Translations under genes and position numbers: made by a program
Origin: a virus
Lineage: Duplodnaviria > Heunggongvirae > Uroviricota > Caudoviricetes
Length of the DNA stretch: 64,000 nt
IMG/VR virus record: IMGVR_UViG_2757320620_000001
Span: 31,417 to 95,416 of that record
Direction: 5' to 3' (one strand)
The notes under the pieces: model-generated
Told to the model about the DNA's origin: nothing
The model's input: the letters and a program-made list of their open reading frames with translations, nothing else
Database searches by the model: none
Shown here: positions 1 through 64,000 of the stretch, piece by piece
Layout: the number at the start of each line of letters is the position of its first letter
Numbering within the stretch: the first letter of the stretch is position 1

Positions 1-54
1 AACCGCGCAGCGATGACCGGCGACATGACCGCGGCCATCAACGCAGCAGCATAA
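1..54 (+). CDS. 3' end of an upstream gene (partial; ...NRAAMTGDMTAAINAAA*)
   Basis: Open frame from the window edge to a TAA at 52-54, with a consistent RBS and start for the next gene. No start is visible and there is too little sequence to assign a product. Confidence 0.3.
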   Translation, partial: NRAAMTGDMTAAINAAA

Positions 55-64
55 GGAGAAGACC

Positions 65-1606
65 TTGAACGCAACCGCAGCCCTTTCGCTTATTCGCGAA
101 ATCGCTAATTCGCCCGGCCGCCTGGATAAACAGGCCGGCCTCGATAAGCTGCTCGCCAGCGATCTCGGCAAGTTCATCCTCAAGTGGACCTACGATCCGT
201 TCATCACCTTTGGAATCACGGTGAAGAAGATGCCGGCTCACAATCCTCTGCCTGATGTGACGATCAATAATCCCTCGGTCGACGCCCATCTGATCGATCT
301 GTCCACACGCGCGCTGTCGGGCAACGCCGCAAAGGAAGCCACTGATTATCTCCTTTCGGTTCTTGACGAGCCTTCGCGCGAAATCCTCTTCCTGATCCTC
401 AACAAGGATCTGAAGGCCGGCATTGCCAACACGACGATCGAATCCGTGCTGCCGGGCTTCCTGCCGTCGTTCGGCGTCATGCGCGCTCACCCATACGAAG
501 ACAGCCGCGTCACGAAATTCCCGGTTCCGATCGAGCCGAAGCTCGACGGTTACCGCTGCACCTTCATCGCGAAGGAAGGGAAGGGCGCCTTTTTCACCAG
601 GTCGGGCAAAGCCATTCCGGCGTTCCAGGAGCTGGCCGAGCCGCTGCTTGAGGCAGCGAAGCACATTCGGCAAGAGGCGCGCAACGGCGACGTCGATGAT
701 CACTACCGCGACCTGGCGCTGATGCTGTTCGATGGCAACAACGTCGAGCCGACCTTTGTTCTCGACGGTGAAGCGCTCTACGGGCTCTTTGCGAACATGG
801 GCGCGATCAAGCGAAAGAACGGCCAGCTCTACGATGGTGAGCTGCACGCCTTCGATCTGCTGCCGCTCTCCGGCTTCCTCGGCAACACGCCCTATAAGGT
901 TCCCTACGAGAAGCGTCGCGAGCTGTTGTCGACCTTCGTCTCGGAGCTGCGCAGCGTGACCAATGCGCCGGTCTACCAGACGCCGACCTACGAGGCGAAC
1001 AGTCACGAGGAAATCCAGGAGATCTACGAGCGCCTGGTCAATCAGACGATCGCCAATTACCTCGCTCGCGGCGACAAGGCTCGCGAAGCCGAGCTGGCGA
1101 AGAACACGATCGACAAGGCAACCGGCAAGCTGAAGTGCCTCGAAGGCGCGATGGTGAAGAGCTACGAGGGGCCATACGAAAAGAAAAAGTCCTACACCTG
1201 GTTGAAAATCAAGCCCGAGGACACGATCGACCTCTTCGTCGTCGGCTTCTACAACGGCAAGGAAAACGACGAGAACGAGAACCGCCTGGGCGGCGTCATT
1301 GTCGACCATAAGGGCGTCGAGGTGCGCATCGGCGGTGGCTGGTCGAGCGATGACCGCGATCAGCTCTGGGAAGATTGGCAGCACGACGCCGCTCTGCTCG
1401 GAATCGACCCGAAGGTCGGCTACAAGAAAGGTCACTCGCTCGCGCCGGCCGACGTCCACGAGAAAGGCTACAAGCTCCTCGGTCGCATGCTCGAAATTGA
1501 GTTCAACGAGGTGACGCCCGACGGTTCGCTGCGCCACCCGCGCGCTGTGCGCTTCCGCGACGACAAGGCCGGCGAAGCGCTTGCCGAACTGAAGGCGGCC
1601 GCGTGA
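65..1606 (+). CDS. ATP-dependent DNA ligase
   Basis: TTG start 6 nt after an AAGGAGA RBS. Nucleotidyltransferase motif I K-x-D-G-x-R is present as EPKLDGYRCTF. Length of 513 aa fits phage/bacterial ATP ligases. Confidence 0.85.
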   Translation: MNATAALSLIREIANSPGRLDKQAGLDKLLASDLGKFILKWTYDPFITFGITVKKMPAHNPLPDVTINNPSVDAHLIDLSTRALSGNAAKEATDYLLSVLDEPSREILFLILNKDLKAGIANTTIESVLPGFLPSFGVMRAHPYEDSRVTKFPVPIEPKLDGYRCTFIAKEGKGAFFTRSGKAIPAFQELAEPLLEAAKHIRQEARNGDVDDHYRDLALMLFDGNNVEPTFVLDGEALYGLFANMGAIKRKNGQLYDGELHAFDLLPLSGFLGNTPYKVPYEKRRELLSTFVSELRSVTNAPVYQTPTYEANSHEEIQEIYERLVNQTIANYLARGDKAREAELAKNTIDKATGKLKCLEGAMVKSYEGPYEKKKSYTWLKIKPEDTIDLFVVGFYNGKENDENENRLGGVIVDHKGVEVRIGGGWSSDDRDQLWEDWQHDAALLGIDPKVGYKKGHSLAPADVHEKGYKLLGRMLEIEFNEVTPDGSLRHPRAVRFRDDKAGEALAELKAAA

Positions 1607-1818
1607 GCAAGTCACACAAGCTGCGCGCCGAATTGCGCGAGGCCTACAACTTGGTTGCACCGTCTGGCGCGACCAAAACCATCATCGGCAAGGCACTCTG
1701 GCTGCATCTGCGCAGACTGGGCGACGACATGCGCTGGTATGCAATCCGTCGCCCGTTGCCGGTCCCGAAAGATTTCACGATTTTTCGAAAAGCCGAGCAA
1801 AAACTGACTATTCTATAA
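1603..1818 (+). CDS. hypothetical protein (71 aa), coupled to the ligase stop
   Basis: GTGA start/stop overlap with the ligase gene. Basic and Trp-rich, with no recognisable motif. Confidence 0.3.
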   Translation: MSKSHKLRAELREAYNLVAPSGATKTIIGKALWLHLRRLGDDMRWYAIRRPLPVPKDFTIFRKAEQKLTIL

Positions 1819-1866
1819 TCACAGCGACGTTCCGTTCATTTCGTCATTGTGATCTCCTTTCCAACT

Positions 1867-1896
1867 GGGCAGCTCTCGCGGGCTGCCCTTTTTTTT
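1867..1896 (+). terminator. rho-independent terminator (GGGCAGC-loop-GCTGCCC + T8)
   Basis: 7 bp GC stem (1867-1873 / 1882-1888) followed by TTTTTTTT (1889-1896), placed after the ligase operon and abutting the end of repC on the other strand. Confidence 0.7.
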
Positions 1897-2998
1897 ATTG
1901 CCGTCGCCTGAGCTTCTGGATCTCCTCATCAAGGTTGACCTGGCCGGCACGGATCAACCGGCACATCGCCCGGAAGTAACCGCCGAAATTCTTGATCTGC
2001 TCGGCGCCGGCAGCCGGCCGCGCCTGCATCTGGATAACCCACACAAGGGTCGCAGCAGCCGGCACCGGGCCGATCTCGCGCCTGGCCTCCTCCCAGGCCG
2101 ACGCAGACACGCCGAACGCGCCCCGCATTCGCCCGGCAGCCGCGACAAGCTCGAGGTCGTGCCGGATCTCACCCATGAACTCCATCGCATCAGGGCAAGC
2201 CATCTTCAGGTCACGCAGATCCGTCTGCCGCGCCGGCGCCTCCTCCACATTTTCATGGCTGTTGTTACAAGACTGGTCAGGGGCATATTTGTTGCTGTCT
2301 TTGTGACGGCAGTTATTGCCGGCAGAGGCGGTATAATATCTGGATTCTGCCTCCTGCCGGAGTGCTTGCCACTGCCCGCGGAAAGGGTCGGCCGATCCCG
2401 CGCTCGACCTACGCGGCGTGACGCGCACGAGCTCCAGGGCGCGCGCCGTCAGATCTTCGATGTCGACGCTCGGGTAAACCTCTGCAAGCGTTCTGAGAGC
2501 TTCCTGGGCCGAACGCCGGTGAATGGTCAGCTCGTCGAAGGCAACGCTGCGCTCGCGCTCCATTTCCTTCAGCGCCTCGAGCCTGGCGGCAAACTCCGGC
2601 CGGCGCGCAAGGAGAGGGGAGAGGTCGAAGCCGAAGGCCCGGATGATCTGCCCGGCCGGCGAGCGCTGCGCAAACCGTTTGCCGTTCGGCGAATCCTTGG
2701 AGACGATGACGCCCTCTTCAATCAGCCGGGCGATCGCAAACCGAATGGACCGCTCCGGAATGCCGGTGCGCTCGCCGATGAACTCGTTCGACGGCCAGAC
2801 AAGGATTCGACCCTCGACCGGCTCGCCATTATAGACGCCGCAAAGCTGGTCGAGCACGAAGCGCGCCGACGCCGGCAGCCGAAGGACTCGAGCTGCCATC
2901 CTGGCTGTGTCGAAGAGGTCTTGCTTTTCAAGGCTATATGGGTCTTGGAGGGCCGGTGCTGGCCGCAGACTGCGCCACCCCGATGACTGCGCTGACAT
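1895..2998 (-). CDS. repC: RepC-like plasmid replication initiator (repABC-type RepC family)
   Basis: 367 aa minus-strand ORF. The N-terminal winged-helix region ...WPSNEFIGERTGIPERSIRFAIARLIEEGVIVSKDSPNGKRF... matches the conserved core of alpha-proteobacterial RepC as I recall it. The overlapping + strand ORF 1898..2986 is an antisense artefact. Confidence 0.6.
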   Translation of the reverse strand: MSAQSSGWRSLRPAPALQDPYSLEKQDLFDTARMAARVLRLPASARFVLDQLCGVYNGEPVEGRILVWPSNEFIGERTGIPERSIRFAIARLIEEGVIVSKDSPNGKRFAQRSPAGQIIRAFGFDLSPLLARRPEFAARLEALKEMERERSVAFDELTIHRRSAQEALRTLAEVYPSVDIEDLTARALELVRVTPRRSSAGSADPFRGQWQALRQEAESRYYTASAGNNCRHKDSNKYAPDQSCNNSHENVEEAPARQTDLRDLKMACPDAMEFMGEIRHDLELVAAAGRMRGAFGVSASAWEEARREIGPVPAAATLVWVIQMQARPAAGAEQIKNFGGYFRAMCRLIRAGQVNLDEEIQKLRRRQ

Positions 2999-3053
2999 TG
3001 ATTTCCCTTGCTTTTCAAGGGCAAAGCTTCGCCAGACACTTCGAAAAGAAATG

Positions 3054-3168
3054 TTGACAAATCAGCGGTGATTCGGGATAACCAAGGTGTGAAGCGAGGC
3101 GATCCAAAGTCGCTGAGTTAATTTCAAAGGCTCTGGGATTGCCGTCCTGGAGCCTTTTGCTTTGCCGA
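3054..3168 (+). ncRNA. candidate counter-transcribed (antisense) RNA across the repC leader: promoter-like TTGACA-N17-GATAAC plus a terminator hairpin
   Basis: TTGACA at 3054-3059, a GATAAC -10-like hexamer 17 bp downstream, and the hairpin GGCTC...GAGCC (3129-3133 / 3150-3154) followed by TTTTGCTTTG. All of this is antisense to the intergenic leader between the RHH gene and repC, the same architecture as the ctRNA of repABC replicons. Confidence 0.3.
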
Positions 3169-3170
3169 GT

Positions 3171-3377
3171 TTAGTTTCCTTTGCTCAATTCGAATTCCTT
3201 GATCGCTCGCGCAATCAGATCCGACCGGTTTTTGAACTGGCCCGCCGACATCATGTCGCCGAGTTTCGTCTGTAATTCCTGATCAAGCCAGACGGTGATC
3301 TGGCTTTCGCCGGCAGCCTCGCGTCGTTCCCGATACCTGGCCGCGGCACGCGCGTTAGCATTTCCTTCAGCGTTCAT
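3171..3377 (-). CDS. ribbon-helix-helix (CopG/Arc/MetJ-like) DNA-binding protein
   Basis: 68 aa. The pattern ITVWLDQELQTKLGDMM...NRSDLIARAIKEF is a typical beta-strand-helix-helix signature. It lies immediately upstream of repC and in the same orientation, so an operon is likely. Confidence 0.5.
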   Translation of the reverse strand: MNAEGNANARAAARYRERREAAGESQITVWLDQELQTKLGDMMSAGQFKNRSDLIARAIKEFELSKGN

Positions 3378-3776
3378 GGCTTAGAGACTCAGTTGACCGT
3401 GTCGATTACCAGTGATGCCACGATTCGACAGATGGTAAAACCCCAGTGATTTTCTCGCGCTTTGGTTACACAAAATTAACCTGCGCTCGCAAAAGTCGCA
3501 TAAGGTGGCTTATGGAACTTGCTGTCAACTCCCCAGATTTCACCTATTGAAAATTTTCTTTTCGCACCGTTTGCCCTCGAATCCTTGGTTTCGGGTGCGG
3601 CAAAATGGAATTGACTGCATTTTCTGAATCAATCGGTATTGACTTACAGGTTGAAACTTTGCCAAAAGAAATCACTGCAGCCCAACACCGATGTGCTATT
3701 TACTACAGCAGAAAACAAGAAAACGCTGTTAGTGACAAGTAAAACAGAGGTCTAGGAAGAAGGGTTATAAATTAAA
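3378..3776. promoter_or_regulatory. AT-rich divergent control region between the minus-strand RHH-repC unit and the + strand gene block
   Basis: About 400 bp with no convincing ORF and GC clearly below the window average. It contains TTGACT/TCAAT inverted elements (3611-3650) and the TTGACTTACAGG box also seen at 19146 and 38587. Confidence 0.4.
3626..3650. promoter_or_regulatory. motif variant AATCAA-TCGGTA-TTGACTTACAGG
   Basis: Inverted TCAAT/ATTGA halves with a longer spacer, in the divergent control region. Confidence 0.3.
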
Positions 3777-4178
3777 ATGTCCACTACTTATGTTCGTCCC
3801 TACGCTAACACGAAGGTTGCGCGTTTTCTCGACAAGCACATTGACCAGGTGGTCAACCGATCCCACCGCGAAATCGCTCAGGCGGCCGGCTGGACCCAGT
3901 CGAACATGGTCACGATGATCAAGAAGGGCGACGCCAAGTTGCCGCTCGATCGTGTTGCCGCGCTCGCCCGTGCGATTGACGTGGATCCGCTCTTTCTCTT
4001 CCGGATGGCCCTCGAGCAGTTCATGCCAGAGGATGCCGAAACCGCGCGGATGCTCGATTTCATCTGCACCGAAAACGAAGTCGAAATCCTCGGCGTGATC
4101 CGCGAGGCTTCCGGCAACAGCGATCCGAAGATCAACGATCGGCAGCGTGCTGCCGTTACCGAGGCCTTCGCGAAATAA
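3777..4178 (+). CDS. putative HTH (XRE/Cro-like) DNA-binding protein
   Basis: 133 aa. The segment HREIAQAAGWTQSNMVTMIKKGDAKLP looks like helix-turn-helix. It is the first gene of the + strand block, divergent from the RHH-repC unit. Confidence 0.45.
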   Translation: MSTTYVRPYANTKVARFLDKHIDQVVNRSHREIAQAAGWTQSNMVTMIKKGDAKLPLDRVAALARAIDVDPLFLFRMALEQFMPEDAETARMLDFICTENEVEILGVIREASGNSDPKINDRQRAAVTEAFAK

Positions 4179-4205
4179 CCGAGGGTTACCTCGGCTATAC
4201 CACCG

Positions 4206-4240
4206 GCGATCCGGCATAGGCACCGGATCGCTTTTTCTTT
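4206..4240 (+). terminator. rho-independent terminator (GCGATCCGG-loop-CCGGATCGC + TTTTTCTTT)
   Basis: Perfect 9 bp stem (4206-4214 / 4223-4231) followed by a T-run at 4232-4240, 28 bp after the stop of the HTH gene. Confidence 0.65.
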
Positions 4241-4252
4241 CGCTAGCTCCAT

Positions 4253-4269
4253 CAGTAAATATTGACTGA
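4253..4269. promoter_or_regulatory. recurrent palindromic motif copy (CAGTAAATATTGACTGA)
   Basis: 28 bp upstream of ORF 4298. Confidence 0.5.
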
Positions 4270-4297
4270 TCGGTGTTGACATGACAAAGGACGCATC

Positions 4298-4528
4298 ATG
4301 CAGAAACAGCAGCAGGCAATCACCAACTCCCACCTCGACGCCATCAAGGAGATTCCCTTCGATGTTGCCTGGGCTGAAGGTGCGAGATTGGTGAACGGCG
4401 TGCGAACAGACAAGGAAGGCGTGACGGTTCTCACCGGCACCCACCCGGAACACGGCAATATCCACATCATCATCCCTGCGGTCGGACAAGGGCTCCTGCT
4501 CTTCCCGTTTGTAGTCCAAGATTTTTGA
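4298..4528 (+). CDS. hypothetical protein (76 aa)
   Basis: ATG with an AAGGA RBS. It is preceded by a motif copy at 4253-4269. Confidence 0.4.
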   Translation: MQKQQQAITNSHLDAIKEIPFDVAWAEGARLVNGVRTDKEGVTVLTGTHPEHGNIHIIIPAVGQGLLLFPFVVQDF

Positions 4529-4535
4529 TGCGATA

Positions 4536-4560
4536 AATAATCAATCAAAATTGATTTAAC
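4536..4560. promoter_or_regulatory. motif variant (AATAATCAATCAAAATTGATTTAAC)
   Basis: 11 bp upstream of the cobT-like gene. Confidence 0.4.
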
Positions 4561-4570
4561 GGAGTGCGAC

Positions 4571-7081
4571 ATGAACAATGACATTGTGATCCTGCGCGAA
4601 GCGATCAAGAAGATCGTGCCGATGCTTGCTGGCAAAGGCCTGACCGTGACGCAAATGGGCACACAAGCCTATGTTCAGCCGCACCCCGTCACCGGTCTGC
4701 CCTGGCGCGTGAATATCCCTCTCCTGCCCGACAACGCCGAGCCGGAGTTTGTGTTCGCGATCCAGGGCTTCATCGACCATGAGGTCGCCCACGTCCTCTT
4801 CACCGACTTCCTGTTCAAGGCGCGCGACAAGTCGAAGCGCCTGCACAATTTGCATAACATCGTGGAAGACACGATGATCGAGCGGCTGATGAGCAACGAG
4901 TTCCCCGGCTCGAAGCGCAACATCTCCAAGCTCCGCGAATACTTCCTGCGCAACGTCACCGCGGCCGCGATCGCAAAGGCGCGCTCGAAGGAAGAAGAGT
5001 TCGGCTACCTGGTCGTCGTCTTGATGCGGGCGCTCGCCGGCCACGTCGAGTTCCAGGAATTCATGGACGACAACAATTACTGGGAGCATGAGCTGGTCAA
5101 GCCGTTCATGCAGCGCTTCCCGAAGGCGTCGCAAGACAAGATGCCGCTGCTTCAGACGACCGAGCAGACCTATGACATCGCGGTCGAGATCGAAGCCATT
5201 CTCTACCCGCCACCGCCGCCCGCCCCGCCGCAGCCGCCCGAGCCTGAAGAGCAGGACGATCAGGATCAGGGTGAAGGTTCTGATGACCAGGAGCCGTCGG
5301 AAGGCGAAGACGACAAGGATCATTCCGACGAACAGCAGACCGGCGACGGCGAAGGTGACGGTGAGCGCGAGCACACCGAAGACAACGACGATGCGTCGGG
5401 CGGTGAAGGCGAAAGCGAAGAGGAGAAGGATGACGATGCCGGCGACGGTGAAGACGAAGGTTCCGGCGCAGGCGAAGAAAAAGCCGACGATGAGGAAGGC
5501 GATGACGTCGCTCCCGGAACGAGCGCAGATGATGGCGACGACGATTCGGCTGACAAAGAAGATGCCAGCGACGAAGACAGCGATGGCTCGGCCGGTGAGC
5601 AGGACGACGCTGACGACGAGCCCCAGACCGGTAAGAGCTCCAGCTCGCCCAAAGAAGACGGCGATGATGATGCCGATGATCAGGGTGGTTCCGGCAACGG
5701 CGACGACGATGAGCATGACCAGGGCGAGGAAGGTTCTGATGAGCATGCTGACGCTGGGCAGGAAGCAGCGGATTCTGATGCAGAGGGTGAAGACCAGCCC
5801 GCTGAGATGGAAGATGGCGCCGATGAAAGCGGCGAGGCAGATCAGTCAGATGATGGCGAAAGCGGAAGCGACGCTGGAGGCTCTGGTTCCGATGATCAGT
5901 CCGAAGAAGATGGCGAAGACGACGAGGCGGGCGGCAACCCTCTGAACAACGTTGCCATCGAGGACGCCGGCAGCGATGAAGACGGTGAAGATGGCGAACC
6001 TGCCGAGGATGACGACACGCCGAGCGTCGAACTCGCCGGCATCGGCTACGATCCGAACCAGAACCCCTTCTCCGCAATGAGCGACGATGAGCTTGACGAG
6101 AAGGATATCTCGTCGGCGCTGGTCAAGATCATCGTCAAGGAAGCGATCTCGGCCTGCCGGGCTGCCGACTATTCGGTCTTCACCCGCGACTACGACATTA
6201 TCAAGCCGCTCGAGGTGCCGGAAAACTTCAGCAGCAAATATATCGTGGAGCTCGAGGAGCAGACCCGCGCGCTGACCGGCGTGATGCAGAAGGATATCGA
6301 GCGCATGATGGCCGCCCAGGCGCGCGTCTTCAATGTCGCCGGTCAACGCTCCGGTCGCCTCAACAGCGCCGGCCTGCATCGCCTGACGGCCGGCGACGCG
6401 CGCGTGTTCTCGCGCCGTGAGGAGATCCGCGCGAAAGATACGGCTGTGGCGCTTCTGTCCGACTGCTCCGGCTCGATGAAGGGTCGCCCAATGGCAACGG
6501 CGCTGTCGGCCGCATACGCGCTTGCCTCGGTGCTTGAGCGCTGCAATATCCCCTCCGAGTGCATGGGCTTCACGACCGCGCAATCATACGGCAGCGGCAG
6601 CGTCATGTCGGAAGACCGGGTCCGGCAGTTCAGCGCCGACCTTATGAATGAGACGCAGAAGTCCGGCGTGCGCTTCTCGCGCACCGTGCCGATCTACATG
6701 CCGATCTTCAAGGACTTCAACGAGCGCATCAACGCCGACGTCAAGAAGCGCTTCGCCTATCAGCGCAAGAACCAGCCCTTCATGGGCGCAAACGTCGACG
6801 GCGAGTCCCTCGAATACGCTGCGATGCGCCTGGCGCGCCGCAAGGAGAAGCGCAAGGTGATCATCGTTCTGTCCGACGGCTTTCCTGCCGGCGCCAGGAA
6901 CGACGACGAGCACCTGAAATACATGGTCGAGCGCCTGACCGGCATGGGTTACGACCTCGTCGGTATCGGCATCGAGTCCGACGCCGTCGAGCGCTTCTAC
7001 GACAACCATATCGTCCTGCAGTCGGTCGACGAGCTGCCGCGCGCCGTTATGGGCGAGCTGAAGAAAATCCTCATGAAATGA
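4571..7081 (+). CDS. CobT-like von Willebrand factor A domain protein with a roughly 270 aa Asp/Glu/Gly/Ser-rich linker
   Basis: N-terminal region resembles aerobic cobaltochelatase CobT. The C-terminal VWA/MIDAS motif D-x-S-x-S is present as LLSDCSGSMKG. A long acidic low-complexity insert occupies 5200-6060. Confidence 0.75.
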   Translation: MNNDIVILREAIKKIVPMLAGKGLTVTQMGTQAYVQPHPVTGLPWRVNIPLLPDNAEPEFVFAIQGFIDHEVAHVLFTDFLFKARDKSKRLHNLHNIVEDTMIERLMSNEFPGSKRNISKLREYFLRNVTAAAIAKARSKEEEFGYLVVVLMRALAGHVEFQEFMDDNNYWEHELVKPFMQRFPKASQDKMPLLQTTEQTYDIAVEIEAILYPPPPPAPPQPPEPEEQDDQDQGEGSDDQEPSEGEDDKDHSDEQQTGDGEGDGEREHTEDNDDASGGEGESEEEKDDDAGDGEDEGSGAGEEKADDEEGDDVAPGTSADDGDDDSADKEDASDEDSDGSAGEQDDADDEPQTGKSSSSPKEDGDDDADDQGGSGNGDDDEHDQGEEGSDEHADAGQEAADSDAEGEDQPAEMEDGADESGEADQSDDGESGSDAGGSGSDDQSEEDGEDDEAGGNPLNNVAIEDAGSDEDGEDGEPAEDDDTPSVELAGIGYDPNQNPFSAMSDDELDEKDISSALVKIIVKEAISACRAADYSVFTRDYDIIKPLEVPENFSSKYIVELEEQTRALTGVMQKDIERMMAAQARVFNVAGQRSGRLNSAGLHRLTAGDARVFSRREEIRAKDTAVALLSDCSGSMKGRPMATALSAAYALASVLERCNIPSECMGFTTAQSYGSGSVMSEDRVRQFSADLMNETQKSGVRFSRTVPIYMPIFKDFNERINADVKKRFAYQRKNQPFMGANVDGESLEYAAMRLARRKEKRKVIIVLSDGFPAGARNDDEHLKYMVERLTGMGYDLVGIGIESDAVERFYDNHIVLQSVDELPRAVMGELKKILMK

Positions 7082-7098
7082 TCGGGTAATGCAGTCGG

Positions 7099-7116
7099 TC
7101 AGTAAAAACTGATTGC
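7099..7116. promoter_or_regulatory. motif copy, upstream half of a bipartite module (TCAGTAAAAACTGATTGC)
   Basis: Followed by CATCCCATCGCTACGCTTGTTAG and the second copy at 7139-7158. Confidence 0.5.
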
Positions 7117-7138
7117 ATCCCATCGCTACGCTTGTTAG

Positions 7139-7158
7139 TAAGTAAATATTGATTGAGA
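7139..7158. promoter_or_regulatory. motif copy (TAAGTAAATATTGATTGA), upstream of the cobS-like gene
   Basis: 35 bp upstream of ATG 7193. Confidence 0.5.
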
Positions 7159-7192
7159 GCGACGATAGATCGCAAAATCGAACGGAGATAAA

Positions 7193-8413
7193 ATGAGCGA
7201 CGACATGATCACCTGCCAGATCGACGGCGGGAAAACACATTCCATCCGCATCTATCTCAGAGAGAACCATCCCGACTGGACGGTCGAGCGCTACAAGGAA
7301 GCCTATCCCGGCCAGCCGACGCTGTCTGAGCGTGGCAAGCGAGCCGCGCTGAAGGCCAAAGAGGCTGCTGATCGCAAGTCCGCTGCCGCATCCTTCCAGC
7401 CGGGCCAGGCTTTTGCCTTCGCAGAGCGCTCCCTCTCCGAAATCTTCGGCCTCGATGCGTCGACGGCGCTGTCATCGACCGGCAATCCGATCATGCTGCG
7501 CTGCCTGACCGAGCATCATCCCGAGGCTGACGCCTACGTCAACGACGTCGATGCCGACTACGTCTTCAATATCGACCTCGTCAAGAAAGTCTGCCTCGGC
7601 TTCGAGCTCGGCATGAACGTCTATCTCTGGGGCTATCACGGCACTGGCAAGACGACCGTGCTCGAGCAGTGCGCCGCCCGCACCGGCCGGCCGTTCTTGC
7701 GCGTCCAGCACACCGGCAACACCGAAGAGGCGCACATTCTCGGCCAGTATGTCGTCAAGTCCGTGCTCGTCGACGCTCAGGAGCTCGGCCCCGACGGCAA
7801 GCTCCACATCGTCAAGAAGCCGCAGACCGTCACCGAGTTTCAGTATGGTCCGCTGGCGATGGCGATGAAATACGGCATGGTCTACTGCGCTGACGAATAC
7901 GACTTCGCCATGCCGTCGGTGATCGCGCTCTATCAGCCGGTGCTCGAGGGCAAGCCGCTCGTCATCAAGGATGCGCCGATCGATCAGCGCGTCATTCATC
8001 CGCATCCCGACTTCCGCTTCGTTGCGACCGGCAACACCAACGGCGTCGGCGACGAGACGGGCCTCTACCAAGGCACGATGATCCAGAACGCAGCCTCCTA
8101 CTCGCGCTTCCACATCACCGAAGAGGTGAAATACATGGACGCCAAGCAGGAAAGCCTGGTGCTGCGCTCGAAGGCCGGGCTCGGCAAGGCCGACGCCGAC
8201 AAGTTCGTCAAGGTCGCGAATTCGATCCGCGAGAGCTTCACCAAGGGCGAAATGTCGATGACGATCTCGCCGCGCGAGCTGATCACGGCAGCGTCGCTGA
8301 CGATCGTCTTCGGTAACAATCCGACGCTCGGCTTCAAGCTCGCATTCGCCAACCGCTGCTCCCGCGTCGACCAGGTGACGGTCGAGCAAGTGCTGCAGAG
8401 GCACTTCGCATGA
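7193..8413 (+). CDS. CobS-like / MoxR-family AAA+ ATPase
   Basis: Walker A GYHGTGKTT and Walker B-like VYCADEYD. At 406 aa and immediately after the CobT-like VWA gene, this is the classical CobS/CobT pairing. Confidence 0.75.
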   Translation: MSDDMITCQIDGGKTHSIRIYLRENHPDWTVERYKEAYPGQPTLSERGKRAALKAKEAADRKSAAASFQPGQAFAFAERSLSEIFGLDASTALSSTGNPIMLRCLTEHHPEADAYVNDVDADYVFNIDLVKKVCLGFELGMNVYLWGYHGTGKTTVLEQCAARTGRPFLRVQHTGNTEEAHILGQYVVKSVLVDAQELGPDGKLHIVKKPQTVTEFQYGPLAMAMKYGMVYCADEYDFAMPSVIALYQPVLEGKPLVIKDAPIDQRVIHPHPDFRFVATGNTNGVGDETGLYQGTMIQNAASYSRFHITEEVKYMDAKQESLVLRSKAGLGKADADKFVKVANSIRESFTKGEMSMTISPRELITAASLTIVFGNNPTLGFKLAFANRCSRVDQVTVEQVLQRHFA

Positions 8414-9045
8414 CGATCGACCACAAGGAGAGCGTCGATCTGATCCGGCGTCTGTCCTGGTCGATCGCAAGAAAGCTTCATGGCAACGGCGCAACGTCGC
8501 TCAGCCATGAAGACGTCGAGCAGGAGCTTTGGCTCGTCTGGTGCCGCGCACGCGACACGTTCGATCCGACGCTCGGCGTGCCCTTCAAGGCCTATCTGAT
8601 CGAGGGCATTCGCCGGTCGAAGCTTGCGATCAATCGCCAGATGTTCAAGCGCATCGGCGAGGAGCGCGCCCAGCGGCTCGACGCCCCGGTTGGCAACGAC
8701 GGCGAAGGTGACAACCTGATCGACCTGATGCCCTCGAGCGCACCCTTGCCGGATGCGCAGGTGGATGAAGCCACCCACATCGCATGGGCGCTGAAGAAGC
8801 TGTCAGAGCGCACCGCGCTGTTCCTGAAGCTCCTCTACGAGCAGCCGCCCGAGCTCCTGGAGCAGATGCGTCTGCTGAAGGCGCGCGCTGAATACGCCAA
8901 GTCGATCGGCGCGCAGAACATTCTGATCAGCCACATAACGACGTCCTTCGTGTTTCGCCTGATGGACGCCGATCGCCCGGAACGCACGAAGATCCTCGCC
9001 GAGCTGCGCACGCTCTCCGAGAAGGTTCAAAGGACTGCCGCATGA
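8410..9045 (+). CDS. sigma-70 family (ECF-like) sigma factor
   Basis: Region-2-like segment DVEQELWLVWCRARDTFDPTLGVPFKAYLIEGIRRS. It has an ATGA overlap with the cobS-like gene. Region 4 is less clear. Confidence 0.5.
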   Translation: MTIDHKESVDLIRRLSWSIARKLHGNGATSLSHEDVEQELWLVWCRARDTFDPTLGVPFKAYLIEGIRRSKLAINRQMFKRIGEERAQRLDAPVGNDGEGDNLIDLMPSSAPLPDAQVDEATHIAWALKKLSERTALFLKLLYEQPPELLEQMRLLKARAEYAKSIGAQNILISHITTSFVFRLMDADRPERTKILAELRTLSEKVQRTAA

Positions 9046-9572
9046 ACGCATTTATTCCGTCATTCGCGCCTGGCTGCTTCGGCTCCGCACTCGCATTCGA
9101 GGAGACGGCGCCGGTGTGCGCGGTCTGCGTCTTTGCTGAGACCTGCCGGCCGCTGCACTTTACCAATCTCGAGATCCTGCGAGAGCGCGTCGGCGTGAAG
9201 GGCAAGGGCTCGAAGAAGGCCAAGAACCCGCTCGCTGAAAAGCCAGCGGCGCATCCCGCCGAGCTGACGGTGCCGAAGAAGGTCATGGCGCTGATCGAGA
9301 AGCTCGACAGCTCCAACCTGCGCGTGACCGAGAATTTCGCCAAAGGCGTCAACCCGTTCGCCGGCTCGTCGGGCTTCCTGAAGATCGCCGGGCATCTGCT
9401 GCTCAAGATGCGCCAGCCGCTCGATCGCCACACGCTCGCCTATGCCTTCACGACGAAGCTCGGCTGGACCGAGGGCACGGCTGACAGTCACGCGCGCATG
9501 ACGATCCAGGCGCTCACCCACATTGGCGCCGTCGACAATATCGACGGCCTGGTCACACTGAGGAGAGGCTGA
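9042..9572 (+). CDS. Cys-rich hypothetical protein, possible anti-sigma or zinc-binding partner
   Basis: N-terminal cluster C-x13-CAVC-x6-C. Translationally coupled (ATGA) to the sigma factor gene. Confidence 0.35.
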   Translation: MNAFIPSFAPGCFGSALAFEETAPVCAVCVFAETCRPLHFTNLEILRERVGVKGKGSKKAKNPLAEKPAAHPAELTVPKKVMALIEKLDSSNLRVTENFAKGVNPFAGSSGFLKIAGHLLLKMRQPLDRHTLAYAFTTKLGWTEGTADSHARMTIQALTHIGAVDNIDGLVTLRRG

Positions 9573-9838
9573 TGGCCGGCATTAGGGTGTTCTTCACCTG
9601 CGACTTCACCGAGCAAGGCCTGGTCGGCGCCGGCTACTTCGACATGGTGCTGGAGCATGAGCGCCGGCCCAGCCCCGATTTGCTGCAATATCTCGAGCGC
9701 ACCATTCAATCCGCCTGCCAGCACCCGGTGCTGGTTCACCGTTGGGAAATGACGCCCGCGGTCACCAAAAGCGACATTTATCTGACCCATTCCCAGGAGT
9801 TGCCTATCAATGCACGCCATTCTCGCAGCCCGAACTGA
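9572..9838 (+). CDS. hypothetical protein (88 aa)
   Basis: TGATG coupling to the upstream gene. It overlaps the dnaE start by 29 nt, so this is a weak call. Confidence 0.25.
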   Translation: MAGIRVFFTCDFTEQGLVGAGYFDMVLEHERRPSPDLLQYLERTIQSACQHPVLVHRWEMTPAVTKSDIYLTHSQELPINARHSRSPN

Positions 9839-12800
9839 CTTCTCACTCGGCGAAAGCATTCTCAACGCCGGGAAGCTGGTCGATATCGCCAAAGAGCAGG
9901 GCGCCAAAGCCGTCGCGATCACCGACACCATGAGCGTGACCGGCATGATCGACTTCTCCAACCGCGCCAAGAAGGCTGACGTCAAGCCGATCATCGGCGT
10001 GCGTCTGCGCCTGTCGGAAGATCCGGCCTGGCGTCCGGCCAAGGGTCAGAAGAAGAAGCACATGCCGCCCGAGCACTTCATCACCGCCTACGTGCTGACG
10101 GAGACCGGTCTGAAGGCGATCTACCGGCTGCTCAGCAAGGCCAATGCCGGCGACACCGAGGACGCGGCCGGCAACAAGGTGCCTGGGCGTTTCTACTATA
10201 CGGCCAAGCTCGGCTATGACGATCTCTGGGAAGAGTTCGAAAAGCTAGGCGCCGGCCACCTGGCTGTTCATCTCGGCGACACGCACGGCGTCATCATGCG
10301 CCCCGACGCCGAAGCGATCTGCGCCAAGCTCGTCGATTATCTGCATCCCGATTACGTGTTTGCGCCGCTGATCCCTGTCGATACGCCATATTTCGGCGCG
10401 CTCAACAAGCGCTCGCTGGATCTCGTCGCGCGTTTCAAGGCTCGCCCGCTCGTCGTGCGCCCCGCCTATTACGAGGCCGAGCAGGCTGACGCTCACGAAA
10501 TCATGTCGGCGATCTCCAACGGCAACAAGATTTCCGACGGCTGGCACAAGTCGAATTGGAATAGAGATTTCCACGTTCTGAAGGCAGCCGACCTCGGCGC
10601 TGAAGTCGTCAAGGCTGCAAAGCACGTTGCGCTGCGCGGTGTCGTCGGCGCCGGCGCTCACTTCAAGCAGGGTCTGGCAAACACCGACTGGCTGGTCGAT
10701 ACGGTCGAATACACCTGGTCGAAAGCGCCCGTCTCGCTGCCGGTCATGGCGCCGGACGAATTCGGCAAGCTGGTCGAGGAGTGCAAGCTCGGCTGGAAGG
10801 AGCGTTTCAGCCAGGAGAGCTTCGGGCACAAGCCGGCGCCGCAAGAGCTGGTCGATCTCTACAAGCCGCGCCTGGTCTATGAGCTCGAGGTGCTGAAGAA
10901 GCTGTCCTTTGCGGGCTACTTCCTTTTGGCGCAGGACGTCGTGCGCTTCGCCAAGTCGAACGGCATTCTCGTCGGCCCTGGTCGCGGTTCTGTCGGCGGC
11001 TCGCTCGTTGCGTATCTGATGGGCATTACCGATTGCGACCCGATCCGCTTCGGGCTGCTCTTTGAGCGCTTCATCAACCCTGAGCGTCTCGACCTTCCCG
11101 ACGCCGACCTCGACTTCATGTCGACACGCCGGCACGAGGTCGTCGATTACCTCATCCAGAAGTTCGGCGAGAAGCGCGTCGCCGGCGTTTCGAACTTCGG
11201 CACGCTCGCTGCTGCATCCTCGATCCGCGACGTCGGCCGCGCCTTCGAGATCCCGGAGAAGGAATATTCGATCTCCAAGCTGGTGCCGAAGAAGCACGGC
11301 GCCAACGTCAAGCTGCCGGTGTGCCGCGAGGAAGTCGCCGAGATTGACGAGTTCGCCGGCAAGTATCCCGGCCACTGGGATATCATGGAGCGCATCGAAG
11401 GCACGATCCGCAATATGAGCCAGCACGCGTCCGGCATCGTCGTCGGTGGCGTCGATCTCGAGGAGCGCGCCGTCATCGAGCGCCGCAAAGGCGACAGCGC
11501 CGTCGTCTGCTGGGATAAGCGCATCGTCGAGGATCAAGGCCTGGTCAAGCTCGATATCCTCGGCCTATCCACGCTCGATCTGATCGCGCTGGTGCTGCGC
11601 TACATCTTCGAGCGCCACGCCAAGAAGATCAATTTGATGAAGGTGCCGCTCGACGACCAGGCGGTGCTGAAGAATTTCGCCGCAGGGCTCACCACCGGCG
11701 TCTTCCAGTTCGAAAGCGCTGGCATGCGCAAGCTGCTGCGCGAGCTTGGCGCCGACGGCACCATCACCTTCGACGATATCACCGCGGCGACCGCCCTCTA
11801 CCGCCCTGGCCCGATGGAGTCAGGCATGATGGACAGCTACTATCGGCGCAAGCAGGGCAACGAGACGGTCGATTACGACCACCCGCTGATGGAAGCGGTG
11901 CTGAAGGACACTTTCGGCGTCATCGTCTACCAGGAGCAGGTCATGAAGATCTCGCAGGTGATCTGCGGATATTCCGGCGCCGACGCTGACAAGCTCCGCA
12001 AGATCATGGGTAAGAAATTGCCCGAGGAGATGAAAAAGGAGCGCGGCAAGTTCTGCGACGGCGCGGTCAAGACGATCGGCTGCACCGAGGATTGGGCAGG
12101 CGCGCTGTTCGACAAGATCGAAGGCTTCGCCGGCTACGGCTTCAACAAGAGCCACTCGGTCGAATATTCGCTGATCTCCTGGCAGTCGATGTGGTTGAAG
12201 ACGCACTATCCGGTCGAGTTCTTCGCCGCAGCGCTGACGCAGATGGACGAGGACAAACTGCCGGCGCTGCTGCGCGATGCAGGGCGCTTTGGCATCGACG
12301 TCAACATGCCCGACATCAATATCTCCACCGATCGCTTCGAAATCGTCACCGACGTCCGGCTGGTCATGCCATTCCAGCGCATCAAGGGAATCTCGGGCAC
12401 GACCACCACCGCGATCCTGGCCGCGCGCACAGCCGTCGACGAGAAGACAGGCAAGCCGGTCGGTCCCTTCCAGAATAAGGCCGACTTCCTGGCGCGGGTC
12501 AACAAGACCAGGTGCAACAAGCGGCACCAGGAGAACCTCGATCTCGTCGGCGCATTCTCGCGCATCGAGCCTGGGCAGCTCGGCCCGAACGACCCAAGCC
12601 GCATCCGCGACCAGCTCGAGCTCCTGCCCGGCCTGGTGACGGCGACCGTGCCGGTGCCTCGATCGATGGAGAACGACAAGGCGACAAAGGAAGCGATCGC
12701 CGAGGTGATCGACGATTACAAGGCGGATCTGTCGGAAGACGGCATTATGGTGCAGCCGCATTTCGGCAAGCAAGCGCAGTTCATGATCATCACGGATGCG

Positions 12801-13223
12801 CCGAACAATCCGGAAGAGCAGGAAGGCATGATGTCGATCGGCAAGGCCTCGGCGCCGGTCATCGATGCGCTGATGAACCATCAGCTCGACCGCAAATCCT
12901 TCTATTGGACGGCGCTGCTCAAGCGACCGAAGGCGGGCAAACAGATTTCGCCGGAAGAGATCCGCATGTATCTGCCCTACCTCGAGCGCGAGATCAACGT
13001 CCTGCGGCCGCCCATCATCGTGCTGCTCGGCACGAGCGTCGTTCGCCACTTCCTGCCCGACTTCAAGGGCAAGACCTCCGAGGCGGCCGGCAAGATCGTC
13101 TATCACAAGGAGCTCGATGCGAACCTGGTGATCGGCTTCAATCCTGGCGAAATCTACTATTCGCCCGAGAAGCAGGAGCTGATGGAGGACGTGTTTGCGT
13201 CCGTCATCGATCTCCTCGACTGA
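9810..13223 (+). CDS. dnaE: DNA polymerase III alpha subunit (DnaE-type replicative polymerase)
   Basis: 1137 aa. N-terminal PHP domain, DnaE fingers/palm signatures (GRGSVGGSLVAYLMGITDCDPIRFGLLFERFINPER, GVIVYQEQVMKI) and a characteristic C-terminal region. Confidence 0.9.
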   Translation: MHAILAARTDFSLGESILNAGKLVDIAKEQGAKAVAITDTMSVTGMIDFSNRAKKADVKPIIGVRLRLSEDPAWRPAKGQKKKHMPPEHFITAYVLTETGLKAIYRLLSKANAGDTEDAAGNKVPGRFYYTAKLGYDDLWEEFEKLGAGHLAVHLGDTHGVIMRPDAEAICAKLVDYLHPDYVFAPLIPVDTPYFGALNKRSLDLVARFKARPLVVRPAYYEAEQADAHEIMSAISNGNKISDGWHKSNWNRDFHVLKAADLGAEVVKAAKHVALRGVVGAGAHFKQGLANTDWLVDTVEYTWSKAPVSLPVMAPDEFGKLVEECKLGWKERFSQESFGHKPAPQELVDLYKPRLVYELEVLKKLSFAGYFLLAQDVVRFAKSNGILVGPGRGSVGGSLVAYLMGITDCDPIRFGLLFERFINPERLDLPDADLDFMSTRRHEVVDYLIQKFGEKRVAGVSNFGTLAAASSIRDVGRAFEIPEKEYSISKLVPKKHGANVKLPVCREEVAEIDEFAGKYPGHWDIMERIEGTIRNMSQHASGIVVGGVDLEERAVIERRKGDSAVVCWDKRIVEDQGLVKLDILGLSTLDLIALVLRYIFERHAKKINLMKVPLDDQAVLKNFAAGLTTGVFQFESAGMRKLLRELGADGTITFDDITAATALYRPGPMESGMMDSYYRRKQGNETVDYDHPLMEAVLKDTFGVIVYQEQVMKISQVICGYSGADADKLRKIMGKKLPEEMKKERGKFCDGAVKTIGCTEDWAGALFDKIEGFAGYGFNKSHSVEYSLISWQSMWLKTHYPVEFFAAALTQMDEDKLPALLRDAGRFGIDVNMPDINISTDRFEIVTDVRLVMPFQRIKGISGTTTTAILAARTAVDEKTGKPVGPFQNKADFLARVNKTRCNKRHQENLDLVGAFSRIEPGQLGPNDPSRIRDQLELLPGLVTATVPVPRSMENDKATKEAIAEVIDDYKADLSEDGIMVQPHFGKQAQFMIITDAPNNPEEQEGMMSIGKASAPVIDALMNHQLDRKSFYWTALLKRPKAGKQISPEEIRMYLPYLEREINVLRPPIIVLLGTSVVRHFLPDFKGKTSEAAGKIVYHKELDANLVIGFNPGEIYYSPEKQELMEDVFASVIDLLD

Positions 13224-13282
13224 CCACCCGCAAACCGCGCTGACAAGCGCTATTCTAGTGCAGCAGATCAAAGGAAACGATC

Positions 13283-13822
13283 ATGAGCGAAGAAACGGAA
13301 GAGAAGAAGGCGCACAACAAGATCACGGTGCGCAACTATGTCGAAACGGCCAAGCTCAAGGAGGATCTCGGCTATTCGCTGGTCGACCTCTCCGGCGCCC
13401 AGGCCCAGCAGGCGCAGCTCTTTGCCCATTACGGCGTCCAGGCAGCCAAAGCCGCGCGCCAGGTGGACAACATCAAGCTGCTGCTCGAAAACACCGAGGC
13501 GGCCGTCTACCGCGTCATTCGCGACCAGGCGGTGAAGGCCGGCGAGAAGGTCACGGAAGCCCTGCTTGACAAGCTGGTGACGCGCCATGAGCGTGTGACG
13601 GCCGTCAAGAAGGCGCTGAACGAGGCCAAACAGATCGAGGCGATCGCCAAGACTGCGGTTGAAGCCTTCCGACATCGCAGAGACATGCTTGTCCAGCACG
13701 GCGCCACCGAGCGCGAGGAAATGAAGGGCGAGCTCGTCACCAAGCTGCGCTCCGGCCGCGAGGAAGACCTGTCCAATCTCAAGGCCGGCTATCTCGAGCG
13801 GATCAAGCAGAACGCCGCATAA
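13283..13822 (+). CDS. hypothetical protein (179 aa, coiled-coil-like)
   Basis: ATG with an AAAGGAAACG RBS. No recognisable motif. Confidence 0.45.
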   Translation: MSEETEEKKAHNKITVRNYVETAKLKEDLGYSLVDLSGAQAQQAQLFAHYGVQAAKAARQVDNIKLLLENTEAAVYRVIRDQAVKAGEKVTEALLDKLVTRHERVTAVKKALNEAKQIEAIAKTAVEAFRHRRDMLVQHGATEREEMKGELVTKLRSGREEDLSNLKAGYLERIKQNAA

Positions 13823-13856
13823 ATTTTTCGTCATCCGACGATTTTTCGTCTATCTA

Positions 13857-13880
13857 ACAGTCAGTCAATATTGACTGACT
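13857..13880. promoter_or_regulatory. motif copy, perfect 18 bp palindrome TCAGTCAATATTGACTGA
   Basis: 20 bp upstream of ORF 13900. Confidence 0.55.
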
Positions 13881-13899
13881 TCAACCGCGGAGCCCTCGC

Positions 13900-14151
13900 A
13901 TGAAATTCTCTCTTGAAGACTTCCTCGCCTCCCTGCGCAAGCTGTTTGGTCGCGAGCAGTCCGTCGACAATATCCTGAAGCCGATCACGAAGATCACCAA
14001 CAAGCTCGCCAAGCACGAGCGCGTCCAGAACCGCGAGCGCACTCGCCGCCTGGAAGCTGCCGAGCGTGCCCGCAACGCCGCGATCGCCGCTGAAGCAGCC
14101 GCTCGCCGTGCTGCTGAAAAGCGCTCGAAGATCCTCGACACCTTCGCCTGA
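13900..14151 (+). CDS. hypothetical basic coiled-coil protein (83 aa)
   Basis: Preceded by the perfect palindrome TCAGTCAATATTGACTGA at 13861-13878. Confidence 0.4.
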   Translation: MKFSLEDFLASLRKLFGREQSVDNILKPITKITNKLAKHERVQNRERTRRLEAAERARNAAIAAEAAARRAAEKRSKILDTFA

Positions 14152-14202
14152 AAAATCTTCGATTTTTCTAACGCAACCCGACCGAAAACTGTCTATTCTT
14201 AC

Positions 14203-14230
14203 TTAGCGATTTAGCGATTTCGCTAATAGC
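14203..14230. promoter_or_regulatory. second palindrome family: TTAGCGATTTAGCGATTTCGCTAATAGC, whose core TTAGCGATTTCGCTAA is a perfect 16 bp palindrome
   Basis: 55 bp upstream of the gp32-like SSB gene. A related perfect palindrome TCGCTAATTAGCGA lies at 18180-18193, upstream of the ASCH gene. Confidence 0.45.
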
Positions 14231-14284
14231 AAGCACGAACCGACAAAGCACCAAGCTCACAGCCTCGAAAAAGGAAAACTCGAA

Positions 14285-15226
14285 ATGGCTCTCTCTCCCG
14301 CACTGCAGAAGCTCGTCGCCAATGGCGCCAACAAGTATCAGCGCTCCACTGGCGAGCGCATCAAGCCGAAGGAAGGTATCAACCGCTACCGCATCCTCGT
14401 GCCCGACGTGAACGCGCAGTTCTGGGCCGACCTCGGCGTTCACTGGATCAAGCCGGAAGTTGATGGCAAGGGCAAGCCCATCGCCGTCGTTGGCTGCTCC
14501 GACGTCTGCTTCGGCCAGCCCTGCGAAATCGACACGGCGATCAACGCGGCGCTCTCCGGCGCGATCGACGAAGACTCCAAGAAGCTCTACGAAAGCTGGC
14601 GCGCTCGCAAGACCGTCCTGCTCAACGTTCTCGACCGTTCGAAGGGCTCGACCGATCCCGACAAGGTGCAGATCCTCGAGATCACGACCGGCACCTTCGG
14701 CGCCATCCTGAACATCGTCCAGCAGTATGCCGAAGAAGGCGAAGACATTCTCGACGCGACCGTCGGCATGGATATCTCGATCAGCCGCAGCGGCAAGGGT
14801 CTGCAGACCGAATACACGGTCAACGTCGCGCCCGGCAAGTCCCAGCCGGTCACGAAGGCTCACCTGAAGGACGTTCACAACCTGACCGACCACATCAACA
14901 AGGAATTCTTCCGCGGTGATGAGCAGAAGGCGCTGAACTTCATCGGTCAGGTCGCCCAGGTCAACCTCCCGCGCCTCGGCAACAAGACGCCGACCGCAGC
15001 ACTCACCTCGAAGGCCGCCCAGGTCGATCCGGACGTTGATGCCGATGCACTGGCTGACGCTGCCGATCTCGACGACGCCCCGCCGTTCGACACCGAAGAA
15101 ACGGCACCGGTCACCAAGGCCGCTGCCCGCACTGCTCCGTCCAAGCCGGCTGTTGTCGAAGAAGATGCCGTCGTCCTCGACGACAATGACATCGACGACG
15201 TCCTCGCTGACCTGGACTCCATCTAA
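14285..15226 (+). CDS. gp32-like single-stranded DNA-binding protein with an acidic C-terminal tail
   Basis: Collinear with T4 gp32: RYRILVPD corresponds to AVIRFLPS, the zinc-site segment GCSDVCFGQPCE corresponds to the CSSTHGDYDSCPVCQ region, and KTVLLNVLD corresponds to SYWANILVV. It ends in an acidic tail DDNDIDDVLADLDSI. Confidence 0.55.
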   Translation: MALSPALQKLVANGANKYQRSTGERIKPKEGINRYRILVPDVNAQFWADLGVHWIKPEVDGKGKPIAVVGCSDVCFGQPCEIDTAINAALSGAIDEDSKKLYESWRARKTVLLNVLDRSKGSTDPDKVQILEITTGTFGAILNIVQQYAEEGEDILDATVGMDISISRSGKGLQTEYTVNVAPGKSQPVTKAHLKDVHNLTDHINKEFFRGDEQKALNFIGQVAQVNLPRLGNKTPTAALTSKAAQVDPDVDADALADAADLDDAPPFDTEETAPVTKAAARTAPSKPAVVEEDAVVLDDNDIDDVLADLDSI

Positions 15227-15230
15227 GTCG

Positions 15231-15342
15231 TCACTGCGCCGCGCGTTCACGCGCAGTGATCTCTGGCCCGGCACGTCGCGCTGCCGGGCCTGTTCGTCAG
15301 GAGGTTGCACCCCTGTCTCCCGTTGTTCGCTCGCAACCTCCT
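15231..15342 (+). promoter_or_regulatory. three consecutive stable hairpins downstream of the gp32-like gene
   Basis: TCACTGCGC/GCGCAGTGA (15231-15259), GGCCCGGCA/TGCCGGGCC (15265-15290) and AGGAGGTTGC/GCAACCTCCT (15299-15342). None has a clean U-tract. Confidence 0.35.
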
Positions 15343-15373
15343 GACGCCCCTTCCCCGAGATAAAGGCTTAGAA

Positions 15374-16330
15374 ATGTCCCGCTATTTGCTGATCGACGGC
15401 ATGAATATTGCTCATGCGGCCAACAACGCCAAACCGCTGAAGGTGGGCGAGGTTCAGGTTCAAGCCATCTTTCACTTCGTCAAGATCGTCCGCAAGCTCG
15501 TTGCAGCCTACCCGACCGCGAAGCCCGCGGTGCTCTGGGATGGCGCCAGCTGGCGTTACATGGATTTCCCGGACTATAAGTCCGCCCGCAAGAAAGAAGA
15601 TACCGCGACCGCAATCAAGGCGGCCGAAATGAAGAAGATCGCTGAGAGCCAGATCCCGGCGATCAAGAAGGCGATGCAGCTGATCGGCATGCCCCAGGTG
15701 CGCGCGTCGAACATGGAGGCTGACGATCTCGCAGCAATCATGGGCGATCGCTACGCGGCCAAGGGCGGGCGCATCGTGCTCGTCTCCGGTGACAAGGACT
15801 GGGTGCAGCTCGTCAACGACCGCATCATCTGGCTCGATCCGATCAAAGATCGCAAGATCATGAAGCCGGCCGACATGGAGACGGCGATCGACGTCAAGCT
15901 CGACAGCTTCGAGCAGTTCGTGGAAATGAAGTGCCTGGCCGGCGACCAGGGCGACAGCGTGCCCGGCGTCGGCGGCATCGGTGAGAAAGGCGCGATCGAG
16001 TTTCTCAACACCTATGGCTCGACGTCGAATTTTTCCAACATGCTGATCGACAAGACGCTCGATCCGAAGAAGGTCTTGAAGAAGTTCCGCGACTTCGCCG
16101 AGAGCGAGGAAAAGCAGATGATCTTCCAGCGCAATCGCAAGCTGATGGATCTGCGCACGCCGCTGCGCCCCGAGCCGATCAATCTGCGCGTCGACGCCGG
16201 CGAGCCTGATCTCGAGCGCTTCCGGACCTTCTGCAACCGGCTGATGTTCCGCTCGATCGCCAGCGATCTGAAGAGCTGGATCTCGGTCTTCCCCGCATTT
16301 CACTATCTGCAAGAGGAGCTCGCAGCTTGA
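15374..16330 (+). CDS. 5'-3' exonuclease / flap endonuclease (phage RNase H-like, PIN domain)
   Basis: The N-terminal LLIDGMNIAHAANNA matches the FEN/5'-nuclease LLVDGxxLxxRA signature. Acidic metal-binding clusters and a helix-hairpin-helix-like region follow. Confidence 0.8.
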   Translation: MSRYLLIDGMNIAHAANNAKPLKVGEVQVQAIFHFVKIVRKLVAAYPTAKPAVLWDGASWRYMDFPDYKSARKKEDTATAIKAAEMKKIAESQIPAIKKAMQLIGMPQVRASNMEADDLAAIMGDRYAAKGGRIVLVSGDKDWVQLVNDRIIWLDPIKDRKIMKPADMETAIDVKLDSFEQFVEMKCLAGDQGDSVPGVGGIGEKGAIEFLNTYGSTSNFSNMLIDKTLDPKKVLKKFRDFAESEEKQMIFQRNRKLMDLRTPLRPEPINLRVDAGEPDLERFRTFCNRLMFRSIASDLKSWISVFPAFHYLQEELAA

Positions 16331-16530
16331 TCCCGACCTTTCTCATCTACTTCATCGCCGCCTGGCTCTACCTGGTCGGCGCCGTCGTGACGCTGTTCAT
16401 CGGCGCCGGCATCAAGAGCCTCTACCGCTGGCGCCTGGCGCTCGCCGCGCTCTTCTGGCCGCTCACCTGGGCCTATATCCTGATCGCCGCTGCGATCGAC
16501 ATGCTCAAGGATCGTCGGCATGCAAACTGA
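16327..16530 (+). CDS. small membrane protein (67 aa, two predicted TM segments)
   Basis: Hydrophobic sequence IYFIAAWLYLVGAVVTLFIGAGI...LFWPLTWAYILIAAAI. TTGA coupling to the upstream gene. Confidence 0.35.
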   Translation: MIPTFLIYFIAAWLYLVGAVVTLFIGAGIKSLYRWRLALAALFWPLTWAYILIAAAIDMLKDRRHAN

Positions 16531-17065
16531 AGCAAACCCCAAGGGCGAGCCGAAGCGGGCGCTCGAGCAGGCCATCAGCAAGATCGGCAAGGCTTACGGC
16601 GATCTGCTGCGCGTGGCTGAAAAGCACGGCCACGAAATCGGCCAGACGGACTACGACAAAGCCCGGTTCTTCCTCGACAGCACGATCGGCAAGATCTGGG
16701 AGAAGATCGACGTGGTGCGCGACGTTGCCAAGGCGACGAACGGCGATTTCTCGCTCGACAGCATCGAGCTGCCGGAGACCGAAACCCTGCAGATCAGGAC
16801 GGCGACCGGTGTGAAGGAATGGCAGGTGCCGAAAGGAGCGCCCTTCGCGACGCCGGCTGTTATGCCCGTTGTGCCGGCCGGCCCGATCGACGCCTCGAGA
16901 ATGGACGGCCGATCCCTGGCGCAGGCCATTGGCGGGCGCCTCACAAAGCAGGCTAAGGCCGCGATTCCGCGTCCGACGCAGTCAGTCAATACTGACTTAG
17001 ACGACGACCTTGGCCCAACAGATACGTCATTTGAGGATGACGGTGCAGACTTCATCGACGAATAG
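16520..17065 (+). CDS. hypothetical protein with an acidic C-terminal tail (181 aa)
   Basis: Ends in DDDLGPTDTSFEDDGADFIDE, an SSB-tail-like acidic patch. A motif copy at 16981-17000 lies inside its 3' end. Confidence 0.45.
   Translation: MQTEANPKGEPKRALEQAISKIGKAYGDLLRVAEKHGHEIGQTDYDKARFFLDSTIGKIWEKIDVVRDVAKATNGDFSLDSIELPETETLQIRTATGVKEWQVPKGAPFATPAVMPVVPAGPIDASRMDGRSLAQAIGGRLTKQAKAAIPRPTQSVNTDLDDDLGPTDTSFEDDGADFIDE
16981..17000. promoter_or_regulatory. motif copy (GTCAGTCAATACTGACTTAG) inside the 3' end of ORF 16520..17065, 76 bp upstream of the recA-like gene
   Basis: Seen directly. Confidence 0.45.
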
Positions 17066-17075
17066 GAGAAAAACG

Positions 17076-18179
17076 ATGGCATCAGCAGCAGATATCGCAG
17101 CGTCACTCGCAGGGGCGATCGGCGCAAACGACGAAGAGGTGACGGTCACGCAATTCCTGCCGTCCGGCTTCCCGCCGCTCGACCACGCATCCAATGCGAG
17201 CTGGGATCAGGGCGCTTTCCCCGTCGGCCGCATGATCGAGATCGCCGGCCCGCCCTCCTCCGGCAAGACCGCGCTCGCAACGGCAGCTATGGCCGGCGCC
17301 CAGGCAATGGGCGGTATTGCCGGCTTCATGGATCACGAGCGCTCGTTCTCGCTGAAGCTGGCGCCGAAGCTCGGCCTCGACGTTACGCCGGGACGCTTCA
17401 TTTTCAAGACACCGAAGACCTTCGAGGAAAGCCTGCAGATTTGCGTGGTTGCGGCCAACCATATCCGCAAGAACAAGCTGATCAAGAAGGACGCGCCGAT
17501 CTGCTGGGTGTTTGACTGCCTGGCCGCAATGGTGCCGCAGTCGGCCTATTACGAAATGAAGAACGGCAAGGTCGTCGGCGTCAAGTCGCTCGAGGATCGC
17601 AACATGAACGACAACACGGCGCTTGCCCGTGCCACGTCGAACGCCTTCCCTGCGTTCTCGCAGCATTGTGAAGAGCTCGGCATCTGCGCCATCTTCCTCA
17701 ACCAGATGCGCACCGATTTGAACGTCAAGTTCGGCGATCCGCGCAAGACGACGGGCGGCAACGCTCCGGCATTCTACTTCTCGCAGCGCCTTTGGCTGTC
17801 GGCCGCCCAGATCAAGAAGGGCACCGAGATCATCGGCATGGAAGTCACCGGCTCCTACAAGAAGAACAAGATCGCACGTCCGTTCCAGACGGCCGCCTGG
17901 CGCTTCATGTTCCAGGAAGACGGCACCGGCAAGTTCGACCGGCAGCGCTCGCTGGTGGAGTTCCTCGAGACGAACGGCTTCCTGCCGAAGGCCAAGCCCG
18001 GCTTCGTGACGTTCGACGGCAAGACGATCGCGAAGGAAACGCTCGCTCGGCAGATCGAAAGTGAAGGCGAAACTGGCTTCAAGCGGCTGATGGCGCTACT
18101 GCCGGCCAACTTCGAGCCGCCTGTCGTCGCCGAAATCGACGCCGACTTTGACGAGGACGCCGATCCTATCGCGGCGTAA
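17076..18179 (+). CDS. RecA/UvsX-family recombinase
   Basis: Walker A IEIAGPPSSGKTALA corresponds to the RecA EIYGPESSGKTT segment. Length is 368 aa. Strong GGAGAAAAACG RBS. Confidence 0.8.
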   Translation: MASAADIAASLAGAIGANDEEVTVTQFLPSGFPPLDHASNASWDQGAFPVGRMIEIAGPPSSGKTALATAAMAGAQAMGGIAGFMDHERSFSLKLAPKLGLDVTPGRFIFKTPKTFEESLQICVVAANHIRKNKLIKKDAPICWVFDCLAAMVPQSAYYEMKNGKVVGVKSLEDRNMNDNTALARATSNAFPAFSQHCEELGICAIFLNQMRTDLNVKFGDPRKTTGGNAPAFYFSQRLWLSAAQIKKGTEIIGMEVTGSYKKNKIARPFQTAAWRFMFQEDGTGKFDRQRSLVEFLETNGFLPKAKPGFVTFDGKTIAKETLARQIESEGETGFKRLMALLPANFEPPVVAEIDADFDEDADPIAA

Positions 18180-18255
18180 TCGCTAATTAGCGAAAATTGC
18201 CGTTCAACTCCGATGAATTCCAGTCTATTAAAGAAGCAAATCAGCGGAGACGAAC

Positions 18256-18765
18256 ATGAAGGTAATTTCGATCTGGCAGCCGTGGGCGACACTTATCGTC
18301 CACGGCTACAAAAGGTTTGAGACACGAACCTGGGCGCCGCCCAAATCAGTGATTGGTCAGCGCATCGGTATTGCCGCGACAAAGAACGTTCTGCCAAAGC
18401 AGCTCGAAGCCTTCAACGATCCGGAATTCCAGTTCTTTTGGGATTTGCTCGACGAAGATTGGCAGTTTGAGGATCTCAAGCGCGGCTATCTGCTCGGCAC
18501 GGTTCTGCTCGACAGCTTCGAGGAGATCACCGAGGAGTTCATCGCCGATATCACGCGCGAAGAGAAGGCATACGGCTGGTATCAGGGTGGTTTTGCCTGG
18601 CGCCTGAAAGAGCCGCAGCTCCTCGAGCACCCGATCCCGATCAAAGGCGCGCAAGGTCTTTATGAATGGAAGGGCTTTGAAAATGGCGCGCAAGCCGAAA
18701 GTGCCGACAACAATCGTCCGCCGCGGCCGACGAATCTACGGCCACATCTATCACTTTGCCAATAG
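18256..18765 (+). CDS. ASCH-domain protein
   Basis: ISIWQPWATLIVHGYKRFETRTW matches the ASCH beta-barrel signature G-x-K-x-x-E-x-R. Confidence 0.5.
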   Translation: MKVISIWQPWATLIVHGYKRFETRTWAPPKSVIGQRIGIAATKNVLPKQLEAFNDPEFQFFWDLLDEDWQFEDLKRGYLLGTVLLDSFEEITEEFIADITREEKAYGWYQGGFAWRLKEPQLLEHPIPIKGAQGLYEWKGFENGAQAESADNNRPPRPTNLRPHLSLCQ

Positions 18766-19081
18766 AGACGTTTACCTCGCCGCCCGGAAGCTCGATCAGA
18801 TCTTCCGGTTCGGCGAGAAGTGCAACTCGGATGCGCTGCGCAAGGACGTCGCGGCCTGGGCGCTGGATGAGGAAACTATCACCGAGCTGCGCCTGATGAA
18901 GATCGTCTGGGTTGGCGTTCGCGTAAAGCAGAACAACGACATCTACATCACCCGGATCGAAAACTTCTTTGACAGCAAGAAGACCAAGTTCCTGAACTTC
19001 GAACGCCGCGGCGGGGCCGCGCAGCGCTACCTTCCCCTGAAGCATTTCAAGCACATTCCCGGCGCCGTTAAAATCCGCTGA
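18683..19081 (+). CDS. hypothetical protein (about 132 aa)
   Basis: Overlaps the end of the ASCH gene in another frame. AT-richer codon usage makes this a weak call. Confidence 0.3.
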   Translation: MARKPKVPTTIVRRGRRIYGHIYHFANRDVYLAARKLDQIFRFGEKCNSDALRKDVAAWALDEETITELRLMKIVWVGVRVKQNNDIYITRIENFFDSKKTKFLNFERRGGAAQRYLPLKHFKHIPGAVKIR

Positions 19082-19084
19082 AGA

Positions 19085-19103
19085 GTCAGTAAAAACTGAT
19101 TGC
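19085..19103. promoter_or_regulatory. motif copy, upstream half of a bipartite module (GTCAGTAAAAACTGATTGC)
   Basis: Same architecture as 7099-7158. Confidence 0.5.
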
Positions 19104-19134
19104 GTCCCTATCTGCGACGCGCTATTCAAGCATT

Positions 19135-19155
19135 AGTCAGTCAATAATGACTTAC
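19135..19155. promoter_or_regulatory. motif copy (AGTCAGTCAATAATGACTTAC) followed by an AGGAG RBS
   Basis: 11 bp upstream of the small ORF at 19166. Confidence 0.5.
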
Positions 19156-19165
19156 AGGAGATTTA

Positions 19166-19342
19166 ATGTTTTACCGCATCATTTCGGCGGGCGGCGCGCT
19201 CGGTGTCGCCATTGCGATCGTCAATGTGGCGCCTGTCGCCTGGGCTGCAAATCAATGGGATACCTGCGTGGTTATCCTCGCCGCAAACCTCACCGTCTTG
19301 CGTTGGGTGCTCGATGCAATCGAGGGAGAGAAGAGCAAATGA
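19166..19342 (+). CDS. unlisted small hydrophobic protein (58 aa; MFYRIISAGGALGVAIAIVNVAPVAWAANQWDTCVVILAANLTVLRWVLDAIEGEKSK)
   Basis: ATG at 19166 lies 6 nt after an AGGAG RBS. Its stop overlaps the sbcD ATG (ATGA). It sits directly downstream of the bipartite motif module at 19085-19155 and is below the 60 aa cutoff of the ORF track. Confidence 0.4.
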   Translation: MFYRIISAGGALGVAIAIVNVAPVAWAANQWDTCVVILAANLTVLRWVLDAIEGEKSK

Positions 19343-20430
19343 GCTACGTCGTCATTTCGGACCTTCACGCGCACAAGTGGTCGACCTTCTCGACCTTCAC
19401 GACCAATGGCGTAAACAGCCGTCTGCAGATTATCCTCGACGAGCTGTTGCGCGCCGCGCAGGCCGCTAAAACGATTGGCGCCGAGTTCATCATCTGCGCC
19501 GGCGACATTCTGCACGTCCGCGGCTCGATCGACCCTGAAGTGCTCAATCCGCTCCAGGCTGTCATCAAAGAGATCCTCGACATGGGCCTCGATATCTACG
19601 CGATACCAGGCAATCACGACCTGGCCGGCAAGGACACGACGGCGCTCGGCAACGCGATCAACACGCTCGCCGAGACGAAGAGCGATCACGGTGACTTCCA
19701 TGTCTACAATGAGCCGAGGGGTGTCACGCGGAACAATCATCATGTGGCGATGGTCCCGTATCGCATGAAGACGGAGCTTCTGCTCGCTGATCTTGCCGAG
19801 CTCGCGAAGCACCCTCATAAAGCCGAAATGGACGTCTTCATTCACGCCGGCATTGATGGCGTCCTGCCTAACATGCCCGATCACGGGCTCACCGGCGAAA
19901 TGCTGGCTGACTTCGGCTTCCGCAACGTCCTTGCCGGCGACTATCACAATCACAAGCAGGTTGTGCCGGGCGTCTGGTCGATCGGCGCAACCACGCATCA
20001 GACCTGGGGCGACGTCGGCAGCAAAGCCGGCTTCCTATCGGTCGATGACAATGGCGCCGTTGCCTTCCATGCGACCCACGCGCCGCGCTTCGTCGATGTC
20101 AGCGGTATGGATGAGGCTGACATGGCGCTTGCGGCCGACGGCAACTATGTCCGCTTCTCCGGCCCAGAAATGACCTCGAGCGATATCGCCGAGCTGCGCA
20201 AGTTCCTCGAGGACGCCGGCGCCGAAGGTGTCGTTATTATGGCGCCGAAGAAGGTTACGGCGACCGCACGTAGCGGCACGCCCAAGACCGGCACCGTCAC
20301 CGTCGATGAGTCCGTCGCCAACTTCATCGACGAGGCCAAGGATATCTCGACGCTTGTCGACCGCGCCCGGCTGAAGGTCGAGTGCGCCGAGGTGCTCAAC
20401 GCTGCCAGAGCGGTCACTGAAGACGCCTGA
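19339..20430 (+). CDS. sbcD: SbcD/Mre11-family calcineurin-like phosphoesterase (nuclease subunit)
   Basis: Motif I ISDLHAH, GDILHVRG and the GNHD motif (IPGNHDLAG) identify the metallophosphatase fold. The ORF-track start at 19147 is trimmed to the ATG at 19339. Confidence 0.8.
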   Translation: MSYVVISDLHAHKWSTFSTFTTNGVNSRLQIILDELLRAAQAAKTIGAEFIICAGDILHVRGSIDPEVLNPLQAVIKEILDMGLDIYAIPGNHDLAGKDTTALGNAINTLAETKSDHGDFHVYNEPRGVTRNNHHVAMVPYRMKTELLLADLAELAKHPHKAEMDVFIHAGIDGVLPNMPDHGLTGEMLADFGFRNVLAGDYHNHKQVVPGVWSIGATTHQTWGDVGSKAGFLSVDDNGAVAFHATHAPRFVDVSGMDEADMALAADGNYVRFSGPEMTSSDIAELRKFLEDAGAEGVVIMAPKKVTATARSGTPKTGTVTVDESVANFIDEAKDISTLVDRARLKVECAEVLNAARAVTEDA

Positions 20431-20493
20431 AGATACCCTAGCGCAGACGCGCTAGTGTGTATCATGTCGTTGAAATAGCAGAGGAAATACATC

Positions 20494-20844
20494 ATGCAGC
20501 TTTACAGTATCACCTACGACCAGGTCACGCAGATTTCGACCTTCGACGGCAAGGGCAACAAGATCGGTGATCGTGAGGAGCGCATTCGCGTTTCCATGCA
20601 CGATCTGCCGCTCCAGACGGCGCAGATGTATCGCGGCAAGATGACCGGCTTGAACTTCGTCATGACCGCGCAGACGGCGATCTCGAATGAGCAGCCGCGC
20701 AGCCACAAGCGCGATCGGCGCGATTACAGCGCGTCCACGCAGAGCGCAGCGGCTCGTCCCGCCCAGCCTTCGAAACAGCAGCAGATCAACCAGGCCGCCG
20801 CAACCGGCGACCTGACGGCTGCGCTCAACAACAGGAGCAAGTGA
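20494..20844 (+). CDS. hypothetical protein (116 aa)
   Basis: ATG with a GAGGAAA RBS. Confidence 0.4.
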   Translation: MQLYSITYDQVTQISTFDGKGNKIGDREERIRVSMHDLPLQTAQMYRGKMTGLNFVMTAQTAISNEQPRSHKRDRRDYSASTQSAAARPAQPSKQQQINQAAATGDLTAALNNRSK

Positions 20845-21149
20845 TGGAGCTCAAGGAGCATCTTATCGCTGCCAGAGCACTGATCGCCGATGAGGGTGAT
20901 TGGGGCCAGGGTGAGGATCGTTGCCGCGCTTGCGCGCTCGACGCCCTTCGCATCGAAGAGGACATGACCGACGACGATCCGCGTGCGATCAAGGCGACCG
21001 AGGCACTTAGGCTCGCATTGCCGGCGTCCTTCACGGATGACCCGAATAACTGGAACCATCCGGTTGCCCAATTCAACGATCGTTCGGAGACGCGCCATGC
21101 GGACGTGCTGGCTCTTTACGACCGAGCGATCGAGATGGCCGGGGTTTAA
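20844..21149 (+). CDS. hypothetical protein (101 aa)
   Basis: Translationally coupled GTGATG start. Confidence 0.4.
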   Translation: MELKEHLIAARALIADEGDWGQGEDRCRACALDALRIEEDMTDDDPRAIKATEALRLALPASFTDDPNNWNHPVAQFNDRSETRHADVLALYDRAIEMAGV

Positions 21150-21152
21150 GTG

Positions 21153-21386
21153 ATGGCTGACTGGATCGTTCAGACGCGCGGCAAGTATCGCGGGCGCATT
21201 GGCGTTGTCGACCTCGATCTTGCCGATGAGGGTGGTTTCGTCACTGCTCGTTTTGGTTCTGACGGCCCGGTCGCGACGCTCGCACCTACCTCCATCCGCA
21301 AGGCAACCCAATCCGAGATCGCCGAGAAGCTTGGCTGTAAGCCGGCCGATCTGCCCGACTATTTGAAGAGGTCACACCCAGAATGA
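21153..21386 (+). CDS. hypothetical protein (77 aa)
   Basis: Coupled start after the upstream TAA. Confidence 0.35.
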   Translation: MADWIVQTRGKYRGRIGVVDLDLADEGGFVTARFGSDGPVATLAPTSIRKATQSEIAEKLGCKPADLPDYLKRSHPE

Positions 21387-23329
21387 AATTCACCTCCATA
21401 ACCATCGAGAACTTCATGGCGATCAGCAACGCCACGTTTGCTCTCAACGACCGCGGCCTGACGCTCATCCAGGGCGTCAATCTCGACGATACCTCGGCGA
21501 TGTCGAACGGCGCCGGCAAGTCCTCGATCTTCGATGCGCTCTGCTGGGCGCTGTTCGGCGTGACGGCGCGCGATGAGACTGGCGACGCTATCGTCAATGA
21601 GAAGGCCGGCAAGGGCACGCGGGTCGTGATCGAGATCAACGACAACGGCCACATGTTCCTGATCGCGCGCCATCGTAAGCACAAGCAGCACAAGAACGCC
21701 CTGATCGTCAGCCACCTGCCGCCGACGCTCGGCGCCGCCTGGGGCGATCTAACCAAAGGCACCGACAAGCTGACGCAGGAGGTGGTCGACAAGATCCTCG
21801 GCTGCTCGCTCGACGTCTTCATCGGCTCGATCTACGCCGGCCAGGAGCGCATGCCCGATCTGCCCGGCATGACCGACAAGCAGCTCAAGATCCTCATCGA
21901 GGAGGCGTCCGGAGTCACCGTGCTCGAGCAGGCCTACGCCGAGGCGCGTGAGCGTGCGCAGAAGAAGAAGCTCGCCGCGCAGGGCGTCATCCAGAGCCAC
22001 GAGACGACGACGGCCAGCAAGGCTGCGACCGAAGACAATCTGCGCAACGCCGAGGCGCAGCATAAGACCTGGGAGGATGAGCGCCAGGTGCGGATCACCC
22101 AGGAGACCGGCTATGCGCGCGACTATGTGCAGAAGGTTCGGGCGACCGAGGCGCTGATCCAGGCCGAGCCGACCAAAGCCGAGCTCGAGATGCGGATCAA
22201 GGATCTCGACGACAAGGTCGCAGCCGTCGGCCATGAGCAGCAGAAGCTCGCCGATCTCTCCAAGTTGGTCAATGACGCCGATCACGTCGCCTACCGGCTG
22301 GATGACCAAATGAAGACGGCGCACGCGAGCGCGCTGAAGCACAAGGCTGATCTGGAAGGGATCAACCACAAGGTCGGCTGCCCGTGTGACGGCTGCGGGC
22401 GCGAAATTACTGCTACGGAGATCTCCGCGGCCGCCGATGGGGTGAAGCGCGAGCTGACCGCGAAAGCGAACGAATACAAGACGCTCAAGTCTGCGCTGGA
22501 AGCTGCTCTCAAAGACACAGAGAAGCGCGCTGAAGAGCGGGACGCGTTCAAAGCGTCAATGACTGATCTCAGCGAAGCCACGACGCTCAGAAGCGAGCTG
22601 CAAGCGAAACTGAACGAGGTTAACCGCCTGCTGCAGCTGAAGGAGAACGACACGATCCGGGCGCGGCAGCACGCCGAGCGCGCGAAGGGTATCAAGACCG
22701 AGGTCAATCCGCACGATCGCACCATCGAGCGCTTCAAGGGACAGATCGAGGAGCTCGAGCAGCGGCTCACAGACCTCGCCGGCGAGAAGGAAAAGGCCGA
22801 TACCGACGTTGCGCACGCCGAAGCGGTTGTGAAGGTCTTCTCGCCGGCAGGGGTCCGCGCCCACATCATGGACGAAGTGACGCCGTTCCTCAACCAGCGC
22901 ACGGCGCATTATCTCGGCATCCTGTCCGACGGCAATATCAGCGCCACCTGGACGACGCTCGTGCCGAACGCCAAAGGCGAGCTGAAGGAGAAGTTCTCGA
23001 TCGAGGTCGAGAATAACCTGGGCGGCAAGCGGTTCGGCCTGCAGTCGGGAGGCGAGAAGCGCAAGGTCCGGATTGCATGTGCTCTTGCGCTGCAGGATCT
23101 CGTGGCGACCCGCGCGCAAAAGCCGATCGATCTCTTCCTCGGCGACGAGATTGACGACGCGCTCGACGAAGCCGGGCTCGAGCGGCTGATGCAGGTGCTT
23201 GAGGAGAAGGCCAAGGAGCGCGGCTCGGTCTTCGTGATCTCGCACCGGTCGCTGCGCGACTGGATTCCCCAGGTGATCGAAATCGAAAAGAAGGACGGCG
23301 AGACGACCGTCAGAGAGGTAGCGGCATGA
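21383..23329 (+). CDS. sbcC: SbcC/Rad50-family SMC-like ATPase with a CxxC zinc hook
   Basis: N-terminal Walker A (NGAGKSSIFDALCWALFG), central coiled coil, zinc hook GCPCDGCG, and C-terminal signature/Walker B LFLGDEID...D-loop. Confidence 0.8.
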   Translation: MKFTSITIENFMAISNATFALNDRGLTLIQGVNLDDTSAMSNGAGKSSIFDALCWALFGVTARDETGDAIVNEKAGKGTRVVIEINDNGHMFLIARHRKHKQHKNALIVSHLPPTLGAAWGDLTKGTDKLTQEVVDKILGCSLDVFIGSIYAGQERMPDLPGMTDKQLKILIEEASGVTVLEQAYAEARERAQKKKLAAQGVIQSHETTTASKAATEDNLRNAEAQHKTWEDERQVRITQETGYARDYVQKVRATEALIQAEPTKAELEMRIKDLDDKVAAVGHEQQKLADLSKLVNDADHVAYRLDDQMKTAHASALKHKADLEGINHKVGCPCDGCGREITATEISAAADGVKRELTAKANEYKTLKSALEAALKDTEKRAEERDAFKASMTDLSEATTLRSELQAKLNEVNRLLQLKENDTIRARQHAERAKGIKTEVNPHDRTIERFKGQIEELEQRLTDLAGEKEKADTDVAHAEAVVKVFSPAGVRAHIMDEVTPFLNQRTAHYLGILSDGNISATWTTLVPNAKGELKEKFSIEVENNLGGKRFGLQSGGEKRKVRIACALALQDLVATRAQKPIDLFLGDEIDDALDEAGLERLMQVLEEKAKERGSVFVISHRSLRDWIPQVIEIEKKDGETTVREVAA

Positions 23330-23490
23330 AGAAGGCTTGGCGCAGATTGTTGTCACTCTTGCGGATCGAACGAACCTGCAAGAGCGGACACGGCCACTCC
23401 TGGGAGTTCAACTGGGATATGCATCCGTCATTTTGCATTCGTTGTGGCCTTCGCCACGATGATCGCTTCAATCGTGAGGATGCAGCATGA
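23326..23490 (+). CDS. unlisted small zinc-ribbon-like protein (54 aa; C-x3-H-x-H ... C-x2-C)
   Basis: ATGA overlap with the sbcC stop, and its own stop overlaps the next ATG at 23487. Below the ORF-track size cutoff. Confidence 0.35.
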   Translation: MKKAWRRLLSLLRIERTCKSGHGHSWEFNWDMHPSFCIRCGLRHDDRFNREDAA

Positions 23491-23867
23491 TCAGGCTGAT
23501 GAACAATTGCGGCAAACACGCCGTCGAAGCCTTGCGTTACCTGTCAAAGCACGAGCGTCCGATCGGCGGCGAGCAGACGTTTAACGCCATCGACCTGCTC
23601 TATACCGCCGACTTTCTGGAGCGTGAGTTGACGCGCCTGGAAATCACCGACCAAATGGTCGAGCGCGCGGCAAAGGCGCTCGAGAAGAAGATCAAGCAAT
23701 CCAAATACGAATGGACTGACGAGCAATTCGAGATCTGGTGGAACAAAGATCCGTATTTTGTCAGCGCCGAAACGAGCTGGGGCGACGCGTTTGGGCGCGG
23801 CACCAGAAAGAATCGTGCGCTCTGGGAAGCCCGGATTATCCTTGAGACGGCGCTGGTGAAGGCATGA
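23487..23867 (+). CDS. hypothetical protein (126 aa)
   Basis: ATGA-coupled. Confidence 0.4.
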   Translation: MIRLMNNCGKHAVEALRYLSKHERPIGGEQTFNAIDLLYTADFLERELTRLEITDQMVERAAKALEKKIKQSKYEWTDEQFEIWWNKDPYFVSAETSWGDAFGRGTRKNRALWEARIILETALVKA

Positions 23868-24268
23868 CGGATATCATTGATGCCCTCGCCTATCGCTTCT
23901 GGTCGGTGCATCCCAAGGACATCGACGAGTGGGAGAAGACAGCACCCAAGATGCCCGAGGGCTACAAGGGCGGCATGCGCGCCTGGTTCTATGCTTGCGA
24001 GATCCGCAAGCTGGTCGAATTCGACAGCGACGTGGCGCCGGCCGGATCTGGCGACCTGGCCGAGCTGCTCAAGTTCGCTTTCGCGGCCGGCCTGGGTAAG
24101 CACCCGGTCGACATGAACACCAAAGAGCGGCTGCGGTTCAAGGATTTCACGCCCTGCCCGCGCAGCACGTTCCAGCGCGTCGAGGCTGCCGTCGAAGGTA
24201 ATGTTCTTTGGCGCTTTTGGAGGAAGCGGGCGGGCGAGCTGGCCGCAAAGAAGGGAGAGGCAGCATGA
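23864..24268 (+). CDS. hypothetical protein (134 aa)
   Basis: ATGA-coupled. Confidence 0.4.
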   Translation: MTDIIDALAYRFWSVHPKDIDEWEKTAPKMPEGYKGGMRAWFYACEIRKLVEFDSDVAPAGSGDLAELLKFAFAAGLGKHPVDMNTKERLRFKDFTPCPRSTFQRVEAAVEGNVLWRFWRKRAGELAAKKGEAA

Positions 24269-24636
24269 TCCCTCGTGAAATCACAACCCTCAAGCGGCGA
24301 CTGATCCGCGAAATCAAGGCAATCGTTCTCCCTCATCTTTGGGAGAGTGGTTACAGAACGCGCATTGATCCGAAAGGCGATCGTCTTTCCAAGGAGAACT
24401 CACGTCCTTGGAAGATTTGGTGTCCTCGTGACAAGAATGGAAAACCAAAAGAACAGGTTTTTCATTTGGGCGGCAGCATTCTGGACGAATTCGAGGGTCT
24501 TTCTGAGGACGGTCCCGTGAGCGAATTCTATGTCGGCGCGGTGTGGATTGGCTGGGGCGCATTGCCTGTGGAAGATCTCATCAAGCTCAAAGCTTGGTGC
24601 TTGAAAAGGTTCGCGGCCCAAAAGGTGGCAGCATGA
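24266..24636 (+). CDS. hypothetical protein (123 aa)
   Basis: ATGA-coupled start at 24266. Confidence 0.35.
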
Positions 24637-24803
24637 GCGGCAATCTCTACCAGCTCCAAACGACCGCTCGCCCAGGTCAGATCATGACCATCGCCGGCCC
24701 GTATGACACCTATGGTCGGGTGATCAAACTGCAGGACAGCGGCTTCCACCTGATCCGCGGCCTCGGGCACCAGAAGCCATCGGGATTGACGATCTCCAAG
24801 TAA
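24634..24803 (+). CDS. hypothetical protein (56 aa)
   Basis: ATGA-coupled. Confidence 0.3.
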
Positions 24804-24840
24804 CTTTTTCGAAATACCGAGGCCAAACTGACTATTCAGC

Positions 24841-24860
24841 AGTCAGTAAACATTGACTAA
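24841..24860. promoter_or_regulatory. motif copy (AGTCAGTAAACATTGACTAA)
   Basis: Upstream of ORF 24871. Confidence 0.5.
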
Positions 24861-24870
24861 CGAGGAATGA

Positions 24871-25377
24871 ATGCCGCCCAAACCCACCAAGACGCCGATC
24901 AGCGCCGAGGAAAAGGCTCTGACCGAGCGCGCCGGCAAGCGATTGCTGGAAGCGCTCAAGAACATCGACGAGCCTTTTGCCGTTGAAGGCATGCACACGC
25001 GCCCCGTCATGAAGCAGGACGCGACCGACCGTCCCGGCTATCGCCAAAAGCCGCTGCTGCCGAAGTCCGAGCACTTCCTGGCCGACTTCTATCTCGGCGC
25101 CAAGGGCCAGCTGATCTTCAAGGCGGTGCCGACCGAGACCAAGGAATATGATTGGGCTGATGTCGACGAAGCGTCGATGGACGCGGTCTTCCCCCTGGTC
25201 GGCTCGTCCCTGGCCGAGGCGCTCGATATCACCGAATGCGAGGACTTCCGCGCGATCGTCACGACGATGAAGGCGCGCATCCTCAAGGAAGATGCGGACG
25301 CAGCAGCCGCTGCGCTCGAGGAGAAGAAGGAGGCTTCGAAAGCCTATGAAACTAACCCCAATTTTGGAAGGTTCTGA
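24871..25377 (+). CDS. hypothetical protein ending in the C-terminal tail ...NPNFGRF
   Basis: 168 aa. Preceded by the motif at 24841-24860. Its C-terminal heptapeptide is shared with four other ORFs (see findings). Confidence 0.5.
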   Translation: MPPKPTKTPISAEEKALTERAGKRLLEALKNIDEPFAVEGMHTRPVMKQDATDRPGYRQKPLLPKSEHFLADFYLGAKGQLIFKAVPTETKEYDWADVDEASMDAVFPLVGSSLAEALDITECEDFRAIVTTMKARILKEDADAAAAALEEKKEASKAYETNPNFGRF

Positions 25378-25380
25378 CAC

Positions 25381-25953
25381 ATGAAGATCAAGATCGCCGG
25401 GCTCGACGGCTCGCTTCGCAATTTCGGCATCGCCAAGATGCTCTACGATGTCGACACCGCGGAGCTCTCGGTGCTCGATCTCAAGCTGATCGAGACGGAG
25501 AAGGAGCAGACCAAGAAGATGCGCGCATCTTCTGACACCTTCGAGCGCGCCAAGAAGCTCGCGGCTGAGGCCAACGAGTTCACCAAGGACTGCATCATCA
25601 CCTTCGCCGAAGTGCCGTTCGGCGGGAAGAGCTACGACGCCGTGCTCGGCTTCGGGATCGTGATCGGCGTCTATGCCGGCCTCGACGTCGTGCCGGAAGA
25701 AGTGGCGCCGGCGCAGACGAAGATTGCAGCTGTCGGCACCCGCACCGCCTCGAAGGAAGAAATGATCGATTGGGCGTTCCGGCTCTATCCGGACGCGCCG
25801 TGGCTGACGACGAAGCGCGGTGGCGTCATGGTGCCCACCCAGAAGAACGAACACCTGGCCGACGGCGTCGGTGTCGTGCATGCCGGTATCAAGCTGCCGA
25901 GCTTCCGGCAGGCTGTGCAGATCCTCGCGGCGAGCCAAAAGGCAGCGGCATAA
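25381..25953 (+). CDS. putative RuvC/YqgF-like Holliday junction resolvase
   Basis: N-terminal KIAGLDGSLRNFGIA resembles the RuvC/YqgF motif I (LGxDxGxxxxGxA). A conserved acidic/His region EHLADGVGVVHAG lies near the C-terminus. Confidence 0.4.
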   Translation: MKIKIAGLDGSLRNFGIAKMLYDVDTAELSVLDLKLIETEKEQTKKMRASSDTFERAKKLAAEANEFTKDCIITFAEVPFGGKSYDAVLGFGIVIGVYAGLDVVPEEVAPAQTKIAAVGTRTASKEEMIDWAFRLYPDAPWLTTKRGGVMVPTQKNEHLADGVGVVHAGIKLPSFRQAVQILAASQKAAA

Positions 25954-25975
25954 TCTGCGTAAAATTCAAGCCTAT

Positions 25976-25999
25976 GCAGTCAGTCAATATTGATTTAGC
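25976..25999. promoter_or_regulatory. motif copy (GCAGTCAGTCAATATTGATTTAGC) flanked by inverted CCTATGC/GCATAGG
   Basis: Upstream of nrdB. Confidence 0.5.
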
Positions 26000-26037
26000 A
26001 TAGGCACCCTTTCAAATCCAAGATCACGAGACACGCC

Positions 26038-27000
26038 ATGCTGTTTGAACGCCAGGTCGAGCGTTTGCCCGACCATTACCCGTGGACCCAGGACTACATC
26101 GAAGCGATGCAGGACGGCTTCTGGACCGCGAAGAAATTCACCTTCGACACCGACAAGACCGACTACGAGCTGAACCTCTCCGAGGCTGAGCGCCAGATGG
26201 TCACGCGCTGCCTCGCGGCAATCGCCCAGATCGAGGTCTCAGTGAAGGAGTTCTGGAAGCGCCTCGGCGATCATCTGCCGCATCCCTCGATCAAGGATCT
26301 GGGGATCACGATGGCCTATATCGAGGTCATCCACAACAACGCCTACGAGAAGCTCCTGAAGAAGCTCGGCCTGATCGACGTCTTTAAGGAGAACATGAAC
26401 GTTCCGGCCGTCGCCGGCCGCGTCGGCTATCTCAACAAGCACGGCGAGCGCGTCTATACCGACAATCGCAAGCAATACATCTACAGCCTGATCCTTTTCA
26501 CGATGTTCGTGGAAAATGTCAGCCTTTTCAGCCAGTTCTACGTGATCCTCTGGCTCAACCGCTTCCAAAACGTTCTGAAGGATGCCGCGCAGCAGGTGAA
26601 ATACACCCGCAACGAGGAGCTCCTGCACGCCCAGGCCGGCGCCAAGATCATCAACACGCTCCGCAAGGAATACCCGGAGCTGTTCGACGAGGAGATGGAA
26701 CGCAAGATCAAGCACGAATGCCACGTCGCGTTCGGCGCTGAATGCGAACTGATCAACTGGATGGTCGGCGACTACCAGGGCGACAAGCTCAATGCCGAGC
26801 TGATCAAGGGCTATGTCGCACAGCGCTTCAACGAGAGCCTCGAAATGGTCGGCTACGAGCCGGTTTTCCATGTCGATAGCGCCGTTCAGGAGGCGACCTT
26901 CTGGATGACCGAGGGGCTCTACGCTCCGTCGAAGGTCGATTTCTTCCACTCCGAGCCCACCGAATATGCGCAGGCCGACACTGCCGACGACGAATTTTAA
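26038..27000 (+). CDS. nrdB: ribonucleotide reductase small subunit (class I R2, ferritin-like)
   Basis: Two E-x-x-H iron-ligand motifs (YIEVIHNNAY and NEELLHAQAG) in a 320 aa protein. Adjacent to the large subunit. Confidence 0.8.
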   Translation: MLFERQVERLPDHYPWTQDYIEAMQDGFWTAKKFTFDTDKTDYELNLSEAERQMVTRCLAAIAQIEVSVKEFWKRLGDHLPHPSIKDLGITMAYIEVIHNNAYEKLLKKLGLIDVFKENMNVPAVAGRVGYLNKHGERVYTDNRKQYIYSLILFTMFVENVSLFSQFYVILWLNRFQNVLKDAAQQVKYTRNEELLHAQAGAKIINTLRKEYPELFDEEMERKIKHECHVAFGAECELINWMVGDYQGDKLNAELIKGYVAQRFNESLEMVGYEPVFHVDSAVQEATFWMTEGLYAPSKVDFFHSEPTEYAQADTADDEF

Positions 27001-27014
27001 CGAGGACTGAAAAC

Positions 27015-28697
27015 ATGCGAAACGATTATGCCTGGCTGAACCAGGTTGCCCTAACGACGCTCTCGCGCGGCTATCTGCGCGAGGGCATTGCGCCTGAAAA
27101 CCTCAAGGACGAGGCGATCGCCCGGATCAACGCCATCGTCGATCGCGCCGAAGAGATCCTCGGCTTCGAGTTGCCGACACTGCGCTACGGCATAAAGCGC
27201 GGCTGGGTCTCGCCCGCCTCTCCCATCTGGTCGAATTTCGGCGCCGGCCGCGGTCTGCCGATCAGCTGCAACGGCAGCTATATGGCCGACAACATGGATT
27301 CCATCCTGTTCAAGAATGCCGAGATCGGCATGATGACCAAGGAAGGCGCCGGCACGTCTGTCTACATGGGCGCTCTGCGCGCGTTCGGGAAGCCGATCTC
27401 GGGCGGTGGCCGCTCGGAAGGCCCGACGCACTTCGCCCGTCTGCCGCAGGAGCAGGTCACTGTCGTCTCGCAGGGCAACACCCGGCGCGGCAATGCGGCC
27501 GTCTATATCGATATCGAGCATGAGGACGCCGATCGCTGGCTGGACATGCGGTCGATCTCCGGTGGCGTGCATCACCCGATCCAGCACCTGTCGTTCGGCT
27601 TGGTTATCGGCGATGATTGGATGAACGCCATGCTCGCTGAAGAGAAGGGTGGCCCGAAGCGCAAGCTGATGGCGAAGATCCGCAACAAGCGGCGCGAGAC
27701 CGGCTTCCCCTACCTGATCTTCCGCGACAACGCCAACAACGCCCGGCCGGATGTGCTTAAGCGGCTTGGTCTGCTGATCTACGCGTCGAACCTCTGCACC
27801 GAGATCATGTTGCCGTCGGGACCGGATGAAAGCTTCGTCTGCGATCTGTCCTCGGTCAACCTGCTCTATTACGACGAATGGAAGGGCACGCCGTTCGTCC
27901 GCGAAATGATCTATCTGCTCGATGCGGTGATGTCCGAATACATCGAGAAGATCAAAGGCGTGCGGCTGCTGGCTGATGCGCTGCGGTTTGCGGAGCGCTG
28001 GCGCGCGCTCGGCCTTGGCGTTCTTGGCTGGCACTCGCTGCTTCAATCGCAGATGATCGCCATCGAAAGCGACGAGGCGCGGGCGCTGAATATCGAGATC
28101 AGCGAATACATCGCCACCGAGTCGCACGCCGCATCCCGCGACCTGGCTGAACGGCTGGGCGAACCGTCGGGCCTGAAGGGCACCGGCTACCGGAACCTGA
28201 CGGTCAATGCGATCGCGCCGACCACGTCCTCCTCGATCATCTGCGGCCAGGTTTCGCAGCAGCGCGAGCCGTGGACGGCAAACATCTTCGAGAACGACAA
28301 TGCCAAGGGCGTCTTCACGCAGCGCAACGTCTTCCTCGAGGAGCTGCTCGAAAGCAAGGGCCGCAACGACCAGCAGACCTGGCTCTCGATCCTGCAGAAC
28401 GCCGGCTCGGTGCAGCATCTGGACTTCCTGACGCAGCACGAGCGGAACGTCTTCAAGACCTTCGCCGAGATCGACCAGGCCGAGCTGATCCGCCAGACGG
28501 CAGACTGCCAGAAGTTCATCGACCAGGGTATCAGCCACAACATCATCCTGCCGCCTGACGCGACGATGAAGGAAGACATCGATCTGATCGTGCTGGCGTG
28601 GAAGAGCGGGCTGAAATCGCTCTACTATCGCAAGGGGCTCAACAAGGCGCAGGAGCTGGCTCGCCAGAACGCGTCCTGCGTGGCGTGCGAGGCATAA
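27015..28697 (+). CDS. nrdA: ribonucleotide reductase large (catalytic) subunit
   Basis: Active-site N-x-C-x-E is present as SNLCTEIM. A C-terminal Cys pair (CVACEA) is the redoxin shuttle. Short at 560 aa. Confidence 0.8.
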   Translation: MRNDYAWLNQVALTTLSRGYLREGIAPENLKDEAIARINAIVDRAEEILGFELPTLRYGIKRGWVSPASPIWSNFGAGRGLPISCNGSYMADNMDSILFKNAEIGMMTKEGAGTSVYMGALRAFGKPISGGGRSEGPTHFARLPQEQVTVVSQGNTRRGNAAVYIDIEHEDADRWLDMRSISGGVHHPIQHLSFGLVIGDDWMNAMLAEEKGGPKRKLMAKIRNKRRETGFPYLIFRDNANNARPDVLKRLGLLIYASNLCTEIMLPSGPDESFVCDLSSVNLLYYDEWKGTPFVREMIYLLDAVMSEYIEKIKGVRLLADALRFAERWRALGLGVLGWHSLLQSQMIAIESDEARALNIEISEYIATESHAASRDLAERLGEPSGLKGTGYRNLTVNAIAPTTSSSIICGQVSQQREPWTANIFENDNAKGVFTQRNVFLEELLESKGRNDQQTWLSILQNAGSVQHLDFLTQHERNVFKTFAEIDQAELIRQTADCQKFIDQGISHNIILPPDATMKEDIDLIVLAWKSGLKSLYYRKGLNKAQELARQNASCVACEA

Positions 28698-28699
28698 GG

Positions 28700-28948
28700 A
28701 TGGGTATTCACGTTCTCGTCCGGACTACGCCGCCCTGCGGCTACTGCGTCAAGACCAAGGCTCTGCTCGACATGAAGGGTCTTGCCTACACGACCGAGGA
28801 TCACGAGACGCCGGAGAGGGTCGAGGCCTTCAAGAACGCCGGGCACCGCTCCTTTCCGCGCGTCTTCATCGATGACGAGCTGATCGGTGGTTTCGACGAG
28901 CTGCAGGCGCACCTTCAGGACAAGTCGTCGGGAGATGATGATTTCTGA
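28700..28948 (+). CDS. glutaredoxin (NrdH-like)
   Basis: The motif C-G-Y-C in TTPPCGYCVKTKALL is the glutaredoxin CxxC active site. The gene is 82 aa and sits directly after the RNR genes. Confidence 0.7.
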   Translation: MGIHVLVRTTPPCGYCVKTKALLDMKGLAYTTEDHETPERVEAFKNAGHRSFPRVFIDDELIGGFDELQAHLQDKSSGDDDF

Positions 28949-28980
28949 AAATAACTGTTGAGTCCCATCGCTGCGCTTGC

Positions 28981-29003
28981 TAGTAAGTAAATGTTGATTG
29001 AAC
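28981..29003. promoter_or_regulatory. motif copy (TAGTAAGTAAATGTTGATTGAAC) in the loop of an 11 bp hairpin (CGCTGCGCTTG/CAAGCGCAGCG), part of the third bipartite module
   Basis: The stretch 28974-29012 is 36/39 identical to 7120-7158. Confidence 0.5.
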
Positions 29004-29120
29004 ACAAGCGCAGCGAAATCAAACAGCGAGGTGAACATGAAGCGCCTTTAGGTGACCGTCGGAACAAGTCCAAAATTGATTAGCCCAAGACGAGCCGGGA
29101 TCGTCAGAAAATAAGCCCGG

Positions 29121-29225
29121 CCCTTATGCGAAGTGCGTGACGGCCCACGCGATATGGGTCGGTCACAGTAGGAAGTGGCGAGAGGGGTGTTCCTACCATT
29201 CTTCGATCCGCACTTCGCATAAGGG
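29121..29225. other. 105 nt element bounded by 17 bp perfect inverted arms (CCCTTATGCGAAGTGCG ... CGCACTTCGCATAAGGG) with an internal 7 bp hairpin
   Basis: Arms at 29121-29137 and 29209-29225 are exact reverse complements. The internal hairpin is GTAGGAA/TTCCTAC (29168-29196). It lies 66 nt upstream of tRNA-Cys in a 355 bp ORF-free gap. Confidence 0.5.
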
Positions 29226-29291
29226 ATGGATGACAGTTAGAGCGTAATCGCTGCTGAAAGTCGGCTCACACCGATCATCCCTTTTCAGACT

Positions 29292-29366
29292 GAGCTGGTG
29301 CCGGAATTGGTCACGGGACGGATTGCAAATCCGTTCATGCGGGTTCGAGTCCCGTCTAGCTCTCCA
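29292..29366 (+). tRNA. tRNA-Cys (anticodon GCA), CCA encoded
   Basis: Hand-folded cloverleaf: acceptor GAGCTGG/CTAGCTC (two G-U pairs), 3 bp D stem, anticodon stem ACGGA/TCCGT with loop TTGCAAA, 4 nt variable loop, T arm GCGGG-TTCGAGT-CCCGT, discriminator T and a 3' CCA. Confidence 0.8.
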
Positions 29367-29367
29367 T

Positions 29368-29386
29368 AAGTAAACTTTGATTGAGG
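29368..29386. promoter_or_regulatory. motif copy (AAGTAAACTTTGATTGAGG) immediately 3' of tRNA-Cys
   Basis: 8 bp upstream of ORF 29394. Confidence 0.45.
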
Positions 29387-29393
29387 AGACAGC

Positions 29394-29666
29394 ATGTCAG
29401 CCGCAATTCTTCAATTCCCGGTGCGCCAGAAGGCAGCGCCGACACCGGCCAAAATCGACATCACCGAGCAGGAATGCCGGCTGCTCGATAGCACCAAGAC
29501 CATCCTCGATCGCGTCCTTGACGTCGTGAACACCGACCAGAAGCTCATTCGCAGCTTCCTCGCCGGCGACAAGATGATCCAAGCCGCCTTCAAACACCTC
29601 GGCGTCGAATACAACGTCCGTGTCTCCCTCGAGGAAGCACACGACAACGGCCCGAGGTTCGCATGA
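29394..29666 (+). CDS. hypothetical protein (90 aa)
   Basis: ATG with a GAGGAGAC RBS, directly after the motif at 29368-29386. Confidence 0.4.
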   Translation: MSAAILQFPVRQKAAPTPAKIDITEQECRLLDSTKTILDRVLDVVNTDQKLIRSFLAGDKMIQAAFKHLGVEYNVRVSLEEAHDNGPRFA

Positions 29667-29851
29667 GCCAGGTGATCGTTCCTAATCTAAGGCCCCTCCT
29701 CCCGGCCGACTTGAAGGAAACGATCACCTGGCTGCGCGAGGACGCAACCAGACAATTCATCAACGGCAATGTCCGCGGCTCGAGCTATCGGCACGCGCTC
29801 GCGGGCGAACTTGAAAGGAGCATCCGTGAGCGAACGTCGGATCACGACTAA
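29663..29851 (+). CDS. hypothetical protein (62 aa)
   Basis: ATGA-coupled. Confidence 0.3.
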   Translation: MSQVIVPNLRPLLPADLKETITWLREDATRQFINGNVRGSSYRHALAGELERSIRERTSDHD

Positions 29852-30050
29852 CGAAGATCGGCACACGCCGAAACTGAAGACCATCGCCGGCCTTATCCAG
29901 GGTCTCACCTACCGCGAAATGAACGAGCTCACCGAGCTCCTCGCGCAGGAAATGCCCGGCGCACGTCCGGATGCGCTCGTCGAGGCGATGCTTAACGTCA
30001 CGGATAAGCTTCTCGCCCCGCCCGCTGCCCCGCAGCCCAAATTCCGTTAA
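29826..30050 (+). CDS. hypothetical protein (about 74 aa; GTG start after an AGGAG RBS)
   Basis: The frame of ORF 29769..30050 is trimmed to GTG 29826. Weak call. Confidence 0.25.
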
Positions 30051-30150
30051 CCCAAGGATTTTCGCTTTGAATATCGCACAAAAAGACCGCGTGACCAAGA
30101 TCACCGGCGATTACAGCTTCGACGGCACCATCGTCGCTGCTTTCGACAAG

Positions 30151-31083
30151 ATGGACGGCAAGCAGCGCTTTGTGGTCGAGGACGATCGCGGTGCTCTGCA
30201 TATCTACAGTGAGCAGAACCTGCGTCCGATCGGCAACATGGCTGATCACCAGTATCTGCGCATTCTCAACAAGCTTGTGCGGCACGGCGTCTATCGCGAG
30301 GGCCGCAACGGTGGCACCTACGGCCTGTTTGGCGAGCAGATGCGCTTCGACCTGGCCGAAGGCTTCCCGCTGCTGACGACCAAGAAGGTCCATTTTCACT
30401 CGATCATGGTCGAGCTGCTCTGGTTCCTGCGCGGCGACACCAATATCAAGTTCCTGAAGGATCACAACGTCTCGATCTGGGACGAATGGGCTGACAAGGA
30501 CGGCGAGCTCGGCCCGGTCTACGGCAAGCAGTGGCGTAACTTTGTCGGCGCCAAGAAGGTCGTCTACGATCGGACGTCCGGCGCCTCGGAATATCAGCCG
30601 GTCTTCGTCGACCAGATCAAGAACGTGATCGCCGGACTGAAGAGAGATCCGCACGGTCGCCGACACATTGTCTCGGCCTGGAATCCGGCCGAAGTCGACC
30701 AAATGGCGCTTCCGCCCTGCCACACGATGTTCCAGTTCCACGTCGCGAACGGCAAGCTTTCGTGTCATCTTTATCAGCGTTCTGCAGATTGGTTCTTGGG
30801 CACGCCATTCAACGTCGCCTCGTATGCGCTGCTGACGCACCTCGTCGCCCGTGAAGTCGGCCTTGCCGTCGGTGATTTCGTTCACACGTTCGGCGATCTG
30901 CACCTCTACGCCAATCACGTCGACCAGGCGAAGCTGCAGTTGAGCCGCGAGCCGCGGTCACTCCCGAAATTGCTGATCAACCCGCTCGCCAAGCTCGTCG
31001 GCATTTTTGACCTGCTGCCGCGCGACATCGAGGTCGTGGATTACGATCCGCACCCGACGATCAAGGCTGACGTGTCCAAGTGA
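30151..31083 (+). CDS. thyA: thymidylate synthase (ThyA-type)
   Basis: Core ThyA motifs: RTGTG-like [24 protein letters not shown] (catalytic Cys, [10 protein letters not shown]) and HTFGDLHLY. The start is uncertain (ATG 30151 versus ATG 30238). Confidence 0.8.
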
Positions 31084-31191
31084 CCGATCGCGAACGTGAT
31101 CTGAGGCTGCATCGCCGCCTCGAGCTTCTCGGATACGCGCTGGCGATTGCCGGCGTGATCTGCCTCTTCCTCTAACCGCAAGGAGCATTTC

Positions 31192-31458
31192 GTGTTTCTC
31201 AGAAAGACCATTCTCGCCGGCGCCGCGGTTGTTAGCGTCGCCCTCCTGTCCTCCTGCCGCGTCGATCCCCAGGATGCACAGCGCATCCTCGCCGACAGCG
31301 GCATGAAGGATATCGAGCTCAAGGGCGGCTCGTGGTTCGGCTGCTCGAAGGGTGATACCTACAACACCGAATTCGTCGCAACCGGCCCGACCGGCCGGCG
31401 CGTCGAGGGCGTTATCTGCGGTGGCCTCCTGAAGGCCTACACCGTTCGCCTCTACTAA
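31192..31458 (+). CDS. lipoprotein (signal peptide with LLSSC lipobox)
   Basis: MFLRKTILAGAAVVSVALLSSC followed by a polar mature region. GTG start after an AAGGAGC RBS. Confidence 0.45.
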   Translation: MFLRKTILAGAAVVSVALLSSCRVDPQDAQRILADSGMKDIELKGGSWFGCSKGDTYNTEFVATGPTGRRVEGVICGGLLKAYTVRLY

Positions 31459-31469
31459 AGGAGGCGCTC

Positions 31470-31586
31470 ATGGTGCTGACCGTCCTCGGCGGCCTCTGCG
31501 CCGCAATCATCGTTTCGCTGGGCGTCATCAAGGCGCTCGAACTCATCCGCAATCGTGTGGATAACTCAAAAGGAGAAAAGAAATAA
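31470..31586 (+). CDS. unlisted small membrane protein (38 aa; MVLTVLGGLCAAIIVSLGVIKALELIRNRVDNSKGEKK)
   Basis: AAGGAGG RBS 5 nt upstream of the ATG. Its stop overlaps the SPFH gene ATG (TAATG). Confidence 0.4.
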   Translation: MVLTVLGGLCAAIIVSLGVIKALELIRNRVDNSKGEKK

Positions 31587-32440
31587 TGGGTAAGCTTGGT
31601 CTTATCATCGGCGGGATTGTCGCCGTTCTCGTGCTGTCGGTTCTCGGCGGCTCATTCTACACTGTCGATGAAGGCGAACGCGCCGTTGTCGTCAGCCAGG
31701 GCAAGATCGCCAACGTCGCCGGCCCCGGCTTCCACTGGAAGAAGCCTTTCCTCGACGATGCGCACGTCATCAGCGTCCGCACCCAGGCGCTCGAGTTCCC
31801 GGAAGAGCCCGTCTATACGGCCGATCGGCAGACTGCCACCGTGACCTTCTCCGTCAACTATGCGGCTGTGCCGGCCGACAAGGAGGTCGAGGCGCTCTAT
31901 CGCGACTTCCAGACCCTCGAAGGGCTCGAGACCCGAGCGTTGAAGCGGCAGATCCGCGAGCAGATCAAGAATGTCTTCGGCACGTTCACCGCTGACACGG
32001 CAATCCGGGAGCGCGGGCGTCTCAACACGGAAGTGGCTCGAGCGGTCGCTGACCTCGGCGTCGGCCTGGTCAAGGTCGAAGGCGTGAATATCGAGAACAT
32101 CAATTTCTCCGACGCAGTTGAGGCTGCGGCCGAACAGCGCGCCCAGGCTGAAATGAGGGTCCAGACGGAAAAACAAAACCTCGAGCGCGAAAAGGTTCTC
32201 GCCCAAACGAAGGTCACGCAGGCCCAGGCGGATGCCGATAGTCAGCTTGCCGTCGCAAAAGCCGGCGCCGAAGCCACCCGTCTTGCCGGTGAAGCTGAAG
32301 CAGCGGCGATTAAGGCCAAGTCGGAAGCTTTGCAGCAGTCGCCGAACCTGGTCGAACTGACGAAGGCCGAGCGCTGGGATGGTAAACTGCCCACGAGCTT
32401 CATTCCGGGCAGCGCAACTCCCTTTCTCAGCATCAAATAA
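31586..32440 (+). CDS. SPFH/band-7 (stomatin/prohibitin/HflKC-like) membrane protein
   Basis: N-terminal TM helix, then YTVDEGERAVVVSQGKI...GPGFHWKKPF...V..RTQ, the SPFH signature. A coiled-coil A/E/Q-rich C-terminus follows. Confidence 0.8.
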   Translation: MGKLGLIIGGIVAVLVLSVLGGSFYTVDEGERAVVVSQGKIANVAGPGFHWKKPFLDDAHVISVRTQALEFPEEPVYTADRQTATVTFSVNYAAVPADKEVEALYRDFQTLEGLETRALKRQIREQIKNVFGTFTADTAIRERGRLNTEVARAVADLGVGLVKVEGVNIENINFSDAVEAAAEQRAQAEMRVQTEKQNLEREKVLAQTKVTQAQADADSQLAVAKAGAEATRLAGEAEAAAIKAKSEALQQSPNLVELTKAERWDGKLPTSFIPGSATPFLSIK

Positions 32441-32468
32441 GCGCTAGCTTCCCGATTATTTTTAATTA

Positions 32469-32508
32469 GAGTGCTCAGTAAATATTGATTGAGCACTCTT
32501 TTTGTTTT
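32469..32508 (+). terminator. rho-independent terminator whose loop contains the recurrent motif (GAGTGCTCA-GTAAATATTGAT-TGAGCACTC + TTTTTGTTTT)
   Basis: Perfect 9 bp stem (32469-32477 / 32490-32498) followed by a T-run, 29 bp after the SPFH gene stop. Confidence 0.6.
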
Positions 32509-32519
32509 ATGGAGCATGT

Positions 32520-32727
32520 CATGGACAGCGTCGAGAACCTCATACTCAAGATCCACATCGATCACTATGTCGCGCAGGAAGCAGGCGTTGGCTACTACTA
32601 CGCCATCCACCCGTCGACCGAGCTCTACGGCCCGTTCGGAACTTCTGACGCGGCAAAGGATGCAGCGATCGAGGTGATCACGCAGTCCGTTGCCGAGGCT
32701 GCAATCCACGCCCTCTTTGGAGAATAA
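32520..32727 (+). CDS. hypothetical protein (68 aa)
   Basis: ATG 32520 with a GGAG RBS. The ORF-track start at 32485 would lie inside the terminator hairpin, so I trimmed it. Confidence 0.35.
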
Positions 32728-32728
32728 A

Positions 32729-33196
32729 ATGCGCATCAACTTCAAGAAACTCCACCCCGACGCCGTCATGCCGAGCTACGGCACACCCCACGCTGCCGGC
32801 GCCGACCTGGTCGCAAACCTCAAGGCGACCTTCGAGAATGAACCCATCGGCGATGACTACGGGTATGTCCTCTCGCCGGGCGAGAGCAAGTTGTTCAAGA
32901 CCGGCATCGCCGTCGAAATGCTAACCGGCATGTGGGCCGAGGTCCGCGGCCGCTCCGGGCTCGCCTACAAGAACGGCATTGCGATCCTCGGCGGTGTGAT
33001 CGACAGCGATTACCGCGGTGACATCGGCGTGATCCTGCACAACACGTCGGATAAGCCCTTCATCGTCAAGCACGGCGAGCGCATCGCCCAGCTCATCTTC
33101 GCGACCTATATTCCGGTGAATTTCATCGAGAAGAAGGAGCTGAGCAACACGGGCCGCGGCGAAAAAGGCTTCGGCTCGACTGGCATGGCCGCCTGA
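32729..33196 (+). CDS. dut: dUTP diphosphatase (trimeric dUTPase)
   Basis: Motifs AAGADL, GxRSGLA (RGRSGLAYKNGI), GVIDSDYRGDIGVIL and a C-terminal RGEKGFGSTG. Start at 32729 after a GGAGAATAAA RBS. Confidence 0.8.
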   Translation: MRINFKKLHPDAVMPSYGTPHAAGADLVANLKATFENEPIGDDYGYVLSPGESKLFKTGIAVEMLTGMWAEVRGRSGLAYKNGIAILGGVIDSDYRGDIGVILHNTSDKPFIVKHGERIAQLIFATYIPVNFIEKKELSNTGRGEKGFGSTGMAA

Positions 33197-33816
33197 TGCT
33201 GTATTGTTGCACCGGCACCCATCGCTCCGGCAAGACGACGACTGCGAAACTCCTTGCTGAACAGCTCGGCATCGAGTTTCTCGACTCCTCGTTCGACGTC
33301 GCCAAGAAGTTCGGCTTTAACCCGGTCGGCGAAATGAGCCTCACCGATCGCATGGCAATGCAGATCCTCGTTCTCGAGGATCACATCGAAAAACTAAAGG
33401 CAGCGCCGCGCCCGCTGATCACTGATCGCTGCCCGCTCGACTACTTCGCCTACACGCTGGCGCAGTTCGGCATGACCTCGCACAAGCAGACCGACGAGAA
33501 GACGATCCTGGCAGCGCATGCGTTCGCTGAGAAGTGCCTCGAGGAGACGAAGACCTATTACGACATGGTCTTCATCATGGATCCGCTCAAGGTCTACGAG
33601 GTCGATCTGACCAAAGCCACGCCGACGGCCAATCCCGCCTTCCAGCTGCACATACACGCCCTCATCCACGGCGCCGTGTCGCAGATCCACCAGGAGGTCA
33701 ACTACGCGATGGTGCCGTTTATGCCGGTCCAGGATCGCGTGGATTTCATCGCGCAAAACATCGTGGAGCGCATGAACGATATCGACGACCTTCGGAAGTC
33801 GGAAGGCATGCACTGA
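33196..33816 (+). CDS. P-loop (deoxy)nucleoside monophosphate kinase, T4 gp1-like
   Basis: Walker A CCTGTHRSGKTTTAKLL resembles T4 dNMP kinase GVKRSGKDTTA. TGATG coupling to dut. Confidence 0.5.
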   Translation: MLYCCTGTHRSGKTTTAKLLAEQLGIEFLDSSFDVAKKFGFNPVGEMSLTDRMAMQILVLEDHIEKLKAAPRPLITDRCPLDYFAYTLAQFGMTSHKQTDEKTILAAHAFAEKCLEETKTYYDMVFIMDPLKVYEVDLTKATPTANPAFQLHIHALIHGAVSQIHQEVNYAMVPFMPVQDRVDFIAQNIVERMNDIDDLRKSEGMH

Positions 33817-33858
33817 CTTCCTGATATAGCCACGCGCATCCCGTGTGCGCGTGTGCTA

Positions 33859-33880
33859 TTCAGTAAATATTGATTGATCG
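33859..33880. promoter_or_regulatory. motif copy (TTCAGTAAATATTGATTGATCG), upstream of the rIIA-like gene
   Basis: Preceded by the hairpin CACGCGCA/TGCGCGTG (33829-33853). Confidence 0.5.
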
Positions 33881-33909
33881 CAAACGATCGACACGAAAGG
33901 AAGACAGAA

Positions 33910-36273
33910 ATGGAAGTTTCGCAGGTAGCGGCGCTCGACACCCACGTAATCATCGGTGGTGGTGCGCCCGAGGCGTTCGGCATGGCCGATACCGCTGAAT
34001 TTTACGACGTCCTCTCCGACAACATCTACCGCGACAAGAAGCGCGCGGCGATGCGCGAGACCATTTGCAACGCCTGGGATGCGCATATCATGGTCGGTAA
34101 GACCGATGTGCCGGTCGAGATCACCGTCACCGACACCGAGATCGTCATTAAGGATTTCGGCCCAGGTATTCCGGATCATCTGATGCGGCCGATCTACTGC
34201 GTCTATGGCGCCTCGACGAAGGTGAAAGACGGCAAGCAGACAGGCGGTTTCGGTCTTGGCTCCAAATCGCCCTTCGCTGTCGGCGACCACTTCAACGTCG
34301 TCAACGAGCACGCCGGCTTCAAGACCGTATATGCCCTGTCGCGCGGTGGCGCCGCAACGCAAGGCAAGCCCGACATGCGCCCGATGGTGCGCGTGCCGTC
34401 CGTCAACACCGGCATTACCGTCACGATCCCGCTGAAGAACGTCAAAGATCGCCCCGAGTTCGAGGCCCATATCCGCGCAGTCGTGCGCCAGGGCGGCATG
34501 CTTGCCAATCTCAACGGTCAGCCGCTTTTCCGCAACGATTACACCGAGGCGCGCAAGACGGAATATTGCCTCATTCCGCAGACCGGTCTCTGGGAAGGCA
34601 AGGTCTATGTGCTTTACGGCACGGTGATCTATCCGCTGACAACCACCGACGAAGACTTGCTGGCGCTCGCCCACAAGGCCGGAAGCTATACCTGCCGCGA
34701 ATCCATTCTGCTGCTCTGCGCACCGCCGAACTCGATCGGTGTCACGCCCAGCCGCGAGTCCCTCTCCTATTCCGACACAACGACCGAGACGCTGACGCGC
34801 CTTTTGCAGAAGGCCTGTCGGCAGATCAACGCGGCGATCCCAGCCGCTATCAAGCGCGTTGCCCACGCCAGGCTCGAGAGATGGGGTGTAAAGGCGTTCG
34901 ATCGCAGCTTTGACGCCGAACGTCGAACCTGCGGCATTCTCTCGACGCCGGCGATGATCGCTGACCACGCGGTCGCCACCAACTCCGCTCACATGTCGGC
35001 CAAGCAGGCTAGACGCACGATGCTCAAGGTCGCCGCACCGATGTTCCGCGACGACCGGCGCTGGTATCGGCGTGCTGTTCACGAGCATTACTCCAACGAC
35101 GAGCTTAATTTCAGGCGCACTTCGATGCCGGCCATTCGCATTGCCTCGCAGATGGGCTTGCTGAAGGATCTGATGCTGTTCGATCTGCATCGCAACCGCC
35201 TGGCCCTGCCTGGCCCGAAGACCCAGCCGATCGCCAAATATCACCGGATCGGCCACGTTCACGCCGTTCTTTGTGTGGCGCGCAATCTGCGCGATCTGCG
35301 CCCGACGCTGAATGCCACCTCCGGAAGGTTCCGCAACGAGGAGCATAGCTACGTTCCCGGCGTCGTGATGCGTCAATGGACGGAAAAGAACCTCAAGGCC
35401 CTGCGCGAACTCTGCTCGCGGTTCAAGATTGAGCTGGTCGAGTTCGATTACGAGGAAGAGAAGGAGCGTCGCGCGAGCCAGGCGAAGCGGGTGAAGACCG
35501 AGGAGAAATACCTGACCCTCGAGGACTACATCAAAAGCGGCTATCGCGCCGACCCCACCTGCAATGAGCCGGCCTTCTACATGATGACCTGGCAGCGCGA
35601 CGAGATCCCGCGCACGCCGTTCGACACTCATCTTGTGAAGGCGATCGTCGAGAAGTTCCCCAACACGGCGCTGATCACGACGAAAGCCCAGGAGGAGAAA
35701 TTCAAGAAGCTCGGTATCCGCAACCTGGCCGAAGTCGCGGCCGCACGCCTGGTCGAGCTGACGAAGCTGCGCGAGGTCGTCTACGGCGAGCTCATCCGGC
35801 ACGACCGCATCGCCGCAGACAAAGACCGCTTCTATCACGGCTCCCTTGCCGACGCCGTGCTGAAGCTCGCCAAACTCGACGTGCGTATCGCCAAGATGCT
35901 CTTCCCGGACAGGTCGACGCCGGGCGAGGCCCACAGGGAGGCCGCACTGCTTTGGGACTTCCTCGTCAACGCCCAGTCGCTCTCCGAGGAGACTACAGCG
36001 ATCGTCAAAGCGGCGAAGAAGGGATTGCGCCGAGCCTGCGCCGAATTGTTCAAGCCGCTCACTGCGGATGAAGTGGACCGGCGCTTTGCATACCTCGAAG
36101 TTCTGCGTGGCGCCAACATCATCGGCTCCATGAACTACAGATCAACCTCGAAGGAGGCTGAGAACTTGATCGAGGTGATCAAGATTCTCCAGCGCCGCAG
36201 CAGTAAATCAAAATTGATTGCACACAACACCCAGGCCGCGAAGGTCACAACCGCCCACAAGGAGGCAGCATGA
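33910..36273 (+). CDS. rIIA: rIIA-like protein with an N-terminal GHKL (HATPase_c) ATPase domain
   Basis: Bergerat-fold motifs: N box ETICNAWDA, G1 box KDFGPGIP, G2 box TGGFGLGSKS. About 787 aa, immediately followed by and coupled (ATGA) to a clear rIIB homolog. Confidence 0.65.
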   Translation: MEVSQVAALDTHVIIGGGAPEAFGMADTAEFYDVLSDNIYRDKKRAAMRETICNAWDAHIMVGKTDVPVEITVTDTEIVIKDFGPGIPDHLMRPIYCVYGASTKVKDGKQTGGFGLGSKSPFAVGDHFNVVNEHAGFKTVYALSRGGAATQGKPDMRPMVRVPSVNTGITVTIPLKNVKDRPEFEAHIRAVVRQGGMLANLNGQPLFRNDYTEARKTEYCLIPQTGLWEGKVYVLYGTVIYPLTTTDEDLLALAHKAGSYTCRESILLLCAPPNSIGVTPSRESLSYSDTTTETLTRLLQKACRQINAAIPAAIKRVAHARLERWGVKAFDRSFDAERRTCGILSTPAMIADHAVATNSAHMSAKQARRTMLKVAAPMFRDDRRWYRRAVHEHYSNDELNFRRTSMPAIRIASQMGLLKDLMLFDLHRNRLALPGPKTQPIAKYHRIGHVHAVLCVARNLRDLRPTLNATSGRFRNEEHSYVPGVVMRQWTEKNLKALRELCSRFKIELVEFDYEEEKERRASQAKRVKTEEKYLTLEDYIKSGYRADPTCNEPAFYMMTWQRDEIPRTPFDTHLVKAIVEKFPNTALITTKAQEEKFKKLGIRNLAEVAAARLVELTKLREVVYGELIRHDRIAADKDRFYHGSLADAVLKLAKLDVRIAKMLFPDRSTPGEAHREAALLWDFLVNAQSLSEETTAIVKAAKKGLRRACAELFKPLTADEVDRRFAYLEVLRGANIIGSMNYRSTSKEAENLIEVIKILQRRSSKSKLIAHNTQAAKVTTAHKEAA
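36201..36223. promoter_or_regulatory. motif copy (CAGTAAATCAAAATTGATTGCAC) inside the 3' end of the rIIA-like CDS, upstream of rIIB
   Basis: Seen directly. Confidence 0.4.
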
Positions 36274-37745
36274 GCAAGGTCCGCATTATCAGCGCGATTG
36301 CGTCGGATTCCGGCGTCACGCTTTATCTCGAAACAGGCAATGAGCTGAACTTGAAGAAGGATTCGGCGCGCACAAAGGAGATCCTCGAGAAGACGATCGA
36401 GGCTTTGAAGCGCGGCGAGCACATGGAGATCGACACCGCCGACTTCTCGATCCACCAGACGATCGAGGAAAAGACCAACGGCGTCGTGAAGTTTGTCCGC
36501 GGGCGGTTCTCGCAACTCAAGGCGCTGTTCGGTGGCGAGGTTGAGCAGCCGAAAATGGTCACGGTCGAACTTGGTTCCGTGAAGCCAGTTCGCGCGATGC
36601 CGCGGCAGCCAGAACCGACACCGGCCGCAAAAGCTCCGGTGGCTGCTCCCGCAGTCTACGAGCCGGAAGAGCTGCACGCCGTCGTCAACAACACCGTCAT
36701 TCCCGATATCGATGCTCTGACGCCCTACATGGACGCGATCCATGCCGGCGAAGACGCCCTTGGTTTCCAGAAATTCATGGAGCGCATCGCGACCGTCGCC
36801 AACAAGCGATCGCATACGGTCAAGGAGCTTTTGAACTTCATGAGCAAGGGCGATCTGCCGATCGCCGAAGACGGTTGCATCATCGGCTACAAGGTGTTGA
36901 CGACGGCGCCTGGCAACAACGGCTTCGTCGATCGCCACTCGCGCAAGGTGCTGCAGAAGCTCGGCTCGTATGTCCAGATGGATGAAAAGCTCATCGACCC
37001 GGATCGTCGCAATGAGTGCTCGACCGGTCTGCACATCGCACGCCGAGGCTATCTGAAGGGCTTCGAAGGCAGCATCATCACCCTGGTCAAGGTCGCGCCC
37101 GAAGATGTCATTGCGGTTCCGCCTGGCGAGCCCGACAAGATGCGCGCGAAGGCATATCACATTGTCGCTGTGCTGCCCGCAGACGTCCATGCAATCCTTC
37201 GCAGCAATATGCCGATGACTGGCAACGAAAAGGCCGCGAAGCTTCTGGCTGACGTCGTGAAGGGCAATCACACGCCTGTCCTCGAGATCGTCAATATCGG
37301 CGCAGCGAAGGGCGGCAACGTCACCATCACGCCGGTCGATGGCGCCAAGAAGATCCGCCGCGCGGTTGTCGGCACGTCCGGCGAAGCCAAAGCGCTTGAT
37401 GATCGCCCCGTGGCGCCTGGAGAAGAGACGGTTCCGGTCTCGCTCAAGGAGCTTCGCGCTAAGGCCGCTGATCTTGATATCAGCAAGGCTGCAGCTGCCG
37501 GCGACATGAGCGCTGCGATCAACGCGACGCCGCAGAAAATGAGCCGCATCAAGAAGACCGAGCCGAAGCCCACGCCGGTCGTTGTTGATCACGCAGCCTC
37601 GGCGGCTCCCGCCGACAAGAAGGCGCAGGCGCTCATCTTGCACGGCGAAGGCAAGTCGAACCGCGCGATCGAGGCCGAGCTGCACATCTGCCGCAAGACC
37701 CTCAAGAAGCTCTTCGACAAGCATGGCCTGAAGCCCAACGGCTGA
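36270..37745 (+). CDS. rIIB: rIIB-like protein
   Basis: The C-terminal half is collinear with T4 rIIB as I recall it: IAEDGCIIGYKVL corresponds to ITEDGYFYAWKVV, ECSTGLHIARRGYLKGFEGS...TLVKVAPEDVIAVP corresponds to TCSRGLHVCSKSYIRHFGSS...VKVKVHPRDVVSIP, and KMRAKAYHIV corresponds to KMRTCQYEVV. It carries an extra C-terminal HTH-like tail. Confidence 0.7.
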   Translation: MSKVRIISAIASDSGVTLYLETGNELNLKKDSARTKEILEKTIEALKRGEHMEIDTADFSIHQTIEEKTNGVVKFVRGRFSQLKALFGGEVEQPKMVTVELGSVKPVRAMPRQPEPTPAAKAPVAAPAVYEPEELHAVVNNTVIPDIDALTPYMDAIHAGEDALGFQKFMERIATVANKRSHTVKELLNFMSKGDLPIAEDGCIIGYKVLTTAPGNNGFVDRHSRKVLQKLGSYVQMDEKLIDPDRRNECSTGLHIARRGYLKGFEGSIITLVKVAPEDVIAVPPGEPDKMRAKAYHIVAVLPADVHAILRSNMPMTGNEKAAKLLADVVKGNHTPVLEIVNIGAAKGGNVTITPVDGAKKIRRAVVGTSGEAKALDDRPVAPGEETVPVSLKELRAKAADLDISKAAAAGDMSAAINATPQKMSRIKKTEPKPTPVVVDHAASAAPADKKAQALILHGEGKSNRAIEAELHICRKTLKKLFDKHGLKPNG

Positions 37746-37801
37746 TCCCAGGCGCAACGAGGGGCGACAATTGTGCCGCTCCTCAAACCCAAGAGGAAAG
37801 C

Positions 37802-37909
37802 ATGAGTAACTATCGCCGCATCGCCAGCCGTCGCCGTCGTTCGGGCACCGTTGGTATTGTCTTTCTGGCCGCTGCCGCAATTCTGCTGCTGCTCCAACAC
37901 GTTCTCTAA
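37802..37909 (+). CDS. unlisted small membrane protein (35 aa; MSNYRRIASRRRRSGTVGIVFLAAAAILLLLQHVL)
   Basis: GAGGAAAGC RBS. Arg-rich N-terminus followed by one TM helix. Below the ORF-track cutoff. Confidence 0.3.
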   Translation: MSNYRRIASRRRRSGTVGIVFLAAAAILLLLQHVL

Positions 37910-37919
37910 GGAGGCTCCA

Positions 37920-38570
37920 TTGATCGAGCTTGACAGCCAAGGTCGCCGCGCCAATCGCGGCCAATACATGCACTCGGCAAACGGCAAGAAGATCTATCTC
38001 TTCGATCCGCGGCCGGAGGAAATCAACATCGAGGTCGTGGCGCATCATCTGGCGACCAACAATCGCTGGAACGGCGCAACGCAGCACAAGCTGTTCCGCA
38101 GCCGCATCTCCTTCTCCGTGGCCGAGCATTCGGTCTATTGCGCCTGGTATGTGCGCGACGTGCTCCAAAAGCCGGAATACGAGCTCGAGGCGCTGCTGCA
38201 TGACGGCCCGGAATATGTCACCGGCGACATGATCCGCCCATTGAAGCACGAGCCGACGGTTCACCGCGTCTATGCGCCGATCGAGCTGAACTGGGAGCAG
38301 GCTTTTGCGAAGCGCTTCAACCTCGCCTTCCCGCTGCCCAAGGAAGTGAAGATGGCTGATGAAGCTGTCTGCGCGGCCGAGAGCCGGCAGATCGTGCCGA
38401 AAGACCCGAACGAGGAGTGGCGTTCCGGCATCATGCACGACGATTCCGCGGTGGCTCCCTACGAGATCGAAATGATGGGTGCGTTTCAGGCCAAGGAATT
38501 CTTTCTGCAGGCCTATGAAGATGCCATCCGGCGCCGCGCGAAATACGCTTCACTTCCAATCGCAGCGTGA
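37920..38570 (+). CDS. HD-domain phosphohydrolase (YfbR-like 5'-deoxynucleotidase)
   Basis: H...AEHS...LLHDGPEYVTGD is the HD-superfamily metal-binding pattern. TTG start 6 nt after a strong AAGGAGG RBS. Confidence 0.6.
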   Translation: MIELDSQGRRANRGQYMHSANGKKIYLFDPRPEEINIEVVAHHLATNNRWNGATQHKLFRSRISFSVAEHSVYCAWYVRDVLQKPEYELEALLHDGPEYVTGDMIRPLKHEPTVHRVYAPIELNWEQAFAKRFNLAFPLPKEVKMADEAVCAAESRQIVPKDPNEEWRSGIMHDDSAVAPYEIEMMGAFQAKEFFLQAYEDAIRRRAKYASLPIAA

Positions 38571-38571
38571 T

Positions 38572-38598
38572 TATAGTCAGTAAACATTGATTTACAGG
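38572..38598. promoter_or_regulatory. motif copy (TATAGTCAGTAAACATTGATTTACAGG) plus an AGGAG RBS
   Basis: Upstream of ORF 38607. Confidence 0.5.
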
Positions 38599-38606
38599 AG
38601 AACGAC

Positions 38607-38951
38607 ATGCAGCAGCCGCACATTGCCGAAGCGCCATCCTATCCGGTGACGATCCACATCGCCGGCGATCCGTTTAAGGCTCGCGTTGCCTGCGCAAGCT
38701 TTTGCGACAAGGTGGGGCTCTGCGTGACCGTTACCGATACCGACTATATTTACAGCTTCGGCTCTGAGGTCGGCGTTCGCGTCGGCCTCATCAATTACCC
38801 GCGCTTCCCGAAAACCGGCCCTGAAATTGAGGAGCTCGCCTACAAACTCGCGGTGCTTCTCCGCGAACAGCTCGACCAGCAGAGCTTCACCATCGAGTCT
38901 CCGGGCACAACGATGTGGTTCTCCTGGCGCGAGCAGGACGTCGCCAAGTGA
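38607..38951 (+). CDS. hypothetical protein (114 aa)
   Basis: Motif at 38572-38598 followed by an AGGAG RBS and ATG. Confidence 0.45.
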   Translation: MQQPHIAEAPSYPVTIHIAGDPFKARVACASFCDKVGLCVTVTDTDYIYSFGSEVGVRVGLINYPRFPKTGPEIEELAYKLAVLLREQLDQQSFTIESPGTTMWFSWREQDVAK

Positions 38952-39196
38952 GCGGCGTCACCCCAGAAGCCGCTGAATGGCCGACGCACGTCGAGGAGCT
39001 GAGCCGCAAGCTCAATGAGCAGCTCAAGCGCCGCGTCGATGCTCACACCCGAGGCGTCATCAACGACAAGGAGCTCTATCTCCTTGTCAGCTTCGCCTGG
39101 GATCTCACGGCCGGCCTCGTCTTCGAAAGCGACAGCCGCACGCTCGAGACCCTGCACACTGCGCTGCGCGCCACGCTGAAGGGGCAGAAGAAGTGA
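38948..39196 (+). CDS. hypothetical protein (about 82 aa, GTGA-coupled)
   Basis: ORF-track frame 38915..39196 trimmed to the coupled GTG start. Confidence 0.3.
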   Translation: MSGVTPEAAEWPTHVEELSRKLNEQLKRRVDAHTRGVINDKELYLLVSFAWDLTAGLVFESDSRTLETLHTALRATLKGQKK

Positions 39197-39768
39197 CCGA
39201 CAAATTTCCCAAAGATTTGTGGATCCTCGAGGCGATCAAGGTTCGCTACATCATCCCGAGGGAAGATGGCACGATCTGGCGCCGGAAGTGGATCGGCGCC
39301 GACCTCAAGAGCATGAGCAAAGAGGTCCACCCGATCAAATACCGGACGCACAAGGCGACCGGCCGGGTCTATTTCAACCTGACCTTCAAGGGCGTCACGA
39401 AGTCCGTCCTCGTCAATCGCGTCATCGCACTGGCGTTCCTGCCCAACCCGCTCAAGCTGCCGCAGGTCAATCACATCGACGGCGACAAGAGCCATAATTA
39501 CCTGCGGCAGCCGACACCGGAGCTGATCGCCAAATGGGGCGAATATCAGCTTGAATGGTCGACCGGCCGCGACAACGAGAAGCACGCCCATGCCAACGGC
39601 CTGAAGACCGGGCGCGGCTCGCAGAATTCGAACGCCAAGCTGACAGCACCCGAGGTCGCCGAGATCCGCGCATCGACGGAGAGTCCCTCGGTGCTGGCGA
39701 AGAAGCACGGCGTCGCCCGATCCACCATTGTTAACGTCCTGGAGAAGAAAACATGGTTACACGTCTGA
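39193..39768 (+). CDS. HNH homing endonuclease (HNH_3/AP2-like with a C-terminal HTH)
   Basis: YFNLTFKGVTKSVLVNRVIALAF...VNHIDGDKSHN is the HNH motif. The C-terminal VLAKKHGVARSTIVNVL is a NUMOD-like HTH. Confidence 0.7.
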   Translation: MTDKFPKDLWILEAIKVRYIIPREDGTIWRRKWIGADLKSMSKEVHPIKYRTHKATGRVYFNLTFKGVTKSVLVNRVIALAFLPNPLKLPQVNHIDGDKSHNYLRQPTPELIAKWGEYQLEWSTGRDNEKHAHANGLKTGRGSQNSNAKLTAPEVAEIRASTESPSVLAKKHGVARSTIVNVLEKKTWLHV

Positions 39769-39878
39769 GAACACCGCGGCACACGAAAGAGTGCCGGCTG
39801 ATCCTGTGGGGCTCGATCTTCGTGGCCTTTGTCATCTATTCCGGCATCATGTTCGGTCTGTCGGTGATGGCGCCATGA
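39753..39878 (+). CDS. unlisted small membrane protein (41 aa)
   Basis: MVTRLRTPRHTKECRLILWGSIFVAFVIYSGIMFGLSVMAP. Its stop overlaps the next ATG at 39875 (ATGA). Confidence 0.3.
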   Translation: MVTRLRTPRHTKECRLILWGSIFVAFVIYSGIMFGLSVMAP

Positions 39879-40177
39879 AGATGGAATTGTCCCGGCATAT
39901 CGATTTCGCTGAGCTCGAGTGGAGAACGGCCTGGCTCGGCGGCTCGCCGACCGACAAACGCATCGAGGCTTCTTTCGAGGAGATTGGCGAGGACGGTGGG
40001 ATACCGTTCTATGTCAACAACGGTGGTTGGAATGGCACGCTCTACCAGGAGCCGATCGAGGGCGCGCTGCACATTATCGATGCGCGCGGTGTTCGGCACG
40101 ACGCGGTCTATATCGTGGAGTTGGTCGAGAATGCACTTGAGCAGGCCGAAACCGATGAAGATAGGATTCCCTACTGA
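39875..40177 (+). CDS. hypothetical protein (100 aa)
   Basis: ORF-track frame 39728..40177 trimmed to the coupled ATG. Confidence 0.4.
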   Translation: MKMELSRHIDFAELEWRTAWLGGSPTDKRIEASFEEIGEDGGIPFYVNNGGWNGTLYQEPIEGALHIIDARGVRHDAVYIVELVENALEQAETDEDRIPY

Positions 40178-40470
40178 TGGCCTGGGGAGCACGCCAAGAG
40201 GAAGACGGCAGCTGGAGACTCTGTGAGCGTCGTGGGCGCACGATCACCCAATTGTCGCGTCAGCTATCGCCCGAGGTCGAAATACGTTTCCCTGGGCGCG
40301 CTATGGCCGAGCAATGCGCCCACGCGATGAACGACCACTGGGCCGAATACGATCGCACCAACCGGCGCCACCCGAACGCCTGGGCAATCGTCGATATCAT
40401 AGTTGCACACAAGGGCATCAGCCCCGCCGATCTGCAACGAGTAAAGGAATGGAAAAATGCAACATCTTGA
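40177..40470 (+). CDS. hypothetical protein (97 aa)
   Basis: TGATG-coupled. Confidence 0.4.
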   Translation: MAWGARQEEDGSWRLCERRGRTITQLSRQLSPEVEIRFPGRAMAEQCAHAMNDHWAEYDRTNRRHPNAWAIVDIIVAHKGISPADLQRVKEWKNATS

Positions 40471-41026
40471 GCCTCTCGAGGCGGGCGTCGATATCGAGAC
40501 AACTGGCCTCGAGCGTGGCGATCACCGCATCATCGAGGTCTATATCGGCCTCTATCGCGGCGACAAGCTGCTGAAGGAGTTCAATCAGCGGATCGATCCG
40601 CAGCGCTCGATCGCCAAGGAGGCGCAGGACGTCCACAAGATCAGTTCCGCCGATCTCGTTGGCATGCCGGTCTGGTCGGCGGTCGCTCCCACTGTCCACG
40701 CCTTTCTGAACAAGGCCGACAGCTGGGTGGCGCACAACGGCAATGACTTCGACTTCCCCTTCATCGCTTACGAGCTGAAGCGAGCCGGCCTGGTCATGCC
40801 GGAGAAGCCGACCGTGGACACGATGCATTTCAGCTGGGCGACGCCGGACGGCAAGAAGCCGAACCTGCGCGAGCTGTGCCTGGCCTGCGACGTGCCCTAT
40901 GACCCGAGCCTGGCGCACGCCGCGGACTACGACGTTCACAGAATGATGGAAAGCCTCTTTGCTGCGCGCCGGTTCGGCTATGTCGAGTGGCCGCAAGTCG
41001 CCGTCCAAATCCCTGCGGCTGCCTGA
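40457..41026 (+). CDS. DnaQ-like (DEDDh) 3'-5' exonuclease, Pol III epsilon-like proofreader
   Basis: Exo I DIETTGL, Exo II HNGNDFDFPFI, Exo III HAADYDVHRM. Confidence 0.75.
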   Translation: MQHLEPLEAGVDIETTGLERGDHRIIEVYIGLYRGDKLLKEFNQRIDPQRSIAKEAQDVHKISSADLVGMPVWSAVAPTVHAFLNKADSWVAHNGNDFDFPFIAYELKRAGLVMPEKPTVDTMHFSWATPDGKKPNLRELCLACDVPYDPSLAHAADYDVHRMMESLFAARRFGYVEWPQVAVQIPAAA

Positions 41027-41115
41027 ATTATCCTACCGAGTTCCAATAAATGACGCGCTATAAAGACAATGCAAGCGAAAACAACGACTTGAACGAACTC
41101 GAAAAGGAGACAGAA

Positions 41116-41910
41116 ATGGCGAAATTGCTCGCATCGACCTCTACCACCGCTCTCGCCGGCTCGACCGTAGCCGATCTCGAAAACCTCCTCGATGATCTGG
41201 AGCTCGATGGCCTTGCCGGCGACGAGATTTCCGACGAAATCGAAGAGGTCGTCGAAACCTCGGCAGCCGACGGCGACAGCGCGACCGTGACGGAAGAGGA
41301 TCTCGAAAACGTCAGCGTCGACGACCTCGAAATGTCCCTCGACCGTGAAGACGGCTACGCCGAACAGACGAGCGACACCGACGTCGCCGAAAAGCCGGCC
41401 GAAGCAGCCGCTGCCGCACGCAGCCAGCCGGCGACGACGCCCCGCGCGCCGCGTGCAGCTTCCACCCCGCGCACGCCGCGCGACATGGCCTCACTCGACG
41501 CGAAGGTCTTCGTGCTCGAAGGCGACGCGGCAAGCATGAGCGACGACGATCTCGCCGTGAACAAGACGGCCGTCATGGGCACGGTGCCGAGCCAGAAGAA
41601 GATCGCCGAGAAGTTCGAAAATCTCTTCGCCGCTCTCAACGCCGGCAAGCAGCCGTCGGTCTACGTCGTTCAGGCGTTCAAGCTCTTGGACGAGAAGAAG
41701 ACGCTCAGCGGCACGGACATCACGACGATGTTCAAGGCGAGCTACAAGCAGGGCACGGCGCAATCGCAGTCGGGCCAGGTCATGACGCTCTTCGAAGCGA
41801 CGAAGATCGCCACGCGCACCAAGAACACCTTGGTGCTTAATGAGAACTCGACCGTCGCCCAGCGGCTGCGCGAGATCCTCAAGGCGGCCAGCGCGCCGGC
41901 GACGGCCTGA
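41116..41910 (+). CDS. acidic low-complexity hypothetical protein
   Basis: Strong GAAAAGGAGACAGAA RBS before ATG 41116. D/E-rich N-terminal half and a PR/T-rich middle. Confidence 0.45.
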   Translation: MAKLLASTSTTALAGSTVADLENLLDDLELDGLAGDEISDEIEEVVETSAADGDSATVTEEDLENVSVDDLEMSLDREDGYAEQTSDTDVAEKPAEAAAAARSQPATTPRAPRAASTPRTPRDMASLDAKVFVLEGDAASMSDDDLAVNKTAVMGTVPSQKKIAEKFENLFAALNAGKQPSVYVVQAFKLLDEKKTLSGTDITTMFKASYKQGTAQSQSGQVMTLFEATKIATRTKNTLVLNENSTVAQRLREILKAASAPATA

Positions 41911-41918
41911 TTGCTCGC

Positions 41919-41952
41919 TGACCGACGGGAATAATTCTGTTCTCGTCGGTCA
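41919..41952 (+). terminator. hairpin (TGACCGACG/CGTCGGTCA, 9 bp) after the acidic protein gene, overlapping a motif copy
   Basis: Stem 41919-41927 / 41944-41952, followed by the A/T-rich ATCATTATT. No classic U-run. Confidence 0.35.
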
Positions 41953-41968
41953 ATCATTATTGACTTAC
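41948..41968. promoter_or_regulatory. motif copy (GGTCAATCATTATTGACTTAC)
   Basis: Upstream of the lipoprotein gene at 42022. Confidence 0.45.
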
Positions 41969-42021
41969 TCCGCGGCGCATCCCATAAGCGCCTTCGAAGT
42001 CTCAGCAGAAGGAAATCCAAC

Positions 42022-42303
42022 ATGAAGAACCTCGTCATCCTGACGGGCGTGGCTTTGCTCGCCGCTTCCTGCTCGAGCGTCTCGGAGCATGCCGCCTCGC
42101 CGGCATACAAGACGCTGAAGCGCAACGAATACCAGATCGCCGGCCATCCCTATAAGTCGGCCAATGACTGCGAGCGCACCGCACCCGTCGGCAAGTTCGA
42201 CCGGCGCTGCGATATCCCGGTTGTCGGCTTCCGCAATTTCAACGACCCGGCGATCGGCGTGCAGGCCGGCACACCGGGCGGCTTCGGCCTCGGCGGAATG
42301 TGA
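42022..42303 (+). CDS. lipoprotein (LAASC lipobox)
   Basis: MKNLVILTGVALLAASCSS, a signal peptidase II type signal. Confidence 0.5.
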   Translation: MKNLVILTGVALLAASCSSVSEHAASPAYKTLKRNEYQIAGHPYKSANDCERTAPVGKFDRRCDIPVVGFRNFNDPAIGVQAGTPGGFGLGGM

Positions 42304-42315
42304 GGAGGCACGATC

Positions 42316-42666
42316 ATGTGGATCCACCTCACCGACGCCGAGACCTCCCTGCTTCAGGAAGCGCTCCGCGGGAACTGCACGGATATTCCCGGTCACGAGA
42401 ATGACCACGATCGTCTGTTCGACAAGGTCGAGGCTGCTGCGGCCCGGCAGCGCGAGCCGGAAGCTATTCTTGTAAGCGGCACCATCGTCTACGGCGACGA
42501 TTGCTCCGGAGTTCAGAGCGTCGCCTTTGAGCGTTACGACGCCCTGACCGACGGCAATATCAACTATGACGCCAACACGATCATGTGCCGCGTAGACGAC
42601 GGCGCATACGTCATGGGTTGGATCTACGTCTCGAACATGGAGATCGAAGATGTGGATCAATCTTGA
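42316..42666 (+). CDS. hypothetical protein, paralog family MWI[HN]L (116 aa)
   Basis: Shares its N-terminus and a GWIYVSN/AWIWVRN box with the next ORF. Confidence 0.45.
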   Translation: MWIHLTDAETSLLQEALRGNCTDIPGHENDHDRLFDKVEAAAARQREPEAILVSGTIVYGDDCSGVQSVAFERYDALTDGNINYDANTIMCRVDDGAYVMGWIYVSNMEIEDVDQS

Positions 42667-43126
42667 CGACAAGCAGATGACCGGCGTGGAGTCGGCCCTT
42701 GCTTCGAGCATCAGCCGTTACCGCGAGGCGCTCGACACGCTGATGAACGGCAACCAGGCGCTGAATGCCAGCGCGATCAGCGATATCACCAAGGCCAAGG
42801 ATGAGCTGCAGGCGATCCTCGATCGCTTCGGCAAGGCCCGCGCTGAATTCGATCCGGCCGATCCCTACCGCGCCTACCTGCAGACCCAGGCCGACGATGA
42901 AATGGAAGTCGACGATGACGCCGTCGTTTCGCCTGGCAGTGATCCTGGCGCCTTTGTCCAGGCTTGGATCTGGGTGCGCAACGACGAGGCCGGCGTTCAG
43001 GACGAGGACGATGAAGATGCCTGTCGCGACTGCGGCGCGCACTACGAGGACGGTGGCGACGGTTACAACGGGCGCTGCCCGGACTGCGCCGACAAAGCAG
43101 AAGAGGAAGGACGCGCCGATGACTGA
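42650..43126 (+). CDS. hypothetical protein, paralog of 42316..42666, with a C-terminal CxxC...CxxC zinc ribbon
   Basis: CRDCGAHYEDGGDGYNGRCPDC. Confidence 0.45.
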   Translation: MWINLDDKQMTGVESALASSISRYREALDTLMNGNQALNASAISDITKAKDELQAILDRFGKARAEFDPADPYRAYLQTQADDEMEVDDDAVVSPGSDPGAFVQAWIWVRNDEAGVQDEDDEDACRDCGAHYEDGGDGYNGRCPDCADKAEEEGRADD

Positions 43127-43400
43127 GGCTGTCTTTCGCTACCGCTATTTACCGAGCGGCAACGCAGATGCCTTCCCGGAGATCGATGCTTTCCTGAAGG
43201 AGCGTCAAGTTAAGGCGCAGATTTCAGAGATCAACGGCGGGCGCATGTATCGCGTGCCTGTCGAGGATCTTTCCAAGATGCCCAGCGACGAGCACGGCCC
43301 CTACTTCGGGACCGAGGAGTCTGGCTGGAGCTTCCATCAGGACGATTGGGATTTCATGCGCGTCGCTTGGGGCGGCTCCGAATGGAAGGAGCTCGCATGA
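43119..43400 (+). CDS. hypothetical protein (93 aa)
   Basis: ATG 43119 overlapping the upstream stop. Confidence 0.35.
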   Translation: MTEAVFRYRYLPSGNADAFPEIDAFLKERQVKAQISEINGGRMYRVPVEDLSKMPSDEHGPYFGTEESGWSFHQDDWDFMRVAWGGSEWKELA

Positions 43401-43531
43401 CGGCAGTCGGCCAATACGACCCAAAGCTCGGGCGCGACCGCACCCATAGCGACGATTTTTACGATCACCGCAAACTGGTCCAGGAGCGCATCACTGACGC
43501 CCTGCGCCGTGAAAAGGAAGGAAAGAAGTGA
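43397..43531 (+). CDS. hypothetical protein (44 aa)
   Basis: ATGA-coupled. Confidence 0.25.
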   Translation: MTAVGQYDPKLGRDRTHSDDFYDHRKLVQERITDALRREKEGKK

Positions 43532-44985
43532 GCAATATCTCTGGGAAGACCCTCGTCGCGTGGGGCCTCGAGCCTGGCGCCTGGTTCAAGGACGCTCTGC
43601 CAGTCGCCAATGCGATGCGCGCCGAGGGCAAGACCGATCGCCAGATCATCGACCACCTCTTCACGCTGCGCGTCATGCCCAACGTGACTGAAGGCGTGCC
43701 GCTGCGCACGAACTCCATCCCGTTCGGTCGCTTCATCGAGCCGGAGAGCGAGGACGAGATCCTAAACACTGCGTCGGTCATTGCGCACATGGATGCGCTG
43801 CTGCGCACCCCGACGATCGTCAAGGGCGCGGTTATGCCTGACGCCTGCCCTTCCGGCAGCCAGATGGGCACGATTCCCGTCGGTGGCGTCGTGGCGACCA
43901 AAGACGCGATCCATCCGGGCTTCCACTCGGCCGATATCTGCTGCTCCGTCGCCATGAGCGTCTTCAAGCGCAACAACGACACCGGCAACGTCATGACCGC
44001 GGCGATGAAAGCGACCCACTTTGGTCCCGGCGCCCGGCCGGACAGCAAGGATATCCCGTCGGCCTTCACGCCGATCCTCGGCCAGATCATCGCCAAGTTC
44101 GACAGCAACCCGTTCCTGCGCGGCCTCGAGGATATCGCGGTCGAGCACTTCATGACCCAGGGTGACGGCAATCACTTCCTGTTCGTCGGCGAGCTGGAGA
44201 GCACGAAGCAGATGGCGATCGTCACGCATCACGGCTCGCGCGGCCTCGGCGCCCAGCTCTACAAGCGCGGCAAGCGGGTCGCAGAGAAGCACACGCGCAT
44301 CGTCGCGCCGCGCGTCCCGCTGCACAACGCCTGGATCGACGCCAACAGCGAAGACGGCCAGGCCTACTGGGACGCCTTGCAGATCATCCGGCTGTGGACG
44401 AAATACAATCACTTCGGCATCCACCAGCTGATCTCGCACTATCTCGGCAACGCGATTGTCGACCAGGTCTGGAACGAGCACAATTTCGTCTTCCGGCGCG
44501 CCGACGGGCTCTACTACCACGGCAAGGGCGCGACGCCCTCCTATGACGGCTTTGCCGCTGATGACCAGGGTCTGACGCTGATCCCGCTCAACATGGCGCA
44601 GCCGATCCTCGTCACCAAGCACGCCAACAACGAGGACGCGCTCGGCTTTGCCCCGCACGGCGCCGGCCGCAATCTGTCACGCACGGCGCACCTGAAGCGC
44701 CTGGCAGCTGCATACGGCTCTGACGACCGCGGCTTGAGCCCGCGCGACGTGTCGACCCAGATGGTCAAGGAGACGGCCGGCCTCGACGTGCGCTTCTACA
44801 CCGGCTTTGCCGACCCGTCGGAGTTCCCGTCTGCCTATAAGAGCGCCGACCAGGTGCAGGCGCAGATCAAGCAGCACGGCCTGGCCGAGGTTGTCGATCG
44901 CGTTCTGCCCAAGGGCTCGATCATGGCCGGCGAGATGAAGTGGCAGCGCGCCAAGAAAAAGAAGCCCGAGGTCGTCGCCTCGTAA
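43528..44985 (+). CDS. rtcB: RtcB-family RNA 3'-phosphate ligase
   Basis: Conserved RtcB metal- and GMP-binding residues in context: VMPDACPSG, DICCSV, HHGSRGLG, GDGNHFLF, APHGAGRN. Length 485 aa. Confidence 0.75.
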   Translation: MSNISGKTLVAWGLEPGAWFKDALPVANAMRAEGKTDRQIIDHLFTLRVMPNVTEGVPLRTNSIPFGRFIEPESEDEILNTASVIAHMDALLRTPTIVKGAVMPDACPSGSQMGTIPVGGVVATKDAIHPGFHSADICCSVAMSVFKRNNDTGNVMTAAMKATHFGPGARPDSKDIPSAFTPILGQIIAKFDSNPFLRGLEDIAVEHFMTQGDGNHFLFVGELESTKQMAIVTHHGSRGLGAQLYKRGKRVAEKHTRIVAPRVPLHNAWIDANSEDGQAYWDALQIIRLWTKYNHFGIHQLISHYLGNAIVDQVWNEHNFVFRRADGLYYHGKGATPSYDGFAADDQGLTLIPLNMAQPILVTKHANNEDALGFAPHGAGRNLSRTAHLKRLAAAYGSDDRGLSPRDVSTQMVKETAGLDVRFYTGFADPSEFPSAYKSADQVQAQIKQHGLAEVVDRVLPKGSIMAGEMKWQRAKKKKPEVVAS

Positions 44986-45015
44986 GGCGAGATATAACGT
45001 TTAAGCAACAGACCA

Positions 45016-45048
45016 AGGCGGCGCATCCCAGGCGCCGCCTTTCTCATG
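45016..45048 (+). terminator. rho-independent terminator after rtcB (AGGCGGCGC-loop-GCGCCGCCT + TTTCTCATGTT)
   Basis: 9 bp GC stem (45016-45024 / 45032-45040) followed by a T-rich tail. Confidence 0.55.
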
Positions 45049-45157
45049 TTCAGATAGCATTCATGCAATATGTTGCATATACCGCCGACGTGCTCCAGTA
45101 GAGCGCCTAGTAATAATGCGCGATAATTCTTCTGTTATTCAACGGAGAGCTTTGCGC

Positions 45158-45451
45158 ATGGCATTTATATACGATGAAAGCGTTCGCGGCAGCGCCAGCA
45201 ATATTTCCATCGACAAAATGGACGGCACAAAAGCGTATCTGCGCCACTATGAAAATAAGCTGACGCTGACGTTCTTTGCCGAGCGCGGATCGCGGCTCGA
45301 GCGTTGGCAGGCGGAAAAAGAGCTGGTGATATGTGAGCGCAAACTGAAGTTCTGGGAAAAACATCCTAACTTCGTGGGTGCTTTGGCGCGCGCAGGCATG
45401 GAGAAGCTCAACCATGACTGGAAAGGAAGGGGCGCTATGCCGCGCCCCTAG
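45158..45451 (+). CDS. hypothetical protein (97 aa), lower-GC codon usage
   Basis: ATG 45158 with an AACGGAGAG RBS. Lies in an AT-richer island. Confidence 0.4.
   Translation: MAFIYDESVRGSASNISIDKMDGTKAYLRHYENKLTLTFFAERGSRLERWQAEKELVICERKLKFWEKHPNFVGALARAGMEKLNHDWKGRGAMPRP
45429..45448. terminator. bidirectional hairpin between convergent genes (GGGGCGC-TATGCC-GCGCCCC)
   Basis: 7 bp GC stem between the 3' ends of 45158..45451 (+) and 45464..45694 (-). Confidence 0.35.
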
Positions 45452-45463
45452 CCTGCAGGGGTT

Positions 45464-45694
45464 TTAGGCGGCGATTGTGAGGTTGTCGGCGAGGCCTGAT
45501 TGCTGATAAGCGGGGGAAAGGTTCGCGCCGAAAATGACCAGCTCTCTCGTTGCATCCTCAAGGCCGAAGGACGATTGCGCCTCGTAGCCGGGTAAATCGA
45601 ATTCTATGCCGCGCTCTTCGAAGAACCGAGCCGCGTGCTCGAGGAGGGAGGCTTTTAGGTCATGCGCGATTTCGTCAAAGGCTCGCCGGGTCAT
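45464..45694 (-). CDS. hypothetical protein (76 aa), one of the few minus-strand genes
   Basis: Not shadowed by a + strand gene. Flanked by an AT-rich non-coding stretch (45695-45959). Confidence 0.4.
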   Translation of the reverse strand: MTRRAFDEIAHDLKASLLEHAARFFEERGIEFDLPGYEAQSSFGLEDATRELVIFGANLSPAYQQSGLADNLTIAA

Positions 45695-45959
45695 TCCTGT
45701 ATTTCCTTTTCATCATGTAACGCTCTTAGGACTTCATTCCTAAGCTACCATGGGGTGATCACGCAACCCAACATTTTCTCTTGTGTGGAGAGAGGCACAG
45801 AACTTGTGCAACCGTCAGATAGCCCAGGGCGAATCGGCACACAAGCAGAACCGCTAAAATTCTCATGCATCCCGATGTCTAACTAACTATTCTAACTTAG
45901 TCACTAAACAACTTTTAGGTAACACCATCCCTAAAAGTAATGAGTAGGAAAGGAATAAA

Positions 45960-46286
45960 ATGATCACCAACGCCCTGGAGAAAATGACGGCTGAAATCGG
46001 GCGGGAGCCCGCTGCACGGGCATTTCACCTCAACAATGGCGACTGTGGGTTGGTCATCCGTAAGGATGGAACGACCGAAATGTTCCAGCAAGGTTTTTGC
46101 ATAGCTGGTTTGCAGCAAACGCATAGCACAATGTCGGCAGAAGACAAACAGGCGCTGCTCAATGGACAGACGCTGATGGTGCTTAGCATTGTTGCTGCGT
46201 CGCCGGAACTGCAAAGTTCGATTCTCGCCGTCGCAATCAACCAGGGGGCGGTCGATATTCCCACCGCAAACGCCAATGCCGCATAG
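45960..46286 (+). CDS. hypothetical protein (108 aa)
   Basis: GGAAAGGAATAAA RBS. Confidence 0.45.
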   Translation: MITNALEKMTAEIGREPAARAFHLNNGDCGLVIRKDGTTEMFQQGFCIAGLQQTHSTMSAEDKQALLNGQTLMVLSIVAASPELQSSILAVAINQGAVDIPTANANAA

Positions 46287-46689
46287 GAAGCGCCTGCGGG
46301 ACCACCTCAACACGATACCGATCGAAGACCGCACCGGCGAGGCGATCATCGAGGCTATTCGGACCTGTCTCACCAAGTTCCCGGACCTGATCGAGGAGAT
46401 CCTGCCGGGCAAGCGCCTGGTCCGCGTCCGCATGACGCCGGCCGAGCGCACCAAGGTCGCCGCAAAGGCAGCAGCGGTCGCGTCCAAGATCGAGGCCGAT
46501 AAGCGGCACGCCCTGGTCCTGCCGATCATCGACAAGATCCTGAAGGACGATCCGGATGCCTCGCTTGCGGATATCAAGAAGGTGCTGGACAATAGTGACA
46601 TCACGCCTGTCCGGTCGGCCAAATGGAGCCGGGCGACGATCAACTACATCATGACGAAAGCCAACCTTCGTGCAAAAGATCAATCGTAA
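46277..46689 (+). CDS. hypothetical protein (about 137 aa)
   Basis: ATG 46277 overlaps the upstream stop by 10 nt. The ORF-track frame 46189..46689 is trimmed. Confidence 0.35.
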
Positions 46690-46918
46690 GCGCCTCGAGT
46701 TCGCCTGTAATGCGTTCCTCACCTCGATGACGCGGCAGTTCTTCGCGCTCAATCCTGACGCTACCGAGTGTCCGGTGAAGCCGCTGACCGAATACCCCGA
46801 GGATCAACGCAGCGCGCTGATGCGCTCGGTCGGCGCGGCGCTGAAAAGCACCGATACCGACGGCGATGCGGCTTTCGAAGCCTGGGTGGCGCAACAGCAG
46901 TCTGCCCAGGCCGCTTAG
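46670..46918 (+). CDS. hypothetical protein (82 aa)
   Basis: Alternative (GTG) start. Weak call. Confidence 0.3.
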   Translation: MQKINRKRLEFACNAFLTSMTRQFFALNPDATECPVKPLTEYPEDQRSALMRSVGAALKSTDTDGDAAFEAWVAQQQSAQAA

Positions 46919-46930
46919 TTTAGGCTGCAT

Positions 46931-46952
46931 GGTCAGTAAAAATTGATTGACC
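46931..46952. promoter_or_regulatory. motif copy (GGTCAGTAAAAATTGATTGACC), extended palindrome
   Basis: Upstream of ORF 46999. Confidence 0.5.
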
Positions 46953-46998
46953 GCGATCACGCGCCGCGCTATCAGCAGATCAACAACGGAGATTCCAC

Positions 46999-47550
46999 AT
47001 GGCTAACACCAGCCTGCCGGCGAAGCTTACCGACCTCCAGCAACACATGCTCTCGATGGTCGACCACATGCTGAAGCAATACGGCCAACCCGGCTCCACC
47101 TCGATCTTCTCGCCGGCGCGGCGCCACGGCAAGTCCCTGGCAATGAAGGCGATCACGACGAATGCAGTCGCGGGTCTCAACCCGACAATGATAACTGTCG
47201 ATGAGTGGACGAGCGTTTTCAACGAGCCTGTCAGCGCCAGCGAATTGACCTCGGTTTTGATACCTGAGTTCAAGGCCGTCGGCCCCGAGGTTACGCTCGA
47301 CGATCCGAAGTGGCCGGGCAGCCGGATCGAGATCTGGCGCAAGGAGACCGAGAAGCGCGATCCGCGCCACCCTAATCCGAAGGCCGGCCGGATCGTCCGC
47401 TACGAGATCCGCGGCGAGCACGCCGAGGGCGAAAGGGAACTCCATAGTCTCGATGTCGCCCGGCGCCGCGCCCAGATGCTGCACGAGCGCGCCATCAAGC
47501 GTATCCAGCGCCAGATGCAGGCAGCAAACCCGATGTTCGGCCGCTTCTAG
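46999..47550 (+). CDS. hypothetical protein ending in ...NPMFGRF
   Basis: Preceded by the motif at 46931-46952. Carries the C-terminal tail shared with four other ORFs. Confidence 0.5.
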   Translation: MANTSLPAKLTDLQQHMLSMVDHMLKQYGQPGSTSIFSPARRHGKSLAMKAITTNAVAGLNPTMITVDEWTSVFNEPVSASELTSVLIPEFKAVGPEVTLDDPKWPGSRIEIWRKETEKRDPRHPNPKAGRIVRYEIRGEHAEGERELHSLDVARRRAQMLHERAIKRIQRQMQAANPMFGRF

Positions 47551-47587
47551 CCACAACGATCCTACCGCGTTCCTGCGTGCGTTGTGC

Positions 47588-47612
47588 GATAAATAAACAT
47601 TGATTGATTATC
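47588..47612. promoter_or_regulatory. motif copy (GATAAATAAACATTGATTGATTATC)
   Basis: Upstream of the alarmone hydrolase gene. Confidence 0.45.
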
Positions 47613-47623
47613 AGGAGATCAGG

Positions 47624-48181
47624 ATGGTTTACTCGATCTATGGCGCGCAGATGATTGCGCGCGCCCAGGCCTTTGCGACTGCCGCGCATCATGCGATCGA
47701 CCAGCGCCGCAAATTCACCAACGAGCCCTATATCGTCCATCCTGGCGCCGTTGCCGCGATCATTCAGGCGCTGCCGGATCACACCTGGCAGCAGGTCGTT
47801 TGGGCTTGGCTGCACGACACGGTCGAGGACACGGCGATCACGCTCGATGTCGTCGAGAAGGCCTTCAACCACGAGATCCGCTATGGCCTCGAATACCTGA
47901 CCAATGTCGAGCGCGAGGCCGGCAACCGTAAGCATCGGCACCGGTTGAACGTCGACCGGCTGGCGCGCGCGCCTGCCCGCGTCCAGACCGTCAAGATCGC
48001 CGACATCAAGGACAACACCAAGAACATCGCCGCGCTCGGCGGTTCGTTCGGCCCGGTCTTCCTCGAGGAGAAGCTCGACGCGATGATCGCTCTCACCTTC
48101 GGCGACCAGGTGCTTTGGTCGCTGACGATGGATCAAATTCTCAAACAGAAAGAGGAGATCGCCCATGCCAAAGAAGCGTGA
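47624..48181 (+). CDS. small alarmone hydrolase (SpoT/Mesh1-like HD domain, (p)ppGpp hydrolase)
   Basis: H-x3-VA...LHDTVEDT is the (p)ppGpp-hydrolase HD signature. There is no synthetase domain. AGGAGATCAGG RBS. Preceded by the motif at 47588-47612. Confidence 0.6.
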   Translation: MVYSIYGAQMIARAQAFATAAHHAIDQRRKFTNEPYIVHPGAVAAIIQALPDHTWQQVVWAWLHDTVEDTAITLDVVEKAFNHEIRYGLEYLTNVEREAGNRKHRHRLNVDRLARAPARVQTVKIADIKDNTKNIAALGGSFGPVFLEEKLDAMIALTFGDQVLWSLTMDQILKQKEEIAHAKEA

Positions 48182-48377
48182 AGCGCCGACGTTCCGCAGC
48201 TATCTGCAATGCACCGACTGCGGCCACGTCACCACGGTCAACACCGTGCCGTTCTCCATCGTCAAGCCGAGCCGGCGTCTGGAGTGCAGCTGCGAGGACT
48301 ATAGCGTGCGCTCGATCTCGGAAGAGGAAGGCTTTGACGCGATTGTGCGCCAGCAGGTCGAGGGCGTTGCGGCATGA
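48165..48377 (+). CDS. small zinc-ribbon protein (CTDCG ... CSCED)
   Basis: 70 aa with two Cys pairs. Confidence 0.4.
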   Translation: MPKKREAPTFRSYLQCTDCGHVTTVNTVPFSIVKPSRRLECSCEDYSVRSISEEEGFDAIVRQQVEGVAA

Positions 48378-48739
48378 GTGTCTCGATCGTCACCCTCTCC
48401 TGCGGCTGCTTCATCGCCGGCCGGGATTTCCACTCATGCGCCGGCCACGAGAATAGCGAGCCGAACGGCATCGAGACCAAACAGGTCGAGATCCGCCTCG
48501 AAAATACCTGCGGCGCCTGCCCCGAGCAGTATGACGCCTTCTTCGGCGACGAGATGGTCGGCTATCTGCGTCTGCGGCATGGCTATTTTCGCGTCGAATA
48601 TCCGGACATCGGTGGTGACGTAATCCTCGACGGTCATCCCGTGGGCGACGGCTGCTTCGATCCGGACGAGCGCGACGAATGGCTGAACAGGGCGAAGACA
48701 GCGATCGCCGCCCGCCTGGTCAAGGAGGGAAAGGTCTGA
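48374..48739 (+). CDS. hypothetical Cys/His-rich protein (121 aa)
   Basis: ATGA-coupled. Clusters CGC...HSCAGH...CGACPE. Confidence 0.4.
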   Translation: MSVSIVTLSCGCFIAGRDFHSCAGHENSEPNGIETKQVEIRLENTCGACPEQYDAFFGDEMVGYLRLRHGYFRVEYPDIGGDVILDGHPVGDGCFDPDERDEWLNRAKTAIAARLVKEGKV

Positions 48740-48933
48740 TGAAGAAGCAGCACAACCGGCAACGCCCGAACCAGAAGAAACAGCGTCAGAAATCGACACA
48801 GCGAGTCACCAGCGCGATCCGTCGCAATGCGTGGCCGACAGCTTATCAATTCGGGAGCTCGCTTCAAATGGCTTCTCTCGCATTGGCTATGGGCTGGGTC
48901 GGTATCGACAGACTCCAGGAGCGGACGCGATGA
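48739..48933 (+). CDS. hypothetical basic protein (64 aa)
   Basis: TGATG-coupled. Confidence 0.3.
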   Translation: MKKQHNRQRPNQKKQRQKSTQRVTSAIRRNAWPTAYQFGSSLQMASLALAMGWVGIDRLQERTR

Positions 48934-49370
48934 ACTGGACCTCATCCAATGAGCACGAGCGTTTCAAGCACAAGGACTGGCAGTATCTGGTCCAGACCGA
49001 GCAACTGAAGCTCTCCTATCACGACTGGGTCGTCGCTCAGGTCGACGAATGGACGTCCGACGTCCGGGCGCTGAACGACAAGCTCCGGCGCGGGCAGACT
49101 AGCGGGACGATTGCGATCGCCGGCGCTCTGGCAAATGCGGAGCAAGAGGAGATCCTCGCCGCTGCGCGTCAGGTGATGGACTACGCCGCCTTCGACCCGA
49201 AGGACGATCCCCATAACGAGCACGACTTCGGCTCCTTTGAGATCGAGGGCCAGCGCTACATGTGGAAGATCGACTATTACGATCTGGCGATGGAGAACCT
49301 GTCGGAGAATCCGGCCGATCCCAAAGTGACGAACCGCGTGCTGACGATCTTCTACGCCGAGGATTACTGA
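48930..49370 (+). CDS. hypothetical protein (146 aa)
   Basis: ATGA-coupled. Confidence 0.4.
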   Translation: MNWTSSNEHERFKHKDWQYLVQTEQLKLSYHDWVVAQVDEWTSDVRALNDKLRRGQTSGTIAIAGALANAEQEEILAAARQVMDYAAFDPKDDPHNEHDFGSFEIEGQRYMWKIDYYDLAMENLSENPADPKVTNRVLTIFYAEDY

Positions 49371-49699
49371 TGATCCAGGAGGCGGTTCTCGATTCGCTCG
49401 AAGGCGATCGTTACATCGGCTTCCTGGTCGAACAGGAAGAGTGGCGCGATGTCATCAACAGCTATGGATTTGCCGAAACGAAGCTTGTCGGTAAGAATTG
49501 GATCTGGCGCATCACCGATCGCCTGACCGGCAACACCACGGAGGGACCGATTCCTTCAGGCACGGAAGCCGAGGTTCAAGCCTTCTTCGAAGAGACCTGG
49601 GCGCAGTTCAATAATAGCCCCTATCGGCCACCCGTGCCGGAAGTGCCGATCGTCCCCGTGGACCCTTACGCGAGCCACCCCAACTACGGGCGGTTCTAG
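49371..49699 (+). CDS. hypothetical protein ending in ...HPNYGRF
   Basis: TGATG-coupled. Carries the shared C-terminal tail. Confidence 0.45.
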
Positions 49700-49773
49700 C
49701 TACCGAACGCTCCCGAGTGCAGCCCTGACGCTCGCATGCAATAACAGAATGTAAACAGCAGCTTAGAGGTTAC

Positions 49774-50028
49774 ATGAAGCTTTTCAATTGCCTTTCGAAG
49801 AAGACGCAGGCCGCCCTTGAGAGCATAGGTGATTGCTGGCGCCTTGAGTTAGGCCGCAAGCATATTCGGATCTTCGTCCACGACACCCTAGCGGCGTCGG
49901 CACCGAGAAAGCTCCGCGGCGACGGCGACGGTGGTTACCGCGCGGAGCTCAACGTGGTTTCCCAGATTCGCCGCGCCGCTCGAGGAGAGGCAACGTCGCG
50001 GCGCACGGACTTGACGTCTGCCACATAA
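49774..50028 (+). CDS. hypothetical protein (84 aa)
   Basis: AGAGGTTAC RBS. Confidence 0.35.
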   Translation: MKLFNCLSKKTQAALESIGDCWRLELGRKHIRIFVHDTLAASAPRKLRGDGDGGYRAELNVVSQIRRAARGEATSRRTDLTSAT

Positions 50029-50065
50029 ATCCTGCCGCAATCCTTGTCGCATCGTGCGACATTTG

Positions 50066-50086
50066 ATAAGTCAACATTGATTGAGG
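50066..50086. promoter_or_regulatory. motif copy (ATAAGTCAACATTGATTGAGG)
   Basis: Upstream of ORF 50095. Preceded by the palindrome GTCGCATCGTGCGAC. Confidence 0.45.
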
Positions 50087-50094
50087 AAACGCAC

Positions 50095-50304
50095 ATGCCG
50101 AAGAACGCAGCGCAGAAGATCCAGCCGGTGGTCATAGACCTGAACGGCACCAACGAGAAGGGCGAGCCGACCTTCGCCGGCTACACCGTTTTCCAGGCGA
50201 CGCAGATCGCCTGCGAGAGCAGCAGCCCCAACGCCCTCGAGTGGCTCAAGGCCTGGTGGAATGCCGACCTGACCGCGATGAACACGACACCGGAGAGCTA
50301 CTGA
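50095..50304 (+). CDS. hypothetical protein (69 aa)
   Basis: Motif at 50066-50086, then a GAGGAAACGCAC RBS and ATG 50095. Confidence 0.4.
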   Translation: MPKNAAQKIQPVVIDLNGTNEKGEPTFAGYTVFQATQIACESSSPNALEWLKAWWNADLTAMNTTPESY

Positions 50305-50720
50305 TGCAGGTCACGACCCGCTACCTCAACTTCCCCGCCCTCCTCTACCGCGTCGGCCACGCCGACAGCTCGCAAGGGCTCTGGTATGACGGCGACGGCC
50401 AGGAGACCGGCATCATCCACTCGCTGAAGGACGGCGCTGCTGGTGCGCTGCCGATGGGGCCGCACGAGGTCTTTAAGGCTGACGGCCGGGCATGGATCAG
50501 CGCCACCGACAACCTGCCGGATCTCGGTCGCTGGTTCAGCCATGCCGACATGATCGAGCTGCTCGACCGTGGCTATCAGCTCGAGGAGATCGGCGTTCAC
50601 CGCTATCGCTATCTGCAGTTTGCCACCTACGGGCACCAGGTCTTCTGCGTGGAAGATGTGATCTTCCGGCGCGCCATCGACCCGATGCTGCCATATCAGC
50701 CGGTTCGGAGGGCAGCGTGA
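50304..50720 (+). CDS. hypothetical protein (138 aa)
   Basis: TGATG-coupled. Confidence 0.4.
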   Translation: MQVTTRYLNFPALLYRVGHADSSQGLWYDGDGQETGIIHSLKDGAAGALPMGPHEVFKADGRAWISATDNLPDLGRWFSHADMIELLDRGYQLEEIGVHRYRYLQFATYGHQVFCVEDVIFRRAIDPMLPYQPVRRAA

Positions 50721-50887
50721 GCGAAACCTTCATGAAGATCGTGATCGAGACCGCGCGGCCGCCCTCACCCGACGACCTCAAGCGCATCGAGTGGCAAGTC
50801 GCCGACGCCCTGAAGGCGCTCGAATACACCGGCGAGCCAGAGGGTAATCAAATCACCGGTGCTTTCGTCGTAAAGGAGAAGTCTTGA
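50717..50887 (+). CDS. hypothetical protein (about 56 aa)
   Basis: GTGA-coupled start. Alternative ATG at 50741. Confidence 0.25.
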   Translation: MSETFMKIVIETARPPSPDDLKRIEWQVADALKALEYTGEPEGNQITGAFVVKEKS

Positions 50888-51405
50888 TGGGCGCGCTCGG
50901 CAATCTAACCCGCAAGGTCAAGCGACGCGCTGATCCAGCCAAGTTTGCTCGGCAGGTGCTGCGCAAGGATAGAATCATCATGGATCACCTGGCACGCAGC
51001 GAGCGCCGGCCGGCGACCGGCTTCTATGCCGGCCTGACCGACGAGCAGAAGCGCCTGGTCATGGTGGCGAAGGATGGCTCCGTTCAACTCGACGTGGAAA
51101 TGAGCCGCGCCGAGCTCGAGGAGCGCTCGACCGTCGGCGAGATCCAGCCATCGCACCCGCAGCGATACGAGAGCCACGGCCACGAGACCAAGGGTCGCAT
51201 CTTCAATGGCGAGTGCAATCGATCGGCGTGCGACAACTGGCGCGCCACCTACTACAACGTCATGACCTATTCGTATTATTGCCGGCCGTGCGGCTGGGCG
51301 ATCAACGAAGCGCCGCAAGGCCGCGGCAAGCCGATCTGTATCGAGGTGACGGAGAATCTGACGCACGAGCGCATGGATTATCTCTATCAGGAGCAGTATC
51401 GATGA
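50887..51405 (+). CDS. hypothetical Cys-rich protein (172 aa)
   Basis: Coupled start. NGECNRSACDNW...YYCRPCGW. Confidence 0.4.
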   Translation: MGALGNLTRKVKRRADPAKFARQVLRKDRIIMDHLARSERRPATGFYAGLTDEQKRLVMVAKDGSVQLDVEMSRAELEERSTVGEIQPSHPQRYESHGHETKGRIFNGECNRSACDNWRATYYNVMTYSYYCRPCGWAINEAPQGRGKPICIEVTENLTHERMDYLYQEQYR

Positions 51406-51788
51406 GGGTCGTCCAGCGCATGCTCAACGACCTGCACAGCGACCTCGGGTGCGGCGGCTCCCGTGGCGACTTCACAAACGACATATGGACCGTGACCTGG
51501 CGCTTTGGCGTCAAGCGCATCGAAGATAAGGCGCGCGACAACGTCTTCTCGATCCACAATGTCACCTTGGCCGAGAGGCACCGCGGCCGCGGGTATTTCA
51601 CCGACCTGCTGCGGCGTCTGGATGAGCACCCGGAACTGGGCGGCCAGCGCTTCGATTGGATCTACCTCGAGCAGGTGAACTACCGGCTCGCCGGCCACCT
51701 CGAGCGCGAGCTCCACTACAAATCCGAGTTTGGCATGGTGATCGACTGCTGGCGCCGGGTAACCGGGCAATTGGAGATGAAGCTGTGA
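51402..51788 (+). CDS. putative GNAT-family acetyltransferase
   Basis: IHNVTLAERHRGRGYFTDLLRRL resembles the acetyl-CoA binding motif A (R/Q-x-x-G-x-G/A). ATGA-coupled. Confidence 0.35.
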   Translation: MRVVQRMLNDLHSDLGCGGSRGDFTNDIWTVTWRFGVKRIEDKARDNVFSIHNVTLAERHRGRGYFTDLLRRLDEHPELGGQRFDWIYLEQVNYRLAGHLERELHYKSEFGMVIDCWRRVTGQLEMKL

Positions 51789-52351
51789 TCGAGCCTGATT
51801 ACAATGAGAGCATCTGGACGCTGGATTCCCACACCGGCGACTATGCGCTCCTGACCCTCAATAAGGACGCTGGGCACGCCTGTGTCATCCGCTGCGTTGA
51901 CGGTGACTGGGAGACCAACGATAGCGGCACGCTCGAGGCGATGCGCCGGAAGTTCATGCGCGTGACCGGCAAGACCTTCCCACAAGGTCTCGGCCGCGAC
52001 TCTTTTGACGCAGCCTATCCGCCTGGCGAATGGGTTCAGGTGGACGCGCTCTTTCTCGATGGCTTCGACTATTATCTTTGGCAAGGCGGCCCCAACCCCA
52101 AAAGACCCCTTGGGGTCTGCGTGCGAGTTACCCAGCATAGCTTCCGCTGGGAGGTTCTTGATCAAGGTGAGTATCCAACGGTTCACCACACGATGACGGG
52201 TTTCAAAGCAACGGTAGGCGCGCAGCCGATTGAATGGACTCATGCCGGGCATCCGCCGCAGCACCGCTGCACTTGTAGCGCCTGCGCCGACGGCAGGGCG
52301 GAAGAGGCAACGCGAACCTATGCCGGCAACCCAAATTTCGGGCGGTTCTGA
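51785..52351 (+). CDS. hypothetical protein ending in ...NPNFGRF, paralog of the next gene
   Basis: Shares GLGRDSFDAAYPPGEWVQVDALF with GIGYDSFDKAFPHAEWEQLDAFT of 52351..52671. GTGA-coupled start. Confidence 0.45.
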   Translation: MIEPDYNESIWTLDSHTGDYALLTLNKDAGHACVIRCVDGDWETNDSGTLEAMRRKFMRVTGKTFPQGLGRDSFDAAYPPGEWVQVDALFLDGFDYYLWQGGPNPKRPLGVCVRVTQHSFRWEVLDQGEYPTVHHTMTGFKATVGAQPIEWTHAGHPPQHRCTCSACADGRAEEATRTYAGNPNFGRF

Positions 52352-52671
52352 TGCTCCAGAAAGGTATCGGCTACGACTCCTTCGACAAGGCCTTCCCGCA
52401 TGCCGAATGGGAGCAGCTCGACGCCTTCACGACCAAGAACGACATCGGCTACACGCTATGGAGAATGCGCGGCGTCCGCGGACCAAATCCACCCGCCTTT
52501 AGCTCGAGCTCGCACCTCGACATCGATGGCGATCTCGCCTGGCAGCAGGTCCACAAAGGGAATCTTTGGCGGGTGCAGGAGAGCTGGGATCGAGCCAAGG
52601 CGAACCTCGCATATGTGCCACCGCCGAAGGTCGACGAGTATGCCGCGCACCCCAACTTCGGGCGGTTCTGA
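52351..52671 (+). CDS. hypothetical protein ending in ...HPNFGRF, paralog of the previous gene
   Basis: TGATG-coupled. Carries the shared C-terminal tail. Confidence 0.45.
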   Translation: MLQKGIGYDSFDKAFPHAEWEQLDAFTTKNDIGYTLWRMRGVRGPNPPAFSSSSHLDIDGDLAWQQVHKGNLWRVQESWDRAKANLAYVPPPKVDEYAAHPNFGRF

Positions 52672-52767
52672 CAATCTATTTGGCATGTGAAAACAGCCAC
52701 TTACTACCAGATACTATGCCTAGATTTGTCGTTCTATGATTGATCATAGTCAACGCGAGGAAACATA

Positions 52768-53058
52768 ATGAAAACGCTCGACCAGCTTCTCAAGCACTGC
52801 GCGGACACCGGCATGATGATGGTCTGCTACTACGACGATCCGAGCGAGCCGGACTACAGAGGCACCGACCAGGCGCAAGCCAAGGAAGCGCTCGAGGCGT
52901 GCGACGAAATGCGCCTCATCATACTCGACGCCGACGGCAAACGCTGGGGCTGGGCGCACATCGTCAACGATCACGACCAGGATCCAGAAGAGCAGATTGC
53001 CGACCACACGACCGGCGACCAGCTCGACGCCTGGATGCAAGAGGGAGAACAGGCATGA
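52768..53058 (+). CDS. hypothetical acidic protein (96 aa)
   Basis: GGAAACATA RBS. Confidence 0.4.
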   Translation: MKTLDQLLKHCADTGMMMVCYYDDPSEPDYRGTDQAQAKEALEACDEMRLIILDADGKRWGWAHIVNDHDQDPEEQIADHTTGDQLDAWMQEGEQA

Positions 53059-53531
53059 GAACCGACGAACAGATCGTCATGGAAACGAACGACCTTGCCC
53101 GGCTGATGCTGGGCGAGCTGGTGGGCACGGGTTACGTGGCGCCGGACGGGCACAAGTTCTGGGAGGCGGCCGATCCGCGCTCGCAGAAGGCCTGGGCGGC
53201 TGCCGTCAAGGCGATGGAGCTGATCACCAAGACCGAGGTCGAGGATGCGCTCAACAACTATCTCGCTGACCTCGAGGCGAAGCCAAAGGTCTATCGATCA
53301 CCCACCGGCAATGTCATCGTCGGCACCGCGGAGACCGTGCTGGCGCTGGCGCAAATCATCGGCATCAACCAGGACGGCACGCCTGAATATGAAGGTGGAA
53401 CCACAATCCATTGGGATACTCAGCGGACGCTCACACGCGATGGTAAGATTCTCTTCACCGACGAGGCCGGCGAGGACTGGACTTTCGACCAGCTCACTGA
53501 AAACGAGGAGGATACCGATGGAGACCAGTGA
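53055..53531 (+). CDS. hypothetical protein (158 aa)
   Basis: ATGA-coupled. Confidence 0.4.
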   Translation: MRTDEQIVMETNDLARLMLGELVGTGYVAPDGHKFWEAADPRSQKAWAAAVKAMELITKTEVEDALNNYLADLEAKPKVYRSPTGNVIVGTAETVLALAQIIGINQDGTPEYEGGTTIHWDTQRTLTRDGKILFTDEAGEDWTFDQLTENEEDTDGDQ

Positions 53532-53946
53532 TATCTGGAAGAAGGTCAAGATCGATCCGGAGCTGGCGAAGCACGTCGTCCTCTCGCCCGCTGATGTTCT
53601 GCACCTTGCCGAGCTGGCCGCTTGTGCTGAAAATCCGGCCGAGTGGCTGTCTACCGAGCTGACCAACCGCGGTCAACAGCGCAAGAACCAGGTCGAGGCG
53701 CGGAAGATCCAGCGCATGAAGGAGGACGCAGCCCGGCTGCGCAACTTCGGCGCTTGGCCCGCTATTCCGGTGCTGGCGCTCAAAACGCAGCCCTGGGTCA
53801 CTGAGGCGGCCGGCACGATGCGCTTTGCGACCATCACGCGGATGACCATCGAGCGCGGCGCGCCTATTCTTGTCGTGGTCGATGATGGGCCAAACGAGAC
53901 CTTCGACAGCGTTGAGGATCTCGTCAAGGTGTGGAGCGTCGACTGA
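53518..53946 (+). CDS. hypothetical protein (142 aa)
   Basis: Overlaps the upstream gene by 14 nt in another frame. Confidence 0.35.
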   Translation: METSDIWKKVKIDPELAKHVVLSPADVLHLAELAACAENPAEWLSTELTNRGQQRKNQVEARKIQRMKEDAARLRNFGAWPAIPVLALKTQPWVTEAAGTMRFATITRMTIERGAPILVVVDDGPNETFDSVEDLVKVWSVD

Positions 53947-54338
53947 TGCAGCTCGCCTTCACCATCGCTGCTGCCGAAGAGACCGAGGAAGAGCCCGAGC
54001 GGATCGACCTCTCCTCACCTGAAGACGTGCTGATCGAGGTGATCATGCACGACCCGGCCGGCTCCAAGACCGACTGGGAAAATTTCGGCATCGAATCCAC
54101 GACCGTCATCAACGGTAAGGAAGGCATCACCGGCGCCGCTGAATACGAGCGCTGCTATGGCACCTCCCTCGACTACACGATCAAGGATCTCATCGATCCG
54201 CCAGGCGAAGGCTGGTTCGTGGTTCAGGGCGTGACCGCAAAATTCCACCGCGGCGACGGCTGGACGACCGATGACGACATGAGCTTCTGGCACGAGGCCG
54301 TGCGGCCGGCCACACCCGAGGAGATCGCAGAGGCATGA
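53946..54338 (+). CDS. hypothetical protein (130 aa)
   Basis: TGATG-coupled. Confidence 0.35.
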   Translation: MQLAFTIAAAEETEEEPERIDLSSPEDVLIEVIMHDPAGSKTDWENFGIESTTVINGKEGITGAAEYERCYGTSLDYTIKDLIDPPGEGWFVVQGVTAKFHRGDGWTTDDDMSFWHEAVRPATPEEIAEA

Positions 54339-54565
54339 CCAATCCCAAATATTTCGTCCTCAACGAGCACACGCTCGGCTACACGATCGAGGAGACGCCT
54401 GGCTGGTTTGGTATCCTGCACGCCAGCATCCTCAAGGGCAGCACCTACGATCGTCTGAGCGGACCAGTGGTGATCTCGCCGAGCGACACGCTCCGGCCGG
54501 CCACCAAGGCTGACTTCGACGAATACCGCGTCTCCTGGAAAGGACACCTCGATGAAAATAGTTGA
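54335..54565 (+). CDS. hypothetical protein (76 aa)
   Basis: ATGA-coupled. Confidence 0.35.
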   Translation: MTNPKYFVLNEHTLGYTIEETPGWFGILHASILKGSTYDRLSGPVVISPSDTLRPATKADFDEYRVSWKGHLDENS

Positions 54566-54725
54566 TCGCAAATGCCCGGAGTGCGGCGTTCCCTTCGACG
54601 AGCTGCCCTGGCAGGAATGCGAGACCCATCGCAGACACCAGGCGGACGAGCCGGAGCTCACCGAGGACGAACACGAGGTTTATAGAGAAGACGTTCTCGC
54701 CGAAGTCACCCAGGAGCAGTCATGA
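54552..54725 (+). CDS. unlisted small zinc-ribbon protein (57 aa; MKIVDRKCPECGVPFDELPWQECETHRRHQ...)
   Basis: ATG 54552. Its stop overlaps the ATG at 54722 (ATGA). Cys pair CPEC plus C/H cluster. Below the ORF-track cutoff. Confidence 0.35.
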   Translation: MKIVDRKCPECGVPFDELPWQECETHRRHQADEPELTEDEHEVYREDVLAEVTQEQS

Positions 54726-54919
54726 CCAAGCAAGTAAAGAACGAAATTGCGGTGCTCCGGCTCGCCCAGGCGCTCAAGGATTTCGACGACTGCAATCCTG
54801 ACGTCGGTATGGGGCCGTCCAACGACTATTTCATTGAGCAGGCTGCCCGACAGCTCAGCCTCGAAACCGCGGACTATGACGCCAAGCACGTCGAGGATCT
54901 GATGAGGGCGGCGCGGTAA
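54722..54919 (+). CDS. hypothetical protein (65 aa)
   Basis: ATGA-coupled. Confidence 0.35.
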   Translation: MTKQVKNEIAVLRLAQALKDFDDCNPDVGMGPSNDYFIEQAARQLSLETADYDAKHVEDLMRAAR

Positions 54920-55161
54920 TGGGCGTCTGGCGCTATTGCGAGTGTGGTCAAGGCACCTCCTTCCCTGACGCAGACGAGCACATACAGGGCTACCAGCGCT
55001 GCGCGGCATGTAACGCCGAGGTGCCGGTTAACGAAGACGAGCGCCGGCGTTTCTTCCTCGAAATGCACGAGCGCCTGCAGAAGGTCGAGCACCAGGTCGC
55101 CATGCTGATCAAAGCGACCAAGCTGCTCGCGCAGCCGCACAGGAGGGCAAACCAATCATGA
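54919..55161 (+). CDS. small zinc-ribbon protein (CECG ... CAAC)
   Basis: TAATG-coupled. Confidence 0.35.
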   Translation: MGVWRYCECGQGTSFPDADEHIQGYQRCAACNAEVPVNEDERRRFFLEMHERLQKVEHQVAMLIKATKLLAQPHRRANQS

Positions 55162-55343
55162 CGACCTACACCAACATGGGGCGGTTCGAGAACGACAGCG
55201 AGGCCACAGTTAAATTCATGTGCGACGGCTGCTCGCACGAGTATGTCGCCATCTGCCGCGAATGCTACGTTGAAAACCACCCCTACAGCTATTACGCGAC
55301 GAAATGCGCCAAATGCGGCACCTACAATCAAGAGGTTTCCTGA
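55158..55343 (+). CDS. small zinc-ribbon protein (CDGC ... CREC ... CAKCG)
   Basis: ATGA-coupled. 61 aa with three Cys pairs. Confidence 0.4.
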   Translation: MTTYTNMGRFENDSEATVKFMCDGCSHEYVAICRECYVENHPYSYYATKCAKCGTYNQEVS

Positions 55344-55538
55344 CCACCGATAATCAATAGTTATCGGAAGCGAGCCACGCCGCCCGCGAATCCCATGGCT
55401 GACGGAAGAGACGAGTCCAGCCGCTTCCGTTAACGTTTCATTAATCCTAAATATCAAGGTCTTATTAACCCTTCGGTTTTCGCCGATGGACTCCTTTTCG
55501 CCATGGGTATATCCATGGGAACGAAAGGAGAACGCGCA

Positions 55539-55811
55539 ATGAGAGATAGACCCAATTTTCAGGGCGACTGGTTTGTGCATGCGATCGATATCCAAGGACC
55601 GCACGACGAGAAGCCTCAGAAGGTAGGCGGGATAGATAACGCCGGCGCTGCCCAGGCCGCCTTCAAATACCTGGTGAGCTCCGAGCCGCCCGACCGGATC
55701 ATCACACTGCGCGACGGCGCCCGCGTCATGGACCGACAGAATGGACGTGCCGTCTGGGAGCCAACGATATCGCGCTGGGTCGAGGCGTCGGCCGAGCGAA
55801 ATGATCCGTAA
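55539..55811 (+). CDS. hypothetical protein (90 aa)
   Basis: GAAAGGAGAACGCGCA RBS before ATG 55539. Confidence 0.4.
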   Translation: MRDRPNFQGDWFVHAIDIQGPHDEKPQKVGGIDNAGAAQAAFKYLVSSEPPDRIITLRDGARVMDRQNGRAVWEPTISRWVEASAERNDP

Positions 55812-56246
55812 TCTTCCACCCGCTTTCCAAAGCGCAACGTGCGATAACAAATCATCGACAGAGAGAAAGCAGAAAGCGAGCAAACAGTGAGATCGCCATG
55901 TGAACGATGAGGGTAGCTACCTCGACCGCAAATAGCTCGGCTCCGATTAAGGCCGTCACGCTCATACGGTAGGCAGACCGCTAAATAGGAGATGGGCAAG
56001 AGGCTCTACCTCCCGGCTGCTGAGCCCGATAGTCGCCCACTCGTCAGAGATCCGGGGTGAAACCAACCTTCTGTATGCCGCAAACCAACGGCCCCGGCGC
56101 GCGCATTGTCACAGTGAAGCAACCGCTTGATTGCTCACGATCCACTCCTAGACCCGTATCCCGCGGCCTTCCCTGCCTGACACCCGGCATATGTGCAGTG
56201 ATGACGGTGCGGAGTGTGATCAATGAACAATCGATGGAGACGTGAG

Positions 56247-56438
56247 ATGGCAATTCTCGAGACCGAGGCCTCGCTGACCGAGGAGCTGAAAGCCTGGTGC
56301 GCCGACCAGAACCTCGAATGGCTGGAAGCCGAGGAGCTTCTGCTTAATCCGGATCTCTCCGCTACGCAGCGGCGATATCTCTCCAGCTTCCTTCTTCGCT
56401 GGGAAGCGGTCATGGCAGACGAGGACGCCGAGGCCTGA
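56247..56438 (+). CDS. hypothetical protein (63 aa)
   Basis: Weak call. Sits in a 1 kb stretch with little coding signal. Confidence 0.25.
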   Translation: MAILETEASLTEELKAWCADQNLEWLEAEELLLNPDLSATQRRYLSSFLLRWEAVMADEDAEA

Positions 56439-56799
56439 TATAAATCGGCGATTCGAGTGGTGGAAGCAGTAAGTGCCGGAGCCAGCCCGGCGCGCCGATG
56501 AAGATGGGCAACATCGGCATTGGCGAGTGCCTCGCCCTCGAAACGGAGGATGTCTATGTGGTGGATACCATTTAGCGTCACGTTCACGATAAGGAAAACC
56601 CGCACGAGCTGGCAAGCTACCGTGCGGGTCCAATTCCTGGCGTAAGCGTAAACGTTGGCAGGAGGTTCGCGCTTCCTGCCAACACTCCTGCAATATAGCC
56701 CGGCCGGCCATGGGCTTCAAGTGCCTCTCGCTGCCTGCCGCAATCCGCGTTGCGACATGCGAAAACAGATCATCGAAACGCAAGCGAGAGAGCGAAACG

Positions 56800-57246
56800 A
56801 TGATACAGCAGCCGCAAATCCACATCGAGCGCAACGCGGAATATTACGACGCGGGCTACAACGATCCAAGTCATTTCAGGGTCATAATCACGGTTCCGGG
56901 CGAGATCGGTCAGGTCATCGGCATGGCGTGCGTCGACTCGGCGAACAACGGCTACGGCGTTTTCAGCACGATCGGCGGTGAAATCGTCGACATCTACGGC
57001 AGCGAGTTCGAAAACGAGGAGCTGCAGTGGGCGCATTTCAGCTTCGGCAACGCCAATGCACGCATCAGCCGCAACGATGACGGCTCTTACGAGCTGAGCT
57101 TGGATTGTCAAAAACACGGCGAATACGAGGATGACTATCTCGACTATCTGGATTTCGGCTGGCGCATGGATAACGCGCTGCCGGATCTCTTCTGGATCGA
57201 GCCGGCGAACCTCATCCGCAAGTTGATCGCAGCAACAAAGCACTAA
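56800..57246 (+). CDS. hypothetical protein (148 aa)
   Basis: ATG 56800 after a GAGAGAGCGAAACG stretch. Confidence 0.4.
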   Translation: MIQQPQIHIERNAEYYDAGYNDPSHFRVIITVPGEIGQVIGMACVDSANNGYGVFSTIGGEIVDIYGSEFENEELQWAHFSFGNANARISRNDDGSYELSLDCQKHGEYEDDYLDYLDFGWRMDNALPDLFWIEPANLIRKLIAATKH

Positions 57247-57302
57247 GGCAAGTAGAGTGGCGCTTCTGGCGCCTTGTTTGCCGGCCGCTCCCATGGCGCT
57301 CT

Positions 57303-57323
57303 GGTAAATCAATATTTACTTAG
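57303..57323. promoter_or_regulatory. motif copy in reverse orientation (GGTAAATCAATATTTACTTAG; minus-strand reading TAAGTAAATATTGATTTACC)
   Basis: Between ORFs 56800..57246 and 57373..57642. Confidence 0.4.
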
Positions 57324-57372
57324 TTATCCATGCGGCTTACAATACTGCCTCAATCAATTGAGGATCAGCGCC

Positions 57373-57642
57373 ATGGCTAACCGTTTTACTTCCACGCTTG
57401 TCGAAGCTGCGAGCGCCGTCTGGTCGCCGGCTGGCGAATCCATTCTGCAACTCGACGCGCAAGACCCGAACGCCCAGGTCGAAATCATGGCGCGCGTCAG
57501 CAACACGGCTGCCTGGCACCGCGTCGGCCTGCTGGTGAACAACCGCGAGCACTTCGTCCGCCTGCCGAAATTCCCCTACCTGCAGGCGGTGATCGTCCGC
57601 AACACCGACGGCAAGACCATCACGGTCACTGACGACCAATGA
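57373..57642 (+). CDS. hypothetical protein, possibly tail-associated
   Basis: Sits upstream of the tail fiber. ATG 57373. Confidence 0.4.
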   Translation: MANRFTSTLVEAASAVWSPAGESILQLDAQDPNAQVEIMARVSNTAAWHRVGLLVNNREHFVRLPKFPYLQAVIVRNTDGKTITVTDDQ

Positions 57643-57956
57643 TCGTCACCATCCCGATAAAGCTGCCCGTGCGTGAGCCGCCGCGTCTGCGGCTGCTGCG
57701 TCGCCGTGGCCCGGTCGTCCCGCTGCCTGATCCCAGCGAGAGCGAAGCCGTGCTGCGCTTTACCGACGGAGCAATTGTCGCCCTCGCCGGCGATCAGGCT
57801 GCCTTTGACCTGGGCATCAATTCTGTCGGCGACCGCACGATCGGCGACCTCCCTATCCGCACCGAACTGTCCCTCACCGACCTGCTGCTTGTCCGCACGA
57901 GCGCCGGCTCGCGCAAGGTCACGCTCGGCGACCTCATCAACATTCTGGAGACCTAA
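57639..57956 (+). CDS. hypothetical protein, possibly tail-associated
   Basis: ATGA-coupled, and directly precedes the tail fiber gene. Confidence 0.4.
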   Translation: MIVTIPIKLPVREPPRLRLLRRRGPVVPLPDPSESEAVLRFTDGAIVALAGDQAAFDLGINSVGDRTIGDLPIRTELSLTDLLLVRTSAGSRKVTLGDLINILET

Positions 57957-60900
57957 ATGACTCGCCGCACCGTGAATGAACTGGCCGATGCATCGCCCGA
58001 GACCGTGGCGACCGGCTTTATGATCGTCGCCGATACCAACGGCAACGAGTATCGCGCTCCGACCTCGGTTCTGGGCGGCGCGCACATCTTCTTTACCGCC
58101 GAGGACAATCAGACGCCGTTCGTCTACGGCCGCCTGGTCAGCCCCGGTCATTCCGTCGTGGGCACACCCATCACGCTCACCGCAACGCCTATCCTGGGCG
58201 GCACGGCAGTCGTCAAGACAGCGACGACCGACGACCTGGGGGATTTCTCCTACGACTTCACCACCTCGCTGACGCGCGGCGTCACCTATATCATCGAGGC
58301 GCGCGCCGCTCTCTATCTGACGGCAACCACGGTCAAGCTGATCGCAGCCCTCGCGGCCCCGGTCAGCGGCGTCACCGCGACCTCGACCGGCAAGGTCGGT
58401 GATGTGATCGCCATCGACAATCCGGTCTTCAGCGGCAACCCGACGGCCTTCCGCTTCCGCTATCTGCGCGGCACGGCCTACGTCATTCCCGGCGCCGACC
58501 AGCAGAGCTACATGAGCCAGGCCGACGATGACGGCGACGTCATTACGGCGCAGGTCCAGGCGATCAATGCGGGCGGTGAAAGCCCCTGGTATAGCGCCAA
58601 CGCCATCGGCCCGATGACCAACAAGACGTCCGTGCTGCTGTCGAGCCCGGTGATTGCCGGCCCAACCACGCTCGGCGGCCGCATGACCGTCACCAGCCCC
58701 GGCGCTGCATCTCAGAACGCCATCATCAAGTCGGATGAGTGGCAGATCGACGGCGCCAAGATCCCCGCCCAGAAGGCACCAGCGACCCGCTATATGGCTG
58801 GCGCTGCCGGCACCGTGGCGCCGACCGCCTTCCCGGACGGCAGCAACCATCATGGCGTCGGGCTCAGCACCGCAACCTACACCGGCTCCAACACCTACAG
58901 CTACTCCGTCGGCATCAGCGCCACGGAGAACGACTACATCAACGTCGCCGTCGGTGCAGCCGGTGGCAACGAAGGCCCGCAGAAATACGACATCGCCATC
59001 AAGCACCTGAACTCCAACTCGGCGCTGCGCTTCCGCATGTATGCCGCAAAATACCGCGGTGGCGTGCTGGTCGAAGAAGTGCAGATGGCAAAGGTTGGCG
59101 TTTCCGGCGCCACGCAGTTCTCCCAGCTGGCCGTGTCCACGAACGCGCTCAGCCAGTGGACGATCACCTATGACTTCGGTGAATGGCTTGCCGGCGATAT
59201 CCTGGTTTTCCGGCAGAACGTGCTCAACACGTCCGCCTCGTCGGCCAACAGCTATCAGTGGGATGCTCGTGCCGGCGCCTCTTATGCGACGCTGCCGATC
59301 GGCGCGGTGCAGGATCTGCAGAAGACGCTGTCCGTCTTCACCACCCGTGGCGACATGGGCGGCAAGAAGGTGCGCCTCGCCCGGACCTTCACGAACAACA
59401 ACAACGAGATCGTCGCCTACTCCAACGAGATCACGCTCGAGGCCGCTGCAGGCCAGACCCTGGTGCCGGCAAACACGACCATGCCGGCGATCGTTGCCCG
59501 CTCCGACCGCTCCAACACGCCCTGGCAGATCGATCTCGGCGCCTGGAGCAATCAGCCGACCGGCTACACCGTCCAGTGGGTGGATAACGGCGTTGATATC
59601 GCCGGCGCCACGCTGATGAGCTACACGCCGACCACGGCGCAGGAAGGCCACACGATCACCTGCCGCGTCACGCCTTCCAACGCAATCGGCCCTGGTATTG
59701 CTCAGACCACGGCTGGGAAGGTCGTGCAGCCGGCTGCCATCTTCGCCAATGTTGCGACCGGCAATGACGGCAATGACGGCCTGACCGCTGAAACGGCCAA
59801 GCAGACGCTGGCGATCTCCGAGACGATCCCGACCGGCGCCACGCTGATCATGGCCGGTGACTTCGGCACCCGGCTGCGGGTTGGCAGCAACCGCAACTAT
59901 GAGGGCCTGGGGGCGGCGCTGACGTCGATCGGCGGCACCAATATCACCTATGCGATCGACCAATACACCGACGACGGCTCGCTCGGCCGCAGCTTCGTCA
60001 AGGTCTCCAAGATGACGATGCGCTCGGGTGACCGCGCCATCAACGCTCGCCAGGGCTCCAACTGGACGATCGAGGACGTCGTGCTGGCCGATGTCGGCTT
60101 CAGCCCGCTGGGCGGCATCGCAGAAAACGCCTCGGGCTTCATGTTCTATCGGGTCAACAGCCTGACGCTGACCCGTGTCGAGTTCAACCTGGTCAACTCG
60201 GACGCGCTCTTCTCCGACACCAACGACAGGGTGCTGATCCAGGACTGCAAATTCCTGCCGGTCGCCACGGTTGAAGGAGATACGATCCAGACCCGTGCCG
60301 ACCGCACGGTCAACAACGCGCCAGGTCCGCATCAGAAGGGCTTCATCCTGCGCGGCACGCTGCTGGACATGCATTCGCGCAAGACCTCGTCCGGCAAGGG
60401 CTGCCTGGTCACCAACATGCAGGACTACGCCTATATCCATGACAACGTCATGGACGGCAACAACTTCGTCCATGGCACCGACGAGGGCGACAACCAGGTC
60501 TTCTGCCGTAACGTCTCGCGGTATGCTCGCAAGAGCAGCTATTCGTTCGGCTATGCCATCGGTGGCTACGACAACCAACCGGCGTCGCACAATCACCAGA
60601 TCTACGACAACTCCTGGTATGACATGAACCGCGCCCTGTCGTTCACCGGGATCTCGGTCACGGGCTATACCGGCGAGAAGTCGGGTCGCGTCGATATCGT
60701 TGCGCATGACGAGACCATCGTGAAGTGCGCCAACGGCGTGCGTGTCGACCGGCCGACCTCGGGCCAGTTCCGCGGCTTTGTCTTCCACAACGTCACCAAG
60801 CCCCAGGACCGGACGCTGACCACGCTGCCGGCCGGTGGTGATATTCAGGCGTTCCTGTGGCAGGATCACTTCACCTATAACGGATCTGTCGCGGCTCCGC

Positions 60901-61574
60901 CTGCCGTTGTCACGCGTGCCGTCATCACGGGCGGCCGCAACTCCGGCGATACGCTGACCGGCCCCGACACCGTGTTCGATACCGCAGCCGTTCTCGCTGC
61001 CTTCCCGACTGCGGTGATCACCCGCTCCTACCAGTGGCGCCGGCACAAGCCGGCTATCCAGTGGGCGGGCTGGAGCGAGCACCTCGGCTATCAGTGCGAG
61101 TGGATCGCCGGCGCGACCGCGGCGAGCTACACGATCACCGACGCCGAGCAGGGCTGCCTGGTCAGCCGTGTCGATCGTATTCACCTGACCTTCACCGAGG
61201 GCGGCGTGTCGAAGACGGTCACGGCGCTGGCCTATGACGCGACCTATGCCACCTCGGCGCCGATCACCCGCACCGGTGACCTGGCTGTGCCGCTGCCGCT
61301 GATGCCGACCTCGGCGACGGTCTCCGCAGCCGCTGCAGAAGGCGCTCTGGTCGTTGATCTGCCGACCCTGCTGCCGGGCGCGTCGCGCACGCTACTGCAC
61401 CCCAGCCGGGCCTACGACCTCTATACCGGTGGTGCGGTTGCGATCGACGCCAACGGCGATCTGGTGCGTGGCACGGCCGCTCTGACGGCCGGCAGCACGT
61501 TCAGCGTCAAGATCCGACAGAGGCGCGGCATCGACGTGGTCGATACCTCGGTGTCCTTCACGGTCACGGCCTAA
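57957..61574 (+). CDS. tail fiber / tailspike protein with a right-handed parallel beta-helix (pectate-lyase-like) region
   Basis: 1205 aa, rich in Gly/Thr/Ser/Asn/Val. The segment NWTIEDVVLADVGFSPLGGIAENASGFMFYRVNSLTLTRVEFNLVNSDALFSDTNDRVLIQDCKF shows beta-helix repeat features. The antisense 1202 aa ORF 57576..61184 is a shadow. Confidence 0.65.
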   Translation: MTRRTVNELADASPETVATGFMIVADTNGNEYRAPTSVLGGAHIFFTAEDNQTPFVYGRLVSPGHSVVGTPITLTATPILGGTAVVKTATTDDLGDFSYDFTTSLTRGVTYIIEARAALYLTATTVKLIAALAAPVSGVTATSTGKVGDVIAIDNPVFSGNPTAFRFRYLRGTAYVIPGADQQSYMSQADDDGDVITAQVQAINAGGESPWYSANAIGPMTNKTSVLLSSPVIAGPTTLGGRMTVTSPGAASQNAIIKSDEWQIDGAKIPAQKAPATRYMAGAAGTVAPTAFPDGSNHHGVGLSTATYTGSNTYSYSVGISATENDYINVAVGAAGGNEGPQKYDIAIKHLNSNSALRFRMYAAKYRGGVLVEEVQMAKVGVSGATQFSQLAVSTNALSQWTITYDFGEWLAGDILVFRQNVLNTSASSANSYQWDARAGASYATLPIGAVQDLQKTLSVFTTRGDMGGKKVRLARTFTNNNNEIVAYSNEITLEAAAGQTLVPANTTMPAIVARSDRSNTPWQIDLGAWSNQPTGYTVQWVDNGVDIAGATLMSYTPTTAQEGHTITCRVTPSNAIGPGIAQTTAGKVVQPAAIFANVATGNDGNDGLTAETAKQTLAISETIPTGATLIMAGDFGTRLRVGSNRNYEGLGAALTSIGGTNITYAIDQYTDDGSLGRSFVKVSKMTMRSGDRAINARQGSNWTIEDVVLADVGFSPLGGIAENASGFMFYRVNSLTLTRVEFNLVNSDALFSDTNDRVLIQDCKFLPVATVEGDTIQTRADRTVNNAPGPHQKGFILRGTLLDMHSRKTSSGKGCLVTNMQDYAYIHDNVMDGNNFVHGTDEGDNQVFCRNVSRYARKSSYSFGYAIGGYDNQPASHNHQIYDNSWYDMNRALSFTGISVTGYTGEKSGRVDIVAHDETIVKCANGVRVDRPTSGQFRGFVFHNVTKPQDRTLTTLPAGGDIQAFLWQDHFTYNGSVAAPPAVVTRAVITGGRNSGDTLTGPDTVFDTAAVLAAFPTAVITRSYQWRRHKPAIQWAGWSEHLGYQCEWIAGATAASYTITDAEQGCLVSRVDRIHLTFTEGGVSKTVTALAYDATYATSAPITRTGDLAVPLPLMPTSATVSAAAAEGALVVDLPTLLPGASRTLLHPSRAYDLYTGGAVAIDANGDLVRGTAALTAGSTFSVKIRQRRGIDVVDTSVSFTVTA

Positions 61575-61669
61575 CAGACAACAGAGATGGCGCTTAACGG
61601 CGCCATTTCTTTTTCTTGCACGCCCATGGCTCGGGCTCTATTTGATCTCGGAAATAATCAGAGGTCATC

Positions 61670-61963
61670 ATGCGCTATTTCACCACCTTCGCTCTTCTCT
61701 TCCTCACCACGGCACCTGGAGCTCAGGCGCTCACCATCACCGACGAGACGCCAGCCAGGGCCATCACCATCGGCAAGCCAAGTGGCGATCTCAGCCGTCT
61801 GGTCGTGGCGCCAGAGGTGATCTCCATGAAGGAGTGCCGTGATGCGTTGCTCGAGAACGCCGAAGCGCTCAAAGAGAATTCCGTGGCGATGCTTTGCGTG
61901 CCCGCTGACATGACCGAGCCTGGCCGGCCGAGCGGCGATCTGCCCTTCATCGACCTGCAATAG
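61670..61963 (+). CDS. secreted protein (Sec signal peptide)
   Basis: MRYFTTFALLFLTTAPGAQA|LTI. Confidence 0.45.
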   Translation: MRYFTTFALLFLTTAPGAQALTITDETPARAITIGKPSGDLSRLVVAPEVISMKECRDALLENAEALKENSVAMLCVPADMTEPGRPSGDLPFIDLQ

Positions 61964-62029
61964 CCAGATTCTCATCCTACGCTCGCGCTGCTACAGTCAG
62001 ATCATCAAGCAGCAAGAGAAGGACAACCG

Positions 62030-62560
62030 ATGCATAGAGTGGAACGCCGCGTCATGGTGAGCACCTTTGCCCGCCTCGACCCTATCAAAGCTCGCGCTGA
62101 GTGCTGGAATCAGGTGGCGCTCAGCCGCGAGGAGAATTCGAACCTGGTGTTCGTCATGGACGAGGACACCTACCGCGGCCAGGGCGACTACTGGGCGCTT
62201 CAGAGCCACTACACCCCGGATAGCGCCGTTCTTCTCACGGCCGACCGCTATGTGATCCGCAAGGGCACTGAGGAGCGCGTGGTTAAGGATCGCTATCAGG
62301 ATATCTTCGGGCAGCCCAGCGGCGCCGAGAGGCTCACCCACACCTTCGTCAAGTTCGACAACGGCATGACCTTCTACGGCCCGATCGCAGCGGTGCAGGA
62401 GGCCATCACCGTCTACGTGGCGCACAAGGTGGCCGAGGACAGCGGCACGATGATCGTCGACGCCTCAAACGAGCTCGGCACCTTCCTGGTGGAGCTGATG
62501 CGCAAACACCCGCCCAAGCCGATCATCACCATTCCCTCGTTCATCGAACCCAAGCACTGA
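62030..62560 (+). CDS. hypothetical protein (176 aa)
   Basis: ATG with an ACAACCG upstream context. Confidence 0.4.
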   Translation: MHRVERRVMVSTFARLDPIKARAECWNQVALSREENSNLVFVMDEDTYRGQGDYWALQSHYTPDSAVLLTADRYVIRKGTEERVVKDRYQDIFGQPSGAERLTHTFVKFDNGMTFYGPIAAVQEAITVYVAHKVAEDSGTMIVDASNELGTFLVELMRKHPPKPIITIPSFIEPKH

Positions 62561-62569
62561 GGAGACACC

Positions 62570-62848
62570 ATGAAAGTCCAGGAACTGATCGAGCAGCTCA
62601 CTCAGCTGCCTGCAGACGCCGAGGTTGCCTACATCTATGACGGCATGCCCTATGGCCTGGCCGACAACGTCTGGCTGGCTCGTTCCGGCACCGTCATCGT
62701 GGCGAGCACCGATGAAAACGTCTATCGCACCGAGGATCGGCCTGCAGGCGCACCAACGAAAGACGAGGACAGATACTGGCACGCACCCGGCAAGAAGCGC
62801 GACTGGCAGACCTTCGAGCCCTATGGCGAGGAAGACGATAGTCTATGA
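62570..62848 (+). CDS. hypothetical protein (92 aa)
   Basis: GAGGAGACACC RBS. Confidence 0.4.
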   Translation: MKVQELIEQLTQLPADAEVAYIYDGMPYGLADNVWLARSGTVIVASTDENVYRTEDRPAGAPTKDEDRYWHAPGKKRDWQTFEPYGEEDDSL

Positions 62849-63357
62849 CCATCGGCAAAGGCGACCGGTTCGAGTTCAACGCCTATCCCTCGCATCTGAT
62901 CTCCGGGCGCAGCGGCGTGCGCATGATCGGCGTTACCGTGGAATGGAACGACGGCACCAATATTCACTACCGGCGAGACGACAACCCTTCCAAGGTCGAG
63001 CAGACGCCGATCGAGCGGTTCACCGAGGTAGCTAAGCCCCTTCCACGATCAATCACCGAGCAGATCCACAATCCTTTTCGACAGGATTTAATGCGCAGAC
63101 AATTCACAGCGCTCATCAAATCCTACGAAACCAAGAACCCGGATCTGATCCGGCCGGATGGCGCCAGGCACACTGGCAACTCCTGGGCGATACATTTCTG
63201 GTGGGGCTATGATAACTCTCTGCCGCAGCGCTACGACGACCGAGCCTCGAGAGACACCCTTGGATACGCCGCCTTCAAGGCCGGTCGTGCAGTAGCCGAA
63301 TGGGAAGCCAAGCGCCAGGCGCAACCACCCCTCGACAAGATTCCACCCATGCGGTAG
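62845..63357 (+). CDS. hypothetical protein (170 aa)
   Basis: ATGA-coupled. Confidence 0.4.
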   Translation: MTIGKGDRFEFNAYPSHLISGRSGVRMIGVTVEWNDGTNIHYRRDDNPSKVEQTPIERFTEVAKPLPRSITEQIHNPFRQDLMRRQFTALIKSYETKNPDLIRPDGARHTGNSWAIHFWWGYDNSLPQRYDDRASRDTLGYAAFKAGRAVAEWEAKRQAQPPLDKIPPMR

Positions 63358-63380
63358 GTCTAATGTTCCCATGAACGGAA

Positions 63381-63623
63381 GTGGAACAGGCCATGATCAC
63401 CGCACCCAAGCAGCTCGCACCCTACGCCGATCGCGACCTCGACTGCCAGGCCGCCTTAGAGAGCACCTTCAACCAGGTGCTGCTGCTCGCCGAGCAATAC
63501 GGCTGGAGCCGGTCCGAGACCGCCCAGGCACTCCAGGAGCTCGCCTTCAACCGCCTCGCCCAAGAGGAAGAGAACCGGCTAACCACGCTCACCATCGAGC
63601 AGCTGAGCTTCGCCCGGCATTGA
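63381..63623 (+). CDS. hypothetical protein (80 aa)
   Basis: GGAACAGGCC RBS. Confidence 0.35.
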   Translation: MEQAMITAPKQLAPYADRDLDCQAALESTFNQVLLLAEQYGWSRSETAQALQELAFNRLAQEEENRLTTLTIEQLSFARH

Positions 63624-63824
63624 CAACCCCGGTCCTGATGTTGACAGGCAGCCCATTCTGTCAACACAGCCACCCCAAAACTCCTCGCAGACCTACTGTC
63701 CATGTTGACAGCATTCCCACCCATTTTGTCCAATGACCATCTCAACAAGGCTTTGATGTTGACGTAAGTTAACCCTATGTTGACAGCCAAGCCCAATTTC
63801 AGCCTTTTCTCCAAGCCGTCAACA
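63619..63824. repeat. iteron-like cluster: four direct and two inverted copies of ATGTTGAC(A/G)
   Basis: Direct copies at 63637, 63701, 63755 and 63776. Inverted copies GTCAACA at 63659-63665 and GTCAACAT at 63817-63824. A partial TTGACAAC sits at 63619. No ORF overlaps. Confidence 0.55.
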
Positions 63825-64000
63825 TATCTCCCCAAATCAGCAGCAACCTGAAAACTCTCATAGCAGCGCACAGAATCGATCCATCAGCTCAAGAGCAGCG
63901 ACAGAGCAGACAACACGACAAAACGCGTCACAGCGAAAGCTCGACAGCTACAGACAGCACACCAACGCTATAGAGCAGAACGCAGACCACGCAGCGCTTA

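Follow-up and report, generated by a model that had tools for sequence, protein, structure and literature searches.

Putative promoter-operator cassettes built on a dispersed palindrome in Rhizobium phage RHEph10

Noc binds dozens of dispersed palindromes. In phage P1, all 11 late promoters carry a 9-bp inverted repeat, which is bound by Lpa (PMC10695390). Rhizobium phage RHEph10 belongs to a phage-plasmid type with near-full-length plasmid relatives (PMC12509600); the element itself has genes for RepC, ParA and a ParG-like protein, which fits a plasmid-prophage lifestyle. We analysed 64,000 nucleotides of this phage (record positions 31417–95416; the window), in which the initial annotation had reported three motif-bearing places, called c1, c2 and c3 below. 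All three are present in the sequence, and we compared them with each other, with the remaining copies of the motif and with related elements.

A palindrome in front of genes

The motif is a 7-4-7 palindrome, T[C/A]AGT[C/A]A-ATAT-T[G/T]A[C/T]T[G/T]A, with a full extent of 22 bp. A PWM scan of the 115-kb RHEph10 genome found 39 sites scoring 21–40 bits, compared with a maximum of 13 bits in shuffled genomes; in the window, a degenerate 19-mer of the core motif matched 25 times, compared with 0.01 expected. Thirty-two of the 39 sites lie entirely inside non-coding DNA, which makes up 8% of the genome, and these nearly always occupy short gaps immediately 5' of a gene. Four sites are intragenic. 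Eleven stop 7–15 nt short of an ATG, adjoining the Shine-Dalgarno sequence.

Outside c1–c3, the PWM copies in the window (plus strand unless stated) begin with the weakest, at 21.4 bits, between the divergent genes gp040 (RHH) and gp041 (HTH) (3629–3646). Further copies lie 5' of gp042 after a terminator-like hairpin (4252–4269), 10 nt 5' of the cobT start (4541–4558), 5' of gp050 (13861–13878, a perfect 22-bp palindrome, AGTCAGTCAATATTGACTGACT), within the gp054 coding sequence 74 nt 5' of recA (16982–16999), 8 nt 5' of gp068 (24843–24860), 5' of the ribonucleotide reductase beta-subunit gene (25980–25997), right behind tRNA-Cys and 7 nt 5' of gp171 (29367–29384), 5' of gp164 (32475–32492), 5' of rIIA (33860–33877, preceded by gcaTCCC-N13-CTATTC), within the rIIA coding sequence 46 nt 5' of rIIB (36204–36221), 10 nt 5' of gp158 (38577–38594), 5' of gp140 (46933–46950) and gp139 (47590–47607), and 8 nt 5' of gp132 (50067–50084). 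Two copies without strand assignment lie 5' of gp151 (41950–41967) and gp112 (57305–57322); in the latter, the right arm TTTACT, 17 bp and TACAAT make up a sigma70-like promoter.

Relatives of RHEph10 exist as plasmids, some of them near-full-length, and the palindrome extends to them. B1VFA has 39 sites of TAAGTAA-N4-TTACTTA, and the 7-4-7 geometry is found at 0.30–0.34 sites per kb, with lineage-specific arms, in pLM21S1 and in one plasmid each of Pararhizobium, Shinella and Methylobacterium. Plasmids of Sinorhizobium, Shinella, Methylobacterium and Acinetobacter and the Salmonella phage SSU5 share this geometry and density; motif-bearing sites are present in SSU5, at 27 per 100 kb, and in pABTJ2. 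The position of the palindrome is kept across relatives and its sequence drifts between phage-plasmid lineages; orthologous sites hold their position relative to the gene start even in distant relatives. Both arms are conserved to an equal degree, with true two-fold symmetry, and mirror positions vary independently: among the 39 sites one pair is A-G in 20 and C-G in 19, and another is Watson-Crick in merely 13. The non-covarying mirror positions, together with the drift between related elements, point to a phage-encoded dimeric DNA binder, and the palindrome is probably where a phage-encoded regulator binds.

Three predicted promoters with one or two palindromes

At c1, 5' of cobS, the upstream palindrome (site A, TCAGTAA-AAAC-TGATTGC, 7099–7116, plus strand, 26.0 bits) overlaps with its right arm a predicted -35 hexamer, TTGCAT (7113–7118, plus strand). 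A predicted 17-bp spacer beginning CCC (7119–7135) leads to a predicted -10 hexamer, TAGTAA (7136–7141, plus strand), a weak match that overlaps the left edge of the downstream palindrome (site B, TAAGTAA-ATAT-TGATTGA, 7139–7156, plus strand, 39.4 bits). Site B covers the predicted -10 and start, and a 36-nt gap separates its end from the cobS ATG (7193). The -35/spacer layout is that of the TCC(C)-N12/13-GCTAT(AA) elements of B1VFA, and the predicted -10 aligns with GCTATAA of B1VFA and pLM21S1 promoters. Site B is kept in all RHEph10-type relatives; site A is identical in Y2_11 and has the consensus ATAT centre in N1_10 and the Pararhizobium plasmid. The pair is retained at its 40-bp spacing in RHEph10, Y2_11, N1_10 and the Pararhizobium plasmid; Shinella has an altered form of it.

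The c2 place, 5' of gp058, likewise has two palindromes around a predicted -35/-10 pair on the plus strand, at a palindrome spacing of 51 bp. Site A (TCAGTAA-AAAC-TGATTGC, 19086–19103, 25.3 bits) overlaps the -35 hexamer TTGCGT predicted from the sequence (19100–19105); the predicted 17-bp spacer again begins CCC (19106–19122), and the predicted -10 hexamer TATTCA (GCTATTCA, 19123–19128) matches the TCC-N12/13-GCTAT pattern. Site B (TCAGTCA-ATAA-TGACTTA, 19137–19154, 32.9 bits) spans about +2 to +19 from the predicted start and adjoins the Shine-Dalgarno AGGAG of gp058, whose ATG is at 19166. The -35 region is orthologous to cTGACGCATCCC...GCTATAA of B1VFA and pLM21S1, and the predicted -10 reads GCTATTCA in Y2_11, GCTATAAA in the Pararhizobium plasmid and GCTATAA in B1VFA, pLM21S1 and Shinella. 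Site A is a consensus site in Y2_11 and the Pararhizobium plasmid; in N1_10 a terminator-like hairpin takes its place.

The c3 place has a single palindrome (TAAGTAA-ATGT-TGATTGA, 28984–29001, plus strand, 31.8 bits), with 100% conservation in Y2_11 and N1_10. Across RHEph10 and these two phages, conservation begins exactly at TTGAGT (28958–28963, plus strand), and at this boundary we place the predicted -35; TTGAGT...CGCAGCGAAA is 100% conserved in N1_10, and the 9 nt before it are identical at 2 of 9 positions. A predicted 17-bp spacer (28964–28980) is followed by the predicted -10 TAGTAA (28981–28986, plus strand), the same as in c1. The supposed half-site of c3 is just the predicted -35 box, its 3' part being TTGAGT. 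The hairpin described around the full motif is real as an inverted repeat, with perfect arms of 12 bp rather than 11 (TCGCTGCGCTTG / CAAGCGCAGCGA, 28968–29016, no strand assigned; arms at 28968–28979 and 29005–29016, 25 nt between them), which enclose the palindrome and are invariant in three phages.

The initial annotation had described three copies of one module, each a weak half-site, a conserved GC spacer and a full motif. Likeness does exceed the core in c1 and c3 (46/53 identities with one gap, 7103–7156 vs 28949–29001; alignment score 69 vs a null of 15.6 ± 2.4) and in c1 and c2 (32 of 36 columns in common, GTCAGTAAAAACTGATTGC.TCCC-ATC-GC.ACGC; score 48 vs 14.9 ± 2.4), but c2 and c3 are hardly alike outside it (score 21, reached by 10 of 500 shuffles). 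Since the left side of c1 resembles c2 and its right side c3, the three form a chain rather than three copies of a module. A reported 36/39 identity between c1 and c3 is correct, with the c3 coordinates 10 nt off (28964–29002, not 28974–29012). When all 39 sites were compared, c1 and c3 were the sole pair aligning over at least 26 bp across separate sites; duplication or gene conversion of one promoter cassette would best account for their likeness outside the palindrome. The upstream elements of c1 and c2 are complete palindromes (18–22 bp) with the off-consensus centre AAAC for ATAT, not weak half-sites, and c3 has no upstream palindrome at all (best PWM score -4.3 bits).

Rather than a linker between sites, the GC-rich DNA that precedes or separates the palindromes reads best as a predicted sigma70-type promoter, comprising the last base of the -35 and then the 17-bp spacer. 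The predicted -35/-10 placement puts the downstream palindrome over the -10 and start in c1 and c3 and just past the start in c2; in c1 and c2 the upstream palindrome would have its centre near -40. The earlier suggestion of a composite promoter with tandem operators thus fits c1 and c2, where two palindromes bracket the predicted -35/-10, but not c3 with its single operator. In B1VFA, TCC-N12/13-GCTAT(AA) elements number 12 on the plus strand vs 2 on the minus strand, and 8 of the 12 have a palindrome 13–20 nt downstream. TTGNNN-16..18-TANNNN pairs occur near 13 of 39 sites in RHEph10 and 10 of 39 in B1VFA, compared with 0.7 and 0.9 for random positions. The promoter reading is also favoured by late-gene sites, which read TTGACG-palindrome-TACCAT with the palindrome as the 17-bp spacer, and by the start of conservation at the predicted -35 of c3. 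Against the promoter reading, the predicted -10 of c1 and c3 matches the consensus poorly; a simple consensus scan of 4000–20000 returned no plus-strand sigma70 promoter; and most SSU5 sites lack a -35. The register of the palindrome to the promoter boxes varies (about -40, inside the spacer, +1, +10, deeper in the 5'UTR), which would suit a roadblock rather than an element of the core promoter.

Other functions considered

The palindrome might instead be a positive promoter element, at which a phage-encoded activator or RNA-polymerase-associated factor stands in for the -35 contact and activates all lytic promoters; c1 and c2, with their two copies, would then contain tandem promoters or an enhancer-like extra site. 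We regard this as a possible but rather doubtful account. It is likened to the Lpa-dependent late promoters of P1 and draws support from their shared inverted repeat (PMC10695390), from the lack of any other conserved AT-rich element in the intergenic regions, and from late-gene sites of RHEph10 and B1VFA, where the palindrome fills the 17-bp spacer with its outer arm as the -10 (TACCAT, TACAAT) and its centre near -20. In SSU5 the outer triplets make -10-like TAYNAT hexamers, which would suit an activator-dependent promoter too; these stand at 10 of 27 right ends, and merely 2 of 27 sites have TTG at the -35 register. However, such ends are as common on the left arm (7 of 27), and in c1–c3 and most early/middle-gene sites the corresponding -10 hexamer is GAGAGC, TACAGG, GAACAC or GCATCC, with no conserved -10 downstream. 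At the 11 sites close to an ATG, a start about 26 nt past the centre would fall beyond the ribosome-binding site, and a register ranging from -40 to +40 is normally not tolerated by activators.

Less likely still, the palindromes would be loading sites of a ParB/Noc-like protein for partition, genome condensation or packaging, standing before genes merely because a 22-bp AT-rich palindrome fits only there. The strikingly constant site density and the dispersed palindromes of Noc favour this, as does the ParB/Noc/KorB-type fold of gp085 (see below). Yet even intragenic copies lie 46–74 nt before the next gene start, promoter-like boxes are overlapped by sites far above chance, site position relative to gene start is retained in distant relatives, ParA is already paired with the ParG-like gp091, and just one site occurs in 17 kb (81.5 to 99 kb), a gap that condensation or partition does not explain.

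Hairpins in RNA that would guide RNase processing, stabilise transcripts or control translation from the adjacent ribosome-binding site are already disfavoured and seem very improbable: many sites adjoin a Shine-Dalgarno sequence and the c3 region folds better than shuffles (-22.7 kcal/mol, z = -3.5), but c1 and c2 do not (z = -1.6 and -1.2), compensatory variation is absent, the sequence itself and not pairing alone is conserved, and the c3 hairpin would not form in c3-initiated RNA because its left arm, as part of the promoter spacer, precedes the predicted start. In favour of an RNA role, CTCCTTT/AAAGGAG flanks at the site at record position 104322 could mask the ribosome-binding site.

The phage also encodes a sigma-70 region-2 protein, gp045 (8410–9045), conserved in alpha-proteobacterial relatives; a phage-encoded sigma factor counts against a sigma70-type cassette. 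We give little credence to the palindrome, whole or in part, as a promoter for gp045: motif and sigma factor both differ between phages (34% identity, RHEph10 vs B1VFA), but sigma-factor recognition elements lack such two-fold symmetry with equally conserved arms, the palindrome register is variable, and tblastn found no sigma homologue in SSU5, which has the palindrome.

Candidate binders and proposed regulation

We lean modestly towards c1, c2 and c3 being copies of the phage's usual promoter-operator cassette, repressed by a dimeric phage protein on the palindromes; a repressor is the most likely role for such a binder. It would block RNA polymerase and so silence lytic genes as long as the element persists as a plasmid prophage. 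Two sites flanking one promoter would give tighter, possibly cooperative repression, 40 and 51 bp being about 4 and 5 helical turns; binding to the c1 and c2 pairs may be cooperative because these spacings differ by about one turn. Against this, the other tandem pairs of the family have spacings of 48, 55, 62 and 69 bp, so that helical phase is not constant.

The best candidate binders are gp085 and gp041. The Xre/Cro-type HTH protein gp041 (133 aa, 3777–4178, plus strand) has a weak HTH_3 match and distant PDB matches to 434 Cro, C.BclI and C.AhdI. Its recognition helix is identical across elements with the RHEph10-type motif, and all alpha-group elements have a palindrome 5' of its gene (about 120–160 nt away in 6 of 6 examined); no gp041 homologue was found in SSU5, although SSU5 has the palindrome. 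The ParB-like gp085 (record 106243–106989, outside the window) combines its N-terminal ParB/Noc/KorB-like fold with a C-terminal strand-helix-helix bearing invariant basic residues. It is conserved wherever the palindrome occurs and across about 1000 related plasmids; its strand differs in pLM21S1 despite the same motif there. Neither gp041 nor gp085 shows clean covariation with motif type. The three places are thus ordinary in kind, yet belong to a control system that is widely conserved and undescribed.

A palindrome dispersed through RHEph10 and its relatives

Over its full length the window matches Rhizobium phage RHEph10 (JX483881 / NC_034248; record 31417–95416, record coordinates being those of the whole genome) at 100% identity. 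In this phage the + strand carries nearly all genes. Plasmid-type genes are present (RepC, ParA and a ParG-like RHH protein), and a 115.6-kb Pararhizobium plasmid matched a 6.5-kb query with 85% coverage at 80% identity. B1VFA-type phages have been described as phage-plasmid-like, and a near-identical plasmid exists (PMC12509600). At the start of the record, gp001 encodes 142 aa whose match to the major capsid protein of Salmonella phage SSU5 is confined to the C-terminal part of the latter, so the linear record was apparently opened inside the capsid gene.

Three look-alike stretches had been singled out in the initial annotation: c1 (7099–7158) in the cobT-cobS gap, c2 (19085–19155) in the gp057–gp058 gap, gp058 being a small gene ahead of an sbcD-like gene, and c3 (28955–29003) 3' of a glutaredoxin gene, at the head of a non-coding stretch of ~440 nt ending in tRNA-Cys. 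All three are ordinary representatives of a probable operator set that extends across the genome and the phage family. A degenerate 19-mer derived from them matched the window 25 times against 0.01 expected, and an iterated weight matrix found 39 sites of 21–40 bits in the 115-kb genome, where the top score in dinucleotide-shuffled genomes was 13 bits. The palindrome has a 7-4-7 geometry, T[C/A]AGT[C/A]A-ATAT-T[G/T]A[C/T]T[G/T]A, and often extends to 22 bp (perfect example: AGTCAGTCAATATTGACTGACT, 13859–13880). Position counts gave two-fold symmetry with both arms equally conserved, and a mild strand bias at one position only (16 vs 3). Coding sequence makes up 92% of the genome, yet 32 of the 39 sites are wholly intergenic; four are fully intragenic, and two of these precede rIIB and recA, by 46 and 74 nt. 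The site ends 7–15 nt before a start codon in 11 cases, and replication, nucleotide-metabolism and structural-gene regions all contain sites. At record 104322, ahead of gp088 on the minus strand, the palindrome lies between CTCCTTT and AAAGGAG, and the gp088 ribosome-binding site could pair with the upstream anti-SD sequence across it. A 17-kb run of small unknown-function genes (gp132–gp098; window 50100–64000, record to ~99 kb) contains one palindrome only, compared with one per 2–3 kb elsewhere, and may form a single long operon or belong to a gene class under different control.

The same motif was found at orthologous places in phages Y2_11 (92% identical; 42 sites) and N1_10 (86%). Phage B1VFA, ~76% identical in conserved genes, has 39 palindromes of different sequence (TAAGTAA-N4-TTACTTA). 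Four plasmids carry the 7-4-7 palindrome at 0.30–0.34 sites per kb with lineage-specific arms, of RHEph10 type in the Pararhizobium plasmid, TAAGTAA in pLM21S1 and the Shinella plasmid, and TAAGTCA or TCAGTCA in the Methylobacterium plasmid; the form in Acinetobacter plasmid pABTJ2 is TTAGTAA-GCGC-TTACTAA. In SSU5 the density is 27 sites per 100 kb, and the sites lie at corresponding positions, for example upstream of the portal, minor-tail, cobS, SSB, sbcD, nrdA and thyA genes. Tens of dispersed sites, with motif drift between relatives, were thus seen across the compared elements. The searched literature yielded no account of this motif for this phage group, and the wider control system appears undescribed there.

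A second repeated element consists of the heptads TTAGCGA/TCGCTAA in direct and inverted arrays of 2–4 (window 14203–14240 and 18180–18205; record 98.4–109.4 kb). One array lies upstream of the SSB gene directly after a CTATTC box, another forms the palindrome TCGCTAATTAGCGA upstream of an ASCH gene, and eight more clusters are near the parA region; the B1VFA SSB promoter carries TAGCTAATTAGCTA. The heptads seem to be operators of a second regulator, which might be one of the RHH proteins.

Relationship of the three stretches and their promoters

The initial annotation had described one bipartite module, a weak half-site, a GC spacer and a full motif, in three copies of the same architecture, which was confirmed in part. 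Local alignment with a shuffling control supported similarity of c1 to c3 (46/53 identities, score 69, null 15.6 ± 2.4) and of c1 to c2 (32/36 identities, score 48, null 14.9 ± 2.4), while c2–c3 was marginal (score 21, equalled in 10/500 shuffles). Instead of three equal copies, the left part of c1 resembles c2 and its right part resembles c3. The proposed 36/39 identity between c1 and c3 was reproduced with the c3 coordinates shifted by 10 nt, and the 11-bp hairpin described around the c3 motif exists as a perfect inverted repeat, of 12 bp. The supposed weak half-sites of c1 and c2 are really full-length sites with an off-consensus centre, AAAC (7099–7116 and 19086–19103; 26.0 and 25.3 bits), giving each stretch two palindromes. 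The half-site assigned to c3 was not recovered; c3 has a single palindrome and its upstream sequence nowhere rises above -4.3 bits. The reading as a composite promoter/operator, with tandem sites in two of the three stretches, is partly supported.

Both tandem arrangements recur in relatives. The c1 pair is kept with its 40-bp spacing in Y2_11, N1_10 and the Pararhizobium plasmid, in the latter two with a consensus centre, ATAT, in the upstream site. Y2_11 and the Pararhizobium plasmid also retain the c2 pair, spaced by 55 and 50 bp, respectively; N1_10 has a terminator-like hairpin where the upstream palindrome would be. Another pair, 48 bp apart, precedes gp010, which encodes an Ig-domain protein annotated in Y2_11 as a putative tail protein, and in Y2_11 pairs spaced by 62 and 69 bp precede the major capsid gene and phoH, respectively.

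When the neighbourhoods of the 39 sites were compared all against all with BLAST, c1–c3 was the sole pair of separate sites similar over at least 26 bp. Duplication or conversion of a single cassette would be the best explanation for this similarity. Extension of this similarity to the start codon was not significant (68 of 1000 shuffles), and a mini-ORF at 29037 was accordingly rejected as a remnant of the cobS start. The ~380 non-coding nt 3' of c3 (29017–29393) contain this conserved 4-codon mini-ORF (ATGAAGCGCCTTTAG, 29037–29051), preceded by a Shine-Dalgarno-like sequence, together with a conserved block and a long stem (CCCTTATGCGAAGTGCG...CGCACTTCGCATAAGGG), and then tRNA-Cys. The stem arms are changed in sequence in N1_10 with complementarity retained, and the region may be a structured phage RNA; Rfam reported tRNA-Cys only. 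The tRNA was placed at 29292–29366/29363 (ARAGORN, Rfam), about 20 nt off the RefSeq position (29312–29383), and a palindrome (29367–29384) begins directly after its 3' end.

The alphaproteobacterial sigma70 consensus is CTTGAC-N17-CTATAT. Each stretch has a -35-like hexamer starting with TTG (TTGCAT, 7113–7118, in c1; TTGCGT, 19100–19105, in c2; TTGAGT, 28958–28963, in c3), a 17-bp spacer beginning with CCC, the "TCCC" of the initial annotation, and a -10-like hexamer (TAGTAA, TATTCA and TAGTAA, respectively) that matches the consensus weakly and reads GCTATAA in orthologues. We read the "GC spacer" of the initial annotation as a putative sigma70-type promoter. In c3, three phages show 100% identity from TTGAGT through CGCAGCGAAA, whereas the 9 nt upstream of TTGAGT, the supposed half-site, are 2/9 identical in N1_10. 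The same -35/spacer/-10 pattern emerged from aligned orthologous c1 and c2 regions of eight elements. In B1VFA, a conserved gcaTCCC-N12-GCGCTATAA precedes many early and middle-gene sites; elements of this type number 12 on the + strand vs 2 on the - strand, and of the former eight have a palindrome 13–20 nt downstream and four stand alone. Late-gene sites have a second register, in which the palindrome itself is the 17-bp spacer (TTGACG-[palindrome]-TACCAT). The pattern TTGNNN-16..18-TANNNN was present near 13/39 RHEph10 and 10/39 B1VFA sites, compared with 0.7 and 0.9 for random positions. The promoter reading was derived entirely from comparison with relatives, B1VFA being decisive; scans with the host sigma70 consensus (4000–20000 and 48000–64000) gave no plus-strand promoters at the modules.

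Operator function and its alternatives

Given the inferred promoters, the palindrome overlaps or adjoins core promoter elements. The right arm of the upstream palindrome of c1 and c2 (CTGATTGC) overlaps the -35; the downstream palindrome overlaps the -10 and start in c1 and c3, and begins ~8 nt past the -10 in c2. These several registers relative to promoter boxes and the ribosome-binding site argue for roadblock operator behaviour, not for a core promoter element or a fixed-geometry activator site. The palindrome would then serve as a roadblock operator for a dimeric regulator, and the simplest reading is that it would silence the lytic genes as long as the element is a plasmid. Strong sites are absent from repC and parA, which serve plasmid maintenance, and the weakest site of all is in front of the HTH gene gp041.

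By analogy with phage P1, whose Lpa late promoters contain a 9-bp inverted repeat (PMC10695390), the palindrome could instead be an activator-dependent promoter element, which we consider rather unlikely. A late-gene subset fits (record 467, 2745, 13517 and 112695), and -35 boxes are scarce in SSU5; Lpa-type -10 spacing is confined to this subset, whose members also have a -35. A -10 at the fixed distance that the Lpa type has downstream of a repeat centred near -22, with no -35, is absent in c1–c3, which do not fit, and at most window sites, and sites abutting ribosome-binding sites do not fit either. A conserved -10 downstream of the palindrome was looked for and none was found, and in SSU5 -10-like ends are about as common on the right arm as on the left (10 vs 7). 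A purely DNA-level role of the ParB/Noc kind is improbable, leaving the gene-relative placement of the sites unexplained. Recognition by a phage sigma factor is very unlikely in view of the two-fold symmetry of the palindrome, and tblastn found no sigma homologue in SSU5.

The variable mirror positions bear on nucleic-acid structure. One pair is 20 A-G vs 19 C-G, and another forms Watson-Crick combinations in 13/39 sites only; since the arms vary independently, a dimeric protein reading degenerate half-sites is favoured and a need for an RNA hairpin or cruciform disfavoured. The hairpin/cruciform was rejected for lack of covariation, c1 and c2 folding no better than shuffles, and no intrinsic terminator or structured hairpin was recognised, the palindrome being AT-rich with no U tract and no compensatory changes. 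By inspection, it matches none of the CtrA, LexA, IHF, Fur and CcrM motifs. The large protein gp110 was discarded as a possible phage RNA polymerase, its annotation in a relative being pectin-lyase-fold protein.

Candidate binding proteins and comparison with known systems

The preferred reading, an operator bound by a dimeric regulator, calls for a cognate binding protein. On co-occurrence and fold, a candidate is gp085 (record 106243–106989, outside the window), an orphan ParB/Noc/KorB-like protein. It co-occurs with the palindrome in each of the nine elements examined, and about 1000 plasmids, from Klebsiella, Escherichia, Acinetobacter and other hosts, encode homologues. Its first 145 residues resemble ParB, Noc and KorB in sequence and predicted fold (Pfam ParB_N 1e-8; PDB matches to ParB 2e-12 and Noc 1e-11, and to KorB 8qa8/8qa9; Foldseek matches to all three over 140–147 columns, rmsd 3.2–3.9). 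A GGEHR motif stands where the GERR CTP-binding motif is expected, and a disordered linker is present. The C-terminus, an extended basic strand and two helices with invariant T-H...K and NAGDALV motifs, is by our reading probably ribbon-helix-helix-like. As ParA is already partnered by the ParG-like protein, gp085 would be free for a KorB-like role. The gp085 gene and a DEAD-box helicase gene are divergently oriented, and all elements checked have a palindrome in the gap.

The other candidate, the Xre/Cro-type HTH protein gp041, has a recognition helix that is identical in the two lineages sharing the RHEph10-type motif and varies among lineages sharing TAAGTAA. No gp041 homologue was found in SSU5, whose "repressor" SSU5_121 is FljA-like and unrelated to gp041. 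Two further proteins were disfavoured: gp040 (RHH), with a beta-strand that differs between RHEph10 and the Pararhizobium plasmid despite their common motif, and gp083 (ParB_N plus an RHH-like domain), with a strand identical in RHEph10 and B1VFA despite their differing motifs. It is a tentative proposal that the palindromes, with lineage-drifted arms, are the operator set of gp085, taken as a CTPase-type fold with a ParB N-domain and a C-terminal ribbon-helix-helix-like DNA-binding module, and that gp085 is the master silencer or timing switch of the lytic programme across the SSU5, Acinetobacter "AB" and alphaproteobacterial phage-plasmids, a supergroup of about 1000 sequenced plasmids.

P1, L5-type mycobacteriophages (PMC6550527) and RK2 have a "dispersed operator regulon", of which the system here is a variant. 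Stoperators of Cluster A mycobacteriophages, bound by the L5 gp71 repressor, number 20–30 genome-wide, and some phages of the cluster are extrachromosomal; the sites are 13–14 bp, without dyad symmetry, non-cooperative, oriented with transcription and mostly away from promoters (PMC6550527). Stoperator motif and repressor drift together between related phages. The sites here are similarly dispersed in a temperate phage, but they are 18–22 bp, palindromic and promoter-proximal. As in P1, a phage-plasmid has its lytic genes in many transcription units with their own control sites, and at late promoters an inverted repeat lies between the -35 and -10 positions, as in P1. The C1 operator of P1 is asymmetric and 17 bp, and P1 uses its C1 and Lpa systems for different gene classes, whereas one palindrome is found here at every class; no C1 or Lpa family member was found among the few proteins scanned.

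KorB is a ParB-family global repressor of IncP plasmid RK2 that acts at OB operators. In both systems one palindrome recurs at least a dozen times on a mobile element, often near promoters, and a ParB-fold protein is encoded that ParA does not need as partner; the upstream palindrome in c1 and c2 would have its centre near -40, as class I OB sites do. The palindrome here is 18–22 bp (7-4-7), unlike the 13-bp OB, there are 27–42 sites, many on the -10 or start site, compared with 12 in RK2, and the putative DNA-binding part of gp085 is the C-terminal strand-helix-helix rather than the HTH of KorB. Classical dual-operator promoters (lambda OR1/OR2, lac O1/O3, LexA double boxes) likewise have one dyad site over the -10/start and another over or upstream of the -35 at near-integral helical turns, but here one operator is reused at ~39 promoters and two copies occur at few only. 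PeSL, the mobile promoter-stem-loop cassettes of T4-type phages, resemble c1–c3 (46/53) as near-identical promoter cassettes in different intergenic regions; similarity beyond the motif is limited here to that one pair, and the cassettes here show no sign of mediating gene shuffling.

Taken alone, c1–c3 are ordinary promoters with one or two operators, yet they give the clearest view of a wider control system, in which a single 7-4-7 palindrome stands at nearly every transcription unit and geometry, density and gene-relative position are kept from Rhizobium phages to SSU5 and Acinetobacter plasmids, the latter often found in clinical isolates. If the binder is a master repressor or switch, lysis-lysogeny control of a large, little-studied group would become directly testable, superinfection immunity groups might be predictable from arm sequence, and a compact, portable operator-repressor pair would be at hand. 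Were gp085 that silencer, the arms TAAGTAA, TTAGTAA, TAAGTCA and TCAGTCA could set immunity or incompatibility groups, and its identity as the binder would extend KorB-type ParB regulators to phages.

Follow-up and report, generated by a model that had tools for sequence, protein, structure and literature searches.

Why should five small proteins encoded by one phage end in the same few residues when most of them have nothing else in common? The window analyzed here, 64,000 nucleotides of the genome of Rhizobium phage RHEph10 (record positions 31417 to 95416), contains five ORFs, all on the plus strand, that share a [NH]-P-x-[FY]-G-R-F-stop ending. The first, gp068 (24871..25377), encodes a 168-residue orphan with no match in Pfam or PHROG searches and ends in YETNPNFGRF (10-residue tail at 25345..25374, plus strand). 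It lies directly 5′ of a gene with a GLDGS motif, which we read, from that motif and its position, as a RuvC-like resolvase. The gp068 ortholog in N1_10 (82% identity) keeps the tail as INPNFGRF, and that in V1VFA-S (26% identity) keeps it as NNELFGAF. The orphan gp140 (46999..47550, 183 residues, with an HD phosphohydrolase gene downstream) ends in QAANPMFGRF (tail at 47518..47547, plus strand), and its orthologs, at 27-49% identity, end in NPMFGRF, NPLFGRF, NPNFGRF, or HPEFGGF. The third, gp134 (49370..49699), encodes a 109-residue orphan with a proline-rich linker and the end YASHPNYGRF (tail at 49667..49696, plus strand), and all of its orthologs (42-62% identity) end in HPNYGRF. The paralogs gp127 (51785..52351, 188 residues, with a GTG start codon at 51785) and gp126 (52351..52671, 106 residues) end in YAGNPNFGRF and YAAHPNFGRF (tails at 52319..52348 and 52639..52668, both plus strand). 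The five ORFs and their ends are as given in the preliminary description of this DNA, except that the annotated start of gp134 is at 49370 and not at 49371.

Scanning all 115 kb of the RHEph10 genome in six frames revealed two more tail genes, gp034 and gp035, 0.5-1.4 kb upstream of the window. The product of gp034 has a WGR domain and ends in YAGNPRFGMF, and that of gp035 ends in SIHENFGRF. Seven of the ~170 genes of RHEph10 therefore carry the tail, against 0.03 expected (0.027 ORFs ending in [FY]-G-x-F per genome, calculated from amino-acid composition). A heuristic ORF set recovered five of the seven carriers, from which alone the Poisson P is already ~1e-10, and none of 2000 shuffles gave more than two tail ORFs in any run. 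Inside proteins, the number of [FY]-G-x-F matches is that of chance (9 versus 5.5 expected), and the motif is therefore specific to C-termini. The weaker internal look-alikes listed previously are not supported for the same reason, and the one in RtcB belongs to a stretch, PFG[RQ]F, that lies just ahead of the catalytic core and is conserved in relatives. The tail itself is real, and the case for it is stronger than first described.

Conservation of the tail is exerted on the peptide. Across the tails, the Arg at position -1 (counted back from the final residue, 0) is encoded by AGA, AGG, CGC, and CGG, Gly by GGA, GGC, and GGG, and Pro by CCA, CCC, and CCG, so the earlier remark that different genes use different codons was correct and extends further, with both Arg codon families in use. 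This synonymous diversity indicates selection on the peptide, in agreement with the retention of the tail in 37 of 37 detectable orthologs, whose bodies have diverged to as little as 25% identity. The tail is also found, repeatedly, on lineage-specific orphans. When the last 10 residues were trimmed and the carriers were compared by blastp and by hhalign on ortholog alignments, gp126 and gp127 were still related (4e-9 and 100% probability, respectively), and the other 20 carrier pairs gave no blastp match and hhalign probabilities below 6% each. Both methods thus agree that only the last two ORFs are paralogs, as had been proposed, and family conservation among diverged paralogs was rejected, since similarity outside the tail is confined to this pair. 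With unrelated carriers, diverging bodies, and selection at the peptide level, the tail has the properties of a short linear motif under purifying selection. The alternative that the conservation stems from a signal at gene ends acting in the nucleic acid or in translation (the next RBS, termination-reinitiation, or nascent-peptide stalling), or from chance or paralogy, is largely refuted, and we give it next to no credence. Although the next start codon adjoins or overlaps four of the seven tail genes, gaps of 73-96 nt follow the other three, third codon positions and the Arg codon family are free to vary, and recombinase genes in different genomic contexts end in the same peptide; chance and paralogy are contradicted by the expected frequency and the trimmed comparisons above.

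The WGR protein belongs to a family in which the tail is present in 107 of the best 150 representatives (50% clustering). The logo of the 101 sequences that end exactly in the tail reads Y(-9)..N-P-[LN]-[FWY]-G-x-F-COOH, where Gly at -2, an aromatic residue at -3, and F or W at 0 are found in 100%, Pro at -5 in 80%, and Asn at -6 in 72%. The WGR fold matches the DNA-break-binding domain of PARP2/3, and the gene is located between those for primase and ligase. The tail is predicted with fairly high confidence in the model of the WGR protein (pLDDT 80-91), which could reflect an intramolecular contact.

A linker and the tail are likewise appended to a clade of serine recombinases of the resolvase family, found in defense islands on chromosomes and plasmids of Hyphomicrobiales and Rhodobacterales, among them Sinorhizobium, Rhizobium, Neorhizobium, Mesorhizobium, Pleomorphomonas, and Ancylobacter. 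Linker and tail occur in 67 of the 120 recombinase cluster representatives listed, almost all of these 67 with at least ~41% identity to the query. The next relatives among the matches listed, of 221-227 residues, end right past the core without a tail, and plasmid matches from Deinococcus and Bacteroidota align only to residue ~216 of 249. The recombinase loci examined had no phage genes and no neighboring gene in common. In the AlphaFold model, a long helix precedes the tail, whose confidence is reduced (pLDDT 66), as would be expected of a conditionally ordered peptide. Variants ending in -GRF and -GAF are found both on recombinases of a single plasmid and within a single host genus, so the difference between the tails of phages RHEph10 and V1VFA-S lies within the tolerance of one receptor. 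Of the 174 family sequences (WGR proteins and recombinases), nine have one more residue, usually small, after the final Phe, so a strict requirement for the terminal carboxylate does not hold throughout. The view that the tail is a portable module on unrelated proteins is thus upheld, with a PARP-like WGR protein and bacterial serine recombinases now among its carriers.

These sequences define the tail as a C-terminal short linear motif, Y-x-x-[NHD]-P-x-[FYW]-G-x-F-COOH, that is portable between proteins. The explanation to which we give somewhat better than even chances is that it acts as a plug docking unrelated mobile-element proteins onto one common receptor, probably encoded by the host. 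The motif terminates a linker that is helical or rich in proline, and we propose that it forms a hydrophobic plug in which the aromatic residues at -3 and 0, both invariant, serve as anchors, Gly at -2 never varies, and N-P stops the helix. Through this plug, otherwise unrelated carriers could engage a single putative receptor. As tailed recombinases reside in phage-free chromosomes and plasmids, the most parsimonious receptor is a protein of the Hyphomicrobiales and Rhodobacterales hosts, or one with homologs in both host and phage, and the phage-encoded partners suggested in the preliminary description become less likely. Its identity as a DNA-transaction hub is suggested by the contexts of the carriers, namely the WGR gene between primase and ligase, the small proteins adjoining a DnaE polymerase and the RuvC-like gene, and the serine recombinases; the carriers may be recruited to the hub or may recruit it to particular DNA structures. 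The DNA-transaction theme rests on gene neighborhood, the WGR domain, and the recombinases because no function is known for five of the seven phage carriers. The sequences establish that the tail exists, is enriched, is selected as a peptide, is portable, and has the taxonomic range given above; we infer that it binds a protein, that the host encodes this protein, and that recruitment, not degradation, results. More tentatively, and with odds that we place below even, Alphaproteobacteria (at least Hyphomicrobiales and Rhodobacterales) may own an unrecognized hub with a pocket for N-P-x-aromatic-G-x-F-COOH, a peptide repeatedly captured by mobile elements to couple their DNA transactions to it. 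The capturing elements would include a large clade of ~115-kb elements resembling phage-plasmids and the defense-island recombinases.

Several other receptors and outcomes deserve consideration. Tails within a genome are more alike than orthologous tails between genomes, as with the two WGSW tails of the Methylorubrum element and the two FGAF tails, in different synonymous codons, of contig L168, and such concerted variants could point to a co-evolving receptor encoded by the phage-plasmid itself, of which the bacterial recombinases would use a host homolog. Candidates would be the WGR protein, in whose model the tail is predicted with high confidence, DnaB, primase, ligase, the CobS/CobT AAA+-VWA pair, and an HslV-like peptidase, and a PhoH-DnaB-primase-WGR-DUF8312-ligase-RepC-CobT-CobS-sigma-DnaE module is conserved in every relative examined. 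We nevertheless find this improbable, as no such genes occur at the recombinase loci and plasmids, one plasmid holds differing tail variants, and mutual-information couplings in the WGR family are weak and confounded by phylogeny. The host β sliding clamp (DnaN) is a slightly better candidate, though still an unlikely one, with the tail as a non-canonical clamp motif placing phage accessory proteins and island recombinases on the clamp "tool-belt." The pentapeptide [N/L]-[FWY]-G-[M/L/R/A]-F-COOH parallels QL[SD]LF, and the closest parallel is QLGLF, the C-terminal clamp motif of E. coli Pol II; transposases bind the clamp as well, some carriers have DNA-related contexts, and RHEph10 has a DnaE-type polymerase and no annotated clamp gene. 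Precedent for a Gln-free motif exists in DLPLF of Caulobacter MutS (PMC8034640), and the bacterial consensus tolerates much variation according to a review (PMC9690074). However, position 4, a key hydrophobic anchor, is Arg in RHEph10, Ser in the Methylorubrum element, and Ala, Gly, or Thr in V1VFA-S, and the best-conserved features of the tail (N-P, the invariant Gly, and Tyr at -9) are foreign to clamp motifs. The phage DnaE and epsilon-like exonuclease carry the canonical pattern (QLELLP and MESLF), so that, if these are functional, the pocket would already be addressed by ordinary motifs. Membership among clamp motifs, defined by Gln or a polar residue at position 1 and hydrophobic residues at 2, 4, and 5, was rejected: positions 2 (aromatic) and 5 (F) fit, position 1 is N or L, and position 4 is R in six of the seven RHEph10 tails and M in gp034.

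About as unlikely as the clamp is a C-terminal degron or adaptor tag for a host AAA+ protease (ClpXP via SspB-alpha, Lon, or HslUV), which would time the turnover of phage proteins and keep recombinase levels low. N-P-N-[FY]-G resembles A-N-D-N-[FY]-A, the start of the alphaproteobacterial ssrA tag and its SspB-binding part, and SspB-alpha functions in delivery of ssrA-tagged proteins to ClpXP. Instability is also a common means of controlling recombinases and transposases, and RHEph10 has a second strongly enriched C-terminal signature, -Ala-Ala (20 of 162 genes versus 1.9 expected), that resembles ClpX C-degrons. The Caulobacter ssrA tag is described in the literature as AANDNFAEEFAVAA, and five-residue transferable C-terminal Lon degrons, such as that of LarA, provide a precedent in Alphaproteobacteria (PMC10665427). 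Against a degron, the tail has Pro where the ssrA tag has Asp, and no ClpX-type non-polar -AA end follows the motif. To our knowledge, an invariant Gly with paired aromatic anchors is present in no described bacterial degron. The LarA degron, rich in Val and ending in His, is dissimilar to the tail (PMC10665427). An ssrA-like ClpX C-degron was rejected, as the (L/V)-A-A end is absent from the tails, which end in G-x-F, and -AA is found on a separate set of 20 phage proteins. The preliminary description did not recognize the tail as any described motif, and no description of its sequence was found in the searchable literature, but it missed the fit to the chemoreceptor pentapeptide, a flexibly tethered end defined as xZxxZ-COOH (Z = F, W, or Y) (PMC7390727). 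Every tail has F, W, or Y at -3 and F or W at 0, with proline-rich or helical linkers, and therefore satisfies this operational definition at the extreme C-terminus; W-type tails (N-W-G-M-F) come close to NWETF, and pentapeptide-bearing chemoreceptors are common in the orders concerned (21% in Rhizobiales and 20% in Rhodobacterales) (PMC7390727). Docking on CheR or CheB is still very improbable, considering that pentapeptides are mostly acidic and the CheR site basic (PMC7390727), whereas the tails are neutral or basic with an invariant Gly. No methyl-accepting chemotaxis protein is among the carriers, which are a WGR protein, recombinases of the resolvase family, and orphans, and the remaining tail positions are G and R, M, A, or L, so membership among chemoreceptor tethers was rejected. 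Biologically, we see no reason why CheR should tether a DNA-break sensor or a recombinase.

In bacterial replication and repair, the factors involved are arranged around hubs, the sliding clamp and SSB for example, by means of shared C-terminal docking peptides, and the corresponding pockets are drug targets. The tail described here, sharply defined and deeply conserved, marks phage proteins that are otherwise uncharacterized, a clade of defense-island recombinases, and a PARP-like DNA-break sensor that has no catalytic domain, so its receptor, once found, would give a first functional handle on many orphan genes together and could reveal a lineage-specific hub exploited by mobile elements. 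The tail would then also serve as a ready-made tag of 7-10 residues for recruitment or interference work in rhizobia. If true, a host hub of this kind would stand beside the sliding clamp and SSB as a new "tool-belt" system.

Among known systems, the eukaryotic and archaeal ribosomal stalk ends in a docking peptide on a flexible linker (MGFGLFD) whose F-G-L-F core is identical to that of some tails (NPNFGLF and NPLFGLF), but it belongs to other domains of life and has an acidic run before the core, and we know of no bacterial equivalent of its receptor. The SSB tip DDDIPF and the acidic C-terminal Phe tails of T7 gp2.5 and gp4, two unrelated replication proteins that both dock on the polymerase, are alike in principle only, as a terminal Phe on a flexible tail. 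They are strongly acidic, unlike RHEph10-type tails, and the polarity of SSB is opposite, with the tail on the hub and the pockets on the clients; an SSB-type tip (an Asp/Glu run and I/L-P-F) was rejected, as the tails have no acidic run and end in G-x-F. The ssrA tag shares the N-x-N-[FY]-small core, the alphaproteobacterial restriction, and the C-terminal location, but it has Asp instead of Pro and an (L/V)AA end and is added by tmRNA, whereas the tail is genetically encoded. The NWETF pentapeptide is similarly placed at the extreme C-terminus at the end of a linker, with aromatics at -3 and 0 and frequent Asn at -4 (PMC7390727), although it has acidic residues where the tail has Gly and a basic or neutral residue, and the tail extends further upstream (N-P and Tyr at -9). 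The β-clamp motif differs from the tail, which lacks Gln, has an invariant Gly and an N-P prefix, and often has no hydrophobic residue at position 4, but both are short, hydrophobic, and C-terminal (the clamp motif often so) with a final Phe, and the clamp motif likewise gathers many unrelated DNA-transaction proteins on one hub (PMC9690074, PMC8034640).

The window matches Rhizobium phage RHEph10 (NC_034248/JX483881) identically over record positions 31417..95416, and its nearest relatives in the phage collection were RHph_Y2_11 (91%), RHph_N1_10 and N1_15 (79%), and V1VFA-S (75%, for a portion of the query). RHEph10-like genomes carry repC (window 1895..2899, minus strand) along with parA/parB (record 102538..103179 and 106243..106989, outside the window) and occur as stand-alone 113-119 kb contigs in isolate assemblies of Phyllobacterium, Rhizobium bangladeshense, R. 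azibense, Ensifer, and Methylorubrum, so the clade looks like a group of phage-plasmids.

The preliminary description reported five small ORFs in the window ending in a shared tail, and all five were confirmed with the ends claimed: gp068 (24871..25377), gp140 (46999..47550), gp134 (49370..49699), gp127 (51785..52351, with a GTG start), and gp126 (52351..52671); only the start of the third had to be moved, from 49371 to 49370. In a six-frame scan of the entire RHEph10 genome, the real genes with a [FY]-G-x-F-stop end numbered exactly seven. The other two, gp034 (...YAGNPRFGMF) and gp035 (...SIHENFGRF), are located upstream of the window, at 0.5-1.4 kb, and adjoin the genes for DnaB helicase and primase. 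From composition, a genome would be expected to have 0.027 ends of this kind, and even a heuristic ORF set that recovered five of the seven genes gave a Poisson P of ~1e-10; the enrichment also held against 2000 shuffles, where the maximum in any run was 2. Within proteins, the pattern occurs at chance level (9 observed, 5.5 expected), and the signal is therefore specific to the C-terminus, which leaves the internal look-alikes pointed out previously without weight. Among them, NSIPFGRF in RtcB was discarded as a relative of the tail, as PFG[RQ]F is conserved just ahead of the catalytic core in relatives.

The tail is neither a product of paralogy nor a DNA element. Once the last ten residues were removed, gp126 and gp127 were the sole blastp pair (4e-9), and profile-profile comparison of ortholog alignments gave this pair 100% probability and the other 20 pairs all <6%, in agreement with the claim that only these two are paralogs. 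The codon diversity noted before extends over the seven genes, with AGA, AGG, CGC, and CGG for Arg at -1 (counting leftward from 0, the last residue), GGA, GGC, and GGG for Gly at -2, and CCA, CCC, and CCG for Pro at -5. The next start codon abuts four tail genes and follows the other three after a gap of 73-96 nt, so an origin in a ribosome-binding site or translational coupling is a poor fit.

Searches with tail-trimmed queries retrieved 37 orthologs, from N1_10, V1VFA-S, and contigs (several IMG/VR ones of 116-118 kb, one from Methylorubrum, and others from metagenomes). All of them keep the aromatic-G-x-[F/W] end, including those whose bodies are only 25-30% identical. N1_10 has eight tail genes and V1VFA-S six (with FGAF, FGGF, FGTF, and YGRF variants), some of them lineage-specific orphans without an RHEph10 ortholog. 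Pfam and PHROGs matched the tail-bearing proteins only to WGR and Resolvase. The WGR protein, gp034 (locus L001, record 29985..30629, at 787-1431 nt upstream of window position 1; Pfam 9e-16), has a PARP-like DNA-break-sensor domain and lacks the catalytic domain; judging from all homologs, its true start is likely the internal MSYPIDF (182 aa). In every relative examined its gene lies between the primase and the ATP-dependent ligase, within a conserved PhoH-DnaB-primase-WGR-DUF8312-ligase-RepC-CobT-CobS-sigma-DnaE module. A search of 1.84 billion representatives with a profile built from nine close homologs gave 699 matches, and 107 of the best 150 share the architecture and tail of gp034 (about 160-280 aa, most about 160-200). 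In the 101 sequences ending exactly in the tail, the logo has Tyr at -9 (48%), Asn at -6 (72%), Pro at -5 (80%), Leu/Asn at -4, Phe/Trp/Tyr at -3 (100%), Gly at -2 (100%), Met/Arg/Ala/Leu at -1, and Phe at 0 (95%, otherwise Trp). We looked in other host lineages for WGR orthologs with a recognizably different tail, and every full-length relative found had the same one.

The tail is also found on bacterial proteins. When one genome of each bacterial species was scanned for the DNA pattern, the long-ORF matches among the 120 listed were almost all from Alphaproteobacteria, and several were serine recombinases. A homology search with a Sinorhizobium recombinase found a linker of ~25 residues followed by the tail on 67 of the 120 cluster representatives listed, almost all at no less than about 41% identity to the query, with typical ends ...Y-Q-H-H-P-N-F-G-R-F or ...Y-Q-D-N-P-N-Y-G-A-F and sources including Sinorhizobium, Rhizobium, Neorhizobium, Mesorhizobium, Pleomorphomonas, and Ancylobacter. 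Next in similarity come relatives of 221-227 aa, which end directly behind the conserved core. Among plasmid homologs, those of Deinococcus, Spirosoma, and Hymenobacter can be aligned no further than residue ~216 of 249, and those of Cereibacter and Lichenihabitans have the tail; one Cereibacter plasmid encodes two tailed recombinases, with PLYGAF and PNFGRF variants. Tailed recombinase genes are located in defense islands (Rhizobium ruizarguesonis, L171/L172; Mesorhizobium, L173; Cereibacter plasmid p4, L169) containing BREX BrxL/PglZ/PglX with two Ku genes, DarT-NADAR with GmrSD and restriction enzymes, CRISPR I-U with toxin-antitoxin pairs, and restriction-modification systems. These loci had no common neighboring gene and no phage genes nearby, and the recombinases may mobilize or invert the islands. 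Small proteins carrying or adjoining the tail recurrently begin with M-A-L-T-[NP]-A-E-[KR]-[QT]-R and a short Arg-rich stretch (Mesorhizobium, L038 5150..5866; Rhizobium, L110 5250..5795, minus strand; a viral contig, L010 2448..3002, minus strand); no family match was found for them.

Other searches for carriers gave little. A tail-only profile (a 40-column C-terminus alignment) against a 5.8-billion-protein index returned 28 candidates, none of which scored; a scan of viral contigs for W-type tails, a PDB profile search with the tail alignment, and Pfam on the neighbors of stray viral and bacterial matches yielded nothing relevant, and neither the peptide strings nor a description of such a motif was found in the searchable literature. 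Metagenome DNA-pattern scans were empty or returned only a Halothiobacillaceae protein ending in NPNFGRF. This 168-aa gammaproteobacterial protein (L041, L156; ...TYINPNFGRF), which looked like a cyclic-nucleotide-binding (cNMP) domain protein, is the sole candidate outside Alphaproteobacteria and may be a coincidence, since the species-representative proteomes taken together should contain about ten PNFGRF ends by chance.

The tail is thus a real C-terminal motif, strongly selected and portable, carried by alphaproteobacterial mobile-element proteins. It is most likely a short linear docking motif, with binding proposed on account of its C-terminal specificity, peptide-level selection, and portability onto unrelated proteins, and of an invariant Gly between invariant aromatic anchors preceded by an N-P helix stop and a linker. 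In the AlphaFold model of the WGR protein there is scope for a contact within the molecule instead, possibly an autoinhibitory one: the model has the WGR fold, matching the WGR domains with which PARP2 and PARP3 bind DNA breaks, then a long helix and the tail, which is fairly confident (mean pLDDT 93.8, tail 80-91). In the recombinase model, the tail behind the long helix has a pLDDT of 66. Tail and body columns in the WGR family share only weak mutual information (top z ~4), which is confounded by subfamily.

For a docking motif, a single host-encoded receptor in Hyphomicrobiales and Rhodobacterales would be the most economical reading, as the tail occurs on recombinases in phage-free cells. 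Its carriers and their neighbors (a DNA-break sensor, recombinases, DnaE, and a gene adjoining one carrier that reads as RuvC-like) suggest that the putative receptor may be a hub for DNA transactions. Tails are more alike within one genome than orthologous tails are between genomes: two adjacent tail genes of the Methylorubrum element both end in WGSW, and two in contig L168 both end in FGAF with different codons. This likeness shows protein-level adaptation to a putative receptor that would differ between lineages, which could be either the host's own version or phage-encoded; however, -GRF and -GAF both occur on Rhizobium recombinases, so the difference between RHEph10 and V1VFA-S does not require a phage-encoded receptor. 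RepC, which is alphaproteobacteria-specific and present in all relatives, was rejected as the receptor because neither of the plasmids carrying tailed recombinases lists it, a rejection that is not absolute given the incomplete PLSDB gene tables.

Two likenesses keep a proteolysis signal in play as an alternative to docking. The start of the alphaproteobacterial ssrA tag resembles the N-x-N-[FY]-small core of the tail, but the tail has Pro in place of the Asp and no -AA end follows. RHEph10 has a striking excess of Ala-Ala ends elsewhere (20 of 162 plus-strand annotated proteins, 1.9 expected), as do N1_10 (14) and V1VFA-S (22), a signature that we take to resemble the ClpX-type C-degrons of Alphaproteobacteria. 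In the window, they include ...QKVAA (24208..24636), ...QKAAA (25381..25953), ...GMAA (32729..33196), ...KEAA (33910..36273), ...PIAA (37968..38570), ...PAAA (40457..41026), ...NANAA (45960..46286), ...AQAA (46727..46918), and ...RRAA (50304..50720). A downstream start overlaps or adjoins only 11 of the 20 genes, so the excess is not accounted for by translational coupling. The HslV-family peptidase of the phage (record 101556..102008, outside the window; L003 1556..2008) was considered as a candidate tail receptor. It starts M-S-V-V-V-Y, so that Ser follows the initiator Met where Thr would be usual, and the phage annotation has no HslU to pair with it. A third tail code, acidic and ending in Phe, is common to NrdB, the ribonucleotide reductase small subunit (26038..27000, ...TADDEF), and the adjacent glutaredoxin (28700..28948, ...SGDDDF), which suggests that both may dock on the large subunit NrdA through the known R2-tail mechanism.

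Among known motifs, the FtsZ C-terminal peptide, P-x-F-x-R, was dropped because key hydrophobic positions differ and the Arg of the tail is unconserved, and the LarA-type Lon degron is dissimilar. As a pentapeptide, the tail parallels clamp-binding motifs such as QLGLF, but many tails have Arg, Ser, or Ala at the position-4 anchor, and the phage already has stretches of the ordinary pattern in its DnaE-type polymerase (9810..13223, with a C-terminal UDG-like domain; canonical-looking QLELLP at 12612..12629) and, directly past the exonuclease domain, in the epsilon-like exonuclease (40457..41026; MESLF at 40946..40960). Gln is dispensable in the clamp motif of Caulobacter MutS (PMC8034640). No clamp gene is annotated in RHEph10, so the host beta clamp is probably used; a conserved 240-aa protein between PhoH and DnaB is unlikely to be a phage clamp, as its sequence does not read as clamp-like. 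The tail also meets the operational definition of the chemoreceptor pentapeptide, xZxxZ-COOH on a tether (PMC7390727), and W-type tails such as NWGMF resemble NWETF, but chemoreceptors are not among its carriers, and it is not acidic as the pentapeptides are. With the acidic Phe tails of the SSB and T7 type, it has the principle alone in common. Docking on a hub through a terminal peptide is a kind of system already known, and the tail would become considerably more interesting if its receptor were an unrecognized hub.

Follow-up and report, generated by a model that had tools for sequence, protein, structure and literature searches.

The stretch of DNA analysed here (the window, 64,000 nucleotides) corresponds to Rhizobium phage RHEph10 (JX483881) with 100% identity; positions in the window equal those of the JX483881 record minus 31416. 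Phages of the RHEph10 group have been described as plasmid-like prophages or phage-plasmids (PMC4447125, PMC7969092), and a RepC replicon is annotated in the phage-plasmids of this group. The element under study is flanked by ribonucleotide reductase and glutaredoxin (grx) genes and by a run of small ORFs preceding thymidylate synthase (thyX). The neighbouring genes and a tRNA-Cys, the single tRNA detected by ARAGORN in the whole window, are all located on the + strand like the element itself. The preliminary description had placed the element in an ORF-free gap of 355 bp before this tRNA. Counted from the glutaredoxin stop codon (28948) the gap measures 343 nt instead. No conserved ORF was found in it, as had been stated, and a 30-aa leader ORF (28991-29083) was rejected as a gene since single-base indels disrupt it in relatives.

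The locus was compared with those of five sequenced Rhizobium phages representing three versions, N1_15 (= N2_6), Y2_11 (= Y2_17_1), and N1_10, as well as of the Pararhizobium "plasmid" p5 (115.6 kb) and three IMG/VR viral contigs. Including RHEph10, 8 distinct loci were thus available. Most of the 343-nt gap is conserved, functional-looking sequence rather than spacer, and the following features were assigned to the region:

28958-29001, + strand: putative promoter/operator module TTGAGT-N17-TAGTAA, overlapping the palindromic motif TAAGTAAATGTTGATTGA; near-identical in 8/8 related loci
29002-29120, + strand: conserved non-coding leader with a Shine-Dalgarno sequence GAGGTG (29028-29033)
29094-29121, + strand: invariant leader hairpin GCCGGG / CCCGGC directly adjoining the long stem; A-rich loop of 16 nt
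29121-29225, + strand: module A, the element under study, a predicted three-way-junction RNA with homologues in N1_15/N2_6, Pararhizobium p5, and UViG_3300046615
29121-29137 / 29209-29225, + strand: helix P1 of module A
29138-29165, + strand: helix P2 with a bulged G at 29162
29168-29174 / 29190-29196, + strand: helix P3 with loop 29175-29189 (GGCGA.GA.GGG conserved)
29197-29208, + strand: 3' junction strand J3/1, conserved in sequence
29221-29283, + strand: module B, a second predicted structured RNA with closing stem AAGGGATG / CATCCCTT and a core GATGACAGTTAGAGCGTAATCGCTGCTGAAAG plus hairpin
29292-29366, + strand: tRNA-Cys (GCA) with encoded CCA end (ARAGORN; Rfam tRNA model, 56.2 bits)
29367-29396, + strand: right-hand conserved flank with a second operator-like motif copy (TAAGTAAACTTTGATTGA), found by direct-repeat and motif searches and locus comparison

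A second, paralogous copy of the promoter module is located at 7118-7156 (92% identity over 39 nt). The 18-nt palindromic motif occurs 24 times in the window compared to 0.05 expected occurrences, mostly right before gene starts. The copy directly 3' of tRNA-Cys (29367-29384) merges with the Shine-Dalgarno sequence and the start codon of gp074 (29394). From the repeated motif we infer a promoter function of the module at 28958-29001; a generic sigma-70 scan did not call it.

Promoter and leader share pairwise identities of 84-98% among the 8 loci. The leader contains a mini-ORF, ATG AAG CGC CTT TAG (29037-29051), and all 8 loci keep the Shine-Dalgarno sequence, the start codon, 2-4 variable codons, and the stop. 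The resulting peptide versions are MKRL, MKSL, MKHL, MKQ, MKLI, MTKF, and MKK. RNAalifold found no covariation in the leader across the 8 loci, because it is conserved at the sequence level. The 6-bp hairpin reported upstream of the element is present (29094-29099 / 29116-29121), and the last C of this hairpin, base 29121, is at the same time the first base of the long arm. Its stem is identical in 8/8 loci, so that the pairing is beyond the reach of covariation, and its loop differs by a single base in Y2_11. Searches for the exact hairpin pattern gave 3 matches in viral contigs (IMG/VR) and none in genome contigs or metagenome contigs. A pseudoknot between GACGA (29089-29093) and TCGTC (29101-29105) of this hairpin region may possibly form.

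The inverted repeat itself was confirmed as described: the exact reverse complement of the 17-mer CCCTTATGCGAAGTGCG (29121-29137) is present at 29209-29225, and the two arms enclose 71 nt. Among the perfect inverted repeats of the 64-kb window with arms up to 200 nt apart, this one is the longest. By our own arithmetic (64000 x 200 / 4^17) about 7.5e-4 such 17-bp repeats are expected by chance, and the repeat thus exceeds chance. The 105-nt element has a folding energy of -55.4 kcal/mol compared to -32.6 +/- 3.4 kcal/mol in dinucleotide shuffles (z = -6.8), and none of 200 shuffles folds as well. The 7-bp inner hairpin GTAGGAA / TTCCTAC is likewise present and coincides with P3, a helix supported by covariation.

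In module A, P1 runs straight into the bulged hairpin P2, and P3 branches off. In the alignment of the four module A copies, pairing extends to 95.9% of cells, and compensatory changes affect 8 pairs (3 in P1, 3 in P2, and 2 in P3). None of 500 shuffles was as good, a result to be read with the caveat that related sequences can beat every shuffle. Because there are four distinct sequences, three of which are mutually close, this covariation is qualitative and not statistically robust. In RHEph10 the fold supported by covariation has an energy of -49.4 kcal/mol as opposed to -55.4 kcal/mol for the minimum-free-energy fold, whose interior is not conserved among the module A homologues. G-U pairs occur at 6 positions when the + strand is read, while C-A mismatches, corresponding to G-U pairs on the - strand, occur at 2; a further + strand G-U pair is contributed by the stem of Y2_11. 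We therefore lean towards the + strand, in agreement with the neighbouring genes and the tRNA.

N1_15 and p5 share 82% identity in module A and 85.5% in promoter plus leader, compared to 73% for the coding sequence of grx and 64% for that of gp074, indicating that the non-coding parts are more constrained than the flanking genes. The corresponding comparison of RHEph10 and N1_15 gave 68% identity in module A and 86-92% in the flanks, and the cassette therefore has its own evolutionary history. In principle, perfect arms could be maintained by templated correction of DNA palindromes. The covariation of the inner hairpins would not obviously be explained in this way. The earlier reading as a structured RNA on the tRNA strand thus gained support from compensatory changes in the long stem and both inner hairpins, from the excess of + strand G-U pairs, and from the higher conservation of the element relative to the flanking genes.

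The locus comparison placed the element in a wider context. Common to all 8 loci are the promoter module, a leader of ~120 nt, and the invariant GCCGGG...CCCGGC hairpin. A closing stem of 17-21 bp, allowing one mismatch or wobble in some cassettes, begins at the same nucleotide in each of them, with no spacer after the leader hairpin. The interiors of these stems belong to five unrelated types:

RHEph10, N1_15, p5, and UViG_3300046615: three-way junction (module A)
N1_10: plain 21-bp hairpin with a 33-nt loop
UViG_2802428818: four-way junction
UViG_2751185820: module B
Y2_11: unrelated 150-nt structure with a different 18-bp stem

Over seven cassette types 94.2% of the closing-stem cells are paired, with both-sided changes in 10 of 20 pairs; 0/500 shuffles were as good, and slid controls were paired to 27-56%. 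The eighth type, Y2_11, has its unrelated 18-bp stem at the same start nucleotide. The outer 8 bp and two further pairs are unchanged in sequence, because the 5' arm runs directly on from the conserved leader. Three different downstream neighbours follow the stem among the loci. Between the stem and the conserved right flank there are optional extra modules, namely module B, tRNA-Cys, tRNA-like sequences, and module C. The contrast is sharpest between N1_10 and N1_15, whose flanks are 98-100% identical on both sides whereas the cassette interiors differ. In the more distant relatives B1VFA and X66 the entire non-coding region is absent, and no relative with an empty site was present among the loci compared, each of which carries a different filled cassette. 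As judged from these alignments, the element occupies the first slot of a cassette locus, and close relatives exchange the interior of this slot. Such rapid swapping points to an accessory role or one in host interaction, and less to a core function.

The distribution of the element is narrow and comprises about ten genomes or contigs. Searches for homologues guided by gp074 yielded nothing new, and a pattern search with the module A interior gave only chance matches in a coding family.

The 66-nt stretch between the element and tRNA-Cys is not plain spacer. It corresponds to module B, which has four homologues with a highly conserved core, 97.4% paired cells, and compensatory changes in 5 pairs. 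In UViG_2751185820 module B is enclosed by CCCTTATG...CATAAGGG arms and lies directly against G1 of tRNA-Cys, and in UViG_2648501443 it precedes a tRNA-Met with a third, different closing stem. Searches with module B against plasmids and phages gave matches limited to the tRNA-Met part of the query. In RHEph10 the sequence AAGGG (29221-29225) belongs both to the 5' strand of the module B stem and to the 3' arm of P1, so that the module B stem cannot form together with the outer 5 bp of P1. Module C, also linked to tRNA genes, likewise shows conserved structure, and in this phage group both modules seem to accompany tRNA genes. For module A such a linkage was not found, as it occurs without any tRNA in N1_15, p5, and UViG_3300046615, and tRNA-Cys occurs without module A in UViG_2751185820 and UViG_3300014019. 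The suggestion of a leader or processing structure specific for the tRNA does not hold for this reason. A terminator scan from the promoter to tRNA-Cys gave no call except a weak one inside module B. Because both are encoded on the same strand with no intervening terminator, co-transcription of the element with tRNA-Cys from the upstream promoter module is plausible.

Searches with Rfam 15 covariance models, which include tRNA, tmRNA, C4, Y RNA, riboswitches, and self-cleaving ribozymes, over positions 28900-29420 returned tRNA-Cys alone at E <= 10, and consequently no known RNA family explains the element at this threshold. Sub-threshold Rfam matches over the element, a hairpin of the miRNA-precursor type and the HSR-omega_2 lncRNA model, reached 13-16 bits and represent chance. 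Permissive Rfam scans of six related loci detected nothing beyond tRNA. A pseudo-tRNA, one of the identities considered at the outset, is without support: both ARAGORN and the Rfam tRNA model are silent over 29121-29225, and a T-arm and a D-arm are absent. No second copy of the element was detected by a pattern search in the window or by blastn and the covariance model R1 in 100 kb of the genome, and this locus is the only match of R1 in 235 kb searched. A gapped arm pattern matched 10 unrelated sites in 185,579 species genomes, none of them in Rhizobiaceae, compared to ~17 chance matches expected by our estimate. Blastn of the element against plasmids and other phages gave no match. Accordingly, no related copy of the 17-mer arms emerged from the genome, viral, plasmid, and phage searches. 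Overall, the element is a real conserved structured RNA, and neither Rfam nor the plasmid and phage collections that were searched contain a match to it. Two further functional assignments were rejected. An intrinsic terminator would need a U-tract, which is lacking: the 3' arm is followed by ATGGATGAC, the loop comprises 71 nt, and the scan did not call it. A replication origin is not indicated either, as there is no GC-skew inflection near the element.

Taken together, we favour with moderate confidence the view that the element is a small structured RNA of the + strand, co-transcribed with the tRNA, excised at its closing stem, and acting in trans. During lytic growth a phage promoter would drive a single non-coding precursor comprising the leader, module A, module B, and tRNA-Cys. 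The long stem would serve as an excision and end-protection device, cut by a double-strand-specific RNase and most plausibly by RNase III. This enzyme is the obvious candidate because the stem is long enough and its 5' strand is unbroken from P1 into P2. The stems of 8 cassette types attain the approximately two turns of uninterrupted double-stranded RNA associated with RNase III, and in RHEph10 nucleotides 1-27 of the element are all paired. RNase P and RNase E would release the adjacent tRNA. The freed RNA of ~100 nt may then act in trans, using its conserved P3 loop and 3' junction strand as contacts to a protein or RNA partner. That translation of the short leader ORF protects the 5' end is speculation.

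Most of the probability left by this picture goes to a cis-acting processing or stability stem. If the device acted only in cis, the stem would be an RNase III site or exonuclease barrier between the leader/grx RNA and the tRNA/gp074 RNA, and its interior would be incidental. Stems cut by RNase III are well known to punctuate phage polycistronic RNAs (T7) and rRNA operons. The sole feature common to the 8 loci is a stem of 17-21 bp flush with the leader hairpin, and the interiors are unrelated, that of N1_10 being merely a 33-nt loop. Since only the stem is universal and the interiors are replaced wholesale, in one case by a plain hairpin, a purely cis-acting role would be favoured by this pattern. 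It does not account for the covariation of P2 and P3, nor for the conservation of the P3 loop and J3/1 where the flanking genes have diverged to 64-73%. Moreover, a U-tract is missing, and with three different neighbours there is no evident tie to one downstream gene. We consider a function exclusively in cis rather unlikely. Improbable, in our estimation, is an antisense or immunity regulator resembling P1/P7 c4 or P4 CI, in which variable interiors would set specificity among phage-plasmids. The group of RHEph10 does consist of phage-plasmids (PMC4447125, PMC7969092), near-identical relatives differ strongly in their cassettes, as is usual for immunity determinants, and the shape, a closing stem with two hairpin loops, would fit. 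In p5 the P3 loop even has a 14-bp complement within a downstream ORF. No consistent target, however, emerged from a k-mer scan of the whole window or from searches for local duplexes in four phages. The best complement in the 64-kb window is 12 nt long, which is at chance level (~0.5 expected by our estimate), and the local duplexes found in each of the four phages lie at non-homologous sites and do not covary with the loops. In addition, Rfam C4 remained unmatched even at E <= 10, the element is located among nucleotide-metabolism genes and not in an immunity region, and neither RCCA after the stem nor another CCA-like RNase P 3' flank is present. The small chance that we assign to an RNA-only accessory hot spot is comparable. 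Here, the promoter, leader, and hairpin would form a fixed dock expressing swappable stem-capped small RNAs and tRNA-like RNAs for host takeover or counter-defence, and the RtcB of the phage might join their flush stem ends into nuclease-resistant circles. Decoys or inhibitors of host RNA-targeting immunity are examples of what such a dock might express.

The position in a tRNA island gives some appeal to a tRNA-like or Y-RNA-like decoy or scaffold for Ro/Rsr, an anticodon nuclease, or the phage RtcB in a contest of tRNA damage and repair. The slot of relatives holds tRNA-like sequences that neither ARAGORN nor Rfam calls, RHEph10 itself encodes RtcB (43528-44985; Pfam E = 3e-28), and 105 nt with a long terminal stem resemble the dimensions of Y RNAs (PMC4201824). 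The chances of this reading are nevertheless slim. Loops resembling those of T- or D-arms are lacking, no Y RNA or tRNA match was obtained from Rfam, RtcB is encoded 14 kb away, and the motif GNCGAAN0-1G is not conserved: RHEph10 has UGCGAAG, and the homologues have UGCGAAC, UGUGAAG, or UG-GAAG. In the annotation of the first 100 kb of the phage no TROVE/Ro gene is present, and consequently none lies within 4 kb of the element. A role at the DNA level as MITE, recombination site, cruciform, or single-strand hairpin origin is very improbable and largely refuted. Terminal inverted repeats matching in 17/17 bp are a MITE-like trait, and recombination has a hot spot at this locus, its breakpoints falling sharply at the stem. 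A MITE had been among the initial proposals, with flanking target-site duplications as its signature. The element is single-copy in the window and in 100 kb of the phage genome and without copies in the bacterial genomes searched, and its flanks, GCCCGG and ATGGAT, contain no target-site duplication. Empty sites and a GC-skew inflection are missing as well, covariation extends to the inner hairpins, and the G-U pairs favour one strand. A 71-nt loop also disfavours cruciform extrusion. Least credible of all is a micro-peptide of 11-13 aa that would start at an ATG or GTG in the P3 loop and end with the TAA of CATAAGGG. An in-frame start and a TAA stop are present in 4/4 module A copies, and both differences between N1_15 and UViG_3300046615 inside the frame are synonymous. 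One of these two changes, however, is compensatory within a stem, the conserved stem dictates the stop codon, there is no usable Shine-Dalgarno spacing, and the frame crosses the P3 and P1 stems. The RHEph10 version VFLPFFDPHFA is also unrelated to MGEPTAHWIGRFT. The 11-13-codon micro-ORF was rejected, as stem constraints explain it better.

Phage genomes are annotated almost wholly for proteins and tRNAs, while small RNAs adjacent to tRNA genes have been known since T4. The trans-acting RNA that we prefer would belong to a compact and testable system that combines a conserved expression platform with at least three unrelated RNA modules (A, B, and C) with signs of conserved structure, of which A and B have measured covariation. 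Natural cassette swaps are available between phages that were obtained on related Rhizobium hosts and otherwise share ~98% identity. Should the cassettes alter host range or resistance to RNA-targeting defence, they would constitute a new class of accessory determinants, and under the hot-spot reading phages would have in this locus an RNA equivalent of their protein anti-defence islands. Otherwise, the locus would still be a clean example of long stems organising the processing of a non-coding precursor in an alphaproteobacterial phage-plasmid.

Several known systems share traits with the element. MITEs and rhizobial RIME/REP-like elements are likewise ~100 nt long and intergenic with terminal inverted repeats, whereas the element is single-copy, absent from the bacterial genomes searched, and devoid of a target-site duplication. 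RNase III processing stems such as rRNA stalks and T7 R sites are similar in that a long, near-perfect stem encloses or separates RNAs. The element differs by its small, branched, and exchangeable interior and by the abutment of its stem on an invariant hairpin, and its cleavage is predicted. The c4 RNA of P1/P7 and CI of P4 are small structured RNAs of phage-plasmids that are cut from a longer transcript and whose loops set specificity. Processing of c4 by RNase P has been described (PMC4919922). In contrast to c4/CI (Rfam C4, RF01695), the element is not matched by the model, lacks a consistent target and a CCA-like flank, and is found in another neighbourhood.

Bacterial Y RNAs (YrlA/Yrn1) are 80-130 nt long with a long end-to-end stem and a branched upper domain, and occur also in some phages and in RtcB repair loci (PMC4201824). 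YrlA is recognised by the stem motif GNCGAAN0-1G, by loops like those of a T-arm and a D-arm, and by an rsr (TROVE) gene no more than 4 kb away (PMC4201824). The element differs from them in having neither such arms nor a conserved Ro-binding motif, nor an rsr gene in the annotation of the first 100 kb. By analogy, its closest counterparts seem to be small RNAs encoded in the tRNA regions of phages, represented by RNAC and RNAD, small non-coding RNAs from the tRNA region of phage T4 whose roles are unexplained (PMC3014915, PMC9697503). What the two have in common is a location next to phage tRNA genes and on their strand; a relationship in sequence or structure would not be expected. Unlike RNAC and RNAD, the RNAs of the RHEph10 family have a dedicated conserved leader and a cap stem of 17-21 bp, and are swapped between relatives. 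New is the modular arrangement, in which a fixed platform and a stem dock carry exchangeable structured interiors, complemented by modules B and C.

An 18-nt near-palindromic motif, TCAGTAAATATTGATTGA / TAAGTAAA..TTGATTGA, occurs in 24 copies in the window versus 0.05 expected, and most of these sites lie 10-40 nt ahead of a start codon. The motif resembles an operator at which a global phage repressor would bind, or else a promoter element that the phage-encoded sigma factor gp045 would recognise.

Features discussed (window positions unless a sequence from a relative is named)
7139-7156, 28984-29001, 29367-29384, 32475-32492, 33860-33877, 46933-46950: example sites, 6 of the 24 copies of the 18-nt motif
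8410-9045: sigma factor gp045
15295-15308 / 15333-15346: 14-bp perfect hairpin at the junction of two ORFs, with AGGAGG within its 5' arm
28968-28979 / 29005-29016: 12-bp perfect inverted repeat flanking the -10 region and operator of a putative promoter module
29028-29051: strong leader Shine-Dalgarno sequence (GAGGTG) and mini-ORF MKRL*
29666-29680 / 29719-29733: 15-bp perfect hairpin beginning 3 nt past the gp075 start codon
43528-44985, plus strand: RtcB-family RNA ligase (Pfam PF01139, E = 3e-28)
L004 2196-2352; L006 3090-3245, minus strand; L008 1012-1172, minus strand; L037 9900-10060, minus strand: module C, a third conserved non-coding module
L007 (IMGVR_UViG_2802428818_000001) 215-486, minus strand: pair of tRNA-like sequences following the cassette

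All relatives keep the 12-bp inverted repeat of the putative promoter module. The paralogous promoter module at 7118-7156 lacks the second arm of this repeat. The -35 part of the putative promoter module (28958-28969, GTTGAGTCCCATC) is similar to tRNA-Cys over its T-arm and 3' acceptor end (29345-29356, GTTCGAGTCCCGTC), and each of the two is followed by a copy of one and the same operator motif. This likeness together with the common operator may be a trace of insertion or duplication of the RNA island.

Module C, with the core GGAGAAAG.CTTCGACAATCTGC...CCCGGTGGA, is absent from RHEph10. In three relatives it is located upstream of the operator of the small ORF gp074, and in a 116-kb relative it resides in a different genomic context, adjoining a tRNA-like 3' end and tRNA-Cys. 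The tRNA-like pair in L007 has acceptor-like stems and GGTTCGA-type T arms, with a terminal ACCA in one of the two. Neither ARAGORN nor the Rfam tRNA and tmRNA models called these sequences, which may represent unusual or interrupted tRNAs.

The gp075 hairpin is probably a conserved mRNA structure, because in the relatives N1_15 and N1_10 a T>C change in it is matched by a compensatory A>G, which preserves the pairing. The 14-bp hairpin may sequester a ribosome-binding site. The RtcB gene lies 14 kb away from the RNA island and suggests that RNA is repaired or ligated during infection.

Start and stop of the leader mini-ORF were retained in 8 out of 8 related loci and also in the divergent locus UViG_3300014019 (MK*); the 1-4 codons between them are freely variable. 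Rfam contains no family matching the invariant leader hairpin (29089-29121), of which a shorter version (GCCGGG-AGGCTA-GCCCGGC) lies 10 nt upstream of tRNA-Met in another relative (L036). Judged from its sequence, the hairpin could form an H-type pseudoknot with GACGA / UCGUC nested with GCCGGG / CCCGGC and an A-rich third loop, an architecture that recalls small pseudoknot riboswitches.
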